Virus record (IMG/VR): IMGVR_UViG_3300005336_000003
Coordinates: 237 to 64,236 of that record
Source of the DNA: a virus
Taxonomy: Duplodnaviria; Caudoviricetes
Length of the DNA: 64,000 nt
Reading direction: 5' to 3' (one strand)
The notes under the pieces are model-generated. The model did no database searches and was not told where the DNA came from. It worked only from the letters and a program-made list of their open reading frames with translations. Positions 1 through 64,000 of the stretch are shown here, one piece after another; the stretch's first letter is position 1; the number at the start of each line of letters is the position of its first letter. Made by a program: the position numbers and the translations under genes.

Positions 1-2
1 AT

Positions 3-404
3 GTTACCAAAGCTCCGGATGCCAACATTGCATTCCTCAACGAGCTAGCGGCTCAAGAGAGCCAGAGAGCAGACTCCCTCATCGCCCGGAATGAGGTCGA
101 GCGCAATCAGCACCAGATCGATGCCGAAGGCCCCAAGATCGTCTTGGAGGCCTACGACATGCTGAATCCTGACTTGGCCCTATACCCCAATCCTACAAGG
201 GATTGTTCGTGGGACTGTGATTTCAGGACAGCCTGCCTAAACATGGATGATGGCAGCGATTGGGTGCATGAGATTGAACAGAGCACCATCAACCGGGAAG
301 AGGATGACTTATCATGGCGGAGCAGAGTACAGTATCCGGAGCTGCCGGAACCCCTACCACGCCTGCACCTAGCACGGCTGCGCCGTCGGCAGCCCCCGCG
401 GTAA
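3..404 (+). CDS. C-terminal part of Cas4/RecB-like PD-(D/E)XK exonuclease (5' truncated)
   Basis: Frame is open from position 3 and ends with YPNPTRDCSWDCDFRTAC, a C-terminal Fe-S Cys cluster. The N-terminal half is at 63428-64000. Confidence 0.8.
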   Translation, partial: VTKAPDANIAFLNELAAQESQRADSLIARNEVERNQHQIDAEGPKIVLEAYDMLNPDLALYPNPTRDCSWDCDFRTACLNMDDGSDWVHEIEQSTINREEDDLSWRSRVQYPELPEPLPRLHLARLRRRQPPR

Positions 405-1405
405 AGGCAGGAGCGGTTGTCCAGGCAGCGGGAGGACAGAAGGTTCAGAGCGGTCCGCCCGCAGGGCAAGTCGCGACTAAGCCAGGCGATCCAAAGCCTG
501 CACCAGGCACTGCTCCAGCTGCCGGAACCAGCCCAGTCCGAGGTCCAACGTTCGTCATTCCTACCGACGCTCAAAAGACCAACCTACCCCACTTCAAGGG
601 CTTGGTATATGGGGACTTCGGAGTTGGCAAAACATGGCTATGGGGAACTGCTGCCGCCGTCCCTGAGATGCGAGACGTCCTGATGATCAGTGCAGAGGCT
701 GGAGAGCTAACACTGAACGATCCGGACAACAAGGTCCCCTTTCACCTGATCGATCCTGTACGTGTGGGGGACTACAAGACGGTTGCAAGGATCTACGACT
801 TCCTCAAGATCCACTGCCTACTTCGTGACAAGGAGGACGAGGAGTCAAAGGAGCGGCTGGTAAAGCTGCAGAAGCTCGTCATGCCGAACATGGCAGAGAA
901 CGAACGTATCCGGCGATACCGGACGGTGATTGTGGATTCCCTCACTGAGGTCGAGTCCTATTGCATGGCGCAGCTACTCGGCATCAACGATACCACCAAG
1001 ATGGACGAGGAGGTCCAAGGAGCAGAGTGGTCCGAGTACAAGAAGCAGCATCAGATGGTGCAGCGGATGATCCGCAACTTCCGGGATCTCCCAATGCACG
1101 TACTGTTCACTGCGTCTCGAGCCTACGTGCAGGACGAGATGAAGCGCCACATCTATTCGCCCATGATGACAGGCAAGCTCTCCAGCCAGATCCAAGGTTT
1201 CATGGATGTGGTGGGATATCTTGTCATCGGACAGGGCGAAGAAGGACAGCCGGCACCGCGACGGCTGTACGTGCAGCCTGGAGCTCGCTATGCAGCGAAG
1301 TCCAGGTTCTCACGGTACCGCGGAACCTTCTTCGACAACCCAACCATGGCAGGAATCCTGCACGATGTAGGGCTGTTGAAGGCAGCTACCCCGACGAAGC
1401 CATAG
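314..1405 (+). CDS. Sak4-like AAA_24 ATPase (ssDNA annealing recombinase)
   Basis: Walker A YGDFGVGKT, Walker B VIVDSLT, DVVGYL and AKSR motifs; lies between an exonuclease and an SSB; Ala/Pro-rich N-terminal extension. Confidence 0.85.
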   Translation: MAEQSTVSGAAGTPTTPAPSTAAPSAAPAVKAGAVVQAAGGQKVQSGPPAGQVATKPGDPKPAPGTAPAAGTSPVRGPTFVIPTDAQKTNLPHFKGLVYGDFGVGKTWLWGTAAAVPEMRDVLMISAEAGELTLNDPDNKVPFHLIDPVRVGDYKTVARIYDFLKIHCLLRDKEDEESKERLVKLQKLVMPNMAENERIRRYRTVIVDSLTEVESYCMAQLLGINDTTKMDEEVQGAEWSEYKKQHQMVQRMIRNFRDLPMHVLFTASRAYVQDEMKRHIYSPMMTGKLSSQIQGFMDVVGYLVIGQGEEGQPAPRRLYVQPGARYAAKSRFSRYRGTFFDNPTMAGILHDVGLLKAATPTKP

Positions 1406-1481
1406 GCAGTCGCAGCTGCATGAACTGACCGCAACAGCAACCACAATCCGGGCCGTACTGGCGCCGGCAAAGGAGACTAGC

Positions 1482-1985
1482 ATGCCAAGCGACACGTTCG
1501 AAGAAACTGCCGGAGTGACCGCCGAAGAGGGTGACGGCGCTCTCATGGTCAATCTGGGGGAGGTCAACGAGAACGGGAACTTCGAGGCGGTGCCTCGCGG
1601 TAACTACCCGGTCACGGTCTCCCAGCTGGACTTCTCGATGAGCCAGCGCTCGAACAACCCAATGTGGACCTGGGTGTTCGAGGTTGAGGAGGGTGAGTAC
1701 GCAGGACGCAAGTTCTTCTACCACACCGTCTTCAACGAGGGAGGCATGCCTCGGGTGAAGCGCACCCTCGCGCGGATCAAGACCGAGGACGGCTACGAGA
1801 AGGTCCTTCTCGGTGGAGCGTTCAGCCCCGAAGCAGTGGCCAACGAGGGTCGGCTGCTCGGAGCACGGGCGAAGATCCGGGTCGACATCCGGACCTACGA
1901 AGGCCAGAAGCGGAACGATGTGAAGGACGTTCTGCCTCCGAGTGAGACCGGCGGTGCCGGTGGCACGGGCTTTGCGGGGGTCTAA
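1482..1985 (+). CDS. DUF669-like single-stranded DNA-binding protein
   Basis: FEAVPRGNYPV..S..NPMW..FEV.EGEYAGRKFF and Y.GQKRNDVK pattern; AAGGAG RBS; follows Sak4. Confidence 0.8.
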   Translation: MPSDTFEETAGVTAEEGDGALMVNLGEVNENGNFEAVPRGNYPVTVSQLDFSMSQRSNNPMWTWVFEVEEGEYAGRKFFYHTVFNEGGMPRVKRTLARIKTEDGYEKVLLGGAFSPEAVANEGRLLGARAKIRVDIRTYEGQKRNDVKDVLPPSETGGAGGTGFAGV

Positions 1986-2250
1986 CCACTCTCCCGAAGC
2001 CAACGAGAAGCGGGCAGCCATTCTTCGGCTGCTCGCCGATCGTGGCTGGGTATCGCTCAGCCAGTTCGCGTTCCTGGTAGGATCCGCCTATCCGACAGTC
2101 TTGCGGATGCGAGATGCCGGTCAAATCCAAACCCACAGGGTAGGAGGTATCTACAGGGTCTACTTGGAAGAGTACAACAGATTTCAACGTAGTGGCAACA
2201 GGGAAAGAATAGATGACACATGTGACGAGGAGAGCCTACGTTCTTCATAG
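1942..2250 (+). CDS. Excisionase-like HTH DNA-binding protein (start uncertain)
   Basis: WVSLSQFAFLVG..YPTVLRM..AGQI.THRVGG.YRV matches the HTH_17 pattern; only GTG/TTG starts are available. Confidence 0.6.
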   Translation: MRPAVPVARALRGSNHSPEANEKRAAILRLLADRGWVSLSQFAFLVGSAYPTVLRMRDAGQIQTHRVGGIYRVYLEEYNRFQRSGNRERIDDTCDEESLRSS

Positions 2251-3016
2251 CGGGGGACTCGACAGCTCCACTGCTTTGGCAGTGGCCTGTCATCGGCTCG
2301 AGGCTGAGATCGACGTGATCTCGGTATCGGTGAATTACGGGCAACGTCATCTGGTTGAGACCGGCTATGCCAAGAAGCTCTGCGAGTGTCTCGGCATCGA
2401 GCACATGGCTGTGGACATGGCAAGGCCTCCCAAGTCGATGCTCACCAACAAGGCCGAGGCAGTGCCGAACGTCAGCTACGACGAGATCCAAGGCATGTCT
2501 CCAACCTACGTTCCCTTCCGCAATGGCCAACTGCTGAGCCGTATTGCCGGCATCGCGCAAGCCTGGGTGATGGAAGGTAAGGAGCAGATCCTCGAGAACC
2601 AGGGAGTTGGCGTTGTCGAGGAGCTGATCCGCCTGCATGGATCCTCGGCAGTTAGCCTCCTGCCTGATGGCAAGGTACAGCTGGACGAAGACCGCGAGGC
2701 AACCGTCTGGTTCGGAGCGCATGCAGAAGATGCCCACAACTGGGCGTATCCGGACTGCACTCCGGAGTTTGTCGGTGCGATGGCCAATGCCATCTACATT
2801 GGCACATACCACAAGGTGCGGCTCGTCACACCATTCATCCACTCTCTCAAGAGCGACATCGTCCGTTACGGTGACGAGCTCGCCCTGCCTTTCGAGCTGA
2901 CGTGGAGCTGCTATGTTGGAGGCGACAAGCACTGTGGGATTTGTCCAACCTGCAGGGCGCGCAAGGAAGCGTTCATCCAGGCAGCCGTCAGGGATCCGAC
3001 AGTCTACGCCGCCTGA
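2213..3016 (+). CDS. queC: 7-cyano-7-deazaguanine synthase
   Basis: SGGLDS, YGQRH, TYVPFRN, YPDC and TWSCY..HCGICPTC..R motifs. Confidence 0.95.
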   Translation: MTHVTRRAYVLHSGGLDSSTALAVACHRLEAEIDVISVSVNYGQRHLVETGYAKKLCECLGIEHMAVDMARPPKSMLTNKAEAVPNVSYDEIQGMSPTYVPFRNGQLLSRIAGIAQAWVMEGKEQILENQGVGVVEELIRLHGSSAVSLLPDGKVQLDEDREATVWFGAHAEDAHNWAYPDCTPEFVGAMANAIYIGTYHKVRLVTPFIHSLKSDIVRYGDELALPFELTWSCYVGGDKHCGICPTCRARKEAFIQAAVRDPTVYAA

Positions 3017-3057
3017 CTGTCCTCCACAACCACAACCACCATACAAGGGGACATATC

Positions 3058-3348
3058 ATGAGTGACGGGCGAGTTGACTTGGGAGACCTGGTGAGGGATC
3101 CTATCACGGGGTTCGAAGGCGTGGTCTCAAGCCGTACTGAGTTCTTGTACGGCTGTGTACGATGCGGCGTCACCTCCCAGACGTTGGACAAGGATGGCAA
3201 GGAGCAGATCCTGTCCTTCGACGAGGCAGGGCTGCAGATAGTGGAGGTAGGGAAGTTCAAGCTGAAGCCCAGCAATGTCTCAACGAGGCCGCCAGGAGGG
3301 CCGGAGAGGCGTATCGACAACCTTCCCGAAGCCCCGGCGAGGAGATAG
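3058..3348 (+). CDS. Conserved phage hypothetical protein (SH3-like beta barrel)
   Basis: LGDLVRDPITGFEGVV..R.E.LYGC pattern; ATG at 3058 after AAGGGG. Confidence 0.6.
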   Translation: MSDGRVDLGDLVRDPITGFEGVVSSRTEFLYGCVRCGVTSQTLDKDGKEQILSFDEAGLQIVEVGKFKLKPSNVSTRPPGGPERRIDNLPEAPARR

Positions 3349-3351
3349 CCG

Positions 3352-3552
3352 ATGGGGCCAGACCAGGAAGCTTTGCTGCAGTTCTTCGAGTACAGCCATC
3401 TGCCTGTCGCTCTCCAGGCCGCCTCTCAGCCGTTCCACACTCTGGCTCACCACCTAGTGGAAAGCCTGCCAAGGAATCCGGAGCGTACGACAGCACTGCG
3501 CAAACTGCTCGAGGCCAAGGATTGCGCCGTGCGCGCATCCATCTTCAAGTAG
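3352..3552 (+). CDS. Small helical phage protein, possibly related to Acb2/Tad1 hairpin proteins
   Basis: LQFFEYSHLP..LQ..S.PF..LA..LP..PERT.ALRKLLEAKDCAVRA; GGAG RBS. The functional link is tentative. Confidence 0.5.
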   Translation: MGPDQEALLQFFEYSHLPVALQAASQPFHTLAHHLVESLPRNPERTTALRKLLEAKDCAVRASIFK

Positions 3553-3576
3553 CCCCAACATCAAGTGAGGCCCAGA

Positions 3577-4155
3577 ATGCCGTTTGGAATGAGTCGGCGG
3601 ATTGAGATCGACATGGCTCACCGTGTACCGACACACGGATCGAAATGCTGGAACGTGCATGGTCACCGCTACGTGATCATCGCAGAAGCCCAGTCGCAGG
3701 CATTACAGGAGGGCGGAGAGCAGACGGATATGGTCGTCGACTTCGGTTTCCTGAAGAACGTCATGGTGGGGCAGATCTACGACTTCTGCGACCACGGCAT
3801 GTGTCTATGGATCGACGATCCTTGGCTGGATCGATTCCTCCTGCGACACACCAGTAAGGCTCGCAAGGTCTGCGAGGAGGAAGGCTGGTACTTCGAGCCT
3901 GAAGATAAGGCTCTCGCTCAGACCAAGCTCCTGGTGGTGAATTTCATCCCAACGGCTGAGCGGCTTGCCGAGTTCTGGTTTCGCCGGATGCTGGCAGGAG
4001 TGTCACAGATATCGGGAGGCAAGGCAGCCCTCTCCCAAGTGGTTGTCCAGGAGACTCCCAACGGGATCGCCTATTACCCTCCAACGATGAAAGCCGCTCC
4101 TGGATCGATGTTCACGTCGCTTATCCGGGATAATATGGGGACAACCAATGTCTGA
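3577..4155 (+). CDS. queD: 6-carboxy-5,6,7,8-tetrahydropterin synthase
   Basis: AHR..KCWNVHGHRY, VDFG, DH, PTAE and ET motifs. Confidence 0.92.
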   Translation: MPFGMSRRIEIDMAHRVPTHGSKCWNVHGHRYVIIAEAQSQALQEGGEQTDMVVDFGFLKNVMVGQIYDFCDHGMCLWIDDPWLDRFLLRHTSKARKVCEEEGWYFEPEDKALAQTKLLVVNFIPTAERLAEFWFRRMLAGVSQISGGKAALSQVVVQETPNGIAYYPPTMKAAPGSMFTSLIRDNMGTTNV

Positions 4156-4915
4156 TGACAAGCCCAATATCGGGGGCTATCGTAAGCACCCGGTGATGGA
4201 GATGTTCGGCCCCACAATCCAAGGTGAGGGGATGCTGTGCGGCCAGGTATCGCACTTCATCAGGTTCGGAGGTTGTACCTATCGATGTACCTGGTGCGAT
4301 AGCATGCATGCAGTAGATCCGGATCAGATCAAGGCGCATGCCAAGTACCTGACGGACAACCAGATCATGCAGGCAGTCCACCAGCTCAACCCCTCTCCGT
4401 GGGTCACGCTGTCCGGAGGAGATCCTTGCATCCACGAGCTGCAGGATCTGGTGGTGAGGCTCAGGCATGATGGCTTCAAGATAGCGGTTGAGACCCAAGG
4501 AGTAATGCGCCGGAGGTGGATTCAGTACTGCCAGGCTGTAACAGTATCTCCGAAGCCTCCAAGCTCAGGCATGGCTGGCAATCTCAACAGCGCAACGCTT
4601 GACTGGTACGTGGATAATCTCGAACCTATCAGGCATCTCGGAATACCCGTCCTAAGCTTCAAGGTAGTGGTATTCGATCGCGTGGATCTTGATTGGGCTT
4701 TGCTCCTCCACCAGAGGTATCCCCGAGTCAGGTTCTTCCTCTCGATCGGGACTGACCGGCCTGAAGAGGCCGAAGGTCTGATTCTCACCACACAGGGGAT
4801 CCTGGATCGCTTCAGGACTATCTCCAGTGAGGTGTTGGCCAATCAGGAGTGGCGTAATGTAACAATCCTACCCCAGATGCATGCTTTGCTCTGGGGTCAT
4901 ACTCAAGGAGTCTGA
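4148..4915 (+). CDS. queE: 7-carboxy-7-deazaguanine synthase (radical SAM)
   Basis: FGPTIQGEG, CTYRCTWCD, SGGDP, ETQG, VSPK and LPQMH motifs. Confidence 0.95.
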   Translation: MSDDKPNIGGYRKHPVMEMFGPTIQGEGMLCGQVSHFIRFGGCTYRCTWCDSMHAVDPDQIKAHAKYLTDNQIMQAVHQLNPSPWVTLSGGDPCIHELQDLVVRLRHDGFKIAVETQGVMRRRWIQYCQAVTVSPKPPSSGMAGNLNSATLDWYVDNLEPIRHLGIPVLSFKVVVFDRVDLDWALLLHQRYPRVRFFLSIGTDRPEEAEGLILTTQGILDRFRTISSEVLANQEWRNVTILPQMHALLWGHTQGV

Positions 4916-4917
4916 TC

Positions 4918-5673
4918 GTGGCAATTCGGAAGAACCGGAAGACCTCCACATCGCGCAAGGCTGGCAAGAAGGTAAGCTCTCCTCGGAAGCCCCACAAGAC
5001 CGTCGAGAACTTCGAGACCTTCGATTATGCGCCTGCCGATATGATGGGAGCAGCAGAGGAGACGGCCGGCGAAGAGATCTGGAAGGGAACTCCCGTGCAT
5101 CCCCAGCAGAGCTACCGCGAGGAGCTGATTCGGGACGCCCTGTGGGGAATATTCGGCTCAACCCTGAGCACCGAAGCCTACCAGAAGACTCCTGGGAGGT
5201 TCCTACGATACCTCGGGGAGTTCAACCGTCAATCTGACACCTCCGAAGTATTGGGAGAGCTATTCGAGGGACCGCGAGCCGAGGGGATCCACGGCTTGGT
5301 TGTCCAACGCAACATCCCTTTCCGGATGTGCTGCGAGCACCATCTGCTTCCGGCTGTAGGGAAGGCCTTCCTCGGCTACATCCCCAACACTAAGGTCGTA
5401 GGGCTGAGCAAGCTGGCTCGCCTGGTGGATGCTATCGGCACCAGCCGCCCGAGCATGCAGGAGCTGCTGTGTGAGGAGATCGTCGATACCCTCGACCGCT
5501 ATACCAATGCCAAAGGAGTGATCTGCGTCATCGACTCCGAGCACTCCTGCATGGCTTGCAGGGGAGTCAACGTTCCGGGAGTGTCAACCTCAACCTCATG
5601 CGTGCGGGGAATCTTTCGGGATGTCCCAGCAGCGCGGAGTGAGTTCTTCTCGCTCATCGGCCGGAGGGAGTAG
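4918..5673 (+). CDS. folE: GTP cyclohydrolase I
   Basis: TPGR, MCCEHHLLP, VVGLSKLAR, QE and HSCMACRGV motifs; basic N-terminal extension. Confidence 0.95.
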   Translation: MAIRKNRKTSTSRKAGKKVSSPRKPHKTVENFETFDYAPADMMGAAEETAGEEIWKGTPVHPQQSYREELIRDALWGIFGSTLSTEAYQKTPGRFLRYLGEFNRQSDTSEVLGELFEGPRAEGIHGLVVQRNIPFRMCCEHHLLPAVGKAFLGYIPNTKVVGLSKLARLVDAIGTSRPSMQELLCEEIVDTLDRYTNAKGVICVIDSEHSCMACRGVNVPGVSTSTSCVRGIFRDVPAARSEFFSLIGRRE

Positions 5674-5677
5674 CCAC

Positions 5678-6457
5678 ATGACCCAATTCGCACCTGTTGC
5701 TCCTCCCCAATTGCTACGTGCCCTGAGGGAGCAGGGCGAGCATGTGGTGGGCAGGTACCACCTCTTGCTGGCTCACGATGTAGCAGCCAAGCCCCATGAG
5801 TACAAGGAGCTGCTGCCTCCCAACAGCATGGTGATCATGGACAACAGCATCATCGAGCTGGGCTACCCTGTGACTCCGCAAGTCATGGGGACGGCTCTGA
5901 GTATCGTACCCTCCCAAGTAGTCGTACTTCCTGACGTGATCAGGAAGAAGGACGAGACTCTGGAGCTGTCCTTCAGGGGTGCCGACTTCTTCAGCAACCT
6001 GCTCAACTTCGGTACGCAGCAATTCATGGTCGTTCCTCAAGGCAACTCCCTGGAGGAACTGAAGGAATGTGCCTACGAGATGCGCTACATCGAGGGTGTA
6101 GGCTGTTGGGGAGTCGGGAGGTTCGTGACCGAGATGCTCGGCAGCCGCGCAGAGTTCGTCAAGTGGCTGTGGGAGACTCGGGAGCTGCACCTAGCAGCTC
6201 GCAAGCATGGGCCGTTCATTCACCTGCTTGGGTTCTCCGAGAATATGGAGGATGACATCGCGTGCGCCAAGCTGCCAGGCGTTCTGGGGATCGATTCGGC
6301 TGTCCCAGTACGTATGGGCCAGAACAGGCAGATGATCTCTCGGAAGCAGAAGGCACACGCACCTCGAGGCGATTGGTGGGATACCGCAGTGCCTTTCATC
6401 CATCCGGAGACGGTCGCGAATCTCAGCCTCGTGCGCAGCTGGATCCAATACGGCTAG
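5678..6457 (+). CDS. Divergent TGT/DpdA-like TIM-barrel protein (candidate preQ0 transferase)
   Basis: IMDNS..ELG, VLPDV, VVPQG, IHLLG and GIDS motifs occur in TGT-fold order; directly after folE with GGAG RBS. Confidence 0.7.
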   Translation: MTQFAPVAPPQLLRALREQGEHVVGRYHLLLAHDVAAKPHEYKELLPPNSMVIMDNSIIELGYPVTPQVMGTALSIVPSQVVVLPDVIRKKDETLELSFRGADFFSNLLNFGTQQFMVVPQGNSLEELKECAYEMRYIEGVGCWGVGRFVTEMLGSRAEFVKWLWETRELHLAARKHGPFIHLLGFSENMEDDIACAKLPGVLGIDSAVPVRMGQNRQMISRKQKAHAPRGDWWDTAVPFIHPETVANLSLVRSWIQYG

Positions 6458-6517
6458 GCACAACACACGCGACTGGATCCAATCCAAGTGCTTGCGCACT
6501 AGTTCGGAGGCCCGCTA

Positions 6518-6802
6518 ATGTCGACTCCTGATACCGAAGAAGCCATCCTAAGGGAGATAGAGTTCCTGGATGTAACATTCCCGGAATACATCGTCGCCGA
6601 GCATGGCAACTTCGTGTATCAGGACTACGACGGCTATTTTGAGATGCTGCCTGCCTGGCGAGCTGCCAGGCTAGCCGAGCTGAAGGAACAACTCGTATGG
6701 CTCAGAACCCGCCCAGTGTCTACCGAAGTACCTTCATCAGCCGATGGGCTCACAACGACCGGGTCATCATCGACGGAGACCCCTCCATCAAAGGAACCGT
6801 AA
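6518..6802 (+). CDS. Hypothetical protein
   Basis: ORF with GGAGG RBS, in operon direction. Confidence 0.5.
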   Translation: MSTPDTEEAILREIEFLDVTFPEYIVAEHGNFVYQDYDGYFEMLPAWRAARLAELKEQLVWLRTRPVSTEVPSSADGLTTTGSSSTETPPSKEP

Positions 6803-6915
6803 CAGGCTTCCGTTGGCACTCTGACGGAGCCCACGAGGTGGAGGTATCCTGGATGCACAACGGAACATCCTATGCTGTTTGGTTTGCCGATAGCCGGCTG
6901 GCGGAGGCTACCTGA
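6697..6915 (+). CDS. Small SH3-like hypothetical protein
   Basis: DRVIIDGD.SIKGTVTG..EVSWMHNG..WF..RL; AAGGA RBS; overlaps the previous ORF by 106 bp. Confidence 0.55.
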   Translation: MAQNPPSVYRSTFISRWAHNDRVIIDGDPSIKGTVTGFRWHSDGAHEVEVSWMHNGTSYAVWFADSRLAEAT

Positions 6916-7121
6916 TGATTGCAGCGATCAGGAGACTCGTCAGGACGTCTTACGGGAGCCACGAACTAGCGCGCGGCGCTTCTGACAGGGTTTCCGCGAG
7001 ATCTGAGCCTCCCGACGTTACCTGCAAGCCCGCAGGGCCGGTGATCTACACGGCTACAAGTGGGGCCGATGTGTTCCCAGCGTTCCTGAAGCGACGCGGC
7101 AGTACTAAGCAGGAGGATCCA

Positions 7122-7361
7122 ATGACCATGGTAGTGGAGTCAGCATCTTTCAAGCGTGACGGGGCTTGGCGCGAGCTGACGTTCATGTACACGAACTACA
7201 AGATGGAGACCGAGCGTCGGCATGTCCTGCCGATGCGTGTCTGGTACGGTAGCTCAGCCTACCATCAAGGTGAGCAGTGGTTCCTGAATGCTCTGGACCT
7301 GGACAAGAACGAGTACCGCAATTTTGCCATGCGTGACATGAAGGACGTAGCCACCCGATGA
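7122..7361 (+). CDS. Stand-alone WYL-domain protein
   Basis: FMYTNYK.E..RR.V.P..VWYG..YH..EQWFL.ALDLDK..YRNFAM; AGGAGG RBS before ATG 7122. An alternative in-frame ATG lies at 6915. Confidence 0.75.
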   Translation: MTMVVESASFKRDGAWRELTFMYTNYKMETERRHVLPMRVWYGSSAYHQGEQWFLNALDLDKNEYRNFAMRDMKDVATR

Positions 7362-10030
7362 AGCAATCCGGGCCGGCTCAGAAATATGAGAGCTGTCTCC
7401 TACCGTGTGAGAACTGCCCATATGGTGGTCCGAAGGTAGGATCAAGAGGAAACCCTAAGGCCAGGGTTGTTTTTGTAGGGGAAGCTCCTGGTACTCAGGA
7501 GATGGTGCACAAGACACCTCTGACGGGCCCATCAGGAGAGGTGTTCTGGAGAACCCTCCCGCTTGCAGTCCAGCTACTGGAGTGGGGTATCGACACCTCA
7601 GATGACATACTGATCCTGAACGCTTGCCAATGCTTACCGCCACGTTCAAAAGACGCCCAGAAGAATATGGCGGCAGTGACAAAAGGAGCGGCTGCATGCC
7701 AATCACGATTGCTTGGGCAGGTTATGGAGCACCCCCGAGACCTGATAGTGGCAATGGGGAACCACGCATTACGTTCACTGACTGGGAACTCTGGCTACAA
7801 GATCACCCAGATTCGGGGACAACTTTTGCCATCTTCGATGGCTCGTATCGGCTTGTTGCCTGTCTTACATCCTGCAGCGCTGTTACGTGGAACAGGGAAT
7901 TATCGGCAGTTCCGGGAGGACATCGCATACTGCTTCGACCTCCTGAACGGAATACCGCCGAAGAAGCCTGTGGTTCCTCGGTGGTTGGTTCTACGTAACG
8001 GATTCCAAGTAAGGCAGCTCGCTAAAGCGTTGAAATCTAAACCGTTTATCGCGTGCGATACGGAGACTGGGGGTTTCAATCAGCTGACCGATGAGGTCCT
8101 GGCGGTTGGGATTTGCGCGGACGCGGACCTTGTTTACATCATCCCTGAGCGGTTGGTGCCTCTCCTGAAGGCTCTATTTGAGGAAGCCGAGGGTAGGTTC
8201 ATCTGGCACAACGGCAAGTTTGATATGCGGTTCATGAAGCGGGAGCTTGGTGAGATAGCCCGCTGCGATGAAGATACCATGCTCCTGTCCTACGCTCTGG
8301 ATGAACAGGGAGGGATTCACGATCTGGAGCAGGTAGGGAACGACCTCATCGGAGCGCCCGACTACAAGCATATGCTCAAACCCTACCTGCCAAACAAGAA
8401 GACCTCTTACCGAGTTATTCCTAAGCCTATTCTATATCGTTACCTGGCTCTCGATACGAGCAATACCAGGCAGGTATTCGACATCCTCAGGGCGAGAGTT
8501 TCCGCTGATCCAAACCTGGAAAAGCTCTACACCAAAGTCCTGATGAAGGCATCTGAGTTCCTGTACAGAGTCGAGACCCAAGGTATTGCCGTATGCCCCA
8601 ACAGGGTGGAAAACCAATCCAAGAGGCTGCAGGGAGAGATCGATGATGCCTATGCAAGGCTGCAAGCTGTGGCTAAGCAGGCCGGATACGTAGGGGAGCT
8701 TAACCCGAATAGTCCCAGGCAGCTAGCTGTAGTCCTGTTTGACCTACTCAAGCTGAAGCCGAAGAGGCCAGGCAATCGCTCGACTGCTAAGGCAGTCCTA
8801 CTTGAGCTCCCTGCGCATCCAGTTATCAAAGGGTTGCAGGACTACCGGAAGGCCAAGAAGGCCAAGAGTACCTATGTAGACTCCCTAGTGCGCAACGTCA
8901 ACATTGATGGAAGAGTCCATGCCACATACCTCATTCACGGGACCCGCAGTGGGCGGCTTTCTTCTCGTGGACCAAACATGCAAAACGTACCGCGCGGGCC
9001 TGCTATCCGCAGTATGTACATGGCCTCAACTGCTCACGTATTCATTAAGGCAGACCTCAATCAGGCTGAATTGCGGTCACTTGCTGTACTCTCGGGAGAC
9101 GAGTACCTGCTGGGAGTGTATGCGCCAGGCAGTAAGAGAAAGCTTCACCATGAGACTGCTGAAGAGTTCTTCCCCGGCTGGACTGCGCGCGGCAGGGATA
9201 AGAATCCTGAAGGCCTAGAGCAGCTGATGAGGGCCAAGGCTGTGAACTTTGGGATTGTGTACGGGAGAACCGCCCCGTCGATTGCCGAGGAGTTCAAGAT
9301 CAGTGTAGGGGAAGCCCAGAAGTTCATCGACAAGTGGGCTAAGCGTAGTCCGAAGGCTTGGGAGTTTATCGGCAAATGCCGAGCTGCACCTTTGAAGGGC
9401 CAGAACTTGGTGACGGTATTCGGCCGCAAGAAGCGGCACTGGATAGTCACGCAAGAGAACCTGATGGGTCTGCAGAACGAGGCTTCCAACTTCCCGCATC
9501 AGTCCATCGCACACGATATCTGCCTACTAGGAGGAGCAAAGGCAGCTCCTATCCTGAGGCCGTTTGGAATCAATCCGGTTAATGAGGTACACGATGAGGT
9601 AATGTTCGAATGCCCAGATATCCCAGAGGTGATAGCCTGGGCTAAGCATGTGATCGTCACCTGTCTAGAGTCGATAGCCCCTGAGTGGGGTCTGACTAAG
9701 ATACCGTTCATAGCCGAAGCCGACGTTGGCCGTAGGTGGTCTATATACAGGAATCCAAGGGAGTTCAGGTATGAATACCAGCCCAGCAATCCAGAAGAGT
9801 GGTACATCCCCAATGAAGCCGTCCTTAGGGCTCTTGCCTCTAGGGATGCGCACGGAGATGTACTGGAAGGTCAGCTCGGGGTGGAGAAACCCGCGCCTAC
9901 CTGGAGTGCCTCTGAGTTGGGCTCTGACGACGATGAGGACGATTCAGACTGGACTTCCGACGACGGCTCGACTGTCTGGGGCTTTGCTCCAACTACAGAC
10001 CGAGATGATCTCTGGCCCGAAGCAACCTAA
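7358..10030 (+). CDS. Family A DNA polymerase with N-terminal family-4 uracil-DNA-glycosylase-like domain and 3'-5' exonuclease
   Basis: UDG: CENC, VFVGEAPG, CLPP, HPAA. Exonuclease: DTET, HNGKFD, YLALD. Polymerase motifs: DLNQAELR, RAKAVNFGIVYG, VHDE. Acidic C-terminal tail. Confidence 0.95.
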   Translation: MKQSGPAQKYESCLLPCENCPYGGPKVGSRGNPKARVVFVGEAPGTQEMVHKTPLTGPSGEVFWRTLPLAVQLLEWGIDTSDDILILNACQCLPPRSKDAQKNMAAVTKGAAACQSRLLGQVMEHPRDLIVAMGNHALRSLTGNSGYKITQIRGQLLPSSMARIGLLPVLHPAALLRGTGNYRQFREDIAYCFDLLNGIPPKKPVVPRWLVLRNGFQVRQLAKALKSKPFIACDTETGGFNQLTDEVLAVGICADADLVYIIPERLVPLLKALFEEAEGRFIWHNGKFDMRFMKRELGEIARCDEDTMLLSYALDEQGGIHDLEQVGNDLIGAPDYKHMLKPYLPNKKTSYRVIPKPILYRYLALDTSNTRQVFDILRARVSADPNLEKLYTKVLMKASEFLYRVETQGIAVCPNRVENQSKRLQGEIDDAYARLQAVAKQAGYVGELNPNSPRQLAVVLFDLLKLKPKRPGNRSTAKAVLLELPAHPVIKGLQDYRKAKKAKSTYVDSLVRNVNIDGRVHATYLIHGTRSGRLSSRGPNMQNVPRGPAIRSMYMASTAHVFIKADLNQAELRSLAVLSGDEYLLGVYAPGSKRKLHHETAEEFFPGWTARGRDKNPEGLEQLMRAKAVNFGIVYGRTAPSIAEEFKISVGEAQKFIDKWAKRSPKAWEFIGKCRAAPLKGQNLVTVFGRKKRHWIVTQENLMGLQNEASNFPHQSIAHDICLLGGAKAAPILRPFGINPVNEVHDEVMFECPDIPEVIAWAKHVIVTCLESIAPEWGLTKIPFIAEADVGRRWSIYRNPREFRYEYQPSNPEEWYIPNEAVLRALASRDAHGDVLEGQLGVEKPAPTWSASELGSDDDEDDSDWTSDDGSTVWGFAPTTDRDDLWPEAT

Positions 10031-10047
10031 TCTGAAAGGAATCTACG

Positions 10048-10338
10048 ATGTCAAGTGACTCTTCACTGGCAAGCCTGAAGAACATCATGCCTGTCAAGGA
10101 TCTGCCCGAGCGTAGCTGCGGCAGGTGCATATACGCCCAGGCAGTAGCCCAGATTGGCGGCCAGGTTGACTTCTCCGTCAGGGAGTGTCACGGTGACGTT
10201 CCGAAGGTCCAGTACTTCCTCATCCCGCCGAAGAAGCAAGGAGAGACGCCAGGAATCATGGAGCATTCTGGCTGGCCGAAGGTGGAATCCAAAGCTCCTG
10301 CATGTCGACACTTCAGCACCCGAAAGGACTCCGAATAA
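10048..10338 (+). CDS. Cys-rich (probable Zn-binding) hypothetical protein
   Basis: CGRC...C.G..P...WP.V....C.HF; AAGGA RBS. Confidence 0.55.
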   Translation: MSSDSSLASLKNIMPVKDLPERSCGRCIYAQAVAQIGGQVDFSVRECHGDVPKVQYFLIPPKKQGETPGIMEHSGWPKVESKAPACRHFSTRKDSE

Positions 10339-10805
10339 TGGCTCGGTATACCTCCTCCTCAATGACCGCCCTCGAGGCTCGTGAGTATCTGGCGTCCTAT
10401 ACTTTCACCCACCACATATCCGCTGCTGCTATCCGGATTGACGAGTTCTGCCGCATGAGCCATGGGCTATCAGCGGCTCCCGGCTGGTGGTCCGATCTGG
10501 ACCACTTCAAGGCCACAGGAGAGATCGTCCCTTCGAACCGCAACTGCGGTGAGCTGATCGCTCTGATCCACAGCGAGATCAGCGAGGCGCTGGAAGGCAA
10601 TCGTACTGAGGCTCCCAGTACCAAAATCCCAGGCTTCACCAACGAGGAGGAGGAGCTGGCCGACGCTCTGCATCGGATCTTCGATTATGCCGGCGCCAAG
10701 GGACTGCGTCTGGGCGAGGCCTATGAGGCAAAGGCCCGCTACAACATGACCCGGGAGGATCACAAGCTGGAGAACCGGGCAGCAAAGGGAGGGAAGCAGA
10801 TATGA
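10338..10805 (+). CDS. MazG-like all-alpha NTP pyrophosphohydrolase
   Basis: LIHSEISEALEG..EEEELADALHRIFDY..KARYN; TAATG coupling to the upstream gene. Confidence 0.8.
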   Translation: MARYTSSSMTALEAREYLASYTFTHHISAAAIRIDEFCRMSHGLSAAPGWWSDLDHFKATGEIVPSNRNCGELIALIHSEISEALEGNRTEAPSTKIPGFTNEEEELADALHRIFDYAGAKGLRLGEAYEAKARYNMTREDHKLENRAAKGGKQI

Positions 10806-11182
10806 ACGAGCCGTTCTCGGCTGTCTCCATGTCCATGCATACCCCAGCGAACTACGGCTCGAAGGAGAACCCTGGGAAGTTCTGCTGCGAAGAGTCTGCC
10901 CTGCCTGGAGAGCCGAAGTTCTGCTTGTTGGGGCGAGACCCTAAGGCTCCGGAGAAGGTCAAGCTGTGGGCGTATGAACGTCTTGAAGAGGTCTCTCGGG
11001 GGACTCGGCCTCTGCTTGATCTCGAACAGGTTGTCGAGGCTCTGAAGATTGCAGATGCCATGGCTATCTGGCTCACCCTCAACCGCAATCCCGGGGCGGT
11101 TCCTACCTGGCGTCTCCAGAAGACTGCTCGCGCGCAAGCTGCGGTAGAGGCTGAGCCTCTGCAGGTGATCGAGGAGAGGTGA
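10802..11182 (+). CDS. Conserved phage hypothetical protein
   Basis: EP.F.LLGRD..AP..V..WA..EA..IA.AM..W pattern; ATGA overlap. Confidence 0.6.
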   Translation: MNEPFSAVSMSMHTPANYGSKENPGKFCCEESALPGEPKFCLLGRDPKAPEKVKLWAYERLEEVSRGTRPLLDLEQVVEALKIADAMAIWLTLNRNPGAVPTWRLQKTARAQAAVEAEPLQVIEER

Positions 11183-11191
11183 GCTCCGGGT

Positions 11192-11217
11192 AAAAAGGCG
11201 GGGCCCGAAGGCCCCGC
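11192..11217 (-). terminator. Rho-independent terminator ending the late operon at the convergence point
   Basis: GCGGGGCC-CGAA-GGCCCCGC hairpin with AAAAA on its 5' side, which is a U-tract on the minus strand. Confidence 0.85.
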
Positions 11218-11272
11218 AAGTTCACGCCTAAGCGTGGTTGGCCGGAGGATTCTCAGGTCCCGGCCAACCTCC

Positions 11273-11974
11273 TTACTTCGATGGGGCTGGGGCTGGCGCT
11301 GACGCGGGAGCCACAGCTGAAGGGGTCGCCCCGATAGCATCGCAGGCAGCCACCACCGAAGGATGGACGATCAGCTCATCCAGGGAGACTCCCGCAGCCG
11401 CTTGCGGCAGAAGTACCGGAACGACCTGCTTCAGCAAGGGCTGCTGGATCTTGTCCCAGGTGCAGGTTGCCATGATGACCTTCTGCTGCTGGGGTGTCAG
11501 ATCGCTGCAGGCCGAGATCGACAGGACGAGGCTGCATACCAGCAGCATCCCCAGAGTCTTGACTGTGGCTGATACCGGCGCTGGTGAGGGGGCCAGCGTT
11601 ACGGCCGTATCTGCAACCAGCTTGTCGCTGTAGGCGGCCAGCAGCTTCTGGTGGACGGCATCCTGGGTTAGGCCCAGCGAGGCAATCAACCCTGGAGCCT
11701 CGTCGATGATCTCGGTCAAGACCCGTGCGAGGAGCTCGTTCTTGACGTTCACCGACAGATACGTCAGGCCCCTCTCGGCAAGGTACGCGTACACCTTGGA
11801 GGCCTTATCATCCACCAGGGCTGTCATTTGAGCCATCTGCGCATCGGTGTACTTGATGTGCAGCAGCATTGCCAGCTTGCGGAGGATGAACGGGGAGAAT
11901 ACCGTGACGATCGCGAGGAGTATCGGCCCCAGGATCGGAACCAGTAACGTCAGGTCAACTGTGTGCATTGTCAT
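11273..11974 (-). CDS. Holin-like membrane protein with internal lipobox (lysis gene)
   Basis: N-terminal TM helix; Met-Thr-Met double start after AAGGAAGGA; internal MLLVCSLVLSISAC; follows the endolysin. Confidence 0.6.
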   Translation of the reverse strand: MTMHTVDLTLLVPILGPILLAIVTVFSPFILRKLAMLLHIKYTDAQMAQMTALVDDKASKVYAYLAERGLTYLSVNVKNELLARVLTEIIDEAPGLIASLGLTQDAVHQKLLAAYSDKLVADTAVTLAPSPAPVSATVKTLGMLLVCSLVLSISACSDLTPQQQKVIMATCTWDKIQQPLLKQVVPVLLPQAAAGVSLDELIVHPSVVAACDAIGATPSAVAPASAPAPAPSK

Positions 11975-12506
11975 ATCCTTCCTTTGATGGCCATAGACGG
12001 CCAGCAGTGAGAGCGTTCTTGGCAACTCGGTATGACCAGCCCTCACCGTCATTGGGCCATAGCGAGGATCGTGAGTAGACAACCAGTCGCATGGCGAGCA
12101 TCCTGGCTGTAAGCTCCCAAGGCTCCTGAGCTAGAAGAGCCTTCATGGAGACATCGCCTATCCGGCCATCCACCTTCAGATTGCTTCCGAACTTGTTCAG
12201 AGCCATCTGCAGGAGCTTCGGGCCGAGTCCGGGCCCTTGATTGACGTTGGTGTCGAATACCATCAGGCACAGAGGCCAGGGCATCTCACCACAACGGTCC
12301 GCATCCCAGTACTGGTGGCGGTAGATCAGGACGGCTCCATCCTGAGTCAGTGAGGCTACATCCACCTCAGGGTGCTGAGTCTGTGAGATGCCGAACTTGG
12401 TCAGGCCTCCGCTGGGATCATTCACAGGATCGTCGGACATCCGGCCCTCATCCAGCAGGATGATCTTGACTGCCATGTTGAATATGTCGTCTTTAGTCAG
12501 AGGCAT
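11955..12506 (-). CDS. Endolysin, glycoside hydrolase family 108 with peptidoglycan-binding domain
   Basis: EG..SDDP.ND..GG.TKFGIS, FD..VNQG, LQ.AL, VDG.IG and GW..RV motifs. Confidence 0.92.
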   Translation of the reverse strand: MPLTKDDIFNMAVKIILLDEGRMSDDPVNDPSGGLTKFGISQTQHPEVDVASLTQDGAVLIYRHQYWDADRCGEMPWPLCLMVFDTNVNQGPGLGPKLLQMALNKFGSNLKVDGRIGDVSMKALLAQEPWELTARMLAMRLVVYSRSSLWPNDGEGWSYRVAKNALTAGRLWPSKEGYDNAHS

Positions 12507-12524
12507 GTTACGGCTCCTTTGCGT

Positions 12525-13001
12525 TCAGGCTTCCGGCTCGCCACCCGTATCCTCTCCCGCAGTTCTGGTACGCCTTAGGCGGGGAGGGCTAGATCTCTGC
12601 CTCATCGGAGAGTATACCGAGGTGATGGAATCTACAACCCGATCAATCTCGTCGATCACCCTATCAATCTCTCGGTGCACATCGTTCTTACTGGCCATCA
12701 TGGTTAGGATGTTGGATCTATAGTGCTCCGCCTCAGTATGGTGGGACTCGATAACAGTGCGTAGCTCTCCGTAAGCCGTACGGCTCTCAGCTCGGATGGC
12801 CGAGATCTCAGCCCAGAGTTTGGCATCCCCTTTTGATGCAACCTCCCTAGCAGTAGCCTCGACTGCCTCGACTCGGGCGAACAGGTGCTTCAGGAGATGT
12901 CCCAGCCCTCCTAATACTGCAAGGATCAGAGCAACAGCAATACCTATGAGCCATCTGACCCAGTCGGAAGCACCCTCCAGAAACGGGGTTGGATCTGACA
13001 C
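12525..13001 (-). CDS. Membrane-anchored coiled-coil lysis-region protein (holin-like)
   Basis: One N-terminal TM helix followed by a helical region; directly upstream of the endolysin; GGAGGA RBS with GTG start. Confidence 0.55.
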   Translation of the reverse strand: MSDPTPFLEGASDWVRWLIGIAVALILAVLGGLGHLLKHLFARVEAVEATAREVASKGDAKLWAEISAIRAESRTAYGELRTVIESHHTEAEHYRSNILTMMASKNDVHREIDRVIDEIDRVVDSITSVYSPMRQRSSPPRLRRTRTAGEDTGGEPEA

Positions 13002-13015
13002 TTGAAGTCCTCCGG

Positions 13016-13426
13016 CTATACGTACACTTGAAGGTAAGGTCTACTCTGCGAGAATGCATGGGCTAGATGCCTTGCATTCAGCCAAGGCGTAGTGTCCTCA
13101 GGAGGCTCGGCCAGCATCCGTCTTAAAGGAGGCGGAGGACCGCTATAGCCTGTTGATGGAGGTACGTACCTTCGAGCCTTATAGGCTCTCCAGGGCGTAT
13201 CATCCTCCGGCTCACCATCTGATAGCCTTATCTGGTGGGGCTCTACCCCCTTGTATCTGGGTATCTGGGAGGAGGTGATCACCTCCATGATAGCCTGAGC
13301 CGCCCGTGCAGGAGGCGAAGGGTTGGCAGCAACAGTCTCCATCAACCCCTGTGCTGCACGAGCATCAGGCGAAGGGTTGGAGGCTATGCTCTCCTGTATT
13401 GCTTGGGCTGCACGGACGTCGGTCAT
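13016..13426 (-). CDS. Repeat protein (3x RAAQxxxE and 2x PEDxTPW)
   Basis: Three ~18-aa repeats are visible in the translation. Confidence 0.65.
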   Translation of the reverse strand: MTDVRAAQAIQESIASNPSPDARAAQGLMETVAANPSPPARAAQAIMEVITSSQIPRYKGVEPHQIRLSDGEPEDDTPWRAYKARRYVPPSTGYSGPPPPLRRMLAEPPEDTTPWLNARHLAHAFSQSRPYLQVYV

Positions 13427-13427
13427 A

Positions 13428-14435
13428 CTATGCGCTCACAGCATACCCAGGTTTGGCCGCGTTGACGTTAGCCACAGTCCATTGGGCTGAGGTGTTTGGG
13501 TCCGTCTGGTACATAGTCCGAAGCTGCTGGCCTGAGGTAGATAGGGCAGTCGAAGCCCCTGCTACCTGGGTTGCTCCGGACTTGAGGATGGTCTCGCCGG
13601 AGCGAGCACCTGCATCGCTCTTGAGCAGGATGTCCTTGACACATACCCCAAAGACGGTGGTAGTGCTAGCTGAGATCGTCCCGCAATTGAAGGTGTCCTG
13701 GTCACCAACAGTGCTATCGGAGTTGAAGTCGGTTGCAGGAACAGGAGGGATCTTGGCTGCATTCTGCCAGTTGTTGGCCAGGCCGTTGGGGGTGAAGTTC
13801 ACGGCGTCGTTGGACGTTGGGATGAGCGTCTGTACACGGACATCGCCAAGGAAGGTGTTCCACGGACCCGACCCAGTATCATCGCACAGGTAGAGGTGGG
13901 CAAAGGACACCTGAGTGCCTGTATTGGTGGTCATAGATACCTGCGTGATAGTCGAGGTCGCAGAGCCTTTATTGTTGAGGCCTGTCAAGCTCCAGATCGT
14001 GACACCATTGAGGCGCAGGAAGAAGGTTCCGACGGTAGCACTGATGAAGCTACCGGCCTCCAGGTAGCAGAAGCCAGTAGTCGGGATCCCCGATCCTGCC
14101 AACGATCCGATGTTGGTAGCCGTGCCTCGTGCCAATGACACGGCGCCAGTTGAGCACACGTACTGCAGCCGCATCTGGACGCCGGAACCATCCTTGAAGT
14201 CAATCGTGATGGTGTCGGCTACCAGCCCGTTGTTGTTGAAGCGCCACCCAAAGAAGAAGGTTGCGCTGGTCGTGGGGACTGACCACAGCATCGTGCCAGA
14301 ACCTAGACCTGCGAAATTGTCCCCGAGAGGGCCGCCTGTGCTGATAGAGGCTGGCCCTGTGACGAAAGATCCGTACGCAGCGTAGTCGGCTGCAGTGGTA
14401 GACCAGCCAAACCCCTCGCTCGCAAGAAGTGACAT
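13428..14435 (-). CDS. Virion beta-sandwich protein, paralog of 20221-21273
   Basis: Shares EGF/W start, LY..D.T..GP..N.F.GD.RV.TL, N..V..TP....NWQ, DTFN.G and TDPN..A.WT...VN..K.GY with the paralog. Confidence 0.7.
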   Translation of the reverse strand: MSLLASEGFGWSTTAADYAAYGSFVTGPASISTGGPLGDNFAGLGSGTMLWSVPTTSATFFFGWRFNNNGLVADTITIDFKDGSGVQMRLQYVCSTGAVSLARGTATNIGSLAGSGIPTTGFCYLEAGSFISATVGTFFLRLNGVTIWSLTGLNNKGSATSTITQVSMTTNTGTQVSFAHLYLCDDTGSGPWNTFLGDVRVQTLIPTSNDAVNFTPNGLANNWQNAAKIPPVPATDFNSDSTVGDQDTFNCGTISASTTTVFGVCVKDILLKSDAGARSGETILKSGATQVAGASTALSTSGQQLRTMYQTDPNTSAQWTVANVNAAKPGYAVSA

Positions 14436-14446
14436 ACTGCCGACTC

Positions 14447-14914
14447 CTAGAACAGTTCGCCGAAGGCCATGTGGCCATTCGCCACCAGAGAACCTGGCGT
14501 GCTATCGAGGGATACTATGAAGGCCTGGCTGGGCTTGATGATGATGCGGTCACTCTCCGGAGGCATCCAGAGATAGCCGAACGGCAGATCCCAGGTATCA
14601 GGCAGATCGATGGCGGTACCTGAGGTGGTAGCCTGAACCGTATCATTCACTCGCGCGGTGACTGTTGCTGCCGCATCGTTCGGGAAGATAGGAGCAGGCG
14701 TTGGGGCAGTACCACCTGAGCCAACCGTAACTGTGGCAGGCAGTCTCCGCAGCCTGAGACGCAGTCCTCCAATCGCCGATTGGGTGACTTGGCCGAACTT
14801 CACGTAGTGGACCTCAAAGGCCATATTGGCTGTAGCCAGCAGGGAGAACAGATCCTGAACAGCTGCCAGGGTGACGTTGTTGAAGCCGACGGTGTAGACT
14901 CGCGACCGGGACAT
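14447..14914 (-). CDS. Putative virion protein
   Basis: Thr/Ala-rich, beta-prone ORF in the tail module; AAGGA RBS. Confidence 0.6.
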   Translation of the reverse strand: MSRSRVYTVGFNNVTLAAVQDLFSLLATANMAFEVHYVKFGQVTQSAIGGLRLRLRRLPATVTVGSGGTAPTPAPIFPNDAAATVTARVNDTVQATTSGTAIDLPDTWDLPFGYLWMPPESDRIIIKPSQAFIVSLDSTPGSLVANGHMAFGELF

Positions 14915-14925
14915 GTTACTGATCC

Positions 14926-17853
14926 TTACCTTGACCCGTAGAAGGAGAACGAGATGCCCTTGCCGGTAGGGTCCTGCGCGGTCGGGGCATTGAAGCTGAA
15001 CGTGTCATCCGCGGCAAAGCTTACGTTGGACAGGAACGAGAACGTGGCAATATTGCGACCAGTTGTACCCGAAGGTATTGTGGCAGTCCCGATTGAGATC
15101 CCGTTCTTGTACAAGGTAAACACCGCAGAGTTGGTGAAGGCTACCTCGCAGCTACCGGCACTATTGGTCAGCCCTGAAGGCAATCCGGTAGCGTAGGATA
15201 GCGTGATGAGGAATAGCTCCTCGTTGGGATTCGGCCTTCGATCCGTTAGGGATACGACCGGATTCCACAGGTTCTGCTGGGTGAGAACAGTCCCATCTAC
15301 TCCGGCTGTATGTCCTGAGCTGCCTGCTGCATTCGAGGCAATGAGGAAGTAGGTGTACACGGATCCAGGGCTTAGCCCCGTATCCGTATAGTTCAGATCG
15401 CTGGTGATAGCAAGGGTTGTAGCCGATCCAAAGGCTCCTCCAGGACCTGGAGCCCTAAGCAGGGTGTAGGATAGAACGGCGTCTCCTACAGCATTAGCAT
15501 TCCAGGTGAGAGCAATCTGCCCGATGCCTCCGGTAGTCGAGAGCCCCGTAGGCGTGGAAGGCACTACGATGTTCAGTGTGCCTGAATTGACGACTGCTGA
15601 GGTTAGCCAGGAAGATATGGCCAAACCACTCTGGGATACCGCTCGCACACGAGCCTGATAGCTGGTTGAGGCAACGGCAGGTGATAGGGTGTAGGATACG
15701 GCAGTGGCTCCAACGGAGTTGTCAGTGAACCAGCTTACGCCTCCGTCCCTAGAGAACTGCACCTCATACGAACCCAGCATCGGTCCTGTGCTAGCTGCCC
15801 AACCAAGAGTCATAGCAAGGATGGTGGTAGAGTCAGCCTGGACAACTCGGGAGGCTACCAGAGTTGCGGAGGTAGGAGGAGCAATCGTGAATGCGACGCC
15901 TGTAGGAGTGTACGGGTAAGATGGGACCGTAGCAACATCTTGCTGAGCATGGCCAAACTGGTTGAAGCTGGCAAACTTGAAGTACAGGGGTATTCCAACG
16001 TACTGCTGAGGCAGTGCGTAGACAAAGGCTACCGTCGGATCAATACGGGTCCACTGAACCCCTGAAGTATGGGAAGCAGGAGAGGTATTGTACACTCCAC
16101 GGCGTAGGCCTGTCAGTGAATACTGATCGGGCCCGGTTAAGGTAACTGTGCCATAGGACACGATCTCGCCGTCGATCAGGGAGGCTGTCCTGAATGCATC
16201 GGCATCGGCTGCAGTAACAGCTGTTGAGACTACCGCCCCGCTCTCCGAGGTGTCGATTGCCAGGGTATTGACGTTATCCGGATCCGCATGGTTGGCAAGC
16301 GGGGCAGTCAATACGCCTTGCTGTGAGGGAGTATTGACTACTCCAATCCAACCGAAGTTGACATTGTCCGCGGAGATGTAGACATTGGCTCCTCCCCAAT
16401 TGGGGCCTCCGCTCAAACCGATCCATACCTCGGGCTGTCCATTTGTGACAACCGGGCTTGGTTCGATAATGGCAGGAGGGTTCACATTCCCAGGATCCGC
16501 AAGCACTTCGGGCGGAGGAGTAGACTCGGAAGGCTGGCTAGTGAAGGCCGCTGCTCGACCCGCCCCCAAAGGAAACTCCTCTGCCGTGAGGGACAGGATG
16601 TCATCACTGTCCTCCTCAACAGTCAGGATACGCACAGGGAACCTTGACAGGCCAATCCCATCCTGTGTGAGGGTTACCAGATCCCCAGGCTCTAGAAGCA
16701 CGTACGCGTACGAGAGCTTGAACGAGTAGTTGTTGCGGATGTAGACCGCACGCTGCTTGATCAGCTCCGCCATGATGTTGGCGACGCCGGGATCGCAGAT
16801 CTCGTTGGCCTGAATAATCTGCGACTGCAACTGCCCGTACAGGTCTAGCGAGACCTGATCCTCGGCACGGATAGGTGTGTTATTGTAGGAGTTGGGCCTA
16901 CTGAGGATGTCCAGCTCAACGATATTGTACCCATCGGTTGGATCTGTCCTGTTGACCGTCAACGGCTCATCAGAAGAGGTCGCCTGGACGAAGTCGTCAG
17001 GCCCGAGATCGAACAGGGGGGTAACATTGGCAAGGAACGTGGTAGTGTTGGCGATGATATTGACATCACCCAGAGGGACGAACTTAATCTGGTCGCCTGA
17101 CCAGAAGATGAAGGAGTTGGACAGCTGAGCCCAGCGGGTGATTATGGAAGTCGCCTGCTCCTGCGAGTTCAGATAGGGAGAAGCCCACAAGCTCTGGGCT
17201 TGGCAGTAGTTCTTGTAGTTAGCCCAGCTCGTCGCATCGATGTACGTTGCGTTGGGATCAATCCCATACTGAGGATTGGTGATGAAATCCTGGATGATGT
17301 CAGCAAAGTTCGCATCCGGCAGATGGGATGGCGCAAAGTTCTGGGAGCCTGAGAGGTAGCCATCTACCTCGAAGTTGTGCTGCGGTACAGTCGGAGATGA
17401 GCCCAGATCGTACAGGCTGGAGAACAGATAGGCAGTGCGAGCATAGGACTCTGCATGGGAAGGGAAGTTGCTCGACATCCAGGCAGGAGGAGTCTGGACA
17501 GCCGTACCCGTGAAGAGCGTCAGGTTGAGGGCTGCAAGGGTGGTGGTTGTCTGATCGGACCAGACAGTTGTCACATCCTGGATCGGGCCCTCGCACAGGC
17601 TCAGAATCAGGGCTGTCGAGTACTTGTAGGAGGATGCTCCTCCCTTGCCGCCACCACCACCCTTGCCTCCCTTGCCTCCCGACTTCACAGGAGTGGCAAT
17701 GAAGTTCACGGCATCAATGATGTTGGTGCCTGCTCTGAAGCGGCCCCAGCCAATGGGTATGCAGAGGCCTTGAGAGCTAGTCTGGATATTCAGCCCAGTG
17801 TACTTGGTAACCTGGGTATTGGAGCCCTTGCCGCCTCCGAATATGCCGGCCAT
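14926..17853 (-). CDS. Central tail tip/host-specificity protein (Phage-tail_3, GTA megatron-like) with FN3 repeats
   Basis: IPIGWG, GGKGG linker, LCEGPI, LEPGDLVTL, WGGANVY.S.D, YFKF.SFN.FG; FN3-like C-terminal domains. Confidence 0.88.
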   Translation of the reverse strand: MAGIFGGGKGSNTQVTKYTGLNIQTSSQGLCIPIGWGRFRAGTNIIDAVNFIATPVKSGGKGGKGGGGGKGGASSYKYSTALILSLCEGPIQDVTTVWSDQTTTTLAALNLTLFTGTAVQTPPAWMSSNFPSHAESYARTAYLFSSLYDLGSSPTVPQHNFEVDGYLSGSQNFAPSHLPDANFADIIQDFITNPQYGIDPNATYIDATSWANYKNYCQAQSLWASPYLNSQEQATSIITRWAQLSNSFIFWSGDQIKFVPLGDVNIIANTTTFLANVTPLFDLGPDDFVQATSSDEPLTVNRTDPTDGYNIVELDILSRPNSYNNTPIRAEDQVSLDLYGQLQSQIIQANEICDPGVANIMAELIKQRAVYIRNNYSFKLSYAYVLLEPGDLVTLTQDGIGLSRFPVRILTVEEDSDDILSLTAEEFPLGAGRAAAFTSQPSESTPPPEVLADPGNVNPPAIIEPSPVVTNGQPEVWIGLSGGPNWGGANVYISADNVNFGWIGVVNTPSQQGVLTAPLANHADPDNVNTLAIDTSESGAVVSTAVTAADADAFRTASLIDGEIVSYGTVTLTGPDQYSLTGLRRGVYNTSPASHTSGVQWTRIDPTVAFVYALPQQYVGIPLYFKFASFNQFGHAQQDVATVPSYPYTPTGVAFTIAPPTSATLVASRVVQADSTTILAMTLGWAASTGPMLGSYEVQFSRDGGVSWFTDNSVGATAVSYTLSPAVASTSYQARVRAVSQSGLAISSWLTSAVVNSGTLNIVVPSTPTGLSTTGGIGQIALTWNANAVGDAVLSYTLLRAPGPGGAFGSATTLAITSDLNYTDTGLSPGSVYTYFLIASNAAGSSGHTAGVDGTVLTQQNLWNPVVSLTDRRPNPNEELFLITLSYATGLPSGLTNSAGSCEVAFTNSAVFTLYKNGISIGTATIPSGTTGRNIATFSFLSNVSFAADDTFSFNAPTAQDPTGKGISFSFYGSR

Positions 17854-18401
17854 CAGACGGACCCCCCAGCAATCTGCCGGATCTTGGCCCACACATCGAA
17901 GAACTTCCGGGGCCTCAAGGTCATGGTCTTCCCGAGGTATCTTACCCAAGCCTCATTCAGATCGGCCTGAGAACACTTGCCGTCTGCTGCCCAGGCATGA
18001 ACCATCTGGGTCTCGTTGACCAAGACGCCTGAATGGGAGAAGCATCTGCCGAACTTGAACAGGACTACATCTCCGGCTTTAGGCTGCTCAACCTCCAGAG
18101 CGCACTTGTCCATCCAATGAAGATACCGCTCCTCATCGTTATTCATGTGCCAGTTTGGTGGGTATGGCCGAGGATCGAAAGGCTGTACCGTTCCGGAATC
18201 CACCCAAGCACGCACCAGCAGCATCGAGCAGTCAATCCCCGCTCCCAGAATGTCAGCCTGCTGCCGATATGGAGTACCGATCCATTTCTGGGCCTCCTGG
18301 ATAACCTTCAGCCTCAGGTCGGCCTCTCGCTCAGGAGTAAGAGGCAGACAGGCGGCCAGAGGGATTGGATCGGTAGGGATGCCGAATTCTTGACTGCTCA
18401 C
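17853..18401 (-). CDS. NlpC/P60 tail-associated peptidase
   Basis: WIGTPY..GIDCS, GDVVLFKFGRCFSH, VHAW motifs. Confidence 0.92.
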   Translation of the reverse strand: MSSQEFGIPTDPIPLAACLPLTPEREADLRLKVIQEAQKWIGTPYRQQADILGAGIDCSMLLVRAWVDSGTVQPFDPRPYPPNWHMNNDEERYLHWMDKCALEVEQPKAGDVVLFKFGRCFSHSGVLVNETQMVHAWAADGKCSQADLNEAWVRYLGKTMTLRPRKFFDVWAKIRQIAGGSV

Positions 18402-19258
18402 AGCCCTGTCTCCGCAGGCGGGATATTCTTGAACCCTCGGAAGTTCTGCTGGTTGCTGAAGAAGGCGCAGCCCTGACCTCCGTCGCGAGTCTTGTCACAG
18501 CCAAAGGTAACATTCATGGTATCCCCAGCAACAGGAGTGCTGAAGAGAGGATATGCCATGGAGAACGAAGTCCCATCGGACGACGAGATAGTCCGCCGCT
18601 GGCCGTTAGAGCTGCCGCTGGTGAAGGTTACATAGCCCTTGGTATAGTTCACCGCATTGGCAGGTGACGTGCCCCAGACAATGGTGTTGGTATCAGAGCC
18701 TACGCCAACAGTGTTGGCCGAGGTAAATGACACCCTGTTCAGTGTGCAGCCTGCGTCATACAGCGCATGAATACAGCCGAGCTCATATCTGTTCCGTGGC
18801 ATGAATTGCTCCATCAGGACATTGGACCCTTTGAAGGTGATCTTGGCTCCCCGCGCCGTAAGCTCCACAGGGCCAGCGCGTCCGCCAAATAGCGTAACCA
18901 AGCCTAATGAGGTATCGCCTAGTGCAGGCATGAATGCTCTCTGCAGTAGGAGGTTACAGCCGTCGAACAGCCCTTGATGGATGAGCAGCTTGATGTTCTG
19001 CCCGTTGTAGTCCTCCCCATTGGAGAACAGGTTGACCTCCAAGGTAGGGACCTCGATCGTGTTCTTGACTGACCATTTGGAGCGTTGTACTAGTGGCCCA
19101 ACAGCCACCCACTCCAGAAGGCCATAGATAACCGGGTAGTCAAAGCTCGTCACCAGAAGCTGACTGCCTCCCTGGAACGTGAACGTGAATAGGTCAGCCT
19201 TCAGATAGGGCTGCTTACTCAGCAGGAAGGAGACCAGTGCAGGGCTGGCAGTTCGCAT
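18398..19258 (-). CDS. DUF2163/BR0599 baseplate hub protein
   Basis: C.H.LYD.GC, GCDKT..C..F.N..NFRGF..IP motifs. Confidence 0.9.
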   Translation of the reverse strand: MRTASPALVSFLLSKQPYLKADLFTFTFQGGSQLLVTSFDYPVIYGLLEWVAVGPLVQRSKWSVKNTIEVPTLEVNLFSNGEDYNGQNIKLLIHQGLFDGCNLLLQRAFMPALGDTSLGLVTLFGGRAGPVELTARGAKITFKGSNVLMEQFMPRNRYELGCIHALYDAGCTLNRVSFTSANTVGVGSDTNTIVWGTSPANAVNYTKGYVTFTSGSSNGQRRTISSSDGTSFSMAYPLFSTPVAGDTMNVTFGCDKTRDGGQGCAFFSNQQNFRGFKNIPPAETGL

Positions 19259-20221
19259 CTACGCCCCCTTCAACGACCGGAGAGTCACCTTCTTCGTCAG
19301 CCATATCTGGTTGACGAACTTCTCGAAGTCATACTGGTCATCCTTGAACCTGACGTAGAAGTAGTACGACATGTCTACAGTGACGGTGACCCCTGCAGTG
19401 GGAGTCGAATGCATCCGCAGAAGCTGATTGTACGGATCGGTAGTCACTACGTCATAGGTCGAGGGGTCAATCGGGACGCCGTCGAAATATACCGTGAAGG
19501 GCTTCGTGAGGTTTACGAACCCTACAGGTTCAAAGGGAGTCTCGGACACGATCGAGGGGGAGACTGTACCCCAGCCAAAGTTGCGGCAGAGCTGCCAGGT
19601 ATTGGTCGTCCCATCGGTAACTGCAATACCCTGACCTACGATTGCGTGATCGTCAGGATCTGTGAACAGGAAGCCGAACAGTCCTCCATGCGATGCCAGG
19701 AAGAAGCCCATAAGGGTCTTCAGATCCGTAGCAGTGGTACCGTTCGCCTGCATATCAGGCAGGTAGTCGTACGAAAGATCCCACTCCCAGATATTGTTCT
19801 GAGCGTAGCCTATGCGAGCCTCACGTAGGCTAGTGGCTTCACTGACCCCGGTCTTGAAGATAGGCCGCTTGAAGACGCTGTAGCCCAGGCCGATCAGGTC
19901 AGGATAAACTAGTGCCACAGGACCATCTCCTGGTGGTGGAGGCCCTGGTGGAGGAGGAATAGGCACCAGGAGGTTGAGGATAAGTATTTCAAGAACAAGC
20001 TGAGAGCACCGGAGGGTCTGAAGGAATCCAAGAACCTCGGTAACAATCTGTGACACCCGAGCAGTACTCGTGTCGACAGCCGCCACTTCCGTGACCAGCT
20101 GAGTAACCCGGATAAAAGACACATCGACAGCCGTAGCCTCAACCACGATCTGCGAGACACGGATGAACGAAACATCGACACCTAGGATCTCCGCTACGAT
20201 TTGGGAGGCGTTCTCAGCCAT
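19259..20221 (-). CDS. DUF2460-like distal tail protein with N-terminal 5x RVSQxxxE repeat extension
   Basis: KRP.F.T..S.RE.R..W..L.Y..L, GFF...G....FLF.DP.D and YYF.VRF.DD motifs; N-terminal repeats and a polyproline linker. Confidence 0.85.
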   Translation of the reverse strand: MAENASQIVAEILGVDVSFIRVSQIVVEATAVDVSFIRVTQLVTEVAAVDTSTARVSQIVTEVLGFLQTLRCSQLVLEILILNLLVPIPPPPGPPPPGDGPVALVYPDLIGLGYSVFKRPIFKTGVSEATSLREARIGYAQNNIWEWDLSYDYLPDMQANGTTATDLKTLMGFFLASHGGLFGFLFTDPDDHAIVGQGIAVTDGTTNTWQLCRNFGWGTVSPSIVSETPFEPVGFVNLTKPFTVYFDGVPIDPSTYDVVTTDPYNQLLRMHSTPTAGVTVTVDMSYYFYVRFKDDQYDFEKFVNQIWLTKKVTLRSLKGA

Positions 20222-21273
20222 TAGACGGTGATGTCTTTGTAGCCAACCTTGATGCTGTTGACTGCTGTGGTTGTCCAGGCGGCTCCCGAATTAGGATCCG
20301 TCAGGTAGAGATCGGTGAAGTACGCATAGTTGTTGCCTGCTGACTGCAACGTACCGTAGACTTCGGTCACCCCGGAGATGACGGCTTGCTGGAACGTGAC
20401 AGTCGATGCATTGGTCTTACGGTAAGCTCCTGTTGCCTGCACACCGATGACGTGGTTGATTGTGGCCGGAAGAGCTCCATAGTTGAAGGTATCCTCCTGG
20501 CCAGGAGTGGTGGTGGAGTTGTACGTCGTATCCCCGTCAAAGGCTACCTCGCTGATCTCCTGCCAGTTAGTGCCTGCCAGAGGCGTCCACTGTACCGAAT
20601 TGTTGCCTACAGCAAACAGGGTAACGACTCGGAGATCGCCGGCAAAGTCGTTCATCGGATAGGGGCCCGGATCGACGGTGATATCGTTGATGTACAGGTC
20701 GTCAACGTTGGCCGTCCAGCCCGAGCCTGCTGGGAAGGTGGTTATCTCGAGTACGTTAACCCACGAGTTGATCGTAGTCTGAGTGTCAAGACCTGAGACG
20801 CTGTCCTTCAGGATGCTGTTGACCTGGAAGGCGAACGTTCCGGTGGTATTGTCAACCTTCAGCTTGAACTCAAAGAAGCACCATACGCCGACAGGAAACT
20901 GATTCAGCAGGCTGCTGTAGATGAGGGTTGTACCCGGACCTCTGTACAGGTTAATCTGGCCAGTACTCGGCTTCAGCTCGATCTCGACCTGGGTACCTAT
21001 GCTTCCATCCAACAGGAATATGCGGAAGTTATCGTTGCCGCTACTCTGGTTGAATATGATCCCCATGCCGAAGATGATCGTGCCAAAGTTCTGGGACAGG
21101 GATCCGAATAGGGAACCTCCCTGGCCGAATGCTAGACTCTTTCCTGTTCCTGCCCTATTAAGAGCAGAGATTGCACAGGAAGAGCTCGTCCACTGCAGCC
21201 GGCCGCTCCTGGTGAGCATGTCAGTGCTGGCGCTGCCGTAGTGGTCCCAGCCTTCGAAGACAAATAGGCCCAT
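20221..21273 (-). CDS. Virion beta-sandwich (LamG/lectin-like) protein, paralog of 13428-14435
   Basis: W.F.E.K.......G.....VN, DDLYI.D and WT...VN...GYK motifs; inserted between tape measure and distal tail genes. Confidence 0.7.
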   Translation of the reverse strand: MGLFVFEGWDHYGSASTDMLTRSGRLQWTSSSCAISALNRAGTGKSLAFGQGGSLFGSLSQNFGTIIFGMGIIFNQSSGNDNFRIFLLDGSIGTQVEIELKPSTGQINLYRGPGTTLIYSSLLNQFPVGVWCFFEFKLKVDNTTGTFAFQVNSILKDSVSGLDTQTTINSWVNVLEITTFPAGSGWTANVDDLYINDITVDPGPYPMNDFAGDLRVVTLFAVGNNSVQWTPLAGTNWQEISEVAFDGDTTYNSTTTPGQEDTFNYGALPATINHVIGVQATGAYRKTNASTVTFQQAVISGVTEVYGTLQSAGNNYAYFTDLYLTDPNSGAAWTTTAVNSIKVGYKDITV

Positions 21274-24272
21274 TACGCCAGACCCCTTCCAGGAAGTCGC
21301 AAACCCCCATTACGGGTGATGCTATTCAGATAGGAGAACATATCCTTCCTGGAGAGGGACAGCATCGACTCGATCTGGTTAGCAGTCACACCTCCTCCGG
21401 AAGCGCTTATGCTGGGAGAGTGGTTCACTACAACGCCTGAGCTGCTCTCTCCCCCAAATCCGCCTCGCTGCCTTACGCCTTCAGCGAAGGTTGCAGGAAC
21501 CACCATCTCGTCCTTGTGGATCTGAGCGACCATATCCTGAGGAACATTCCAAGCACCCACATCCAGGGCGGCTATGGCTGCATAAGGCTGGAGGGCTGCA
21601 TAGGTAGAAGCAGCGGCAGCTACAGCCAATTCAGGTCCGATAAACGGAGTGGCTGCGACAGAAGCTGCCGCTCCAGCTGCTGCAATCGCCGCATAGGACT
21701 CGACCTGACCAACATTGACCGTTGCTGCGGTGACTTCCGTCTCAGCTGCCGCAGCTGCCTGTTCGGTGGCGCGTGCGGCTGTTCCTGCCGTAGTGGCTTC
21801 AGTCATCCCCAGCTCGGAGGCAATCCACCTCAAAGCCCTAAGGATGAAGCTGCTATTCTCCGCGGCGGTTTCTGCTTGGGTAAGGCCAGTACGTGTAGCC
21901 GTGCCGGCAGCTGTTGCAGCTGTCTTTGCGGCCTCTGTTGAGCTCGTCCCCGCTAGCTCTAGGGCTCGGTCAATCAACCAACGAGCAGCCATCTTCAGGC
22001 TGTAATCTAGCACCTTCGTCATCAGAGACTGCAGGATTGAGCCGATGCCCTGCGCTACCGTCCTGGTACCAGTGAGCATGCCCGATAGGGAGTTAGCTAT
22101 GCTGCTGGCGATGCCGTTTCCAACACTCTCCCAAGCCTTACGGGTTGAATCGGCCGCCTGCAGCTGGACTCTCTGCATCTGCTCGGCAAAGCTCTGATTC
22201 TCCCTGATCTCGGTATCCAAGGCCTTCTGCATCTGCAGAGGGTCGACGGCCTCAGCCTGTTGCTCCTTGATGGCATCGATAGCCTGCTTATGCGCCTCGG
22301 TGATCTGAGCAAGCTGATCCTTGAACTGGGCAGTTCCGTCGGTACCTCCGAGCAACTCAAGGAGGCTAAAGGTACCTCCATGGCTTTGGGACTTGAAGAG
22401 CTGCTCAGCCATACGCTGCTGTGAGCGCGAGACCTCACGCTGAGTGTTGGCTACGTCCCTTGCGATCGCAGATTCCTGCTTAGCTGCGGCAACCTGCAGC
22501 TCTTCCCTATGGATCAGCTCCTTCTGGTACTCGATCGAGGCCTGCCCATAGTGATCCTTCAGCATGCCAAGGATCTGGTTCTCGATGTTCAGCTGGAACT
22601 GATAGTCTCCAGCATGAGCAGCCTGCTTGGCTCTGAGAGCCTCAATGTCCATGGTGGTTGAACGGTTACCGGCCGTAACCGTCAGAGCCGTACGCCTGTT
22701 CAGCTCCTCCTGATACTCAATGGTACCTTGCTTACCATAGGCCCTAAGGACTGCAAGCTTCTGATCCTCGATGGCAATCTGGGCGCCTACGCTATTACGT
22801 ACGGCTACTTCCTGCCCCTGGAGTTCGGCCAGTTTCAGCCGCAGAGCTGCATCGCTTGCAGCGCGCTGCCCCTCAGCAATCTGGTTCTGCGCTGTACGAG
22901 CCTGAGCGCTGCTCTCCCCGTAGAACTTCGACTCCTCCGTAGCGATTGACTTGAGGATAGGTATACGGCGATCTGCGAAGTCCCTCTGCGCTGCAAGGTC
23001 TTGCTGCAGCCTGCCCAGGGTAGCCTCATGTTGCTGCTGCTCAGAGACCGTATGGGTCTGGGTGAGCTTCTGCTCGACTGCGGTAATAGCCTCGTTGGCC
23101 GCAATGATAGCCGGAGCATCTCCTGACTCCTGAGCCCTCATCAAAGCTGTCTGGGCTGCAGCCAGCTCCTGCGTGTACTGAGTCCTACGTCTTAAGGCCT
23201 CGTTGATCTTATCAACAGTCGCACTGTCCTCGGCTGCGCGAGGATCGGCAACCTTCTGATCTGGAAGGGGCTGAGGAGACGCAATTTCAGGAGTGAATGC
23301 TAATCCAGTGCCTTCTCCAGAGACCAGTGCCTGGCGCCGCATCTCTTGGGAGGCAGACACTCTATCCTTAGCAGCCTTGACAAACCTGGTGTTGGCCGCA
23401 TCGACGATGATCTGCATTGCCTGGGTTTGCTGCCCAGCCTTGATCAGGTCATCTACGTAGGTATGGAGCGTCGAGCCGTTGCTGGCTGTCTGGCCATCGA
23501 GCAGATGAATACTGTCAGCCCAGGTGAGAGCGCCCTCGGCACCCTCGTTGAACTTCTTGGCAATCTCCTCGGTGTACTTGACAACGTCGCCACCCATGAG
23601 AGTGGCATGAGCTGCCGCGATGTCCTTTATCTGCTGGGAGTACTGGGCTGAGGGCCCTCCCAGAGACCGGATTGCAATCTCAACTTTACGTGCATCGCTC
23701 CCCCACATATCCCAGGTCTTGGAGGAGTCAGCCAGGCTGTTCTTGATTGCATTGACCGCCCCAGCACCATGCTGCCCGACGATGAGCATCTCACCTTCGG
23801 CATGGTTGATAGCAGTAGCTGTTGCTGCCCACTGATAGGCTAGGACAGCTACACCTGCTGCGAGAGCAGCGACAATGCCGATCTGAGCAGTAAGGATCGG
23901 GTTGGCTTGGGCCATCGTGCCAACCACGTTGGCTATCGTACCGCTGAATTGGGTCCAGCGGCCCGTGATGGTTTCATCGACGATTGCATGCAGCTCTCGG
24001 CCTACGAAATTAGCACGTAGGCCTAAAGTATTGAGCTGGGTAGTCGTCTTGCCTATGGCAGGCGAGACGTTGTTGAACGCGCCTGTGACTTGATTGGCTG
24101 ACGCGTTGATGGAGGCTGCGGCCGTAGCCATCGACGCGGCTGCCTGGTTGGCGGCATTCTGGGAAGCTGTGGTGAACTGTTGGACTGAGGCAGCTGCTGC
24201 CGCCATCGCCGCAGTAAACTGGGCAATGTTAGCAGTAAGCTGAGCATTGACGTTACCCGCTGAGCCCGACAT
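21273..24272 (-). CDS. Tape measure protein
   Basis: 999 aa, Ala/Gln-rich and helical; C-terminal DVGAWNVPQDM.A.IH..EMVVPA; follows the tail chaperones. Confidence 0.92.
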   Translation of the reverse strand: MSGSAGNVNAQLTANIAQFTAAMAAAAASVQQFTTASQNAANQAAASMATAAASINASANQVTGAFNNVSPAIGKTTTQLNTLGLRANFVGRELHAIVDETITGRWTQFSGTIANVVGTMAQANPILTAQIGIVAALAAGVAVLAYQWAATATAINHAEGEMLIVGQHGAGAVNAIKNSLADSSKTWDMWGSDARKVEIAIRSLGGPSAQYSQQIKDIAAAHATLMGGDVVKYTEEIAKKFNEGAEGALTWADSIHLLDGQTASNGSTLHTYVDDLIKAGQQTQAMQIIVDAANTRFVKAAKDRVSASQEMRRQALVSGEGTGLAFTPEIASPQPLPDQKVADPRAAEDSATVDKINEALRRRTQYTQELAAAQTALMRAQESGDAPAIIAANEAITAVEQKLTQTHTVSEQQQHEATLGRLQQDLAAQRDFADRRIPILKSIATEESKFYGESSAQARTAQNQIAEGQRAASDAALRLKLAELQGQEVAVRNSVGAQIAIEDQKLAVLRAYGKQGTIEYQEELNRRTALTVTAGNRSTTMDIEALRAKQAAHAGDYQFQLNIENQILGMLKDHYGQASIEYQKELIHREELQVAAAKQESAIARDVANTQREVSRSQQRMAEQLFKSQSHGGTFSLLELLGGTDGTAQFKDQLAQITEAHKQAIDAIKEQQAEAVDPLQMQKALDTEIRENQSFAEQMQRVQLQAADSTRKAWESVGNGIASSIANSLSGMLTGTRTVAQGIGSILQSLMTKVLDYSLKMAARWLIDRALELAGTSSTEAAKTAATAAGTATRTGLTQAETAAENSSFILRALRWIASELGMTEATTAGTAARATEQAAAAAETEVTAATVNVGQVESYAAIAAAGAAASVAATPFIGPELAVAAAASTYAALQPYAAIAALDVGAWNVPQDMVAQIHKDEMVVPATFAEGVRQRGGFGGESSSGVVVNHSPSISASGGGVTANQIESMLSLSRKDMFSYLNSITRNGGLRLPGRGLA

Positions 24273-24567
24273 TCTTTATTTTCCCACCTGCCGCCATGAT
24301 CATGTCGAATAGCTTCTTGCCTCGGATCACTTCCCCTTTAGGCTCAGCTCCCTTCAGACCATACCGGGCAGCCATGAGGACGGAGATCGGAGGAACCTTA
24401 GCCCAATAGGCTCTAAGAGCTCCAAGCCTGGGAAGTGTGATGGTAGTCTCCACAGTATCCCAGTTTCCCCCTCCGATCCCCAGCGCGGTCAGCTCTGCAA
24501 TGATCCCGTCCCAGTTGCCGTCGAATCCTGGCTCACTGCTGCCTCGGCCGACGGCTGAGCTTCCCCC
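24253..24567 (-). CDS. Tail assembly chaperone, -1 frameshift extension (gpGT-like)
   Basis: A -1 shift at GGGGGAA (24567-24561) reads GSSAVGRG...NWDGIIAEL..NWDTVETTITLPRLGALRAYW..PP to the stop at 24253. Confidence 0.8.
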   Translation of the reverse strand, partial: GGSSAVGRGSSEPGFDGNWDGIIAELTALGIGGGNWDTVETTITLPRLGALRAYWAKVPPISVLMAARYGLKGAEPKGEVIRGKKLFDMIMAAGGKIKNVGLSG

Positions 24568-24950
24568 GACTTATCGAGCCCGGATATCACCAGCAGATCG
24601 GTGAAGGTCTGAAGCATCAGTACGGTCTCATCGTACACCATCAGCTGCTCGAACTTGTCCAAGTTCATGCCGGGATCAGCCTGCTGGAGGCATGCAACCA
24701 TCACCTGAGCGATGAGGTCCATCCGATTGGCGTGGGCCGCCATCAGCTTCTCTCCCGAATCAGGATCGGAGGCCAGAGAGTCCGATAGCTTCTGCTGCTC
24801 TTCGGTGAGGCGATTCAACCGCGAAAGAATGGGCCAGGCAACCTTCAGGGTGCGAAGGTTCATTGGCAGGAGGGTATACTGTGCCCCTCCAAGGAGGAGG
24901 CTCGCTGTCCGTGTCTGGGTATCGGGAGAATCCATATCGTGTAACTCCAT
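24489..24950 (-). CDS. Tail assembly chaperone (gpG-like)
   Basis: Lies between major tail and tape measure genes; ends ..SGL..SGEA at the slippery site. Confidence 0.8.
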   Translation of the reverse strand: MELHDMDSPDTQTRTASLLLGGAQYTLLPMNLRTLKVAWPILSRLNRLTEEQQKLSDSLASDPDSGEKLMAAHANRMDLIAQVMVACLQQADPGMNLDKFEQLMVYDETVLMLQTFTDLLVISGLDKSGEAQPSAEAAVSQDSTATGTGSLQS

Positions 24951-25046
24951 TACCCCTCTAACGGGGGCTAGTTGCTAGGGAAGTTCTGATGGACGCGAAC
25001 GAAGGTCCTTCGGCTCTAGGACCCTGTCCGCTTCGTTGTGCCCTCC

Positions 25047-25778
25047 TTATGCTGCCGAGGAGAATTCGTAGACGTTGCCGCCAGCATCCTGGTACGCGCT
25101 GAAGTCCAGCTCCGGGATGGTATAGTCGTCCAGCTTGGTGGCAAACGACAGCTTGTTCGACGCCGCGGAATAGAGGATCAAGGTCATCTGATTCCCCTCG
25201 TACGTGTCGTTGAACACCAGCTTGAAGCGGGGCGAGCTGCCCATCAGCTGGTTGTTGACGTGGACCTTCTTGCCGGTGACCGCGGTGTAGGCGTAGTCGA
25301 ACAGCACCGTCTTGGTGGTATCCGCTGCGGCGAAGGTGTACACGCCTCCGGTTGCAACCGAATACTGCCCCGTTGCGGGCGCCGACGCCACGAGCGTCAG
25401 GGGCAGCCCTGTGGTGCCATCACGGACACCCAGATCCAGGAGGAAGGTGGCGCCGTTGGCCACCGTGATCTGGTATGGGGTTCCTGGGATGGTACCCGCT
25501 TCATCGGATGCCACAAGGTTCTGCCCGGTGCTCGCGGTGCCGCCGAAGAACAGGTTGTTGAACTGGACGGCGATGATCTGCGCCATCTTCGCCTTGCCTG
25601 TGATCTTCGTCTTGCCGCGTGCGACGTCAACCGGGAACGTGTACTGGCTGAACAGTTCCTTGAGTTCACCGTCGAAGTCGACCGAGACATCCTGCATGGC
25701 CCCGAAACGGACAGGCGTGGAATTTGCCACGTCGGTCCTCGAGCCCCACAGGAGTCCGGAGCCAAACGAAAACTGCAT
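25047..25778 (-). CDS. Major tail (tube) protein
   Basis: MQFSFGSG.LWG..P..FG.MQDVSVDF..KEL..FPVDVARGK...K.DDY.IPELDF; strong C-ending codon bias. Confidence 0.88.
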   Translation of the reverse strand: MQFSFGSGLLWGSRTDVANSTPVRFGAMQDVSVDFDGELKELFSQYTFPVDVARGKTKITGKAKMAQIIAVQFNNLFFGGTASTGQNLVASDEAGTIPGTPYQITVANGATFLLDLGVRDGTTGLPLTLVASAPATGQYSVATGGVYTFAAADTTKTVLFDYAYTAVTGKKVHVNNQLMGSSPRFKLVFNDTYEGNQMTLILYSAASNKLSFATKLDDYTIPELDFSAYQDAGGNVYEFSSAA

Positions 25779-25779
25779 G

Positions 25780-26016
25780 TTATGCGAGCTCCTTCATGAT
25801 GGATTCGCGGAGGGCTCCCAAGGAACCACTCACGTGGTTCAGTGATTCCCCCGACCGCGAGACAGGGGAATTGTGGATGTATTCGACGAACCAGGAGCGG
25901 ATACCTGCGTCGATCTTGTCGCGCATGGTATCGCTCTTTGCAGGCTCGTCATGAGACTCATGGTCGCTATGCTCGATAGCACCGAGCTCTTCGACCATTT
26001 CTTCGTCACCAGTCAT
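25780..26016 (-). CDS. Small hypothetical protein in the tail module
   Basis: AAGGAG RBS; IRSWF...IHNSPVSR motif. Confidence 0.6.
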   Translation of the reverse strand: MTGDEEMVEELGAIEHSDHESHDEPAKSDTMRDKIDAGIRSWFVEYIHNSPVSRSGESLNHVSGSLGALRESIMKELA

Positions 26017-26027
26017 CTCTGTGCTCC

Positions 26028-26492
26028 TTACGGTGGTCGGATCTTGATCGGATAGAGAGCCAAGCATTGACCCTCCAGGTCACCCGGGTCTTTGATGATG
26101 TCACCTTCGGCCCAGATACGATAGACAGTGCCGTTGAGGGTGAGAACGTTGTTTGGTGTGGTCTTGGCTGTTCCAGGATCCAATCCTAGAGCCGCCTCAA
26201 CCGCATCAAGCAAGTTGTTCAGGGTAGTCGCCCCGACAGTACCCTCACCATCAGCCCTGGCATAGATGAACAGCATGACGTCCCACTCAGCCTTACGTGG
26301 GAGGCCTCGAGGAACTGCAAGTGCCTTCTCCGTGTGCTCGACCATGAACAGTGCAGGTTGCTGTTCTGCTCCAACGTCATCCCACATCCTGAGCTTACGG
26401 CTGACGGTTGGGAATGTATTGGGAGACAGAGGTGTCAGCTTGGCTAGCAGCGCCGTCATGACCGATTCACGAGTCGAAGGAGGAATGCTCAT
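26028..26492 (-). CDS. Tail terminator/completion protein
   Basis: RE....AL..L, SRKL..W.DV..QQPALF..E, LN.LLDA.E.AL and DPGDL.GQ motifs; position in the neck module. Confidence 0.75.
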   Translation of the reverse strand: MSIPPSTRESVMTALLAKLTPLSPNTFPTVSRKLRMWDDVGAEQQPALFMVEHTEKALAVPRGLPRKAEWDVMLFIYARADGEGTVGATTLNNLLDAVEAALGLDPGTAKTTPNNVLTLNGTVYRIWAEGDIIKDPGDLEGQCLALYPIKIRPP

Positions 26493-26495
26493 GAG

Positions 26496-26993
26496 CTACA
26501 CCTCCAACGATTTGGCTATTGCAGCACGGCAGACTCTTTCGAACTCTGCTCGCTTGTTCACCATGGCATTGCGGATGTAATGCTTTGGGGTGATGGTTGC
26601 TCCCGGCCAGCTGACCGAGGTGAAGAAGGCGTAGCCGCCAGCATGAGCTCCCGAGCCTCCCCAAACGAAGGCTAGTGCTCTCGCCTTGGCTGCAGATATG
26701 ATCCGAGCAGCGATTGTTCCGCCACGCTCCTGGATGGCTGCGTAAGGGACCCCCTCCGAGAATAGGACAACGGATACGGCATTCGATGTCGCTACAACCC
26801 GGCCTTGGATTGAGGCACCCAACTTTCCGGATCTGCTGCCTGCAAGCCTTGCCGCTAGGTCACGGGTATCCGCAGCAACAAACACCAGGTCCGTTTTGAG
26901 GAACTGCAGAAGCCTTGGCGGAGCTCCCTTGAGCTTGGCAACAAGGGCTTCCTGACCTTTGAAGGTGAAGCTAACGTCGATGCTGCCGCTCAT
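26496..26993 (-). CDS. HK97 gp10-like neck/tail completion protein
   Basis: RSGKL..SI, YA.IQE.GG and V..PG....YIR motifs. Confidence 0.75.
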   Translation of the reverse strand: MSGSIDVSFTFKGQEALVAKLKGAPPRLLQFLKTDLVFVAADTRDLAARLAGSRSGKLGASIQGRVVATSNAVSVVLFSEGVPYAAIQERGGTIAARIISAAKARALAFVWGGSGAHAGGYAFFTSVSWPGATITPKHYIRNAMVNKRAEFERVCRAAIAKSLEV

Positions 26994-27826
26994 AGCGGGA
27001 TCACCGACTTGTAGGGCTGCAAGACCCGAACAGCATACCTCGGGATGTCCGAAGGAACGTAGGATGCAGTTTCCTGGCCTGCAAGTGATCGGGATGCCTG
27101 GCTCGGGCGAGACCTACGAGCGAGTGCGTCACTCACCATATCCCAGACCACCCCTTCGACAGTGTAGGGACAGTAGCTGTAGGACAGGTTGACGGATGCG
27201 GCATCGTCAGCTGCGTTGAAGATGTACCCTCCAAGAACGGCCGGATTCAGAGCATACTGGCCAACAGCCGGAGCTGTAGCAACCTTTACCAAGGCTGCTC
27301 CCGTACTGACGTAGGTGACTCCTGCATCAGCTAGCCATACGCCGTAGGGCATGCTGGCAGCTGCCAGCCCCGAGGCAACAACCTGGACATCAGCCAGCTC
27401 GAGGTAGCCAGCGGTGTACTGGAACAGACAATTCTGCCTGCCCCTGCAGTAGGTGTAGCCGATAAGCTCGATTGCCTGAGGCTCACCAGGAGGGATACCA
27501 TCGTAGGTTTCGATCCGCCAGCCGATGGAGTTGGCGTTCGTAGAGCCGTCAGGCGAGACGATATTGGCAGGCTGGATGGTACGATTGTCTACCACCACGG
27601 CAATAACACTGTTGACCGGCCAGCGCTCCGTGAACTGGAAGGAGCTGTTCTGCCCGTCGAAGTACTCGCGGTATTCCTGGTTGAGGAAGGACCCTCTCTC
27701 GAGGTATCCCATGACGTCTGCACTGATCCGGGTGATAGCCCGAGCAATGACAGTGTCGCTGGTGCTACCTGAGATCGATAGCCAGTCCTTAACTCGGGCA
27801 ACCGTGGTCAGGTCAAGCGATGCCAT
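26990..27826 (-). CDS. Head-tail adaptor (connector) with inserted beta domain
   Basis: DLTT...VK.WL, E..DG, YTAGY, C-terminal S.SLAG.ET.SY...IP.....L.PY motifs. Confidence 0.75.
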   Translation of the reverse strand: MASLDLTTVARVKDWLSISGSTSDTVIARAITRISADVMGYLERGSFLNQEYREYFDGQNSSFQFTERWPVNSVIAVVVDNRTIQPANIVSPDGSTNANSIGWRIETYDGIPPGEPQAIELIGYTYCRGRQNCLFQYTAGYLELADVQVVASGLAAASMPYGVWLADAGVTYVSTGAALVKVATAPAVGQYALNPAVLGGYIFNAADDAASVNLSYSYCPYTVEGVVWDMVSDALARRSRPSQASRSLAGQETASYVPSDIPRYAVRVLQPYKSVIPL

Positions 27827-27850
27827 TGAGTCCTACTGTGTGGTTACAGT

Positions 27851-27903
27851 GGTTGGTCTCATGAATGGGCCCTAGCTAGTAGGGCCCAAACATCAGACTA
27901 ACC
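27851..27903 (-). terminator. Long stem-loop after the major capsid gene (terminator, stabiliser or processing site)
   Basis: TGGGCCCTA-GCTAG-TAGGGCCCA core extended by GGTTGGTCT/AGACTAACC; no clear U-tract. Confidence 0.5.
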
Positions 27904-27925
27904 GAATGGAGCCGAGTACACCCGG

Positions 27926-29521
27926 TTAGCTGACCTTGTTGGCGATGTTCGCGATCACGCCCATGCCGAAGTTGGCGTAGACCGCAAGCACCTCCTCCAT
28001 GTAGATGCCGTACTCGCGCTGGCGAGTCCGGAGCGGCCAGTCAATGCGGTAGTAGTCGCGGCGCAGCAGCATCTCCGCAACGTTCGGCACCTCGTTGGAC
28101 TGGTACCACGGCGGCAGATTCTCGCACCACGCGAGGATCGTGCCGGCCGGGATGTCCGGATGCAGCTTGATCGGCAGCTTGTAGCCGCCGTCGGCTGCAT
28201 GGGGGTTGTAGTAGAAGTCCACCACACCACCCGCGACGATGCCGTAGGCCTGGCCAGGAGTCGTCGGAACCTCATAGCGCAGCAGCGGCCCCGAGGAGTT
28301 CGAAAGGCATGCCGTGGTGATGTTCTTCTGCTCCTGCGAGTTCACGTACAGAACGGTCGGCCCGATCTGGTACGTGTCCCACATGGTCTTCAGCATCTCG
28401 TCGATCTCGTTCACCGAGCCGCGACCGGATGCCGAGAGGCCCGTGCCAACGCCATCGGCGGTGTTCGCGAGATACTTGACGTACGCCTGCGCAGGCGTGG
28501 TGTTCGCGTAGAACGGCGCATTGACGTTCAGCGCGCACGACAGCAGTCCATCGAAGGCCAGTCCAGGGTTGCGACTGTTGTCCTGGGTGATGGCCGCGAT
28601 CGACTGCCGGCCTCCCACGATCGCCGTGCTGAGCGTCATGGAAGCCTTGGTGGTGATGGCCTGCAGCGTGGTCGAGCCACTGACCGTACCGACGAACCAC
28701 GCGTACGCCACGGCACCCTGCAGTGGCGTGACCACCGTGATCAGGCTATTGCCTGCGCCGACGACGATGCCTGCCGAGTCCGCGGACTTGTTCGAACTGC
28801 CGCCGTACAGCGTGAAGTTCTTGCCGTCCGCACCGGTGATCACCTTCGAGGTCGCGACTCCGTTCGCCAGGCTGGAGTTCTTGAAGCCCTCGAGGGTGAG
28901 TGCCACCACGTTGACGAGATAGGTGGCCGCCGCCAGCGTTCCGCCGGACCCGGTGTTGCCGGTACCAGTGGGAGTGGCTGGGGTGCCCAACGCCATCGTG
29001 GCATTGCCGCCCAGGATCGCGATCTCCTCCTTGCGCATCGTCTTCTGCAGGAGGCGGAACGTCACCATGGCGTTCTCGTCTTCGAACCCTTCGGCGGCGC
29101 TCTCCGCCTCGAAGGTCAGGTAGTCTTCCTCGCCCAGCGTCACGTAGGAGGCTGCGAGGTTCGCCGTGGTGTACGACATCGTTCCCGAGCGCTGACCTTC
29201 CGGCACCCAACCCATGGCGTCGTATCCGGAGCCGATCAGCGCGCTGACCTGCTTCCAGTGTGCGGCGTCACCAGGGTTCTTCCGCTTGACGCGCGGAATG
29301 CTGTTCCGGAGAGGCGTGATCGTCGGGTAGATGTTCTTCGCCGGCGCCTCGAGGTCGTACCACGTGAGGCCGGTGGAGATCGAGACGCCCTTCGAAAGGG
29401 GCTTCCCGAATCGATCGGTTGGCGCTCCCAGAGACCCCTTCATCATATCCAGGGTCTGTTGGGTGAGCGACAAACCGTTTTGGTTGAACGGTTGCATGTC
29501 TTTCATCCTGTTGAGTTGCAC
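27926..29521 (-). CDS. Major capsid protein
   Basis: 531 aa after the protease; YDLEAPAK.IYP..TPLRN.IPR and Y...WPLRTR..EYG.Y.EEVL motifs; strongest codon bias in the window. Confidence 0.88.
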   Translation of the reverse strand: MQLNRMKDMQPFNQNGLSLTQQTLDMMKGSLGAPTDRFGKPLSKGVSISTGLTWYDLEAPAKNIYPTITPLRNSIPRVKRKNPGDAAHWKQVSALIGSGYDAMGWVPEGQRSGTMSYTTANLAASYVTLGEEDYLTFEAESAAEGFEDENAMVTFRLLQKTMRKEEIAILGGNATMALGTPATPTGTGNTGSGGTLAAATYLVNVVALTLEGFKNSSLANGVATSKVITGADGKNFTLYGGSSNKSADSAGIVVGAGNSLITVVTPLQGAVAYAWFVGTVSGSTTLQAITTKASMTLSTAIVGGRQSIAAITQDNSRNPGLAFDGLLSCALNVNAPFYANTTPAQAYVKYLANTADGVGTGLSASGRGSVNEIDEMLKTMWDTYQIGPTVLYVNSQEQKNITTACLSNSSGPLLRYEVPTTPGQAYGIVAGGVVDFYYNPHAADGGYKLPIKLHPDIPAGTILAWCENLPPWYQSNEVPNVAEMLLRRDYYRIDWPLRTRQREYGIYMEEVLAVYANFGMGVIANIANKVS

Positions 29522-29571
29522 AAAGTCTACGCGTAGGCACTCAGGCTCGTGCTTACCTCACCGTCCCCGGA

Positions 29572-31374
29572 TCAGTCGAAATGAGCCACTGGGTTTGCCA
29601 AGGACATCTTGATCAGTTCGCGCGCCCGCTGCTCGGGAGTCATCACCTCGAGACGCTTCCGATAGGCATCAACCACGTCCTGATCGTCCTGTGACAGTTG
29701 ACCTGTCCCAGCAAATCCTGCGTCCATCGCCTTGGTGATGACGCGCAGGACTCCCTTTGGAGGCTCTGGCTGCGCGGCGATCTTCTCGATCCTCGCAGTC
29801 ATGGCCTCAACAATCTTGTGCAGCTTCTCGTACCGGAATTCCAGCCCGTTGGACTTCGCAAGCAGCGAAGCTACTGCCGGAGGCAGGTTCGGGTTGTCGA
29901 GAAACAGATCCGCTTCCTGCAGACCCTTGAAGTTCTTGCCGAACTTCTGGGTCATCTCGTCCGCGGCAGCGCTTGCAGTCTTCAACATGCCAGCCAGCTT
30001 GGTGAAGACTTCGACCTTGTCGCCTTCGGTGGGGAGGATATCCAGTAGGCCCTTCCTCAGGCCTTCCGGCATCGTGTTCACCGCGTTGGCGATGATGATG
30101 ATGGTGTCCTCTTCCTCCAGCTGCACGTCCGTGTTGGACATGATCTCCTGGACTTCCTCGGTCACCAAGGTGAGGAGGAACTCACAGAGGGCGTCGGTAG
30201 CCTTCTGCACTGCGCTGGGCAATGCTGAGGTGCCGTCGCCTTCGAGGGACTCTTCCACCAGGATGTCCGTGCGGATCCACTTGAGCTCGCTGATGATGCA
30301 GGCAATCCGGCCCACATCGTAGAGCCCCTTCTTCAGGCCCTCCTTCGTGGAGAGGTCGAATGCCTTCTTCGGCTGCTCGGTGTTCTTCTCGAGCGGCTTC
30401 GTCACCTTGGGATCGCCCGCCTTGATGGGCTCGTCTTCGGGCTTCGTGCCGCCAAGGAGCTGGTCAAGCTTGGTGAGAGCCGCTTCCGTAGGGCCAGCAA
30501 CAGCTTCCACGGCTGCAGCAGTCGCCGCAGTGCTCATATGCTTGACTGCCTCGGCCTTCTTGCTGAAGGTCTGGCCGTCCGGAGTCTTCCAAACCTGCTC
30601 CAACTCCGATGCCAGAGTCTTCAGGACCTGCTCGTCGGGGAGAGCCTCGAGGCCTCGCTCGATCCGGGCCTCATTGAGGGTCTTGACACCCTTCTTGACT
30701 CCCTCATCCTCAGCAGCTTCGGTTGCCAACTGCTCGGGAGTCTTCGTCGCCTCGGTGCTGGTAGCCTCCTTGGTCTCCTCCTCGGTCTTGGTCTCGGAAG
30801 CTGCAGACTTGATGACCGTATTGGGAGGAGCGCTCAGCGGCGGTGGGGGCTCCTCCGGCTCGCCAACGCTGGTGAATGCGCGGGCTTCCGGAGCGGCGCC
30901 TTCCGCCTTGAAGAACTCGAAGGTGGCTCCCTTCACGCAGGGGAGATCCACGAGGGAGACCTCGGTGGGGATCGCCTCATAGCGGATCAGGCTCGGATTC
31001 TCCGGATCGGCCCACCGCTTGCCGTAGCGGCCTCCGACGCTGAATCCGGTGTAGACGCCCTCTTCCACCTTCCGCCACTCGTCGTCATCGACAATACGGG
31101 CGCACCCGTACATCTTCTTGACGTCGTCCTGGAAGTCGATCGGCTGAGCGAACAGCCCGGCCGCGATGTTCTTGTGCATAGCGCGGATATTGCCGTAGTT
31201 CTTGCCGCCGCTCGCGCCGTACATGTCGTTGGACCATTTCTCGAAGTTGGGCTTCGAGGAGGCGTAGTCCATGATTTCACCGGAGCGATCTCCTGCCTCC
31301 TCGGTGAAAACGCCGTACACCAGACGCTGTGCCGCGTCTACCTTGGTGATTGGCAGGAAGATCCTCAGACTCAT
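29572..31374 (-). CDS. Prohead protease with long scaffold-like C-terminal region
   Basis: KVD..QRLVYG..D..GE, RAMH, GFSVGG and EVSLVD.P HK97-protease motifs; acidic helical tail. Confidence 0.88.
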   Translation of the reverse strand: MSLRIFLPITKVDAAQRLVYGVFTEEAGDRSGEIMDYASSKPNFEKWSNDMYGASGGKNYGNIRAMHKNIAAGLFAQPIDFQDDVKKMYGCARIVDDDEWRKVEEGVYTGFSVGGRYGKRWADPENPSLIRYEAIPTEVSLVDLPCVKGATFEFFKAEGAAPEARAFTSVGEPEEPPPPLSAPPNTVIKSAASETKTEEETKEATSTEATKTPEQLATEAAEDEGVKKGVKTLNEARIERGLEALPDEQVLKTLASELEQVWKTPDGQTFSKKAEAVKHMSTAATAAAVEAVAGPTEAALTKLDQLLGGTKPEDEPIKAGDPKVTKPLEKNTEQPKKAFDLSTKEGLKKGLYDVGRIACIISELKWIRTDILVEESLEGDGTSALPSAVQKATDALCEFLLTLVTEEVQEIMSNTDVQLEEEDTIIIIANAVNTMPEGLRKGLLDILPTEGDKVEVFTKLAGMLKTASAAADEMTQKFGKNFKGLQEADLFLDNPNLPPAVASLLAKSNGLEFRYEKLHKIVEAMTARIEKIAAQPEPPKGVLRVITKAMDAGFAGTGQLSQDDQDVVDAYRKRLEVMTPEQRARELIKMSLANPVAHFD

Positions 31375-31420
31375 GTGCTTATTTCCTTCAGGTTATGACT
31401 CAGGATTTGTTCGTAGACAC

Positions 31421-32578
31421 TCAAGTCTGCATTATCCTGCTGAGTTGGGGCAGAAGTAGGTTCGGTAGACGTCCAGGAAACAGAGCGAAGCGGCGGATGT
31501 AGCCGCCTAACTGAGCATTGCCGTTCAGATTGCTGAGACCCAGCGACCCCAAGGTCAGGAACCCTGTGGTGGCTACAAGCGCCGCAGTAGCTGACACGCT
31601 CGTCGCCTGGCCGTTGACCGACATGGCGATACTCTTGGAATCGGTAGCAACGACAATCCGATTGAGGACATTCAGGCCATTGCTGTTCTGGGTCAGTGTC
31701 GCCAAAGCTGCGCCGACGGCGCTGTTGGATGTGGCAGTGACCTGAGTCGAGGAGGTGGAGGATATCAGCAGACCGGAGTTGGCGGTTCCTACGGTGCTGG
31801 GGCCGGCGCAGGCAATGTAATTGCCGCCTTGCAGCGAGGTCACATCGGCCACCAGTAAGGCCGGGATTATGTAATCGATCAGCAGAGTGAAATCTGGGCG
31901 CTTAGCGCCAACCGAGCCGACCGTAGCCAAATTGCATTGCAGCGACTGGCCAGCGATGGTGTCGTTGAACGCGCCGACCGTCATGCCCATCGCTTGCGAG
32001 CGATTCTGATCGCATTGCACGAACGACGGCGAGCCTGCCACCGTGAACGTGCAGGAGGCCGGAGCTCCTGCGATTGTGAATACCAGGGGCGAACCATCCG
32101 TTGCCACTCCTGATGCGCCGCCGGACAGTGTAACCGAGCCTGAGCCGACCATCCACAGAGTATGGGTGCCAACCGGCAGCGTGTTCGTCTGCGTCACGTA
32201 GCCGGCGGAATTGTCGAAGCCCAGAGTCGTCGAAGGAAACAGGCCAATTCCCAGAGCTTTGGTACCTGTGACATCATAGGCTGGCGATCGGGTCTTTGCG
32301 ATGGCGCCAGATGACGGCGAAACGACCACAGCGCCCGGCGTGACGCCCGAGAAAGTTGCCGGCAATCCTGCTGACGCTGATGCGGTGATGACGAAGCGAC
32401 CAGGTGCCCCGACCATGCCATCGGTAAAGTCGGCAGAGATCAGGGGCCGCTGAAGACTGCCGAGGAGTGCATCCTTCAAGGTTGGATAGGCAGCAATCGC
32501 CTCATCCGCATGCATCTGGGCTGCTGCGGCAAGCGCAGCTGCACCAAATAGCAGGCCTCGGCGAGGCAGACAGATCAT
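31421..32578 (-). CDS. Head spike/fiber-like protein with Tat-like N-terminus
   Basis: N-terminus PRRGLLFGAAALAAAA; P.YD.TG...G and C-terminal GYIRR...P.RL lectin-like pattern; ATGA overlap. Confidence 0.6.
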   Translation of the reverse strand: MICLPRRGLLFGAAALAAAAQMHADEAIAAYPTLKDALLGSLQRPLISADFTDGMVGAPGRFVITASASAGLPATFSGVTPGAVVVSPSSGAIAKTRSPAYDVTGTKALGIGLFPSTTLGFDNSAGYVTQTNTLPVGTHTLWMVGSGSVTLSGGASGVATDGSPLVFTIAGAPASCTFTVAGSPSFVQCDQNRSQAMGMTVGAFNDTIAGQSLQCNLATVGSVGAKRPDFTLLIDYIIPALLVADVTSLQGGNYIACAGPSTVGTANSGLLISSTSSTQVTATSNSAVGAALATLTQNSNGLNVLNRIVVATDSKSIAMSVNGQATSVSATAALVATTGFLTLGSLGLSNLNGNAQLGGYIRRFALFPGRLPNLLLPQLSRIMQT

Positions 32579-33372
32579 TGCAGGAAACCCATCGTGATGA
32601 ACGGCTTGGTCGTGGTATCGGCCGACGTCAATGTGGCTGCTGCATCCAATACCAGGGCCGCATACAGCGTGGTACCTGAGGCAAGAGGGATAGGAGTCTG
32701 CAGCTGGGAAGCCTGGCAGATTGCGGGCGTACCTACGGCAATGCATGCTCCGATAGGAATGTAGCCGATCAGCTTGCCCAGATCAGCCACAGCCTGCGTG
32801 ATCGCCGTCTTATCGGTTACGGTTGAGCCGCTTGGGTTGGCGTTCCACATCACCAGGTGCATCGGCGGTAGGATACCGCTGGCAAAGGTGACCGAAAGGT
32901 TTTGCAGGATGGATTTCTGCGCCGGTGCGGTAAACTGCAGCAGCCCGCCGATGGTGTTGCCTGACGAGTAGGCAGCTGCCTGTACCGATGCTGGCTGGAT
33001 CTGAACTCCCGTGATGGCGCTGTTGACCGTCACTGAGACTGGGAGGTTGCTCTGATCACTGGCCAGAACCACCGGAATGGAAGCGGCCATCGCAGCCTGG
33101 CCCAAGGATACCGCAGCCGCCCCTACCTTTCCAAGGTTGATCGAGATGGGGTGGGTCGGAGACGCATCGTTGCCTGCCCCGTCCCCGACCGATACCCGTA
33201 GCTGCCTCAGGGAAGTGATCGAGGGCTGATCAGTTCCCGTTGGGGTGGGGAGAGTACCGGGAGCCGCCTCCATTGGGTAGGCAGGCAACTCCCACCCGTA
33301 TGCAGGCAAGCTTAGCCCGGAGCAGACGATAGCCCCTCCGAGTAACAGACCTGCCCGCATACCTTTACTCAT
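32575..33372 (-). CDS. Putative head decoration protein with Sec-like signal peptide
   Basis: MSKGMRAGLLLGGAIVCSGLSLPAYG; LGQ..MAAS.PVVLASDQS motif; beta-rich C-terminus. Confidence 0.55.
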   Translation of the reverse strand: MSKGMRAGLLLGGAIVCSGLSLPAYGWELPAYPMEAAPGTLPTPTGTDQPSITSLRQLRVSVGDGAGNDASPTHPISINLGKVGAAAVSLGQAAMAASIPVVLASDQSNLPVSVTVNSAITGVQIQPASVQAAAYSSGNTIGGLLQFTAPAQKSILQNLSVTFASGILPPMHLVMWNANPSGSTVTDKTAITQAVADLGKLIGYIPIGACIAVGTPAICQASQLQTPIPLASGTTLYAALVLDAAATLTSADTTTKPFITMGFLQ

Positions 33373-33421
33373 TTGTTCCCCCACCGTCAAAGCTGCTCAG
33401 CCGTGAATCAGGCTGCTCTGA

Positions 33422-33958
33422 TCACCAGTAGACGTCGCCGTAGACGTAGATGTCGGCCGTTGCCGGCGCGCCTTGTCCCGTGGTCAGGGAGAAGAACAGC
33501 GAGGAGCCGCTGTACTGGGTCTTGCCGGGCGTCGTTGCGATGGTGAGATCCAGCACCAGACCTGAGGTTGTCAGGGCCGTATAGGCCTGAGCCGCCGCCA
33601 CGATGGCGTCACCTCCCTTGGAGGCTGCCGAATACAGGCCGCCGGCTGCAGTGGTCAGCGAGACCGAGGCATTCAGCACCGAGACTTTCGTCACCCGGAA
33701 GCTCTGCCCCACAGGAACGTCCATCGCGATCGCCTGATCGGTGGTGACGTTCATGTTCGCGCCGATGAGGCGTCCGAGCCACTGCTGTGTTGACAGTACG
33801 CATCCCGAGTTCAGCAGGTCGACCACATCGCCGTTTGCGACGGCTGTGGTGATCTTGCCGGTGCTGTCGGACTGATAGACGTTGCCGCTCCGCGTCTCGA
33901 AGGACTGGTTGGCTACGGGAGCGATCATGTAGACGCGGTTCAGAAGGGCGAGGGACAT
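33422..33958 (-). CDS. Putative head decoration/structural protein
   Basis: AAGGAG RBS; ANMN.TTDQAI...A.ADIYVYG jelly-roll-like pattern. Confidence 0.6.
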   Translation of the reverse strand: MSLALLNRVYMIAPVANQSFETRSGNVYQSDSTGKITTAVANGDVVDLLNSGCVLSTQQWLGRLIGANMNVTTDQAIAMDVPVGQSFRVTKVSVLNASVSLTTAAGGLYSAASKGGDAIVAAAQAYTALTTSGLVLDLTIATTPGKTQYSGSSLFFSLTTGQGAPATADIYVYGDVYW

Positions 33959-33980
33959 ACGGAACTCCTTGGTTGTAGCG

Positions 33981-35843
33981 TTACGTCTTCGGCTGGGCCT
34001 TCAGAAACAGCTTGCACCAGTAGTCAGGATTGATCTCCCCTTCCACTAGTAGGCACTCTCCGCTCCTGTAGTTGTGGCAGATACCACAATGCTCTGCGAG
34101 CCCTCCAGGGCTGTAGTCTACGCTGCTCTTCGGGTGCTTGGGGGAAGCGACAGCCGCGCCACTGACGTCTGAGACTCCACCAGTGCCGCTTTCAACGCCA
34201 CCAGTCGCAGCCTTACCAAACGCATTCGGAGTAACGCCCCCATCATCTCCTGTCTCTGTTCCGGCGACAGCGTTCGCTCCTGGGCTTCCGGTAGAGGCCA
34301 GTGCGGCAGCAGCCCCAGGCCCCGTGAGTGCACCGAGCGGAACATATCCTGAAGTGGTTGCCAGCATGGGCTGCTCAGCGACTCCTCCTGCTGGGAGCCT
34401 TCCACGATCGCGCCGGACCTCGTCGATTGAGAACACTCCTGCCTTGACGTATCCAATGTCAATCTCCATCTGGGCTTTGGGGTCCTGCTCCCGGTCATCC
34501 AGGAAGACGAACTCCAGACCGGGCTCCTTGAGCTCGAACCTGATGATGAGGTCCATCAGGAACTTCCACCACCTTTGGAGAGGCAGAAGTCCTTCCTCTA
34601 GGGCCCTCGAGCGCGCCGTACCAGCAGTTGCCCGGTTCAGATGCTCGATGAAGGGCTCAGGGGATACTGAGAAGGCAAAGCAGACGATACGGGCTAGCCA
34701 CTCGTCGTACGAGTCCTTCAGGGGCGGAGCTTTTGTCTCCTGGTACTTGAATTCCCCAGGCATGAAGCGCGTCTTGCGGCGGTTTGCAAGGTTGCCTTCC
34801 ATCAGGCCATCGAACCAGGACTGGAAATCCTTGACGTTCTGTAGCGTCCAGGTCGTAGGCAGGCCGACGAATGCATCCGGGTTGCTGCCCGAGAGGTAAT
34901 ACTCTAGCTGGAAGATCGAGCGGCGGATCGCCGTATTGACGGTCACGACGATCTGCTCAACGGGGCTAAGCCCGTAGACACGGTTCGTCGTGCGATTGCG
35001 GGGCAGGTAGATCAGCTCCGACGCCGTGTAATCCGCCGCCGGGATACCATGCAGGATCTGCTGGTAAGCAGGATCTGCAGGTCCAGAAGGCCTACGACCA
35101 GAAGCATCCAGAAGGGGAAAGATGGTAGCACCATCCATGAGCTCCAGAGCATACAGGTCTCCACCGCGAGTCCTCCGCTTCCACAGGGTAGGCGCATCGA
35201 GGACAAACATGTCCTCGTTCAGCTGCCTCATCCACTGATCCCAGTTGTTCTCCTTGTCTGGGAACGAGAAGAAGTCCGTCACGTTGCGAATCCGCTGCCG
35301 GACGTCGGCAGGCAGCTTCAGCGTGTTGAGCTGGGATCTCGGGATCGCGGCCGGCCGAATAGCCGAGCTAGCATTGCCCATTCCAGCGCCGCCAGGACCT
35401 CCTGAAGGCCCTCCGGCAAGCTTCCCTGCAAAGATCGGCTGATCGGGATTGTCGAGAGTCCCGTCGTCAAGGTTGACCCCTTCGGTAGGCCGGATAGCCC
35501 AGTCGAGCGCAGCCAGCTGATCTTTCCGGGCCTCGATCACCCCTCTCAGGATGTCGCAGTTCAGGCTCAGGGATCGCAGATCGGCAAAGGAGATGGGAGA
35601 GTCTGCGCGGGGCGTATAGTTGAGGTTGCGCCCTGTCGGGTAATCATAGCGCCGGCCTTTGACTCCTGCCTCTTCGCTCTGATCCGCAAAGGGTGCAAGG
35701 GGCTGCAGCGGCCCAAACCACGTTGCAGGCGTAATCCCTGCGATGGCATAGCGGATAGCCTGCTGGCTCCTCATGACGAATGAGGGGATCACCGGCGATA
35801 CGGTACCGACAGCTCCGCGAGGGCCGACTGGCAAAGAAGGCAT
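33981..35843 (-). CDS. Portal protein with C-terminal HiPIP-like domain
   Basis: DG.TI, AYQQILHG.P, YGLSPVEQI, DEWLARIVCFAF, IDEVR..RG..P; C-terminal CxxC-x7-C-x12-C. Confidence 0.92.
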   Translation of the reverse strand: MPSLPVGPRGAVGTVSPVIPSFVMRSQQAIRYAIAGITPATWFGPLQPLAPFADQSEEAGVKGRRYDYPTGRNLNYTPRADSPISFADLRSLSLNCDILRGVIEARKDQLAALDWAIRPTEGVNLDDGTLDNPDQPIFAGKLAGGPSGGPGGAGMGNASSAIRPAAIPRSQLNTLKLPADVRQRIRNVTDFFSFPDKENNWDQWMRQLNEDMFVLDAPTLWKRRTRGGDLYALELMDGATIFPLLDASGRRPSGPADPAYQQILHGIPAADYTASELIYLPRNRTTNRVYGLSPVEQIVVTVNTAIRRSIFQLEYYLSGSNPDAFVGLPTTWTLQNVKDFQSWFDGLMEGNLANRRKTRFMPGEFKYQETKAPPLKDSYDEWLARIVCFAFSVSPEPFIEHLNRATAGTARSRALEEGLLPLQRWWKFLMDLIIRFELKEPGLEFVFLDDREQDPKAQMEIDIGYVKAGVFSIDEVRRDRGRLPAGGVAEQPMLATTSGYVPLGALTGPGAAAALASTGSPGANAVAGTETGDDGGVTPNAFGKAATGGVESGTGGVSDVSGAAVASPKHPKSSVDYSPGGLAEHCGICHNYRSGECLLVEGEINPDYWCKLFLKAQPKT

Positions 35844-35844
35844 T

Positions 35845-36057
35845 TTATCCCCTACCCATCTTCACGACTAGCCCGCCTCGAGGATCTGCAATGATCTCCT
35901 CATAGGCTTCGCTGAAGGCCTCGACCTCTTTCAAGGTCATATTCCGTCCGGAGATCAGAGACTCCCGGATTGCATGCCAGGCAATGATACCTACAGTGTT
36001 GCCCGCAAGGGCGGCATCCACCGTCTTTGCAACCTGCTCGCCATTCACGGTTATCAT
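35845..36057 (-). CDS. Hypothetical protein
   Basis: Fills the terL-portal gap with an ATGA overlap. Confidence 0.55.
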   Translation of the reverse strand: MITVNGEQVAKTVDAALAGNTVGIIAWHAIRESLISGRNMTLKEVEAFSEAYEEIIADPRGGLVVKMGRG

Positions 36058-37946
36058 TGCTTGGGGCCCCCAGATGCTCTGTTCAGAATCTCCTGTGCTT
36101 TCCGAGCCTCCTCGCGATAGTACGCAAGGAATCCCGCACCGTCGATCATGGGCTGTGCGAAGGCGTTGATTATCGCGTCCCCTTTGTCTGGGCTACGCCG
36201 AATACGCTCTTTGACCTTCTTCTTGTCCTCGACCGCGATGCCCGTGCTCTTGAGTGTCCAGCGTGTTGCTGCCAGATCTGCTGCGGCTTCGGCGTCAGGA
36301 GGTAACGCAATCTCCAGGCCAAGCTGCGGATCAAGAGCTTCTCGGAAGGTCCAGAACCACTCACTACGAGCATTGGCGAACCCCAATACGCCCGATCTGT
36401 CCGTTGCAACCGACGAATTCGCGCCGTTCATGGCTACGACTTCGATCCCGCGTAGCCTTCCCACGTCGACAGGCGAGGATCCGACACCAACCACGTCGAT
36501 CTTGCACCGCAGGTGCTGCAGTTTCAGCTCAACCAGCTTGTCGATCACAGCCGTTCCATCAGGAGTCTGCACTCCTGGAACGCACTGAAGAGCAGCAAAC
36601 CAAGCGCCGATGCGCTCGGAATACACGGTCTTATCGCGCCCACCGCGCGAAACATCCACGCCAACCTCATGGGAATGGGGGATTTCGTGAGACAATCCCT
36701 GGATGATGCTGAGGTTATCAGCGTTGAGCTTGCGCTGGTCAGGCGTCAACAGGGAGCTGGTATCCACTCCGGCAAAGGGGATTCCCTTGATCCCCAGCCA
36801 TAGCGGGGAGCCAGACTCATGACGCGAAGCGTTGGAAAGGGTTCCGCTGGTTTCCCCGCCTGCTCTATCCGTCACTCCGGCAGCCTTCATGGCCGCTTCT
36901 TCCTTGCGACGGTCGGCAAGCTTCTGTAGATACTCTGCGTATGTCGGTGCCCAGCGAGCCTGAGCTAGCAGGATCCAGGCTGTCGGGATCACCTGCCACT
37001 CATTATCCTCCTCGCCCACGCCAAAATCGCCCTGAAGCATGCGCGAACGCAGCGGCTCCGGCAGAGATTGCAGGACACTGAGGTACCCGGACTGCATCAG
37101 GTACGCATTATCCTGCACCCTTGCGCGGATAAAGGTCCTGCTGCGGGGCTGGACTGCGGATTCCAGGCCGTTGATCTTCATGTAAACGGGCTCGGGCCCG
37201 CTTACTTCACGGTCATTTCCTTCCTCATCCGTGATGAACCAACGCAATTCGCCAGGTTTTGCTGGATTTGCGTGGTGAGGATCCAGCCAAGGAGCCCAAT
37301 AGTCGATTACCCAGGTACCTTCTGGCGTGGTTGGCGGGTTTCCTGCACAGATGACCCGGGTCTTGTAGAACTGGCCCGTCTTAGGATCGATCTTGGTGGT
37401 GCGGTTCCAGCCCTTCAGGAACATGAACTGGCTGCGGGAAAAGTGCGTGATCTCGTCAAAGGCCTTCAGATCGTGCGGACGGCCCTGATACTTCTGCTCA
37501 TCCCCCTCGTACTGGCACGCGCCGAACTCGATCCGGCGGCCATCTTCAATCCGCCAGAGCATGTCTGCGCCATTGTACTTGCCCAGATCCCCGTAGATCT
37601 CCTGGCTCCGATCGCGGATACCCTTGAGCTGCTGGAACTCCCGGCGGAAAATGATGCTCCGCCAGTGACTATCCAAAGCAGTACCCAGCAGGAGGTCGGT
37701 TTTCCCGCCTCCAGCAGCGCCACCATAAAACAGCTCGTCCGCTTCGCAGTAGTAGGCTTCAGTCTGCGGCCCAGGGAGTGGACTCCATACTGGAATGTCC
37801 ACTCCCGATAGGATGCTATCCAGCTCGGCGAGCTCTTGCTCGGTCAAGTAGGGTAGCAATGCGTCGAGTTCTGTCGTCAGGGGCGAGAGCTCCGCTCCTT
37901 GTGGAGTCTGGAGCATTGGGTTGGGCACCTCCTGTGTTGGCGGCAT
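36054..37946 (-). CDS. terL: Terminase large subunit
   Basis: P.PGPQ, YGGAAGGGKT, FDEITHF, NPP, GVDVSRGG.D and RSPDKGDA motifs. Confidence 0.95.
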   Translation of the reverse strand: MPPTQEVPNPMLQTPQGAELSPLTTELDALLPYLTEQELAELDSILSGVDIPVWSPLPGPQTEAYYCEADELFYGGAAGGGKTDLLLGTALDSHWRSIIFRREFQQLKGIRDRSQEIYGDLGKYNGADMLWRIEDGRRIEFGACQYEGDEQKYQGRPHDLKAFDEITHFSRSQFMFLKGWNRTTKIDPKTGQFYKTRVICAGNPPTTPEGTWVIDYWAPWLDPHHANPAKPGELRWFITDEEGNDREVSGPEPVYMKINGLESAVQPRSRTFIRARVQDNAYLMQSGYLSVLQSLPEPLRSRMLQGDFGVGEEDNEWQVIPTAWILLAQARWAPTYAEYLQKLADRRKEEAAMKAAGVTDRAGGETSGTLSNASRHESGSPLWLGIKGIPFAGVDTSSLLTPDQRKLNADNLSIIQGLSHEIPHSHEVGVDVSRGGRDKTVYSERIGAWFAALQCVPGVQTPDGTAVIDKLVELKLQHLRCKIDVVGVGSSPVDVGRLRGIEVVAMNGANSSVATDRSGVLGFANARSEWFWTFREALDPQLGLEIALPPDAEAAADLAATRWTLKSTGIAVEDKKKVKERIRRSPDKGDAIINAFAQPMIDGAGFLAYYREEARKAQEILNRASGGPKQ

Positions 37947-39279
37947 TACCGCTGGTGTTGACTTGAGGGCTGCCGGCTGCTCCCGACCTGACGGCCTTGC
38001 CTGTCAGGAACGACGCGCTGGAACTACCGGATTCCGCCCCTGTGCTGGAGGACCTCCGAGAACGCGCCGCAGGACCGCTGCCAGATCCGCCGAGGATGGC
38101 TAAGTCACTGGGGGCAGCAGCCGGCATTCCGAGTGAGACCCTCTGCATGTGCGTGAGGGTCTTCATAAGATCGATCGCCACCTTCGGGGTCATATTCTCC
38201 CAGAACAGAGAGTCCCCGTCAGCGTTGACGGACGTAGGCATCCGGAGCTTGTCGCCATTGATGTAGGCGGTCAGCTTGTCCCAGATCTTGTTGGCCTCGA
38301 CCAGGTGGGTATTCTCGAGCAGGATCGCCTGCATATCCCGCGACCGCTTGATCGAGTCCACGTAGAACAGGTCGTGCGCAAGGGCGCGCCATGCCCAATG
38401 GTACAGGTAGAACCAATCCACCAACTCGGAGTGGGAGGCGCCATTGATGACGGATACACTACCTGACCGCATAGGATCGGCACTGGCAGACTGTATGAAG
38501 CCTGAGCCATCCAACGATCCCGTGGTCTCCGTCATCCCGTCGGGATTGGTGGTTGCGGAGCCGTGGAAGAACTCCTTGGTGGGGCCGCCAAGCCCCTGGC
38601 TAGAGCGCTCCTGCAGACGGACCGAATTTGTCCGCTCCGAGCGAGCTTTGGCAATGCGCTGCTGGACACCCGTACGCTCTGCCAGGACAAACAGTTGCCG
38701 GCTGCCTGAGGTACCCTGCTCGATATACGCCTGGAATGCCACATAGGCATCCAGAGGCTCATAGGATAGCCTCTGCCAGAAGGGATGACCCTCATCCAGC
38801 ATCGGGTACCCCTCGTCATAGTTCAGAGGGACGTACGCCTGCCGAAGGACGCGCTCATCCAGCACCAGTACGGGGACTCGATAGTCCTCCGACAGCTCTG
38901 GGGTACCCTTGAGATTCACCTTCTCGGACGGCGTTGGGGACCCTGCACTCGGAGCTGCAGGAGCGTCTGGTGCTGCAGGGGACCTCTGCTGGTTCTGAAC
39001 AACCTGTCGAGCTGCGAAGTTGCCATGGGTTGCGGCATCCGCAGCGCTTCCCGCCAGGCGATGCACCTCATCCAAGGTGATAGGGGCTAGACGCCCCTTT
39101 ACAACCAGCTCGGGATCCAGCAGGTCTGCGCGGTGATAGCCCTCCGGAAGACCCAAGCCATTGAGAGGGACTCGCTGGGAGGCATCACGTATGATCTGCG
39201 CACGGGTAGGGAGATCGCTCCCTCCTCCAGCGTCAGGGCCGTTTGGACCGCTCGGGGTACTGGTGGATCCTATGTCCAT
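37816..39279 (-). CDS. Putative terminase small subunit with long disordered extensions
   Basis: First late gene; W.RL..E...AY.AF..Y and W..RA.A.D motifs like those of terS-position proteins; overlaps terL. Confidence 0.55.
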   Translation of the reverse strand: MDIGSTSTPSGPNGPDAGGGSDLPTRAQIIRDASQRVPLNGLGLPEGYHRADLLDPELVVKGRLAPITLDEVHRLAGSAADAATHGNFAARQVVQNQQRSPAAPDAPAAPSAGSPTPSEKVNLKGTPELSEDYRVPVLVLDERVLRQAYVPLNYDEGYPMLDEGHPFWQRLSYEPLDAYVAFQAYIEQGTSGSRQLFVLAERTGVQQRIAKARSERTNSVRLQERSSQGLGGPTKEFFHGSATTNPDGMTETTGSLDGSGFIQSASADPMRSGSVSVINGASHSELVDWFYLYHWAWRALAHDLFYVDSIKRSRDMQAILLENTHLVEANKIWDKLTAYINGDKLRMPTSVNADGDSLFWENMTPKVAIDLMKTLTHMQRVSLGMPAAAPSDLAILGGSGSGPAARSRRSSSTGAESGSSSASFLTGKAVRSGAAGSPQVNTSGNAANTGGAQPNAPDSTRSGALAPDDRTRRIATLLDRARARRAG

Positions 39280-39331
39280 ACATCCATGCGATTGTTTGGT
39301 AGGTAGGTCCCTGTAGCCCTAGTATGTTGAT

Positions 39332-39361
39332 ATTATACGCGTGTTGCCTCATGTAAATCAA
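39332..39361 (-). promoter_or_regulatory. Late-operon promoter TTGATT-N18-TATAAT lacking the 16-bp box
   Basis: Minus strand reads TTGATT (39361-39356), 18 nt, TATAAT (39337-39332). Confidence 0.75.
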
Positions 39362-39515
39362 GGAAGAAATGTAGTACGGAAGATTAAATCTTGTTAATGC
39401 ATAAGGACATGTGCCTCAGGTTTGAACTGGGATTTTACCTTTTGGTAATGAACGCCAGGCGCTGCCGAACTAGAACGAATTAGTTGGTTTTTTAACACAT
39501 TATTACATGAATAAA

Positions 39516-39543
39516 TGTTAATAATTTAACTGAATTATTAACA
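39516..39543. repeat. Perfect 11-bp inverted repeat in the AT-rich divergent intergenic region
   Basis: TGTTAATAATT-TAACTG-AATTATTAACA. Confidence 0.75.
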
Positions 39544-39641
39544 AACTTTACTGATTTGTCCATCTTTATGTAATATAAAGGGGGGTATAATATAACTGTA
39601 ATAAAGAAGAACCTTTATTACCCAACATAAGGAACACCAAC

Positions 39642-39851
39642 ATGAACACCATTTACGATCAGGTCGAACTCGAGGTCAACACCACCATCCACTCCCGTCC
39701 CGTGGGGTCCTACGATCACCTTCCTACCAAAAGTGCAAAAATCCGTGCCATGAGGTCCGATGGGTTCAAAACCACCCAGATCAGCAAGATCCTGGGGATC
39801 CGGTACCAGCACGTCCGGAATGTCCTCAATACCCCCCTGAAATCCCACTAA
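39642..39851 (+). CDS. Small HTH DNA-binding protein
   Basis: LPTKSAKIRAM...G....QISKILGIRYQHVRNVL; TAAGGA RBS; TATAAT at 39586. Confidence 0.8.
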   Translation: MNTIYDQVELEVNTTIHSRPVGSYDHLPTKSAKIRAMRSDGFKTTQISKILGIRYQHVRNVLNTPLKSH

Positions 39852-39856
39852 TCCGA

Positions 39857-39882
39857 TTGGGGATCCCGAAAGGGATCCCCAA
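39857..39882 (+). terminator. GNRA-capped hairpin
   Basis: TTGGGGATCCC-GAAA-GGGATCCCCAA; no U-tract. Confidence 0.55.
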
Positions 39883-39911
39883 CCAACCATCCCAATAAGG
39901 AGACCCCCGTC

Positions 39912-40058
39912 ATGTTAGCAGGTGCTTGGGTAATAGTCGGACTGATCGTTTGGGTCCTAATCTGCAGGTCCTTAATCTCGTGGCATACAGACCGGACACG
40001 TAGGTCGGTCGTTTCCGAGGCCAGACTGTCCGCAGTGTCCAACCAGTATAGGAACTGA
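39912..40058 (+). CDS. Small membrane protein (48 aa, not in ORF track)
   Basis: MLAGAWVIVGLIVWVLICR...; TAAGGAG RBS. Confidence 0.6.
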   Translation: MLAGAWVIVGLIVWVLICRSLISWHTDRTRRSVVSEARLSAVSNQYRN

Positions 40059-40063
40059 TCCCT

Positions 40064-40204
40064 ATGGCACAGACTATCCTAGACATGTTCCCCGATTCGG
40101 TCAACCAGTTCGGCCTACTGGGGTGCGGAGCGTTCATACTCCCCTGGGCCATGGCGGCAGCCTATATAGGGTCATACATCAGCTGGTTCGTCAGATCCCG
40201 GTAG
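40064..40204 (+). CDS. Small membrane protein (46 aa, not in ORF track)
   Basis: MAQTILDMFPDSVNQFGLLGCGAFILPWAMAAAYIGSYISWFVRSR; AGGA RBS. Confidence 0.5.
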   Translation: MAQTILDMFPDSVNQFGLLGCGAFILPWAMAAAYIGSYISWFVRSR

Positions 40205-40218
40205 GGCTATAGGGACGG

Positions 40219-40239
40219 GGGGCGGAAAACGCCCCTTTT
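40219..40239 (+). terminator. Rho-independent terminator
   Basis: GGGGCG-GAAAA-CGCCCC-TTTT; a second GC stem with a T9 run follows near 40252-40277. Confidence 0.7.
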
Positions 40240-40385
40240 CCTTGGCCCTATAGGGCCCGGGCGGCCTGTTTTTTTTTGCAGCGCAAAAGGGGAGGTCCCG
40301 GTCGCAACTATCCGCCCAGTAAGGCCCTACCTGACTTGTCGGTCAAGAGCAGCCTGAATCACGGTCATTTTGGCCCGGGGTAAAA

Positions 40386-40440
40386 TGAGTGTCGCCCAGC
40401 ATTTTGCCACTAGCTGGCCCATCAATGGGTGCTATATAAT
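40386..40440 (+). promoter_or_regulatory. Boxed promoter 1
   Basis: TGAGTGTCGCCCAGCA, 9 nt, TAGCTG, 18 nt, TATAAT. Confidence 0.65.
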
Positions 40441-40521
40441 TATGTCAGTTGTTGCAGCGGAGCTGCTGCATCAACGACCCCGAGCCGGATCATCGGCACG
40501 GAAACAAGGAGACCGAGTACC

Positions 40522-41064
40522 ATGGCACGCAATCCCGAGTCCACCACCACCACCACCTCCGCACCTGAGCACGATCCGGTGGTGAATGCCGACAAGCCCA
40601 TCAACGAGAATCCGGTTGCCGAGGGCGGCGCCGAGAACAACGCCGAGCAGAAGCAGGACATCCTCGTCGAGGAGAAGGCGAAACCGGAAACCGTCGGCAA
40701 GGGTTTCACCTTCCCGCCCTCCAACGACTACAACAAGATGCTCGACGGCCTGCCCAACAAGAGCGCACGGATCCGGCGGATGCACGCCGATGGGTACAAG
40801 ACCACCCAGATCGCAAAGCACCTGAACATCCTGTATCAGCACGCGCGGAACGTGCTCACACAGGTGGTCAAGCGCCCTACCGAAGCGGCGATGCCGCAGG
40901 GTGAGCCGAACAACGTGGTTCAGATCACCAACGGCAAGCTGGCCGAGATCGCCGAATCCCAGGGGCTTTCCCCTGAGGAGCTGGCGGATGCGGTCCGTCA
41001 GGTCACCGGCATGGAGCTGAACATCGTGGTCGACGAGCCGGCGGAGCAGAAGGCCGCAGCCTAA
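40522..41064 (+). CDS. HTH DNA-binding protein, paralog of 39642-39851
   Basis: LPNKSARIRRM...G....QIAKHLNILYQHARNVL; AAGGAG RBS; strong codon bias. Confidence 0.8.
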   Translation: MARNPESTTTTTSAPEHDPVVNADKPINENPVAEGGAENNAEQKQDILVEEKAKPETVGKGFTFPPSNDYNKMLDGLPNKSARIRRMHADGYKTTQIAKHLNILYQHARNVLTQVVKRPTEAAMPQGEPNNVVQITNGKLAEIAESQGLSPEELADAVRQVTGMELNIVVDEPAEQKAAA

Positions 41065-41079
41065 CGGCGGTACGAGCGG

Positions 41080-41280
41080 GGGAGGGCGAAAGCCCTCCCT
41101 CCTTCCCTAAGGGCTAGCTCGGTCTAGCCCTTTGAGAAGGAGGTGGTACAGACAGATGAGGCTCCCTAGCGGGAGCCAGAACTAGCGCTAAGGCGCTTGG
41201 ACGAGCGAAGGGGCGGTCCTTCGCGGCTCGGATCACAGACCTGAAGGTCGGGGTTGTACTCGGCCGTATGGGACCGACGT
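41080..41280 (+). ncRNA. Tandem hairpin array (terminator plus candidate structured RNA)
   Basis: Consecutive stems GGGAGGGC/GCCCTCCC, AAGGGCTAG/CTAGCCCTT, GGCTCCC/GGGAGCC, AGCGC/GCGCT, GCGAAGG/CCTTCGC and GACCT/AGGTC. Confidence 0.4.
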
Positions 41281-41303
41281 GTTGGGAGGGCGATCGAAAC
41301 CTT

Positions 41304-41752
41304 GGGCAAATTATGGTCATCTAGAGGACGTTATAGATAAGTCCTTTGGGTGATCTCTGTGTCAACTTGAGGCTAACTACTGGAACTCCAAAAGGCAACA
41401 TTAGTTAACTCGTTGAAATCATTAGGTTTTTTGTGGTGCAGTAGTTAGTTAGTTTTTTCTACTAGTATATAAATCTAGTAAATCAAGTATATCCTGTCAC
41501 TATACCATAACCTGTACGTCCCTCCGGACCAATTTGACCTGCCAATGACCTAACCTGAACAGCATTAGGCAATACCTGCAATTGCCTAAAAGTCTCCAGT
41601 GATCTACTTTTTACCTTAATATAACTAACTACATAACTACTACTTCCTTAATGATTTCAATGAGTTAGCTTAGTTATACCTAAGTAGTTATAGTAGTTGC
41701 CTTTTTTGAGGATCCTAGATAAGACCATAGGGTGATCTGGCATGATTTGCCC
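41304..41752. repeat. AT-rich region with nested inverted repeats and a direct repeat (origin-like)
   Basis: IR pairs 41390-41399/41696-41705, 41404-41424/41649-41669, 41441-41451/41622-41632; DR 41334-41356/41716-41738. Confidence 0.7.
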
Positions 41753-41797
41753 CCATTGTGCTACCGTGAGCCTCAGTTGAGCGGCCGAACAGCATTC

Positions 41798-41852
41798 TTA
41801 GGGGCGACCATCACTTAGACAGTTGATACCAGCTGGATCACCAGAGTATAAT
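41798..41852 (+). promoter_or_regulatory. Boxed promoter 2
   Basis: TTAGGGGCGACCATCA, 9 nt, TTGATA, 18 nt, TATAAT. Confidence 0.8.
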
Positions 41853-41885
41853 AGGGATCCGCAGCCAATAAAGGGAGCACCCATA

Positions 41886-42353
41886 ATGGTGACACGGACG
41901 CCTGAGACACCAACAACAGCCATACCTAGGATGCCTGAGACACCAACGTCCGAGACACCAACGCTTCTGGATGGTAAGGGCTTCTACTTCTACGTGGCGA
42001 CGAGGGCGAGCATGAGAGGTTGCCAGTATAACATGTCCACTATGTTGGCGGCCTTGTGTGAGGCACTACATAGGATCCCGGAAGAGTACAGACCCAGACT
42101 GTACCGTAAGCGGAAGGGAGGTGACTACTATGACCTCCTGTGCATCCGTCAGGACTATGGCAGTACCAAGGAGGAGCTAGGCGAGAACGAGCTCCGAGCA
42201 ATGCGGAAGCTCCTCGAGAGTGCTGTACGACGTGTCCACCCTAAGGCGGCCTACCAGTTTGGGTTCGACAACCTAAGTAGCCAGGTAAGACCCTCCTTAG
42301 CGTACCTGCTAACAAGGACTGATCCCACTACGGAGGTGACGTGGATTACCTAG
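41886..42353 (+). CDS. Hypothetical early protein
   Basis: GGGAG RBS downstream of the promoter; N-terminal PETPT repeats. Confidence 0.6.
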   Translation: MVTRTPETPTTAIPRMPETPTSETPTLLDGKGFYFYVATRASMRGCQYNMSTMLAALCEALHRIPEEYRPRLYRKRKGGDYYDLLCIRQDYGSTKEELGENELRAMRKLLESAVRRVHPKAAYQFGFDNLSSQVRPSLAYLLTRTDPTTEVTWIT

Positions 42354-42422
42354 GTTAAGCCTCGTCCGCGCAAGCGACAAAGTCGCTAGTTCTAGCCCCC
42401 GCTAGTGCGCGGTTAGGTAAAA

Positions 42423-42477
42423 TAGTGGTAGCCCATCATTTGGACGCTTGCGGGCCTCGAGTGTAATACTGTATAAT
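42423..42477 (+). promoter_or_regulatory. Boxed promoter 3
   Basis: TAGTGGTAGCCCATCA, 9 nt, TTGCGG, 18 nt, TATAAT. Confidence 0.75.
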
Positions 42478-42561
42478 AGAAAGAAAATACCGACTCACGC
42501 AGACGAAACAGTTCAACTAGCACGTGCCTACACCAAACAGCAGATAACAGGAGAGTCAACT

Positions 42562-42789
42562 ATGGCCACACCTTACAATCCTGACGTCCACAGCAGCGTC
42601 GTCAGCAACTTCCGGCAGATGTGGAGTCAGTACGTTCCGGACAGGCAGCTCGTGCTCTCGGACGAGAAGATCTGGGCCATCTTCGATACCTGGGGAACAT
42701 GGCAAGCTGCCGACACCGAGTTTCCCGAGGTCGAGAACCGCTACGATGCAGCTGTCCTGGCAGAAATGGTGGACAGCAACATAGGGTGA
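42562..42789 (+). CDS. Hypothetical early protein
   Basis: AGGAG RBS; ATG at 42562. Confidence 0.65.
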   Translation: MATPYNPDVHSSVVSNFRQMWSQYVPDRQLVLSDEKIWAIFDTWGTWQAADTEFPEVENRYDAAVLAEMVDSNIG

Positions 42790-42821
42790 GATCGAGGGCA
42801 TATCCAGTAAGGAGTAGTAAC

Positions 42822-43082
42822 ATGAGCACCGAAAACGGAGATAAGGTCGTAGTCTGGGAACCCGGAAAGCCAGTCACGGTAAAGGGCATTCGGGGCCCCA
42901 CCGTAGACAAGGAGTATGCCAGGATTGATGGGCAGGGACCTTATCACCTAGCCTTCGTCATTAAGGACACCCTCCGCAATACCCAACTGATAGACCTATT
43001 CAACGAGCAGTACAAGAGCTTGGAGAGGGCAAGGTCGACCCTCCTGGGTATGGCCATGATCGCTTTCCGTGAGGAGGGCTGA
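42822..43082 (+). CDS. Hypothetical early protein
   Basis: TAAGGAG RBS. Confidence 0.65.
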   Translation: MSTENGDKVVVWEPGKPVTVKGIRGPTVDKEYARIDGQGPYHLAFVIKDTLRNTQLIDLFNEQYKSLERARSTLLGMAMIAFREEG

Positions 43083-43084
43083 CA

Positions 43085-43546
43085 GTGGAGACGGTATTCA
43101 TCCCGTACTTGCACCGGGAAGGTGGAGTCCATGCCTCTCTGAGGATTCCTGACCCGACGAAGCAGATTCACACCCACATTGATCTCCTTGGCGTCCAGAG
43201 GCACTATTACGTGCCCGACCTCATTGCAATGACCCTGGCTGAGCCGATGAGATACGAGCTCGTCAGGTATCAGGTGGATGCCAAACAGGCAGGCCATATC
43301 GTTGCCTACCACGGTATCGAGCTAAGCCATCTGACAGCCATCTCCTCATTGAGACTGGATGTTCCAGGCATCATAGTCTCATTCCCTGACGGTACTGAGA
43401 TCATCGTCGACGGGAATCACCGATATGTCAAGAGGTTCAGCCTCGGCAAGACAGCTATGGCGTTCTGGAGGATCCCCGAGGAACAGGCCAAGCAGTCGAT
43501 GCTGAATCTCCCACAGGTAACGCTTCTGGGAAGGAGGAGACCATGA
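43085..43546 (+). CDS. ParB/Srx-fold-like protein
   Basis: P.II.......IIVDGNHRY motif; GAGGAGGG RBS with GTG start. Confidence 0.6.
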   Translation: METVFIPYLHREGGVHASLRIPDPTKQIHTHIDLLGVQRHYYVPDLIAMTLAEPMRYELVRYQVDAKQAGHIVAYHGIELSHLTAISSLRLDVPGIIVSFPDGTEIIVDGNHRYVKRFSLGKTAMAFWRIPEEQAKQSMLNLPQVTLLGRRRP

Positions 43547-43824
43547 TATACAACCTCATCAAGAAAGACGGATGCTATCACCTCGTGGGCACCTCAGCCA
43601 AAGGTGAGAAGGTCGACGAGCTTCTGATCGTCCGATACAATGAGGGCGATGTCGATACGATCAGCAAGGACGGAGAGAATATGTATCACGCCCTCTACGA
43701 TCTGTACCAGACATCCGATGCTCTGAAGGATGGAGACGTGTTCACCCTTGATGGCGTGGCCATCTACAAGTGTGAGGGCGTCCATGTGATCGAACTAACC
43801 CAAACCAAGGAGGCTACCCAATGA
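43543..43824 (+). CDS. Hypothetical protein
   Basis: AGGAGG RBS; ATGA overlap. Confidence 0.6.
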   Translation: MIYNLIKKDGCYHLVGTSAKGEKVDELLIVRYNEGDVDTISKDGENMYHALYDLYQTSDALKDGDVFTLDGVAIYKCEGVHVIELTQTKEATQ

Positions 43825-44057
43825 GTACCATACTTGACATCCAACACGAGCCGAAGCAGGACGAGAAACCGACAGTCAGTGAGACCCGTACCCGCTACTT
43901 TATCGAGTTGTTCCCTGGTCCTCTAAATGACCAGAGCAGCGACCTGCTAGACCTGAGAACCTTATTGGTCTCCTTGGTGAACCTGAGCACAGGCAGAAAC
44001 TCAGCCAGGAGCATCGATGTTGAGGAGGTTCACTACCACCCCCAAAGGCGAGGTTAA
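43821..44057 (+). CDS. Hypothetical protein
   Basis: AAGGAGG RBS; ATGA overlap. Confidence 0.55.
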   Translation: MSTILDIQHEPKQDEKPTVSETRTRYFIELFPGPLNDQSSDLLDLRTLLVSLVNLSTGRNSARSIDVEEVHYHPQRRG

Positions 44058-44092
44058 CAAGGGTTAACAAGCCATAACAAGGAGTTGAATAG

Positions 44093-44302
44093 GTGAAACA
44101 CGAAATAACCCTCGAGCTGGTAACGGTTACAAAAGGAGCAGTGCGGTATGCCGAGCTGGATAGCAATGGCAAGATTGCACAAATGACCGAGCCCAGTACT
44201 GTCATTGGTACTGTTTACCTCAGGAAGCCTGCCCTAGCGAGAGCTACGAATCCTGGAGGGGCCTATCCCCAGAAGCTCAAGCTCACTGTCGAGACCTTCT
44301 GA
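44093..44302 (+). CDS. Small hypothetical protein
   Basis: TKGAVRYAE...IGT.YLRK.AL pattern; AAGGAG RBS. Confidence 0.6.
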   Translation: MKHEITLELVTVTKGAVRYAELDSNGKIAQMTEPSTVIGTVYLRKPALARATNPGGAYPQKLKLTVETF

Positions 44303-44568
44303 TGGCAGGAAGGATCTCGGCAAGGGAGCTGCCTCATCTTGCTCCGCACCTGCAGAAGGCCATTGCTGATGCGCTGGCAAAGCAGGGAGCCCCAATCCCA
44401 CCAGCTATCGATCCCAACAGGCCTCCTCCGGCGAAGCAGCCCCATATCAAGGGGAGCATCTTCGTGATGGTCTGCATCAGCCTTGGGATCCTGATCATCA
44501 TGATGGCATTCGGACTAGGCCATAGTGGTGGGCATAGTCTCAGCCACAATGGATTAATCCGCTACTGA
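44302..44568 (+). CDS. Hypothetical membrane protein
   Basis: One TM helix; TGATG coupling. Confidence 0.5.
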   Translation: MAGRISARELPHLAPHLQKAIADALAKQGAPIPPAIDPNRPPPAKQPHIKGSIFVMVCISLGILIIMMAFGLGHSGGHSLSHNGLIRY

Positions 44569-44584
44569 TCAACAGGAGTACAGC

Positions 44585-44794
44585 ATGCCTCAGTACCGTG
44601 TCGATTTTCCCGAAGGCCCTACTACATATAAGGACGAAGAAGACCTGGTTGAGCATTTTGGTACCATAGCCACATACAAACAGGTGCCTGGTGGAATCAT
44701 GATATACCACCCGATCAATCCGGGCAAGCCTATGATGGCTACCGAAGTGCCTAGCGTAGGCCAGGAAATTCACGAAGGGCCAACAACCGAATAG
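44585..44794 (+). CDS. Hypothetical protein
   Basis: AGGAG RBS. Confidence 0.55.
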   Translation: MPQYRVDFPEGPTTYKDEEDLVEHFGTIATYKQVPGGIMIYHPINPGKPMMATEVPSVGQEIHEGPTTE

Positions 44795-44808
44795 GACCAC
44801 CAGAAAAA

Positions 44809-44863
44809 TGATGGTCGACCGCAATTTGGACACTTGATGTCCCTTTGGGCGATATTGTATAAT
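44809..44863 (+). promoter_or_regulatory. Boxed promoter 4
   Basis: TGATGGTCGACCGCAA, 9 nt, TTGATG, 18 nt, TATAAT. Confidence 0.85.
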
Positions 44864-44907
44864 TGAAAGAAATAACCCAAATACACCACGGAGCGGGACC
44901 AAAGTGA

Positions 44908-45186
44908 ATGAGCAGTACGACAGACAAGCACAGCAAGTCCCTGCAGTTCTTAGTTACAGTAGAGGGTGTACCTGACGACATGACGCGATCTGAGGTGAAG
45001 AGATTCCTTGAAGGAGCAGCGACAGGAGCTCTCCTGCCATTTGTTCGCAACATCCGTGTCGTGAGGTACAATCTCCCGATTCAGATCAGGCGTGCCCGCG
45101 ATTTGGAGCGCGCAGCAAGGGATGTAATAGCTAAGGCGTTAGATCCTGCAAAAGCCCGTGAAGCCTACAAGCAAGGTGGGAAGTGA
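44908..45186 (+). CDS. Hypothetical protein
   Basis: First ORF after the promoter. Confidence 0.55.
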   Translation: MSSTTDKHSKSLQFLVTVEGVPDDMTRSEVKRFLEGAATGALLPFVRNIRVVRYNLPIQIRRARDLERAARDVIAKALDPAKAREAYKQGGK

Positions 45187-45569
45187 TGAATACCAGGGCT
45201 CTGAAGAAGATCGCGTCGGGGCAGGATCCCAACTTCCACTACGTGAACGACCTTGCAACTCACTTTGGGCTGGACACTCACAGGGACTTCGAAGGCCTAG
45301 TGAGTAGGGATGTAGTCATCAAGGCCTGTATGAATGCAGACGAGGATGACTATGTCTGGGATCTGGTATGTGCTGAAGGCACGCCGGAGCTTGTGGCGGC
45401 AGTTCGTGATATCACCCTGAACATCATGCACGAGCAGATGGAGCAAGTGGATACAGTCCCTCCTTGGGCCGAGGTATTCCAGATTGCTTTCACCGTGCAT
45501 GCAATGCTTACGTGTAATGCCTGGTTAAAGGTCGAGACATTCGATCCACCATCAACGGAAGAGCCGTAG
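45183..45569 (+). CDS. Hypothetical protein
   Basis: Overlap-coupled ORF. Confidence 0.55.
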   Translation: MMNTRALKKIASGQDPNFHYVNDLATHFGLDTHRDFEGLVSRDVVIKACMNADEDDYVWDLVCAEGTPELVAAVRDITLNIMHEQMEQVDTVPPWAEVFQIAFTVHAMLTCNAWLKVETFDPPSTEEP

Positions 45570-45571
45570 AC

Positions 45572-45916
45572 ATGAAGACCATAGCAGTAGAGATCAGGGA
45601 TCGGCATACTTTCATCCCGGCGCTCGTCATAGTACTGGGGCCTACTATAGGGCCAACTTTCAGAACAGACCCTGGCGAGGAATACCTCCTAAGGAGGGCT
45701 GGCTGGCATAACTTCACCAATCCAGGAATCATCCTCACCAGGCTAGATGCAGGCAAGGGTGTTATAGATCCATTCTCAAGCGGCAGGACAATAGATGCGG
45801 CGTACAGCTACTGCAGCGAGCATTGGGCAGATCTCGAGAACGGCGACGTCATTGACATTGAGTTCATCCTGGGGGAGAGCAGTGTCAAGAAGGTCTCCGA
45901 GAGGGAAGAATCCTAA
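45572..45916 (+). CDS. Conserved phage hypothetical protein
   Basis: EIRDR.TFIPAL..YLLRRAG..DP...RT...A..Y..EHW..L..GDVID.EFILGE pattern. Confidence 0.65.
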   Translation: MKTIAVEIRDRHTFIPALVIVLGPTIGPTFRTDPGEEYLLRRAGWHNFTNPGIILTRLDAGKGVIDPFSSGRTIDAAYSYCSEHWADLENGDVIDIEFILGESSVKKVSEREES

Positions 45917-46161
45917 TGCCCTTCTTCGGATTCCGCTGGGCGAGACTGCATCCCAAATCTAGTCCTGATGGGCCAAGATGGCAGCTGAGTGAGGCTGATG
46001 CCTTCGACATGCTCTGTGCTCAGGCTCTGATGCAGGAGAAATTCCCCCAAGAGGTAATCACCAGGGGAATAGCTACCGGATGGTACAACCGCATCCGGAT
46101 ACTAGGAGAGACGCACGGTTGGGACGTTACAATCACCATCAAGGACAAGAAGGGGTCATAG
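45916..46161 (+). CDS. Hypothetical protein
   Basis: TAATG coupling. Confidence 0.5.
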   Translation: MPFFGFRWARLHPKSSPDGPRWQLSEADAFDMLCAQALMQEKFPQEVITRGIATGWYNRIRILGETHGWDVTITIKDKKGS

Positions 46162-46163
46162 AC

Positions 46164-46526
46164 ATGAGCTATACCGCACGGAGAAACGTTGTTGCTCTGC
46201 CTATCAAGAGGGACAACACTGCCGATATGGGCAAAGCCCAGAAGAGGAGCGGCAGCGCGGCAGTCGATCGGGTGTTCTTCCTGAAGGAGGATATCAGCCT
46301 GGGCACTGAACTGCAGTTCTGGGGAAGGTCCGATGCGGGGGTGATCTACAAGGTCACCCGAATCCGTTCTTGGTATTCCGGGAAGAAGTTCGGCAACTGG
46401 GTGCTGAAGAACGTCAACACCGTCAGGCATACCACGGACGAGATCGAGATGGTGAGCTCTGATGGTGGAACGAAGCAGGGCACCTTCTCCTACATCTCGT
46501 ACTCTGGGATCTGGTGGTTGGCATGA
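46164..46526 (+). CDS. Hypothetical protein
   Basis: AAGGGG RBS; ATG at 46164. Confidence 0.55.
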   Translation: MSYTARRNVVALPIKRDNTADMGKAQKRSGSAAVDRVFFLKEDISLGTELQFWGRSDAGVIYKVTRIRSWYSGKKFGNWVLKNVNTVRHTTDEIEMVSSDGGTKQGTFSYISYSGIWWLA

Positions 46527-46945
46527 GTGCCCGAATCAGTATCGGTGGCATAACCCTCACGATTCCTGAGGGAGCCACCATCGGACTTGAGCTGTCCAAC
46601 GGCAGCGAGGGCCCCACGGTAAATCTCTCTGGCAGACCTCCGAAGCAGAAGGCACTGACGGGGCCTGTACGAGTTCCCCTCCTTGCTCTGGAGGCTCCTG
46701 CAATGACTATCAAGGAGAACACTCCATCCAGTGAGGTGCGTACGAGGATCCTCAAGGAACTCGGCGAGATCTCCGAGCCCATAACAACCGTGGCGCTCGT
46801 ACGGAAGATCCTGGGTGGAGGATCACCTGCCAAGCATCGTGCCGGACTTGCACGGCTCTTGCATCAGATGCAGGAGGAGGGTGAGATCCGCAGAGCCCGG
46901 AGGTCATCGACACAGAAACACCACAGGTGGAGCCTCAAGACCTAG
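46523..46945 (+). CDS. Hypothetical protein with C-terminal winged-helix-like domain
   Basis: IL..L......TT..L.......L.RLL..M..EG.I pattern. Confidence 0.5.
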   Translation: MSARISIGGITLTIPEGATIGLELSNGSEGPTVNLSGRPPKQKALTGPVRVPLLALEAPAMTIKENTPSSEVRTRILKELGEISEPITTVALVRKILGGGSPAKHRAGLARLLHQMQEEGEIRRARRSSTQKHHRWSLKT

Positions 46946-46980
46946 AGCCTACAAACCAGAAACGGGGAGGGTACAATAAC

Positions 46981-47475
46981 ATGCCAAGTATCTGGCAACC
47001 TTGGGCTCAGGAGATAGGGCTCAGACACCAGGGGGTTCTCATCGCTGGAGTAGGCCGAGGCTGCGATATAGCCATCAGGCACGATCCTAGCAAGGTATCC
47101 CAGAGACTGCTGAGAGGTGCGGTACTCGTACCCCACTGTGGGAGGTTTGCCAACCCCAAAACCTATATCTGGCAAGAGCGTGATGCCGGGAAATGGTGGG
47201 CGGGGCTCGTACCCTTCATGAATTCCTGGGATCACTACCCGAATCACTATGTGGTCCACTTCGTCCATGCAGCAGAGGTGATCGGGTACTGTGGGCCTGA
47301 TGAGTTCCCAGTTTTCTCCTCAAGGTGGAAGGAGTTCTACGAGAGGGCATGCAAGACTCTCCACGTGAACCCTGAGATGGCTGATCAGCTAAATGCCCGA
47401 CTCGACGCCGACGAGGAGGAGTTCTACAAGAACCAGGACGTAGTACGAGGCTTAGACAAACTTACACAGGAGTAG
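46981..47475 (+). CDS. Conserved phage hypothetical protein (His-rich, possibly metal-binding)
   Basis: LRHQGVL...RGCD, DHYP.HY..H..HAAEVIGY and LH.NPE motifs. Confidence 0.65.
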   Translation: MPSIWQPWAQEIGLRHQGVLIAGVGRGCDIAIRHDPSKVSQRLLRGAVLVPHCGRFANPKTYIWQERDAGKWWAGLVPFMNSWDHYPNHYVVHFVHAAEVIGYCGPDEFPVFSSRWKEFYERACKTLHVNPEMADQLNARLDADEEEFYKNQDVVRGLDKLTQE

Positions 47476-47481
47476 CACAAA

Positions 47482-47745
47482 GTGGCTGAGTTCAACGAGA
47501 AGGCTGTGTGGTCCAGAGCTGGTTCCCGAGGGGTCTCTATGAGACACGGGCCCGTTCGCGAGCGGGGAGGGTACCGTGCGAGTACCTACGACGCGACGAT
47601 GAGCCTCCGACTGGAAGCGCAGAGACGGAGAGCTAAGAAGAGGGCCGTGATCGCCTTGGCTATCAAGGCAAGCTTCGTGGTCCTGATGCTCCTACTGACA
47701 GGGGTTACCTATTACCTCGCAACCCACAATCTGCAGGTGCATTGA
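47482..47745 (+). CDS. Hypothetical membrane protein
   Basis: Basic N-terminus and C-terminal TM helix; AGGAG RBS. Confidence 0.55.
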   Translation: MAEFNEKAVWSRAGSRGVSMRHGPVRERGGYRASTYDATMSLRLEAQRRRAKKRAVIALAIKASFVVLMLLLTGVTYYLATHNLQVH

Positions 47746-48551
47746 TGGTCGAGAACCCTGATGCCGCCAGAGTCGTCCACTCCCATACTTATCGGCTGGC
47801 TGAGTCCCTTGTCGAGGTCACGGAGACTCTGGATAAATGGACTACCGCAGACTTGATAGCGGCAATGGAGAAGAGGGGGATGAAGATTGTCGACGCCCCA
47901 CCGGACAAGGATGCTCGAATCAGACGGATCTCCGTTGAATTTCCCTTCCTCGTAGAGCTGCCTCCTGATATGGAGCAGACTCTACTTGCGGTGGTAGAGG
48001 GCATCTGTGCTTCCTACGAGATTGACCACCCTACAGAGATGCTGGGGGTACTATATTCCGGCAGATCGGAGGGAGCGCTGGGGGACCGACGTACCTATGA
48101 AGTGCGTCTGGAGCGGTGGCCCAACCACAAGATGGTATCAGCTCCTACACTCGAGAAGGTGGTGGCCTCCTTCCGAGCCCTGCTTAGCCCGATGGAAGTA
48201 ATAAGCCCCGAGCTACTCGAGAGTCTCTTGCAGGAGCTCCATAAGGCCTACGCTATCGGGCACAGAGATGGCACAGGATCCAAAGCAGCCAGCGATCTCT
48301 GCAACCTACTGCGTTACGAGTTACAGGTAGGCAAGGAGAACCCCAATCGGAGGCAGTACGGCCTACTGATTACCCTGATGCACCTCGTCAGAAAGACCGA
48401 GGACAACCGGATCGTCATTGCGGCAGGAGATCTGAAAGGCCTCATGACGGCCCAGGGCAGTATTGAGGTTGTGAAGGGGATGAACGACGAGACAATCATC
48501 TCCTACACCAACTATGGGAGCAACGTGCCCTCGGAGAAGTCAGGTGGCTGA
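47745..48551 (+). CDS. Hypothetical protein
   Basis: 268-aa ORF; TGATG coupling. Confidence 0.55.
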   Translation: MVENPDAARVVHSHTYRLAESLVEVTETLDKWTTADLIAAMEKRGMKIVDAPPDKDARIRRISVEFPFLVELPPDMEQTLLAVVEGICASYEIDHPTEMLGVLYSGRSEGALGDRRTYEVRLERWPNHKMVSAPTLEKVVASFRALLSPMEVISPELLESLLQELHKAYAIGHRDGTGSKAASDLCNLLRYELQVGKENPNRRQYGLLITLMHLVRKTEDNRIVIAAGDLKGLMTAQGSIEVVKGMNDETIISYTNYGSNVPSEKSGG

Positions 48552-48921
48552 GGATCCGACCGGCCCGCTTGAGTTCGAGAGGCTCTCCGAGGAGGCTCTG
48601 GAGGCTCTGGGAGTGCGAGCTACTGGAGAGCCTAAGAGCTTCGAGCAGCTCCTAAACGCGTATGACCCTCAGGCTGTGGCAAAGGAGTTCTCGGAGGCTC
48701 TGAAGGGGTGGACTCTCGATCAGCTTGTTGACGAGTCTGCAAGAGTGAAGGCAACACTGGATAAGGCTCAGGAGGTACTTGACGCTGCAACCCACACTAT
48801 AGCTGAGTTTGGGAGAGCGGCAGAACTCCTCCAGGAGGCGATAGACCTCAGGATCGAGCAAGCCATCCGAGATAAGGCTAAGACGCTCAGAGAGGGAGAA
48901 GCGGTAGATGAACGACAATAA
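48544..48921 (+). CDS. Hypothetical coiled-coil protein
   Basis: Acidic and helical; GTG start after GGAG. Confidence 0.5.
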   Translation: MAEDPTGPLEFERLSEEALEALGVRATGEPKSFEQLLNAYDPQAVAKEFSEALKGWTLDQLVDESARVKATLDKAQEVLDAATHTIAEFGRAAELLQEAIDLRIEQAIRDKAKTLREGEAVDERQ

Positions 48922-49318
48922 GCGCGACGAGGATACCAGGCTGTTGAGCGTAAGGCTGCCAGAACAGCTGATGAACAACCTGGATGCCGTGCTTACTTCC
49001 CGAGGGATCACAGCAACTGACCTTGTCAGGATTGCTGTCAAAGCCGTCCTCAGGCAGACGAAGTACTACGACCTGCAGGATCCATTGCAGTTTGGCAGGT
49101 ACTACGGAGAGACTCTCGAGACCGTAGCGAGAGCCAATCCCTCGTACGTTGACTGGTGCTTACGGAATATAGAGGGGTTCTGTGTGAGCGAGGCAGCTTT
49201 AGATCTGCTGCGGTCCTTGAATTCCAGGCAGAGAGTTGCGACATCCTCCCTGGGGGATGATCTCGATCCGGGCCCCCCAGTAAGCCTGTGGGACGACAAC
49301 GACGACATACCATTCTAG
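48908..49318 (+). CDS. Ribbon-helix-helix domain fused to an ExoX C-terminal-like (FGxYxG) domain, with SSB-like DDIPF tail
   Basis: LLSVRLP..L...LD......TDLVR.AV, FGRYYGETL..V...NP.YVDW and terminal DDIPF. Confidence 0.65.
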   Translation: MNDNKRDEDTRLLSVRLPEQLMNNLDAVLTSRGITATDLVRIAVKAVLRQTKYYDLQDPLQFGRYYGETLETVARANPSYVDWCLRNIEGFCVSEAALDLLRSLNSRQRVATSSLGDDLDPGPPVSLWDDNDDIPF

Positions 49319-49328
49319 GAGGGCTACA

Positions 49329-49529
49329 ATGAACTACATTAACATCCTGTCGGCGCAAGCTGGCTACTACGAGGCTCTGGGGCTCCTACACAAATCTCAG
49401 GGGAGGCAGGCATCCATCGACGGCCATGTCGAGGTTTCAAGACGACAGGCTATGGCAGCTGATATGGCCCTGGGAGTAGCCGAGGCAATACGCAAGGAGA
49501 TCCCTAATGGGGAAACCGTACAGGGCTAA
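49329..49529 (+). CDS. Hypothetical protein
   Basis: AGGAGG RBS. Confidence 0.5.
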   Translation: MNYINILSAQAGYYEALGLLHKSQGRQASIDGHVEVSRRQAMAADMALGVAEAIRKEIPNGETVQG

Positions 49530-49872
49530 GCCCGCAAGCTACTACATCCGTGAGACCTCTCCAGGAGTTTGGCAACTTGCCAAATTCGAAGGGGCTGGAG
49601 GAGGAGATGATGGATCTCCTAGCCAGACCTACGAGGTCAAGGGAGACCCGTTGACACCCAAGAAGTGGAGCTGTAACTGCCCAGCAACCTGGGGAGGCAA
49701 AAACAGGCCAGTTCAGGAGTGCAAGCATGGCCCCTGGATTGCTCGCTGGATCCGAATTCAGGTACAGAACTTGGCAGGAGGACAGCCTGTCTACTACAAC
49801 TCCCTAGACGATCGGTTCTACCCGATGCCGGGGCTAGCAGAGAGCGCCCTGTCGATCAGTGAGGAGGGCTAG
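49507..49872 (+). CDS. SWIM zinc-finger protein
   Basis: Y.V...WSCNCP....CKH motif. Confidence 0.75.
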   Translation: MGKPYRAKPASYYIRETSPGVWQLAKFEGAGGGDDGSPSQTYEVKGDPLTPKKWSCNCPATWGGKNRPVQECKHGPWIARWIRIQVQNLAGGQPVYYNSLDDRFYPMPGLAESALSISEEG

Positions 49873-50190
49873 ATGCCCGTCAAGCAAATGTTTGAATGCG
49901 ACCGTTGTGGCTACGAACGGGAGGCATCCAAGAGCACCCGGAAGTTCTACACGATAACCATGCTTGTCTATGAAGGCAACTATGGGCACAGCAAAGAGGG
50001 GCACTGGACCAGAGGAGTACCCCAGAGAAAGACCTTCTGGTGCGACCAGTGCTTCGATACCTTGGGAGGTCAGAAGCTGGTTAGCAAGCCAGAGGATCCC
50101 GATCCAAGAGCGAGCAGCCAGACGATCGAGGATACCATCCGGGAGATAGTCCTCGAGACAGTCCGGGAAGAGCAGAACAGAAGGGGGTAG
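49873..50190 (+). CDS. Zn-ribbon hypothetical protein
   Basis: CDRC...CDQC; GAGGAGG RBS. Confidence 0.6.
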   Translation: MPVKQMFECDRCGYEREASKSTRKFYTITMLVYEGNYGHSKEGHWTRGVPQRKTFWCDQCFDTLGGQKLVSKPEDPDPRASSQTIEDTIREIVLETVREEQNRRG

Positions 50191-50194
50191 CATA

Positions 50195-50485
50195 ATGGTG
50201 AGTAAGGCAGTCTGGAAGTACCCGCTGGAGGCAGTAGATGAGATGCAGATTAGCATGCCTGCTAATGCTGTGGTCCTACACGTAGGTACCCAGATGAAAA
50301 GGCAGCCCTGCATGTGGGTTCTGGTGAGCCCGACATCCGAGAGAGTCACTCGGATATTCAGGATCTACGGTACGGGCCATACTATACCGGAAAATCCAGG
50401 ATCCTATATGGGCTCATTCCTGCTCGAGGAGGGCGTTCTGGTATTCCACGTCTTCGAGGCAGCAGCAGAACCTCCTGGCTCCTAG
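50195..50485 (+). CDS. Conserved phage hypothetical protein
   Basis: VWKYPL..MP..A.VL....Q....W.LV..R.F..YGTGH..Y.GS....LVFHVFE pattern. Confidence 0.7.
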   Translation: MVSKAVWKYPLEAVDEMQISMPANAVVLHVGTQMKRQPCMWVLVSPTSERVTRIFRIYGTGHTIPENPGSYMGSFLLEEGVLVFHVFEAAAEPPGS

Positions 50486-50512
50486 TGCGTATTCATTACA
50501 TGCCGAAAATAA

Positions 50513-50567
50513 TTATGGTCGCATAACATTTGGACTCTTGATATGCCTAATAGACATATGATATAAT
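50513..50567 (+). promoter_or_regulatory. Boxed promoter 5
   Basis: TTATGGTCGCATAACA, 9 nt, TTGATA, 18 nt, TATAAT. Confidence 0.8.
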
Positions 50568-50599
50568 TATGGTAACATTGAGCATTGGGAGGATGAGTA

Positions 50600-50926
50600 A
50601 TGGCTAAGCAGGCGATGCCGGATCTACGCAATGCGACAGTCCAGTACCTTGTGGACGAGACCAAGAGTATTCGGGACGAGTTCAATCGCCTGAAGGAGCT
50701 GGAAGCCTACTATTCTACCGCGTTAAAAGCCCGAATGGAGGGCACGAAGGCTGAGGGGGAAAAATACGTCGCAACTCTGACGACGGAGACACAGGAGAGG
50801 ATCTCTGCCGAGAAGTGCCGTGAGGTACTCGACGCCGACACCCTTGCGAAGGTTATGGCGACACTGACAATGAAGAAGTTGCTGTTCTCGCCGAAACCAG
50901 TACCTGTCGATCCAAAAGCGCCGTAA
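50600..50926 (+). CDS. Hypothetical protein (coiled coil plus beta hairpin)
   Basis: GGAGG RBS after the promoter. Confidence 0.6.
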   Translation: MAKQAMPDLRNATVQYLVDETKSIRDEFNRLKELEAYYSTALKARMEGTKAEGEKYVATLTTETQERISAEKCREVLDADTLAKVMATLTMKKLLFSPKPVPVDPKAP

Positions 50927-50950
50927 GCCTTGGACTAAGGAGAACGACTA

Positions 50951-51301
50951 ATGGGTACGACTTCAGTTACTGGCGCTCAGGGCAACGAGGAAGCCGAGAG
51001 CGACAGCGCTTTGGGCGAGAAGATCGTGTTCACGCTCACACTCTTCCCGCGCCTGACTCCCACGATGCTTCAAGTAGGCATCGGCCCGCACGTCCCTCCA
51101 CGCAGGTGGAGGCCTATTCTCGAGCGGCTGGTAACGGAGGGCAAGATCTCCCGAGAGGAACGAGGAGTAACCACCCCTATCGGACAGTATCGTACGGTAA
51201 CGATCCTGAGCTTGTCCGAGCCAGTTCCGCTGGAGGAGCTGATGGAGAGCTACAGGCAAGTGGATTCTGGAGCGGCTGCGCCAAACGTAGCAGCGGCTTA
51301 G
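50951..51301 (+). CDS. Winged-helix-like protein
   Basis: TAAGGAG RBS; I..TL..FP.L.P.ML.VG.G......W.P.LE.L..EG pattern. Confidence 0.55.
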   Translation: MGTTSVTGAQGNEEAESDSALGEKIVFTLTLFPRLTPTMLQVGIGPHVPPRRWRPILERLVTEGKISREERGVTTPIGQYRTVTILSLSEPVPLEELMESYRQVDSGAAAPNVAAA

Positions 51302-51335
51302 GCTAGCTCGGTCGACGTTCGAGAGAAGCGGAACC

Positions 51336-53915
51336 ATGAGTCATGCTGTGAGTGGACCTGGTACTCCCCAAAACAGGGTACTAGTGCCGGACGAGATCCT
51401 GAACGACCTGAAGAAGTCCGGACTAGTACCTTCCGACATGAAGATCCGCCAGTTAGGGCCTCAGGAGAGGGCTACCACTGGATGCGGCGTAGCTACTCGA
51501 GGGTATGTAATCCCGTACTTCGAGATGGACGGGCTGATGCTTCCCTTCTATCGGGTCAAGGTATTGAACCCGGACGAGGAAGTAGGAGCGAAGTACAAGC
51601 AGCCCAGATCAACTCCCAACCATATCTACTTCCCACCAGACCTCGAAGATGTGCTGCATACGTGGTGCAAGAAGCACCCATCAACCAAGCTCATCGTTAT
51701 TACCGAGGGTGAGAAGAAGGCTGCCTGTGCAGTCAAGATGGGTATACCCTGCATAGCTTTGGGAGGTGTCGACAGCTGGAGATCCAAGACTATCATCCTA
51801 CCCAAGGAATCGGAGCTCACAGCTACCAAGAAGTCCATCAGAGCAAAGCTGCCTTCGACCGATGTGACCATTCCTGAGATGCAGATGCTTGCACAGGGAT
51901 TTGGATCCTTGATCGACAAGGTCCTACAGCACGGGCTCACGCCGATCATCATCTACGACTCTGACCGGAATGGAACTCTGAAGTCGGAGGTACAGCGAGC
52001 GGCAACCATGCTTGCGTATGAGTTCAGGTACCTAGGCATCAAGACTAGCCAGGTCAAGCAAGTAATCCTCCCTGACATATACACCCTCCGAGATCAGCCT
52101 GACGGAGACCCGAGCAACTATCCCAAGACAGGTCTCGACGACTTCCTGATGGCCCGAGGAGCTGCTCCGCTCATCGACATGCTGATAAAGGCGCACGGGG
52201 ATCCCGAAGCATTCCCTATGCATCCGAATCCTCGAGGCTTCCTGAACGTACACTTGAATGGGCTTCAGGACCGAAGAAGCCTATTGCAGATCTCCAGTGT
52301 GGTACTGAGCGAGCTGGATGCCGCAGGTATCAGGTTCCGAGAGAAGCACAGCGGCAAGCCCTACTACTTTGACCGATCAAGTCACAAGCTCATGCCTGCT
52401 CAGATCGTCAATCGTGGCGGCGAGGTAATGCATGAGACTCCCTTTGGTACGTTACTGTACCAGAAGTTCGGCTTGACTGCGGTGGACAATAAGGTCCTGC
52501 TATTCCTTGCTAGCCAGTTCACGGGTGAGGAGCCTATCAAGGAGGTAACTCCCAGACGTATCCGAACGTTGATCACGGAGAAGGAGGATCCGACAAACCC
52601 GTTTGGCTTAGCTCTGCAGATAAGTGACTCGCAGTTCCTTGCAATCTCTCCCGATCCAAAGAAACCAGTGGAGCTGTGTACCAACGGGACGAAGAGCATC
52701 CTATTTGAGCAGGATCATGTCGAACCCCTCGACGTTGACTATATGTTCGACCTGTTTGACCAGTATCGTACAGAGGCTCCTACCTTAACTCCCTGGTGGA
52801 GAGAGGTCCTTGAGGACACGAATCTGGGGAAGACCTTCCCTGACGTAGAGGGCGGTATAACTACCGTTACGGAAGAGGGAAGGAGGATGCGAGACTATGC
52901 AACCCTCCTATTCTACATCTCTCCGTTCCTGAACCGATGGAAGGGAGCTCAGATGCCAGTCGAGCTCATGATCGGCGAAGCGGGTAGTGGCAAGTCGTCC
53001 ATCTTCAACATGCGTCTACAGGTTATGACAGGGCGGCCTCATCTGAGGAACATCCCGAGTGACCTGAAGGACTGGAACGCCTCCGTCACAAACAGTGGCG
53101 GGCTCCTCGTCTTCGACAACGTCCACTTCACCAAGAGGGACCTTAAGCAGCAGATCAGTGACGAGGTCTGCCGGCTCATCACAGAGCCTGTTCCTCACGT
53201 CGAGCTGCGTAAGTACTTCACCACCAACGAGCTCGTACGGATCCCTGTTGACGTCTCGTTTGCCTTTACTGCTATCAACCAACCGTTCCAGAATGCCGAC
53301 CTCTTCCAGAGAGCCGCCATCTTCCACTTCATCAAGCTTGGGCAAGCTCCGGACGGAGACTGGGTGCTCAAGAAGATCGAGGAGAAGGGTGGCCGTGAGG
53401 CGTGGGTAGCTCATCACCTGGTCTTCCTCCACAGGTTCCTCAGGATCGCAGCACACGAGGGGCCGGGAGGATGGAATCCCGAATACAAGTCCTCCCATCG
53501 CCTGTCGCACTTTGAGCAATGCCTAGAGATCGCAGGCCGCATCCTAGGCATTAAGGCTGAATGGGCTGGAGAGGTAATCCAGAAGACTCAGGATCGGACC
53601 CTCACAGAGGCTGACTGGACGTTTGAGGCTATTACCTGCTTTGTCACGGAGATGCTCGAGAGCAATCCAGGCATCAGGTTCATGGCAAGAGACGTCTACG
53701 AGTGGGGATTAGGCCAGACGGACTTCTGCGAGAACCCTATCATGAGCAATGTGCGCAAGCTCGGGAGGTATATGGCAAACCATAACCACCAACTCATGCA
53801 GAGTCTGGGAATCATTCCAGCAGGCATAGCAGGTAATGCCATGAAGTACCGGCTGGTAATCAGTGACAAGACTAAGGAGCGTTACGGAGTTAAGATCGAT
53901 GACAAACCGGCCTGA
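51336..53915 (+). CDS. Primase-helicase (DUF3854-type TOPRIM plus P-loop NTPase)
   Basis: KY.QP, ITEGEKKA, LGGV.SW, YDSD, K.GLDDFL; Walker A GEAGSGKS; FDNV. Confidence 0.88.
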   Translation: MSHAVSGPGTPQNRVLVPDEILNDLKKSGLVPSDMKIRQLGPQERATTGCGVATRGYVIPYFEMDGLMLPFYRVKVLNPDEEVGAKYKQPRSTPNHIYFPPDLEDVLHTWCKKHPSTKLIVITEGEKKAACAVKMGIPCIALGGVDSWRSKTIILPKESELTATKKSIRAKLPSTDVTIPEMQMLAQGFGSLIDKVLQHGLTPIIIYDSDRNGTLKSEVQRAATMLAYEFRYLGIKTSQVKQVILPDIYTLRDQPDGDPSNYPKTGLDDFLMARGAAPLIDMLIKAHGDPEAFPMHPNPRGFLNVHLNGLQDRRSLLQISSVVLSELDAAGIRFREKHSGKPYYFDRSSHKLMPAQIVNRGGEVMHETPFGTLLYQKFGLTAVDNKVLLFLASQFTGEEPIKEVTPRRIRTLITEKEDPTNPFGLALQISDSQFLAISPDPKKPVELCTNGTKSILFEQDHVEPLDVDYMFDLFDQYRTEAPTLTPWWREVLEDTNLGKTFPDVEGGITTVTEEGRRMRDYATLLFYISPFLNRWKGAQMPVELMIGEAGSGKSSIFNMRLQVMTGRPHLRNIPSDLKDWNASVTNSGGLLVFDNVHFTKRDLKQQISDEVCRLITEPVPHVELRKYFTTNELVRIPVDVSFAFTAINQPFQNADLFQRAAIFHFIKLGQAPDGDWVLKKIEEKGGREAWVAHHLVFLHRFLRIAAHEGPGGWNPEYKSSHRLSHFEQCLEIAGRILGIKAEWAGEVIQKTQDRTLTEADWTFEAITCFVTEMLESNPGIRFMARDVYEWGLGQTDFCENPIMSNVRKLGRYMANHNHQLMQSLGIIPAGIAGNAMKYRLVISDKTKERYGVKIDDKPA

Positions 53916-54147
53916 CCAGGCAGAGGAAGAGGAAGAGGACATCGAAGTCCTTGCGCAGAGGCACTCCGATGCCACTAGGCTCTCCATGTGGCTGATTACC
54001 GGCCCGAGCGGGGTACAAAAGTACACGATCTTCAACCCAGTTACTCGGGAGGCGCAGACTTTGAAGGCTGCAGGCTTCACCTACGGCAAGAGGATCGACC
54101 CTAATCTCAAAAAAGAGAATGATGGTCGCCCTCAAGAAACCACTTGA
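53899..54147 (+). CDS. Hypothetical protein
   Basis: ATG at 53899 overlaps the primase end; the 3' end overlaps a promoter box. Confidence 0.4.
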   Translation: MTNRPDQAEEEEEDIEVLAQRHSDATRLSMWLITGPSGVQKYTIFNPVTREAQTLKAAGFTYGKRIDPNLKKENDGRPQETT

Positions 54148-54173
54148 TTACCCCTATGGGATTACGCTATAAT
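54120..54173 (+). promoter_or_regulatory. Boxed promoter 6
   Basis: TGATGGTCGCCCTCAA, 8 nt, TTGATT, 18 nt, TATAAT. Confidence 0.85.
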
Positions 54174-54259
54174 AGGGGTGTTGAATAAGAGAGGGTAGCT
54201 ACGCCTGCGGCCGCAGACCCTCCGCGGCCTTACGAAACACACAGGAGTCGAAACACGCC

Positions 54260-54706
54260 ATGAGTAAGCACAAGAACCAGGAGAGTGGCGCCGTGACCGA
54301 ACATCAGACCGGATCCGAAATGCAGCAGGAAGACACGGGTGCCCAGGCGCAGACGGGCGCGGTCACGGAGGAAGGCGCGGTCACCGAGCAGGCAGCCACG
54401 GCAGCCACGGAAGCCTCGGCCAGCGGCAAGGACGGCAGCAAGGTCCTGCTGAAGGATGGCACGCCGCGGATCGACTTCATCCGCAAGCGTTGGGCGGAGA
54501 AGGCCAGCCGGGCGCAGATCACCAAGGAGATCAACGAGCGGCGCATCGATGGCTCGCCGGTGGTTCCCTACCAGATCGTGTTCTCTGCGACCAAGGGCAA
54601 GCCAGGTGGCCCGGATGCTCCGGCGGCAGCCGAGCAGGCAGAAGCCGCTGCGGCAGGGGCACCGACAGGCGCTGGTGCAGGCGAAGGCGAGGCTGCTGCG
54701 GCGTAA
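54260..54706 (+). CDS. Probable HTH DNA-binding protein with disordered acidic/Ala-rich tails
   Basis: R.DFIR......SR.QI.KEI....VPYQIVF resembles the 39642/40522 HTH core; strong codon bias. Confidence 0.55.
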   Translation: MSKHKNQESGAVTEHQTGSEMQQEDTGAQAQTGAVTEEGAVTEQAATAATEASASGKDGSKVLLKDGTPRIDFIRKRWAEKASRAQITKEINERRIDGSPVVPYQIVFSATKGKPGGPDAPAAAEQAEAAAAGAPTGAGAGEGEAAAA

Positions 54707-54731
54707 TTGCCGCTTCGGCTAATCCTCGACT

Positions 54732-54768
54732 TGAGTTCCCGAGCTGCTTAACGGCGGCTCGGGATTCT
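54732..54768 (+). terminator. Stem-loop after gene 54260-54706
   Basis: TCCCGAGCTGC/GCGGCTCGGGA stem. Confidence 0.5.
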
Positions 54769-54799
54769 CCCAACCAGACCTTCGAACGGCAGATCACCT

Positions 54800-55345
54800 G
54801 TGATACCTGCCTTTGATGCCCTCTACAAGACGAGAGTGGACCGCCTTAGCATCAGGGCTGCTCCTAACTGCTTGCTTTGCTTTGACCCTGGAGAGACCAC
54901 AGGGGTAGCGATCTTTCACGGACCGAAGCTGTTTGCAAGCGGCCAACCAAACACCTCCAGCGTTGATACAGCCCTGAAGGAGCTGTCTGAGCTCTTCGCC
55001 AAGTTCCAGCCTAACGAGGTAGTCCTAGAGGACTATCGAGTATACGGCAATAGAGCCGAACAGCATATCGGATCGAGTCTCTCAACCCCACGACTAATCG
55101 GGATGATCGAGACTCTCTGCCTCCAAGGCAAGATTCCCTTTCACAAGCAGCCCGCTCAGACTCCCAAGCAGTTTGTCACCGATGACAAGCTCCGAGCCTG
55201 GGGGTTCTACAAGACAGGGCATAGACATGCCCGTGATGCTATCAGGCATGGTTGCTATTACATCCTTTTCCCGCCGAAGGCCCTAACCAGCCAGCAGATC
55301 CTGAGAGGTGTGCGCTCGAAGACTGCTGGCCAACATGTAGGATAA
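54800..55345 (+). CDS. RuvC-like Holliday junction resolvase
   Basis: FDPGETTGVA, VVLEDY and HARDAIRH motifs. Confidence 0.85.
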   Translation: MIPAFDALYKTRVDRLSIRAAPNCLLCFDPGETTGVAIFHGPKLFASGQPNTSSVDTALKELSELFAKFQPNEVVLEDYRVYGNRAEQHIGSSLSTPRLIGMIETLCLQGKIPFHKQPAQTPKQFVTDDKLRAWGFYKTGHRHARDAIRHGCYYILFPPKALTSQQILRGVRSKTAGQHVG

Positions 55346-55349
55346 CGTC

Positions 55350-55949
55350 ATGCGCAAACTGCACGGAACGTTCATCGGATTCTGCGGAGCCGGAGGGGTC
55401 GGCAAGACATCTACAGCTCTCAGCCTTTGCGAGAAGCTGGCGGACTACGAATTCCTCCCGAGCGTCTCGCGAGCAGTCTTTGCCCGGAGGGGAGTCGAGT
55501 CTGAGGAGGCCCAGCTCAATATGACCCCTCAGGAACGTTGGGAGCTACAGCGAGACATCCAGATGTCTCACCTGAACGAGTCACTCAAGCTCTCCGGGCA
55601 AAAGAGGATCGCCGACCGCACACAGATGGATCAGTTTGCCTACGCTCTCCAGTACTGCCACGAAGTCCTAACAGCTCGAGACTTGGCAGACCTGATGGAC
55701 TTTGTGGATGCCGCCATATCGCAGTACCGACTCGTCTTCTACTTCCCCCTGACGACTTTCCCCGGTCAGACGGACGGGATGCGCACCAGCTCCTTTGGAT
55801 CCCGAATGCTATTCGATCGCACCCTGAGGGGGATTATCGAGATGTTCCAGGTACCCACTATTGAGGTGCCGATCATGAACATTGGCTCTCGGTGTACGTT
55901 CATCATCGAGAACATGAGCGCTCGAGGGCTGCCATATAACAGGGCGTAA
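55350..55949 (+). CDS. P-loop nucleotide kinase-like ATPase (AAA_28)
   Basis: GAGGVGKTS, Q..IQ, DRT.MD..AY, Y.LVFYFP and DG.R motifs. Confidence 0.8.
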   Translation: MRKLHGTFIGFCGAGGVGKTSTALSLCEKLADYEFLPSVSRAVFARRGVESEEAQLNMTPQERWELQRDIQMSHLNESLKLSGQKRIADRTQMDQFAYALQYCHEVLTARDLADLMDFVDAAISQYRLVFYFPLTTFPGQTDGMRTSSFGSRMLFDRTLRGIIEMFQVPTIEVPIMNIGSRCTFIIENMSARGLPYNRA

Positions 55950-55956
55950 ATTTTTC

Positions 55957-56010
55957 TTGCGGTCGCCCTCAATTTTGACCCTTGAGGTCAATTAAGGATT
56001 GTTGTATAAT
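55957..56010 (+). promoter_or_regulatory. Boxed promoter 7
   Basis: TTGCGGTCGCCCTCAA, 9 nt, TTGAGG, 17 nt, TATAAT. Confidence 0.85.
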
Positions 56011-56060
56011 AGCATAGATTAATACCAGCGCCGTAGCAAGAGCAGGAGGCGTGTACTCAC

Positions 56061-56306
56061 ATGAGCAAGAGCAAGAGCGCTGAGTCAAGCAGCTCTACGT
56101 CCAATGATTATCTCCGATGCAGGTACTGTGACTTCAAGGTCGGCAAGTACCGAAGGCTTGCTAGCGGCCGAACCGTAAGCGGGTTCGGCCAGCTAGAGAA
56201 CCACATCGAGGACTTTCACCTCGACGAAGCAATGCGCCTTCAGGAACAGCTGGAGGAGCATGATGCATCTATCGATGAGGAGCTCAAGCGGGCGAAGGAG
56301 AGATAG
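56061..56306 (+). CDS. C2H2-like zinc-finger protein
   Basis: CRYC...L..H....H; AGGAGG RBS. Confidence 0.6.
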   Translation: MSKSKSAESSSSTSNDYLRCRYCDFKVGKYRRLASGRTVSGFGQLENHIEDFHLDEAMRLQEQLEEHDASIDEELKRAKER

Positions 56307-56308
56307 GC

Positions 56309-56671
56309 ATGAGTGTGAGTGAGCATCCTGGTAAGATAGAAGAGAGACCCCTTCTCGACGGTGATTACCTCCTATTCCTATGGGAGAACTTGCCGAGATA
56401 CGAGTGGGATAAGGCACTGCAATACTGGCCTAAGCTGGGCCACAAGATCATCGTCAAGATCCAGATGCCCATTGTGGGAAATACGGCACTGCTGTACAAC
56501 GAGGACAGCAGCTTCATGCTGGAGCTCTCCATGCGCCAGGGGAGATATCTGATGAGGGATCGACTCAAGGCCTACTTCTGGGCTACCTATACTGTGGATG
56601 CTGCCTCCAAGGAGCCTCAAGGAAAGTACGGCCTGATCATCGGGGAGATGGCGGAGGACCAGCCCTGGTAG
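56309..56671 (+). CDS. Hypothetical protein
   Basis: AAGGAG RBS. Confidence 0.6.
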   Translation: MSVSEHPGKIEERPLLDGDYLLFLWENLPRYEWDKALQYWPKLGHKIIVKIQMPIVGNTALLYNEDSSFMLELSMRQGRYLMRDRLKAYFWATYTVDAASKEPQGKYGLIIGEMAEDQPW

Positions 56672-56886
56672 AAGATCCTGATTGGCCCGAGTGCACCAGA
56701 AGAACGAGTGATAGATGCGAAGGGGATGTAAATCCTGTACGATGGTACCTAGGCTATCACTGGTGCTTAGCTTGTGCTGACGGGCCAAAGACGTACGTAT
56801 CCGTACAGATGCACAAGTCAAACGCAGTGCTTGTAACTAGCCGTGAGGAATTGAAGTATGTCGGAGTCAAGACCCCCCGAGAGTAG
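56665..56886 (+). CDS. CTG-initiated C4 zinc-finger protein (TraR/DksA-like), absent from the ORF track
   Basis: GGAGGA-6nt-CTG; translation MVEDPDWPECTRRTSDRCEGDVNPVRWYLGYHWCLACADGPKTYVSVQMHKSNAVLVTSREELKYVGVKTPRE. Confidence 0.7.
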   Translation: MVEDPDWPECTRRTSDRCEGDVNPVRWYLGYHWCLACADGPKTYVSVQMHKSNAVLVTSREELKYVGVKTPRE

Positions 56887-57352
56887 CCCGCGCGAATATC
56901 TCACCTGGGGTTACATCTCATCCCTGTGCGAGATCATCTGCGTCAAGATGTCGAGGATCCCGTTCAAGCCTATAGGTATTATTGCAGTGTCTCGTGGAGG
57001 GCTTGTACCTGCTGCGATCATTGCCAACAAACTCGGGATCAGAGACGTCCATGTATTGGCAATCCAATCGTACGAGGATATCGTCAGCAAGATCATCCTC
57101 GACAAGGTACCTAAAGCCCAGCCACTGTATCCCCTGTTTGTCCCTGATATCCCCTACAAGGGTCACCTATTCTTGGTGGTGGACGACATCTGCGATTCCG
57201 GTGCTACGCAGGCATTCATCCGCGAGACTTGGCCCATAGCCATGAGGGCATGTTTGGTCGTAAAGACTCCCCCAAGACTTGCAGGTACTCCCCACATAGC
57301 GGGAGCTTACCGGCCGCAGGGACAGTGGATAGTCTTCCCGTGGGAGGAGTAA
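56858..57352 (+). CDS. Type I phosphoribosyltransferase (Gpt/Xpt-like)
   Basis: IIAVSRGGLVPA, PRPP-binding motif LVVDDICDSGAT, WIVFPWE. Confidence 0.92.
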   Translation: MSESRPPESSPREYLTWGYISSLCEIICVKMSRIPFKPIGIIAVSRGGLVPAAIIANKLGIRDVHVLAIQSYEDIVSKIILDKVPKAQPLYPLFVPDIPYKGHLFLVVDDICDSGATQAFIRETWPIAMRACLVVKTPPRLAGTPHIAGAYRPQGQWIVFPWEE

Positions 57353-57660
57353 AACCCTTCAAGCCTAGAAAGCCTGGAGGAGGCAGGAAACCTGCTACGG
57401 AGTGCTCGGAATGCAGAGTAGCTCTGAGCCGCCGAGGATCTAGGAACGGAGCGAGATGTCCCGCATGCCTAGCAAAGGCAGCCAAAGCCTACCGGAAGAA
57501 GAACAAGGAGAAGATCCGAGCCTACGGGAAAGCCCGAAGAACGGATCCGGATTACATAGCCTATCAACGTGCTTACCAGAAGGAATACGTGAAGCTCTAT
57601 GGTAGCAACCCCAAAGACAAGAACAAAGAGGCACGGAAGGAAGCCCGGGAAAGCCCGTAA
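57340..57660 (+). CDS. Basic Zn-finger protein (resembles HNH N-terminal regions)
   Basis: CSEC...CPAC followed by a YRKKNKEKI basic helix; start uncertain. Confidence 0.45.
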   Translation: MGGVKPFKPRKPGGGRKPATECSECRVALSRRGSRNGARCPACLAKAAKAYRKKNKEKIRAYGKARRTDPDYIAYQRAYQKEYVKLYGSNPKDKNKEARKEARESP

Positions 57661-58201
57661 AGGGTCCAAGGCCGACCTGAGAGCCCGAACCTACCAGTCT
57701 TGGAATAACATGCTGCAGAGGTGTTACAACCCCAAGCATGTTAGCTACCAGGAATATGGCGGCAGAGGGATCGAAGTCTGTGTCCGCTGGAGACCCAAGC
57801 TCGCTTCGAACGGCGTTGGGGATACGGAGATAGGCGAGACAGAGGTTCCCGAGGTCATACGTTTTGAGAGGGCGATAGCCTTTGCCTGCTTTGTGGCTGA
57901 CGTTGGAGTCAAACCCAGCTGGCGACACACCCTCGATCGCAGTGATGCAAACGGGCACTACGAGCCTACGAACTGTAAGTGGGCTACGCCTAAGGAGCAG
58001 GGAGTCAACAAGCGGAGTACCCATTTCGTCCTGCATCCGAAGACCGGCCAAAGAATTGCTGCCGCTACCTTAGCGGACGAGTTGAAGATCTCATACCAGC
58101 AGTTGCGTGCCCGAATGATGAAGGCTGGTACGTGGTATGCTCTGAGAGACAAAGCAATAGACGTAACCGTCATACTCAAGCCTGGTGGGGAACCTCTATG
58201 A
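57599..58201 (+). CDS. HNH homing-endonuclease-like protein
   Basis: Y.SW.NM.QRC.NP....Y..YGGRGI.VC.RW...F..DVG.KP...TLDR.D.NG.YEP.NC.WAT..EQ..N. Confidence 0.88.
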   Translation: MVATPKTRTKRHGRKPGKARKGSKADLRARTYQSWNNMLQRCYNPKHVSYQEYGGRGIEVCVRWRPKLASNGVGDTEIGETEVPEVIRFERAIAFACFVADVGVKPSWRHTLDRSDANGHYEPTNCKWATPKEQGVNKRSTHFVLHPKTGQRIAAATLADELKISYQQLRARMMKAGTWYALRDKAIDVTVILKPGGEPL

Positions 58202-59142
58202 CTGTACCATTCCGCCCAATGCTGGCATTCGACGCTCAGCTGCCCTACTACGAGAAGCTCCTGAACGAAGGCCCTCTCTGGGTAAGCTACAAGTTGGATG
58301 GCATTCGCTGCATCGTCCGTGAGGGCAAGTTGGTGTCCCGGACTCTAAAGCCCATACCCAATCAATTTGTGCAGCAGAAGTTCAGTCGGGAGTGGGCTGA
58401 AGGCTTCGACGGAGAGCTGATCGTGGGAGATCCTTCTGGAGAGGGAGTGTTTGCTCGAACCTCCTCTGGAGTGATGTCCCACGCAGGGACGCCCAATGTG
58501 GTCTTCCACGTGTTTGACGTTGCTGCCCAGCATAATGATCCCTACTTTAAGCGATTCCTATTCCTGCAGAACGTGATGGGATCCGTTGCTACTCTGGAGA
58601 AGGATCTGGGAGTGTGCTTCCAGGTCAATCTTGTTGAACAGGTTGTAGTGGGCAGCATTGCGGAGCTGGAGGCCTTCGAGGAGAAGGCTGTGGAACTGGG
58701 CTACGAGGGGGTGATAGTCCGTAAGCCAGGAGCTCCCTACAAGCAAGGACGTGCTACTCCTCGTGAAGGCTACATGGGGAAGCTCAAGCGGTTCGTAGAC
58801 CGTGAGGCTGAGATCATTGGGTTTGAGGAGATGATGCATAATGGCAACCCTGCAACAACCGACTCTCGAGGCTTCACTACTCGAAGCAGTCACAAGAGTG
58901 GTCAGAGAGCATCAGGGATGCTTGGAACAATTCTGGTTCGAGATACAGCTGGGCCCAGATGGGAGTTTGGAATTGGAAGCGGGTTTGACCATACGACAAG
59001 AAGGACAATCTGGGCCCGAAAAGAAGCCTACCTAGGGAAGATTGTCAAGTACAAGTACCTCCCTGTGGGAATGAAGGATGTCCCGAGGCACCCTGTATTC
59101 CTCGGCTTCCGAGATCCCATCGATATGGGATCCCCTGCATGA
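58198..59142 (+). CDS. ATP-dependent DNA ligase
   Basis: PMLA, KLDGIR, DGEL, FHVFD, GYEGVIVR, KLKRF and PRHPVF.GFRD motifs. Confidence 0.95.
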   Translation: MTVPFRPMLAFDAQLPYYEKLLNEGPLWVSYKLDGIRCIVREGKLVSRTLKPIPNQFVQQKFSREWAEGFDGELIVGDPSGEGVFARTSSGVMSHAGTPNVVFHVFDVAAQHNDPYFKRFLFLQNVMGSVATLEKDLGVCFQVNLVEQVVVGSIAELEAFEEKAVELGYEGVIVRKPGAPYKQGRATPREGYMGKLKRFVDREAEIIGFEEMMHNGNPATTDSRGFTTRSSHKSGQRASGMLGTILVRDTAGPRWEFGIGSGFDHTTRRTIWARKEAYLGKIVKYKYLPVGMKDVPRHPVFLGFRDPIDMGSPA

Positions 59143-59303
59143 AGGACTCTACCCGACTATTCATCCTCTGGATGATCTGGATATTCCTATTGCTCGTCCA
59201 GTTTGACGTGGCGAGCATCAAGAACAGTGCCAGAGCCACTGAGAAGTATACCTGCCTACGGCTCAAGGAACTACCAAGCTATGGGGAGTTAGTCTGCAAA
59301 TGA
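59139..59303 (+). CDS. Small membrane protein (54 aa)
   Basis: ATGA overlaps at both ends; LFILWMIWIFLLLV TM segment. Confidence 0.5.
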   Translation: MKDSTRLFILWMIWIFLLLVQFDVASIKNSARATEKYTCLRLKELPSYGELVCK

Positions 59304-59617
59304 ACGACAACGAACCGCGTCGGCGGGGCAGATCCTACACAACCCCATTCAAGGCGAGGTTCCCTGCTGCTTGGGCCATGTTAGGCAACGGTGTCAATAT
59401 GGCAAACATCCCTGTCAAAGATAGGTACAACTACAAGGATGGGGTCTATCAGCCTAGCTATGCCAACTTCCCTCCTCAGGTAGTCGAGCGACTCGCAGAC
59501 GTTTGCCTCCACCTGATGGACTGCTACGAAGAGGGAGGCTCGCATCACGATCGCAAGGATGCACTCGAGCACTACATCCGTGCGCAGGCGGCAGCTATCT
59601 CCTGGCTCAGTAGGTAG
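59300..59617 (+). CDS. Hypothetical protein
   Basis: ATGA coupling. Confidence 0.55.
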   Translation: MNDNEPRRRGRSYTTPFKARFPAAWAMLGNGVNMANIPVKDRYNYKDGVYQPSYANFPPQVVERLADVCLHLMDCYEEGGSHHDRKDALEHYIRAQAAAISWLSR

Positions 59618-59624
59618 GATAGGA

Positions 59625-59828
59625 ATGAGACTAAAGGATAAGATCTTGGCAGTACTTTACGGTAGCACTAGCTGGAGCTCGGAGTCATACCCAGAGCTCG
59701 CTAGGCGTATTGCCGAGGAGGTATCGACGCACCCTGCTGTAGGGTTTAAAGGCACCTTTCGTAAGGAGAGGTTGAACAGGACTCAAGCAGATCCCAATCA
59801 CAGGCAATCGGAAGGACACAAAACATGA
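59625..59828 (+). CDS. Hypothetical protein
   Basis: AGGA RBS; fills the gap. Confidence 0.45.
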   Translation: MRLKDKILAVLYGSTSWSSESYPELARRIAEEVSTHPAVGFKGTFRKERLNRTQADPNHRQSEGHKT

Positions 59829-60532
59829 AGGCGTTCCTCATTGACTCTGCTGCACGGAAGATTACCGAGGTGGAGTACGAGTTGGGTGATGTCTCCAGGC
59901 TCATTGGCGGCGATGGGATCTGCTTGGGCTTCAGGTTCCGTAACGGAGACCTTCTCTACGTCGACGACAAGGGACTGCTGAAGCCTCAGGAGCACTTCTT
60001 CTGGATCTCAGATCGTACCGATCAGCCCTTAGCGGGTAATGGCCTTGTGGCAGGGCCTGACAGGCTCGATGAAACCCTCGACGTTCAGATGAGCTACGAT
60101 ACCTTGAAAGCCAAGGTGACGTTCATCGATCGAGAGGGAGTAGATATGTGGACCGAAGGCTTGCCTCTGAATATCCCCGGTACGACCCTCAACGGCCGAC
60201 TGATTACCACCCTCAAGGAGACTTTCCAGAGCATCCCTCGTCCTGATGGTTATGTCTCCCCTGTGATTCAGATGGTGCCTGTAGCAGATAAGCCCTGGCT
60301 TGACTACCTGGAGAAGCATAAGGTCGACATCACAGCCGCAATCCGGAAGTTCGCTCCCAGCATTGCCTCTAGCGGCCTGTGGGAGAAGGCTCTGGAGGAG
60401 AAGAATATTTCTGCTCTCATCCGCCTCATGCAGATCGCCCGGCAATCCATCTATGCAAAGCATGACTTCCCCGAACTCTGCGCCCTCCTCGATGGTACTG
60501 TCGGCAACATAACAATAAAGCCCCGGAAGTAA
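59825..60532 (+). CDS. DUF3846-like hypothetical protein
   Basis: A.LID.....TEVE, LYVDD.GLL and PLAGNGL..G.D motifs. Confidence 0.65.
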   Translation: MKAFLIDSAARKITEVEYELGDVSRLIGGDGICLGFRFRNGDLLYVDDKGLLKPQEHFFWISDRTDQPLAGNGLVAGPDRLDETLDVQMSYDTLKAKVTFIDREGVDMWTEGLPLNIPGTTLNGRLITTLKETFQSIPRPDGYVSPVIQMVPVADKPWLDYLEKHKVDITAAIRKFAPSIASSGLWEKALEEKNISALIRLMQIARQSIYAKHDFPELCALLDGTVGNITIKPRK

Positions 60533-60536
60533 CTAG

Positions 60537-60560
60537 CCTGAACCTGAACCTGAACCTGAA
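60537..60560 (+). repeat. (CCTGAA)x4 tandem repeat
   Basis: Seen directly upstream of the RBS of 60570. Confidence 0.8.
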
Positions 60561-60569
60561 GGAACTCTT

Positions 60570-61193
60570 ATGACCGACCAGCCCTTCTCGATTGATATCC
60601 CCGCCATACCCGAAAAGTGGCAGCGGATCCTCTCTGAGGTGAGAATAGTGTTTCCTGAGGCCGTCATAGGGGGAGGCTGTCTACGAGACCTCATCCTGGA
60701 GAAGGAGCACAAGGACATTGACGTGTTCGTACCTTGGAGGACCTCTGAGGACCTGTCTCAGACCGCGGCCCTACTCTACTCCAGGATGGGCGATCTGCCC
60801 TACGACAGTCGGGCCCTCTCCGAGCTGAAGGTCTACGCGATGAACTTCAGTGATGTGGTGCAGGTCTTCGGGCTGAGGATAGAACGCGAGGACGTCCAGA
60901 TCATTGCTCTTGACGCTCCCGTGAGCTCAGAGTACATTGCCTCCAGATGCGACTTCGGCATCTGCCGGCTTGCTTGGGATGGGGAGTGCTTGAACATCCG
61001 GGAGGACTTCCTGACGGACGTCAAGAACAAGACATTCACCCTCCTACGGTGCTCTGACGTGGAGAGCCACTGGCGTCGATGGCTACGTCTGAAGGAAAGA
61101 TTCCCCGGCTGGACCCTGGTTGCTCCTGAGATTAGGGAGTGGCTAGAGGCTTCAGGTATGGATCCCAACGAGGCTGACTTCGACTTTACCTGA
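60570..61193 (+). CDS. Nucleotidyltransferase (CCA/poly(A) polymerase head-like)
   Basis: GGGCLRD......KDIDVF, VQII, DFGIC and R..RL.ERFP motifs. Confidence 0.8.
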   Translation: MTDQPFSIDIPAIPEKWQRILSEVRIVFPEAVIGGGCLRDLILEKEHKDIDVFVPWRTSEDLSQTAALLYSRMGDLPYDSRALSELKVYAMNFSDVVQVFGLRIEREDVQIIALDAPVSSEYIASRCDFGICRLAWDGECLNIREDFLTDVKNKTFTLLRCSDVESHWRRWLRLKERFPGWTLVAPEIREWLEASGMDPNEADFDFT

Positions 61194-61211
61194 CAATACG
61201 GAACCAGTCAC

Positions 61212-62615
61212 ATGCAAGAGCTACCCCTGACAAAGACGCCTCGTCCCTATCAGCAGGAGTTTGTAGACTGGTTCATCAAGGAAGCCCAGAGCAGGGCAAT
61301 CAATGCAGATGAGATGGGTCTGGGTAAGACGTGCGAGGCTTACCTAGCCTGGAGGGCTCTAGGCTACCCGATGCCTTGCCTGATCCTAGCAGGCGTCAAT
61401 GCCCAGGTGACTTGGGCAGCCCAGGCTAAGGACTGGGGATGCCCTGCCCCTAATCGTATCAGAGGTACCCCTGCTGAGAGAGCTCACCAGTGGAGTAAGT
61501 ACGGTAAAGGGCTCACTACTACAACCCGAGAGGCCCTGAAGCGGGACATCAAGAGCGGAGTAGTTAAGCCTGAACAATTCAAGTTTGTCATAGTCGACGA
61601 GGCTCACAAGGACTCGAACCGTAAGGTCGGCAACTGGAGGCTGATCAAGAGCCTCTTCGGTAACAGTACTAAGGGCATGCTATTATCGGGCAGTGCCTCA
61701 CGCAGAGGTAACCAGAATCTGTGGGGCCTCCTGCACGTAGTGCGGCCTTGGCAGTATAAGTCCTTCTACCAGTTCATTGATAAGTACTGCGAGATTGACA
61801 AGGAAGGCCCGTTTGGGTGGGAGATCTTAGGACCGAAGAATGAGGAAGGCCTACAGCGAGAGCTGGCTAAGATTATGATCCGCAGAACCAAGAAGCTGGT
61901 TAGGCCCGACATGCCTCCTAAGACTCGGGATCTGGACTCTAACGTGCTCGTCATGACTCCCGGACAGCAGGAGCTCTACCGGAATATATCTGAAGATGCC
62001 GTAGCAGAACTGGCTGCCGGTGGATACATTACAGCACCCAATCTCCTGGCTAAGATCCTACGTCTACGCCAGGTTCTCGTCACCCCCAAGCTGCTTGATC
62101 CCAATGCGGAGGATGGCGCAGGAATAGACCGAGTAGTGGAGATGCTTGATGAGGCGGACGATAAGCACATGTGTATTTTCAGCCCCTTCGCTGCCGCCCT
62201 GCCTCACGTACAGAAGCGCCTTGTTGCTGAAGGGCATGATCCAGGAAGTATCATTCAGCTCTCTGGCGGACTGTCCGTCGAGGAACTTGTGCGACGTATT
62301 GATGTCTTCAGAGCGCGCCGAGGGATATGCATATGTAGTATCCGTTACGCTGAGTCATTTGATCTCATCCCAGCCACCTGGGGAGTATTCCTTGGTTATG
62401 AATGGGACGCCTGGGACAACTTGCAGGCTGAGGATCGACTTCACCGTGGCGAGATAGTTGATCCTGTCACGCTGTACTACATCTCCCACTCCGGAGGAAT
62501 CGATAGGGAGCTAATGCTGGGGGCTTTGGATACCAAGGTCAACAACGTTATGCAGGTGCTCGGGAACATGGAAAGGGTACGTCAAATGCTCAAGGCCAAC
62601 ATAGGCAGACCGTGA
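61212..62615 (+). CDS. SNF2-family (SF2) helicase
   Basis: RPYQ, ADEMGLGKT, VDEAH, LSGS, IRRTK and QAEDRLHR motifs. Confidence 0.92.
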   Translation: MQELPLTKTPRPYQQEFVDWFIKEAQSRAINADEMGLGKTCEAYLAWRALGYPMPCLILAGVNAQVTWAAQAKDWGCPAPNRIRGTPAERAHQWSKYGKGLTTTTREALKRDIKSGVVKPEQFKFVIVDEAHKDSNRKVGNWRLIKSLFGNSTKGMLLSGSASRRGNQNLWGLLHVVRPWQYKSFYQFIDKYCEIDKEGPFGWEILGPKNEEGLQRELAKIMIRRTKKLVRPDMPPKTRDLDSNVLVMTPGQQELYRNISEDAVAELAAGGYITAPNLLAKILRLRQVLVTPKLLDPNAEDGAGIDRVVEMLDEADDKHMCIFSPFAAALPHVQKRLVAEGHDPGSIIQLSGGLSVEELVRRIDVFRARRGICICSIRYAESFDLIPATWGVFLGYEWDAWDNLQAEDRLHRGEIVDPVTLYYISHSGGIDRELMLGALDTKVNNVMQVLGNMERVRQMLKANIGRP

Positions 62616-62815
62616 TGGGCTACGTTATAACAGTGCTAATAATAATCCTGACAGTCATGCTGGGCATTGAGCTTTTTGCCGAGTCAGGGGATTTCAAGTG
62701 CACAAAGGGGCACAATGAGACCATGTTGATGCCGATAGTCATCAACAACATTACCATCTACATGCCTGCCGACAACTTCGTATGCGACCAGTGGACAAGG
62801 AAGAGCAGCCAGTGA
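62612..62815 (+). CDS. Small membrane-anchored Cys-pair protein
   Basis: N-terminal TM helix; C..GH...CD.W. Confidence 0.55.
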   Translation: MMGYVITVLIIILTVMLGIELFAESGDFKCTKGHNETMLMPIVINNITIYMPADNFVCDQWTRKSSQ

Positions 62816-63258
62816 AGTTCGCCGAACTAGCTACTGTTAGTCACAACATCCAGGAGCGTACAGGTGAGTACCCCGAGAACATGTACATCACCGAGGAGTC
62901 TGCCGCTGAGCTGATCGGGGATCTCACCACCTCGGGACTATGGTCAGTACCTGCTGGAGAGCTGATGCAGGCAATTAGGGACCGGAAGTTCAAGCTGAGC
63001 GGTATCCGAATCCTCCTGCTTCTTCCCTGGCCAAGAGAGACCCTCCATACAAAGCCGGGCCCAAAGCCAAAGACAAAGGCAAAGGCAAAAGCTCAGACAG
63101 AAACACCGGCTGGGGACTCGGAGCAGGCTCGGGCTGCCATGGATGCTGCTAGAGAATTCCGACATAAGATTATGGGCGGCAATGCAGGACGTCTGAGCCC
63201 AGAAGATCTAGAACGTGTTATGTTTGGCCTTTGGGATCTGCCTCCTCGAAGGGGTTGA
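62812..63258 (+). CDS. Hypothetical protein
   Basis: GTGA overlap; Lys/Ala linker. Confidence 0.5.
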   Translation: MKFAELATVSHNIQERTGEYPENMYITEESAAELIGDLTTSGLWSVPAGELMQAIRDRKFKLSGIRILLLLPWPRETLHTKPGPKPKTKAKAKAQTETPAGDSEQARAAMDAAREFRHKIMGGNAGRLSPEDLERVMFGLWDLPPRRG

Positions 63259-63297
63259 GCTCACGCAGATTTTATCTGGACCCTGCATAAATTTTTC

Positions 63298-63351
63298 TTG
63301 CGGGCGACCATCAGATTCCTCTTGATTAGCCTCCTTAAAATGTTGTATAAT
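63298..63351 (+). promoter_or_regulatory. Boxed promoter 8 (would drive the exonuclease-Sak4-que-polymerase operon across the junction)
   Basis: TTGCGGGCGACCATCA, 8 nt, TTGATT, 18 nt, TATAAT. Confidence 0.85.
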
Positions 63352-63427
63352 AGCGGTATAGAAACAAGATGGTCCCCGCATACCGCTTAAAGTGACCTAA
63401 TTCCAGTTTGGTGAGGAGGAGTCCCCG

Positions 63428-64000
63428 TTGGACATCGACGAAGTATTTCCCGTGCAAAGAGTGGCCCGGGTCGCGTTCATCAGAACGTCCGACCGGATCA
63501 CCTTCAGGAGATGCCGACGCAAGTTCAACTGGTCCTACATTCACCGAGAGAATCTGACAGGCCGTAAGGCTAAGGCTCCTCTGTGGTTTGGAACAGGCTT
63601 CCACTTTGCAATGGAGGACTACCATGGTCTTCGGATGTTCGAAACTCCTACCGATGCCTTCAGGGCATACGTTAGCGCATGTCGTCGAACGCCAGGATTC
63701 GAAATGCCCTCTGACTGGGAGGAGCATCTCGAGCTTGGAATTGGAATGTTCGACTATTATGCCGAGTGGCTCGGATACCGAGATCCACTTGTCACTCTGG
63801 AAGTTGGCGGGGTTCCGCAGGTTGAGGTCAATTTTCAGGTCCCTATCAATCTGGACCCTCAGTTCCTTAATAGCCTGGGTTATGACCGAGCTGTATACAC
63901 AGGGACAATCGATCGGGTTGTTCTAGACGACGAGGGGAGAATCTGGCTGGTAGATTACAAGACAGCCAAGGCCATCCAGACTTCCCACCTTGAAACCGAT
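63428..64000 (+). CDS. N-terminal part of Cas4/RecB-like PD-(D/E)XK exonuclease (3' truncated; not in ORF track)
   Basis: GAGGAGG RBS with TTG start; MDIDEV...RTSDRITFRRCRRKFNW..LWFGTGFHFAME...YTGTIDRVV...WLVDYKT; open to the window end. Confidence 0.88.
   Translation, partial: MDIDEVFPVQRVARVAFIRTSDRITFRRCRRKFNWSYIHRENLTGRKAKAPLWFGTGFHFAMEDYHGLRMFETPTDAFRAYVSACRRTPGFEMPSDWEEHLELGIGMFDYYAEWLGYRDPLVTLEVGGVPQVEVNFQVPINLDPQFLNSLGYDRAVYTGTIDRVVLDDEGRIWLVDYKTAKAIQTSHLETD

Follow-up and report, generated by a model that had tools for sequence, protein, structure and literature searches.

The circular genome (~64 kb) of a siphophage-like virus in IMG/VR (G000) carries, upstream of eight rightward promoters, a 16-bp near-palindrome, T-N3-GGKCGMCC-N3-A, that we term box A. 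The element is held at an almost invariant distance from a perfect TATAAT hexamer, is conserved in related phages, and co-occurs with genes for small helix-turn-helix (HTH) proteins. Our preferred reading, held with moderate confidence and drawn from sequence comparison, is that box A is the operator for a dimeric, phage-encoded mini-HTH regulator that would tune the rightward early and middle promoter class. The likeliest binder would be one of the phage's own paralogous mini-HTH proteins, encoded at 39642-39851 and 40522-41064. All coordinates refer to the 64,000-nt stretch of this genome that was analyzed (the window).

Results

A promoter class with an upstream palindrome

A preliminary description of this DNA had reported eight 16-mers lying 32-33 nt upstream of TATAAT, and all eight are present where it placed them, on the + strand. 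Promoter 1 (40386..40440) consists of box A TGAGTGTCGCCCAGCA (40386-40401), a 9-nt linker, the -35 hexamer TAGCTG (40411-40416), an 18-nt spacer, and TATAAT (40435-40440), and it precedes the gene for a long HTH protein, HTH-L. Promoter 2 (41798..41852) carries TTAGGGGCGACCATCA (41798-41813), TTGATA (41823-41828), and TATAAT (41847-41852); promoter 3 (42423..42477) carries TAGTGGTAGCCCATCA (42423-42438), TTGCGG (42448-42453), and TATAAT (42472-42477); and promoter 4 (44809..44863) carries TGATGGTCGACCGCAA (44809-44824), TTGATG (44834-44839), and TATAAT (44858-44863). Promoter 5 (50513..50567), with TTATGGTCGCATAACA (50513-50528), TTGATA (50538-50543), and TATAAT (50562-50567), is followed by a conserved 108-aa gene and by one for an 859-aa DUF3854 protein. 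Promoter 6 (54120..54173) has TGATGGTCGCCCTCAA (54120-54135), an 8-nt linker, TTGATT (54144-54149), and TATAAT (54168-54173), and promoter 7 (55957..56010) has TTGCGGTCGCCCTCAA (55957-55972), TTGAGG (55982-55987), a 17-nt spacer, and TATAAT (56005-56010). Finally, promoter 8 (63298..63351), with TTGCGGGCGACCATCA (63298-63313), an 8-nt linker, TTGATT (63322-63327), and TATAAT (63346-63351), precedes an exonuclease gene and probably also serves genes for replication and 7-deazaguanine functions, which extend around the circular genome to 11.2 kb.

The measured geometry agrees with the preliminary description: 33 or 32 nt from box end to TATAAT, an 18-nt spacer at seven of the eight promoters and 17 nt at the remaining one, a -35 of the TTGA type at six, and a perfect -10 at all. 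Counted from the start of the box to the first T of TATAAT, the distance is 49 nt at five promoters and 48 nt at three, placing box A at approximately -61 to -46 with its center near -53.5. Each promoter shows the features of a sigma-70-type promoter, namely a -35, a spacer of 16-18 nt, a -10, and a gene downstream, and at all eight a + strand ORF with a Shine-Dalgarno-like sequence lies 27-92 nt past the end of TATAAT. An independent consensus scan gave six of the core promoters a score of at least 10 out of 12; the two that it missed are those with weak -35 hexamers. With perfect -10 and mostly TTGA-type -35 elements, these predicted promoters are near-consensus and should fire unaided. The number of TATAAT hexamers in the whole window is by itself unremarkable (10, against 8.4 expected), all ten falling within 39332-63351; box A accompanies every one of the eight on the + strand between 40435 and 63346.

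Four lines of evidence exclude chance as the source of this association. The strict pattern TNNNGGKCGMCCNNNA has 5 matches in the window, against 0.31 expected, and no shuffle out of 100 gave 5 or more. With a symmetric matrix derived from the eight sites, their own scores are 12.6-20.2 bits and the next best position in the window reaches 10.4, a scan that is circular in that the scored sites are the training sites. A matrix built solely from 31 boxes of relatives nonetheless ranks seven of the eight sites among the best 8 out of 127,970 positions; the box at 55957, in + orientation, comes in at rank 126. Lastly, at least six of the eight core positions are present at the correct offset at all eight promoters, compared to 1.4% of random places.

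Box A has the dyad symmetry expected, at the sequence level, of an operator for a dimeric protein. Both arms conform to the half-site consensus T-K-R-Y-G-G-K-C, sharing T1, G5, G6, K7, and C8, and the left and right halves of the G000 boxes hold 10.2 and 9.9 bits, respectively. The stronger arm (ACCATCA) occurs on either side of the center, and an oriented matrix trained on relatives fits four of the G000 sites best in reverse, bearing out the earlier view that the box occurs in either orientation. A/T tracts flank the box. The eight sites form, as originally proposed, a single class of promoters, marked by an upstream element with dyad symmetry. As the preliminary description did not recognize the motif as a known operator, so we found none like it described in the open literature searched.

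A second palindrome at the divergent control region

The leftward late promoter (39332..39361, - strand; TTGATT-18-TATAAT), which leads into a 28-kb structural operon, had been described as sharing the core promoter but having no box. It does lack box A, but it is not bare: a different palindrome, TTAA-N6-TTAA (box B; ATTAACAAGATTTAAT, 39383..39398, - strand), has its 5' end 61 nt ahead of the TATAAT. A + strand copy of box B (ATTAACAAACTTTACT, 39537..39552) starts 49 nt ahead of the TATAAT at 39586..39591 (+ strand; promoter 0), which is the box A offset. Promoter 0 has a poor -35 (ATCTTT) and lies upstream of the gene for a short HTH protein, HTH-S, and two small membrane-type ORFs; its operon ends in a terminator-like hairpin followed by a T run (40253..40280, + strand), located before promoter 1. 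The promoters that had seemed boxless therefore carry box B at the same position as box A or at one shifted by a helical turn, and box B may represent a second type of operator marking the other promoter class. The CtrA box is TTAA-N7-TTAAC; box B, being TTAA-N6-TTAA in both G000 and its relative G001, was rejected as a CtrA site.

Conservation of box A in related phages

Relatives whose DNA polymerases are 60-70% identical to that of G000 at the amino acid level (G001, G002, G004, and in part G003) retain the A-tract, box, -35, and -10 at orthologous promoters within flanks that cannot be aligned. Across five genomes, 39 of 49 core promoters on the + strand have at least five of the eight core positions, versus 9% at random places. 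In a sister lineage both arms have changed together, to ATATGGTCGCCCATAT, at 7 loci, with the core and the distance unchanged. A variant in G004 starts 59 rather than 49 nt before TATAAT, a displacement of about one helical turn, and the weak -35 of promoter 1 is itself conserved (TAGCTG or TAGATT in three of four genomes).

Conservation runs unbroken from the box through the sequence TTTKGACNC to the -35, and family-wide the promoter-proximal half of the box holds 10.0 bits versus 6.4 for the distal half. In the more distant relatives G006 and G007 conservation is confined to the proximal half, ACCATC(A). A cultured and distant phage, Brevundimonas phage StAshley, whose DNA polymerase is only 38.5% identical, has TTGTGGTCGACCATCT 9 nt ahead of TTGACA-17-TATAAT and likewise encodes an HTH protein at its divergent region; however, its box-like sites lie upstream of late-side as well as rightward promoters. 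Specificity for one promoter class is thus not universal, and, given also the retention of only the proximal half in distant relatives, the label of early regulon operator is valid for the present clade and not for the whole family.

Candidate regulators

HTH-L (180 aa; 40522..41064, + strand) is encoded by the first gene after promoter 1 in G000 and in G001 through G004. Its N-terminus is disordered, residues 68-113 form a three-helix HTH (motif LPNKSARIR...YQHARNVL), and a strand-helix-helix tail follows at low confidence. At the divergent control region, the rightward operon opens with the gene for HTH-S (69 aa; 39642..39851, + strand), which is paralogous to the HTH portion of HTH-L, the two being 68% identical over 38 aa; HTH-S is modeled as a confident three-helix HTH (pLDDT 82). 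Each genome has one to four such mini-HTH paralogues, all within the control region, and 565 cluster representatives of the family are present in public data.

In a Foldseek search with the HTH-S model, no structure reached E <= 0.001, and the best neighbors, which are of the LuxR/GerE type and include DosR, TraR, RcsB, and LiaR, are weak (E 0.3-1.8). In a Pfam scan no family reached its cut-off for HTH-L or HTH-S, and the GerE model matched 2 of 61 family members at E <= 0.1. The domain has no Pfam family of its own, though hundreds of protein clusters from phages and bacteria contain it. In IMG/VR, the box-plus-promoter pattern retrieved 38 contigs, 13 of which are among the 63 found independently through the HTH peptide, a co-occurrence that may stem from the shared ancestry of a single phage family. 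RYQHVRNVL, the presumed recognition helix, hardly varies among phages with differing box arms and consequently cannot account for arm specificity; it might read the invariant GGnCGnCC core or contact RNA polymerase.

Comparison with known systems

The P2/P4 late promoters resemble the present ones in that an element with partial dyad symmetry lies ahead of the -35 at several promoters of one phage, where a small activator made by the phage reads it. In phages P2 and P4 the Ogr/Delta site lies near -55, with contact to the alpha subunit, and P2 late promoters have poor -35 hexamers, whereas box A promoters are near-consensus and appear to serve early and middle genes. One account (PMC3931495) gives the dyad TGT-N12-ACA as the late-promoter consensus and states that these promoters depend on Ogr. 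None of the eight boxes matches TGT-N12-ACA, and box A was rejected as an Ogr/Delta element; no zinc-finger Ogr/Delta homologue was found among 115 ORFs compared with PHROGs or 58 compared with Pfam.

The lux-box and tra-box of the LuxR-TraR proteins, which have GerE-type HTH domains, are also palindromes (16-20 bp) read by HTH dimers, with a constant position that lies upstream of the -35 or overlaps it, although the phage mini-HTH proteins have no ligand or receiver domain. At class I CRP promoters the site is centered at -61.5, with the alpha C-terminal domain between activator and sigma. Like the CRP site, box A is a putative dimer site placed ahead of the core, is separated from the -35 by an A/T-rich stretch in which the alpha C-terminal domain could sit, and has variants shifted by about one turn; it differs in its center (near -53.5), its unrelated sequence, and the strong cores that it accompanies. 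The phi29 protein p4 is a small phage protein that acts on inverted repeats upstream of several promoters, repressing early and activating late transcription through the alpha C-terminal domain, but it is not an HTH protein of the present family, and its sites and their spacing differ.

Discussion

From the sites, their fixed position, symmetry, and conservation, and the presence of HTH genes alongside them, we infer that a protein binds box A; which protein this would be, and any sign given to its regulation, are likewise inferred. In the mechanism that we propose, box A would be the dyad-symmetric site for a sequence-specific protein dimer on eight ordinary, near-consensus sigma-70-type promoters predicted to express the early and middle (replication) genes that run rightward, and the protein would be phage-encoded, from the paralogous mini-HTH family clustered in the control region. 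From a position immediately ahead of the T-rich linker and the -35, it would contact RNA polymerase, with the alpha C-terminal domain as the probable target, and would set the output of the whole promoter class jointly, either as a boost or as a shut-off at the switch to late transcription. The upstream position, two variants offset by 10-11 bp, or about one helical turn, and the retention of a weak -35 at promoter 1 are consistent with RNA polymerase being contacted along one face of the helix. The preliminary description favored a dimeric activator over a repressor. The occurrence of the stronger arm on either side of the center fits a dimer, which may activate or repress; the near-consensus cores argue against a strict need for an activator.

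A phage regulator faces the objection that the first genes expressed after infection cannot need a protein that is not yet made. Early promoters must function before any phage protein exists, and box A is found on all rightward promoters, including promoter 1, which expresses the candidate regulator itself; both points would suit a factor of the host, for instance a nucleoid protein or a global regulator, borrowed by the phage to drive or time its promoters. We consider this unlikely. In 185,579 prokaryote genomes the composite box-plus-linker pattern yields only 8 chance-like matches, none with a -10 element, and to our knowledge box A fits no CRP, FNR, LexA, IHF, Fis, DnaA, or mar-box consensus. 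Moreover, the arms differ between sister phage lineages that have the same core promoter, and the persistence of the box core in a Brevundimonas phage as distant as StAshley is more easily explained by a factor that the phage carries.

It is similarly improbable that no additional protein is involved and that box, T-rich linker, and -35 form one extended promoter read by RNA polymerase through its alpha C-terminal domains or sigma and kept by selection for strength and by promoter duplication. Several observations do favor such an element: the continuous conservation from box to -35, the better conserved proximal half, and the box-like sites on both promoter classes of StAshley. The survival of only the proximal half in G006 and G007 is compatible with an element that has a single direction and is recognized by a monomer or directly by RNA polymerase. 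UP elements of the rrnB P1 type are A/T-rich, are bound by alpha, and occupy -40 to -60 upstream of strong promoters; box A lies in the same interval with A and T runs on its flanks. Its core, GGKCGMCC, is however G+C-rich and dyad-symmetric, with only the flanks A/T-rich, and box A was rejected as an UP element. Also at odds with an extended promoter are the strong arm on either side of the center in G000, the concerted change of both arms in the sister lineage, the presence of a different palindrome in place of the box where other promoters share the core, and the retention of the box, without TTTKGAC, at the three promoters whose linker is 8 nt. Far less probable still is a nucleic-acid hairpin acting as a terminator, a processing site in the upstream transcript, or a cruciform, even though the idealized AAAA-TGATGG-TCGA-CCATCA-TTTT is foldable and several sites have A-runs before the box and T-runs after it. 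The arms do not covary (within-box pairing of 4.15 out of 8 versus 4.59 for shuffled halves, with 99.9% of permutations at or above the observed value), and RNA folds of the eight sites reach only -2 to -9.6 kcal/mol (z-scores -1.1 to +0.8). In addition, a terminator scan was empty at every box and Rfam gave no match; on the permutation test, fold z-scores, and terminator scan, an intrinsic terminator or RNA hairpin was rejected.

If box A is indeed the operator of a phage-encoded mini-HTH regulator, it would supply a cis-element and a candidate family of trans-acting factors for a widespread, uncultured group of siphophages that carry 7-deazaguanine DNA-modification genes. A broader proposal, which we put forward as a speculation with the balance against it, is that these phages run a temporal program without sigma replacement or a polymerase of their own, near-identical sigma-70 cores being sorted by interchangeable 16-bp palindromes near -54, each read by a different tiny HTH paralogue of an expanding family. 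One core promoter with swappable upstream palindromes at a fixed position would constitute a compact and portable regulatory toolkit and would offer a simple model of phage gene timing with the host polymerase alone. The cultured Brevundimonas phage StAshley, which has the same design, makes the idea directly testable and may serve as a test system.

The eight box A promoters

Box A, a 16-bp quasi-palindrome of the form T-N3-GGKCGMCC-N3-A, stands upstream of eight rightward promoters (promoters 1 to 8; 40386..63351) of the uncultured phage genome G000. All eight 16-mers quoted in the preliminary description are present where it had placed them, and the fixed distance that it had claimed holds: in five promoters the start of the box lies 49 nt, and in the other three 48 nt, ahead of a perfect TATAAT, and the box is followed by 9 or 8 nt, the -35 element and a spacer that is 18 nt long in all promoters but one, where it measures 17 nt. 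At 10 copies against 8.4 expected, TATAAT as such is not enriched in the window; all 10 copies lie between 39.3 and 63.4 kb, in the control regions. In an independent consensus scan, six core promoters out of eight scored at least 10 of 12 matches, and an ORF with a ribosome-binding site lies downstream of every one of the eight.

Several tests rule out chance as the source of these sites. The strict pattern TNNNGGKCGMCCNNNA matched five times where 0.31 matches are expected, and none of 100 shuffles reached five. Trained on the eight sites themselves, a matrix scored them at 12.6-20.2 bits and everything else at 10.4 bits or less, a test that is circular; a matrix was therefore made from relatives only (31 boxes), and with it the top eight of 127,970 window positions corresponded to seven of the eight sites, site 55957 ranking 126th in the + orientation.

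Two further features of these promoters were observed. The first transcribed bases 3' of TATAAT are near-identical across several promoters (AGAAAGAAAATACC), at 42478-42491 and 44864-44877 in the window and, in related IMG/VR genomes, at 3531 and 5901 of G001, at 24618, 26145 and 27973 of G002 and at 14220 of G004, which suggests a common leader element or recent promoter duplication. Additionally, an inverted repeat, (A)TCTC-AAAAAA-GAGA, lies directly 5' of box 6 (54104-54119); G000-G003 keep it at the orthologous promoter, where G004 carries an insertion.

Symmetry and conservation of box A

The sixteen half-sites of G000 have T1, G5, G6, K7 and C8 in common, and the two half-boxes carry similar information (10.2 versus 9.9 bits). 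The proposal that the box occurs in either orientation is borne out by an oriented matrix from the relatives, with which four G000 sites score best when reversed; thus the strong arm, ACCATCA, can sit to the left or to the right of a fixed centre. In a sister lineage of phage contigs, ATATGGTCGCCCATAT is found at an unchanged distance from TTGCTA-18-TATAAT (seven loci); both arms have changed together there, around an unchanged core. Two variants are shifted by about one helical turn.

A DNA polymerase search returned 15 IMG/VR loci, and a pattern of box core, CAAG and ATTATA returned 46 stretches on 38 contigs, the DNA-polymerase relatives among them. Five related records were examined at full length; one of these, G005, is a fragment that starts just 3' of the last promoter and is therefore uninformative for or against the module. 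The module in G001, G002 and G004 consists of an A/T tract, nnnnGGnCGACCATCA, TTTKGACNC, TTGATT, 18 nt and TATAAT, and G003 has it in a looser form. At least five of the eight core box positions are present at the right offset in 39 of the 49 + core promoters of G000-G004, as against 9% of random places. Four orthologous promoters align well from the A-tract through the -10 element with both flanks unalignable, a classic footprint of constraint. Furthermore, a stricter composite pattern, which joins a box half, the linker and CTTG, matches 13 times in 2.9 million viral contigs, and G001, G002 and G004 account for nine of these matches. Box A is a real and conserved cis-element, protein-like in its symmetry.

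Other readings of the element were tried and rejected. Within-box complementarity (4.15 of 8 pairs) is below that of halves paired across different promoters (4.59), the RNA folds are weak and do not surpass those of shuffles, and terminator-like sites coincide with no box, which disposes of a hairpin or terminator; Rfam yielded no match to a known RNA family. An UP element by composition is ruled out by the GGKCGMCC core. To our knowledge, none of the marbox, CRP, FNR, IHF, Fis or CtrA sites fits. Box A was not found as a sequence string in the open literature, where the matches in the nine papers listed were all to primer-type sequences of unrelated origin.

A second palindrome at the same core promoter

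The leftward late promoter (39332-39361) had been described as having the same core but no box. The shared core stands, as TTGATT-18-TATAAT, and box A is absent; the promoter does, however, carry a palindrome of its own, box B. The rightward promoter 0 (TATAAT at 39586) likewise lacks box A and has this 16-bp palindrome, ATTAACAAnnTTTAAT, of the form TTAA-N6-TTAA. The motif occurs six times against 0.79 expected, a count reached by none of 100 shuffles, and all matches except one at 44053 fall within 39383-39552, in the divergent control region (39383-39398, -; 39507-39525; 39537-39552, +). Counted from the start of box B, TATAAT is 49 nt away at promoter 0, precisely the offset of box A, and 61 nt away at the late promoter, a displacement outward by one helical turn. 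In G001, G002 and G004, box B stands 10-11 nt before the -35 element, upstream of extra HTH genes and of late promoters. One core promoter is therefore found with either of two different palindromes at a single docking place.

At 34993 of G004, in the exonuclease promoter orthologous to that at 63298-63351 of the window, a box B-like element, ATTAAATTTTGTTAA, replaces box A, so that promoters can switch class between relatives. A strong hairpin, GGGGATCCC-GAAA-GGGATCCCC, follows the gene for HTH-S, one of two candidate regulators, at 39859-39880, and the promoter-0 operon ends in a terminator-like hairpin with a nine-T run (40253-40280). Between the two hairpins lie two small membrane-type ORFs (39912-40058 and ~40066-40205), and the cultured Brevundimonas phage StAshley (ON529865.1) has two tiny ORFs in the same spot.

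StAshley, a distant relative of G000, keeps the order of terminase, unknown gene, divergent gap, 69-aa HTH gene and tiny ORF pair. On the late side of its gap, TTGTGGTCGACCATCT is followed by 9 nt and TTGACA-17-TATAAT (43,550-43,660, - strand), the same box-linker-promoter design as in the window. Box-like sites also precede at least four further promoter-like sites on both strands, late-side promoters included (38622, 50944, 57819 and 62664). The accessible part of the published description of this phage (PMC10070969) makes no mention of promoters.

The genome and its candidate regulators

The IMG/VR record of 64,236 bp, of which the window covers bases 237-64236, has a 40-bp terminal repeat, which marks the assembly as circular. 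By PHROG and Pfam scans the genome is siphophage-like, with a leftward structural and lysis block (11.3-39.3 kb, - strand; terminase, portal, tail proteins and endolysin) and a rightward block (+ strand) that runs from 39.6 kb to the window end and wraps to 11.2 kb. The rightward block contains many small unknown ORFs, an 859-aa DUF3854 protein, DNA polymerase A, exonuclease, Sak4-like, resolvase-like and AAA-type nucleotide-kinase-like proteins, ligase, an SNF2 helicase, and QueC/QueD/QueE and GTP cyclohydrolase genes. No tRNA genes were found in the window. A DNA search found no cultured phage that is close or nearly identical; the nearest by DNA polymerase are the Brevundimonas phages StAshley and MaInes (38.5% identity). 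A close-pattern search for the 859-aa protein found no IMG/VR relatives.

The first gene 3' of promoter 1 encodes HTH-L (40522-41064, +; 180 aa), and the first gene 3' of promoter 0 encodes HTH-S (39642-39851, +; 69 aa). The two have in common an HTH segment (68% identity over 38 aa) with the motif LP(T/N)KSA(K/R)IR...G(F/Y)KTTQI(S/A)K.L.I.YQH(V/A)RNVL, in which the helix RYQHVRNVL is near-invariant across the family. In G001-G004, too, the gene after promoter 1 is the long form, and the related genomes (G001-G008) have one to four copies of the domain each, without exception in the early control region. The domain is widespread (565 cluster representatives at E <= 0.001 in public data), the representatives including bacterial proteins that combine two HTH copies with an AbrB/MazE domain. 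Both phage proteins fall below every Pfam and NCBIfam cut-off, Pfam has no entry dedicated to the family, and its peptide motifs had no match in the open literature. An HTH peptide search of IMG/VR returned 63 contigs, including 13 of the 38 found with the DNA pattern, an overlap for which common ancestry may be as much the reason as function.

The structural model of HTH-S is a confident three-helix bundle; a fold search gave nothing at E <= 0.001, and its weak structural neighbours include transposase, GerE/LuxR, ParB and sigma region 4 HTHs. HTH-L is modeled with a disordered N-terminus and with confidence for the HTH alone (residues 68-113); a strand-helix-helix tail, possibly ribbon-helix-helix-like, has a pLDDT of just 56-67, too low for any claim. 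HTH-L (41049-41064) and its orthologues end in Ala-Ala (KAAA, TKAA, SQAA, IKAA), which resembles C-terminal Ala-Ala degradation tags and, by that analogy, could make the regulator short-lived.

A GcrA-like HTH was dropped because GcrA is absent from the families matched by members. A WYL-domain protein (6915-7361), whose gene lies directly upstream of the DNA polymerase gene, is unlikely to be the regulator, as it matches G004 alone, over 62 aa, and no other relative.

Discussion

The shared half-site positions, the arm swaps, the joint change of both arms and the one-turn shifts fit a protein dimer obliged to face RNA polymerase. In the most economical model, a dimer of one of the mini-HTH proteins that the phage itself encodes would bind box A as its operator, either activating the promoters or shutting them off, and a paralogue would read box B; to this model, from sequence comparison, we give about an even chance. 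We rate it no higher because core promoters of this strength can do without an activator, immediate-early transcription cannot await a phage protein, the lineage-specific arms are unexplained by a near-invariant helix, and the distant relatives look one-directional. Also counter to a dimer, the distal half of the box carries less information family-wide than the proximal half (6.4 versus 10.0 bits), and the more distant relatives G006 and G007 keep only ACCATC(A).

A host factor may instead bind box A, although we regard this as rather improbable; the composite pattern, searched in 185,579 prokaryote genomes, gave eight matches, none with a promoter after it. Conservation runs unbroken from the box into the linker and the -35 element, which again counts against a dimer. 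Direct reading of box A by RNA polymerase is about as improbable as binding of a host factor. Among known systems, the late promoters of phage P2 controlled by Ogr/Delta carry a TGT-N12-ACA element, according to the available portion of PMC3931495. In function, box A is closest to these promoters, to boxes of the LuxR type and to CRP class I sites; by sequence it is a member of none of them.

A cluster of QueC-, QueD- and QueE-like and GTP cyclohydrolase genes (2213-5673) is kept in all the relatives and in StAshley, so the phage DNA is probably modified with 7-deazaguanine. Where the box has its conserved G positions, such a modification would change the major groove, and it might influence which proteins are able to read the box.
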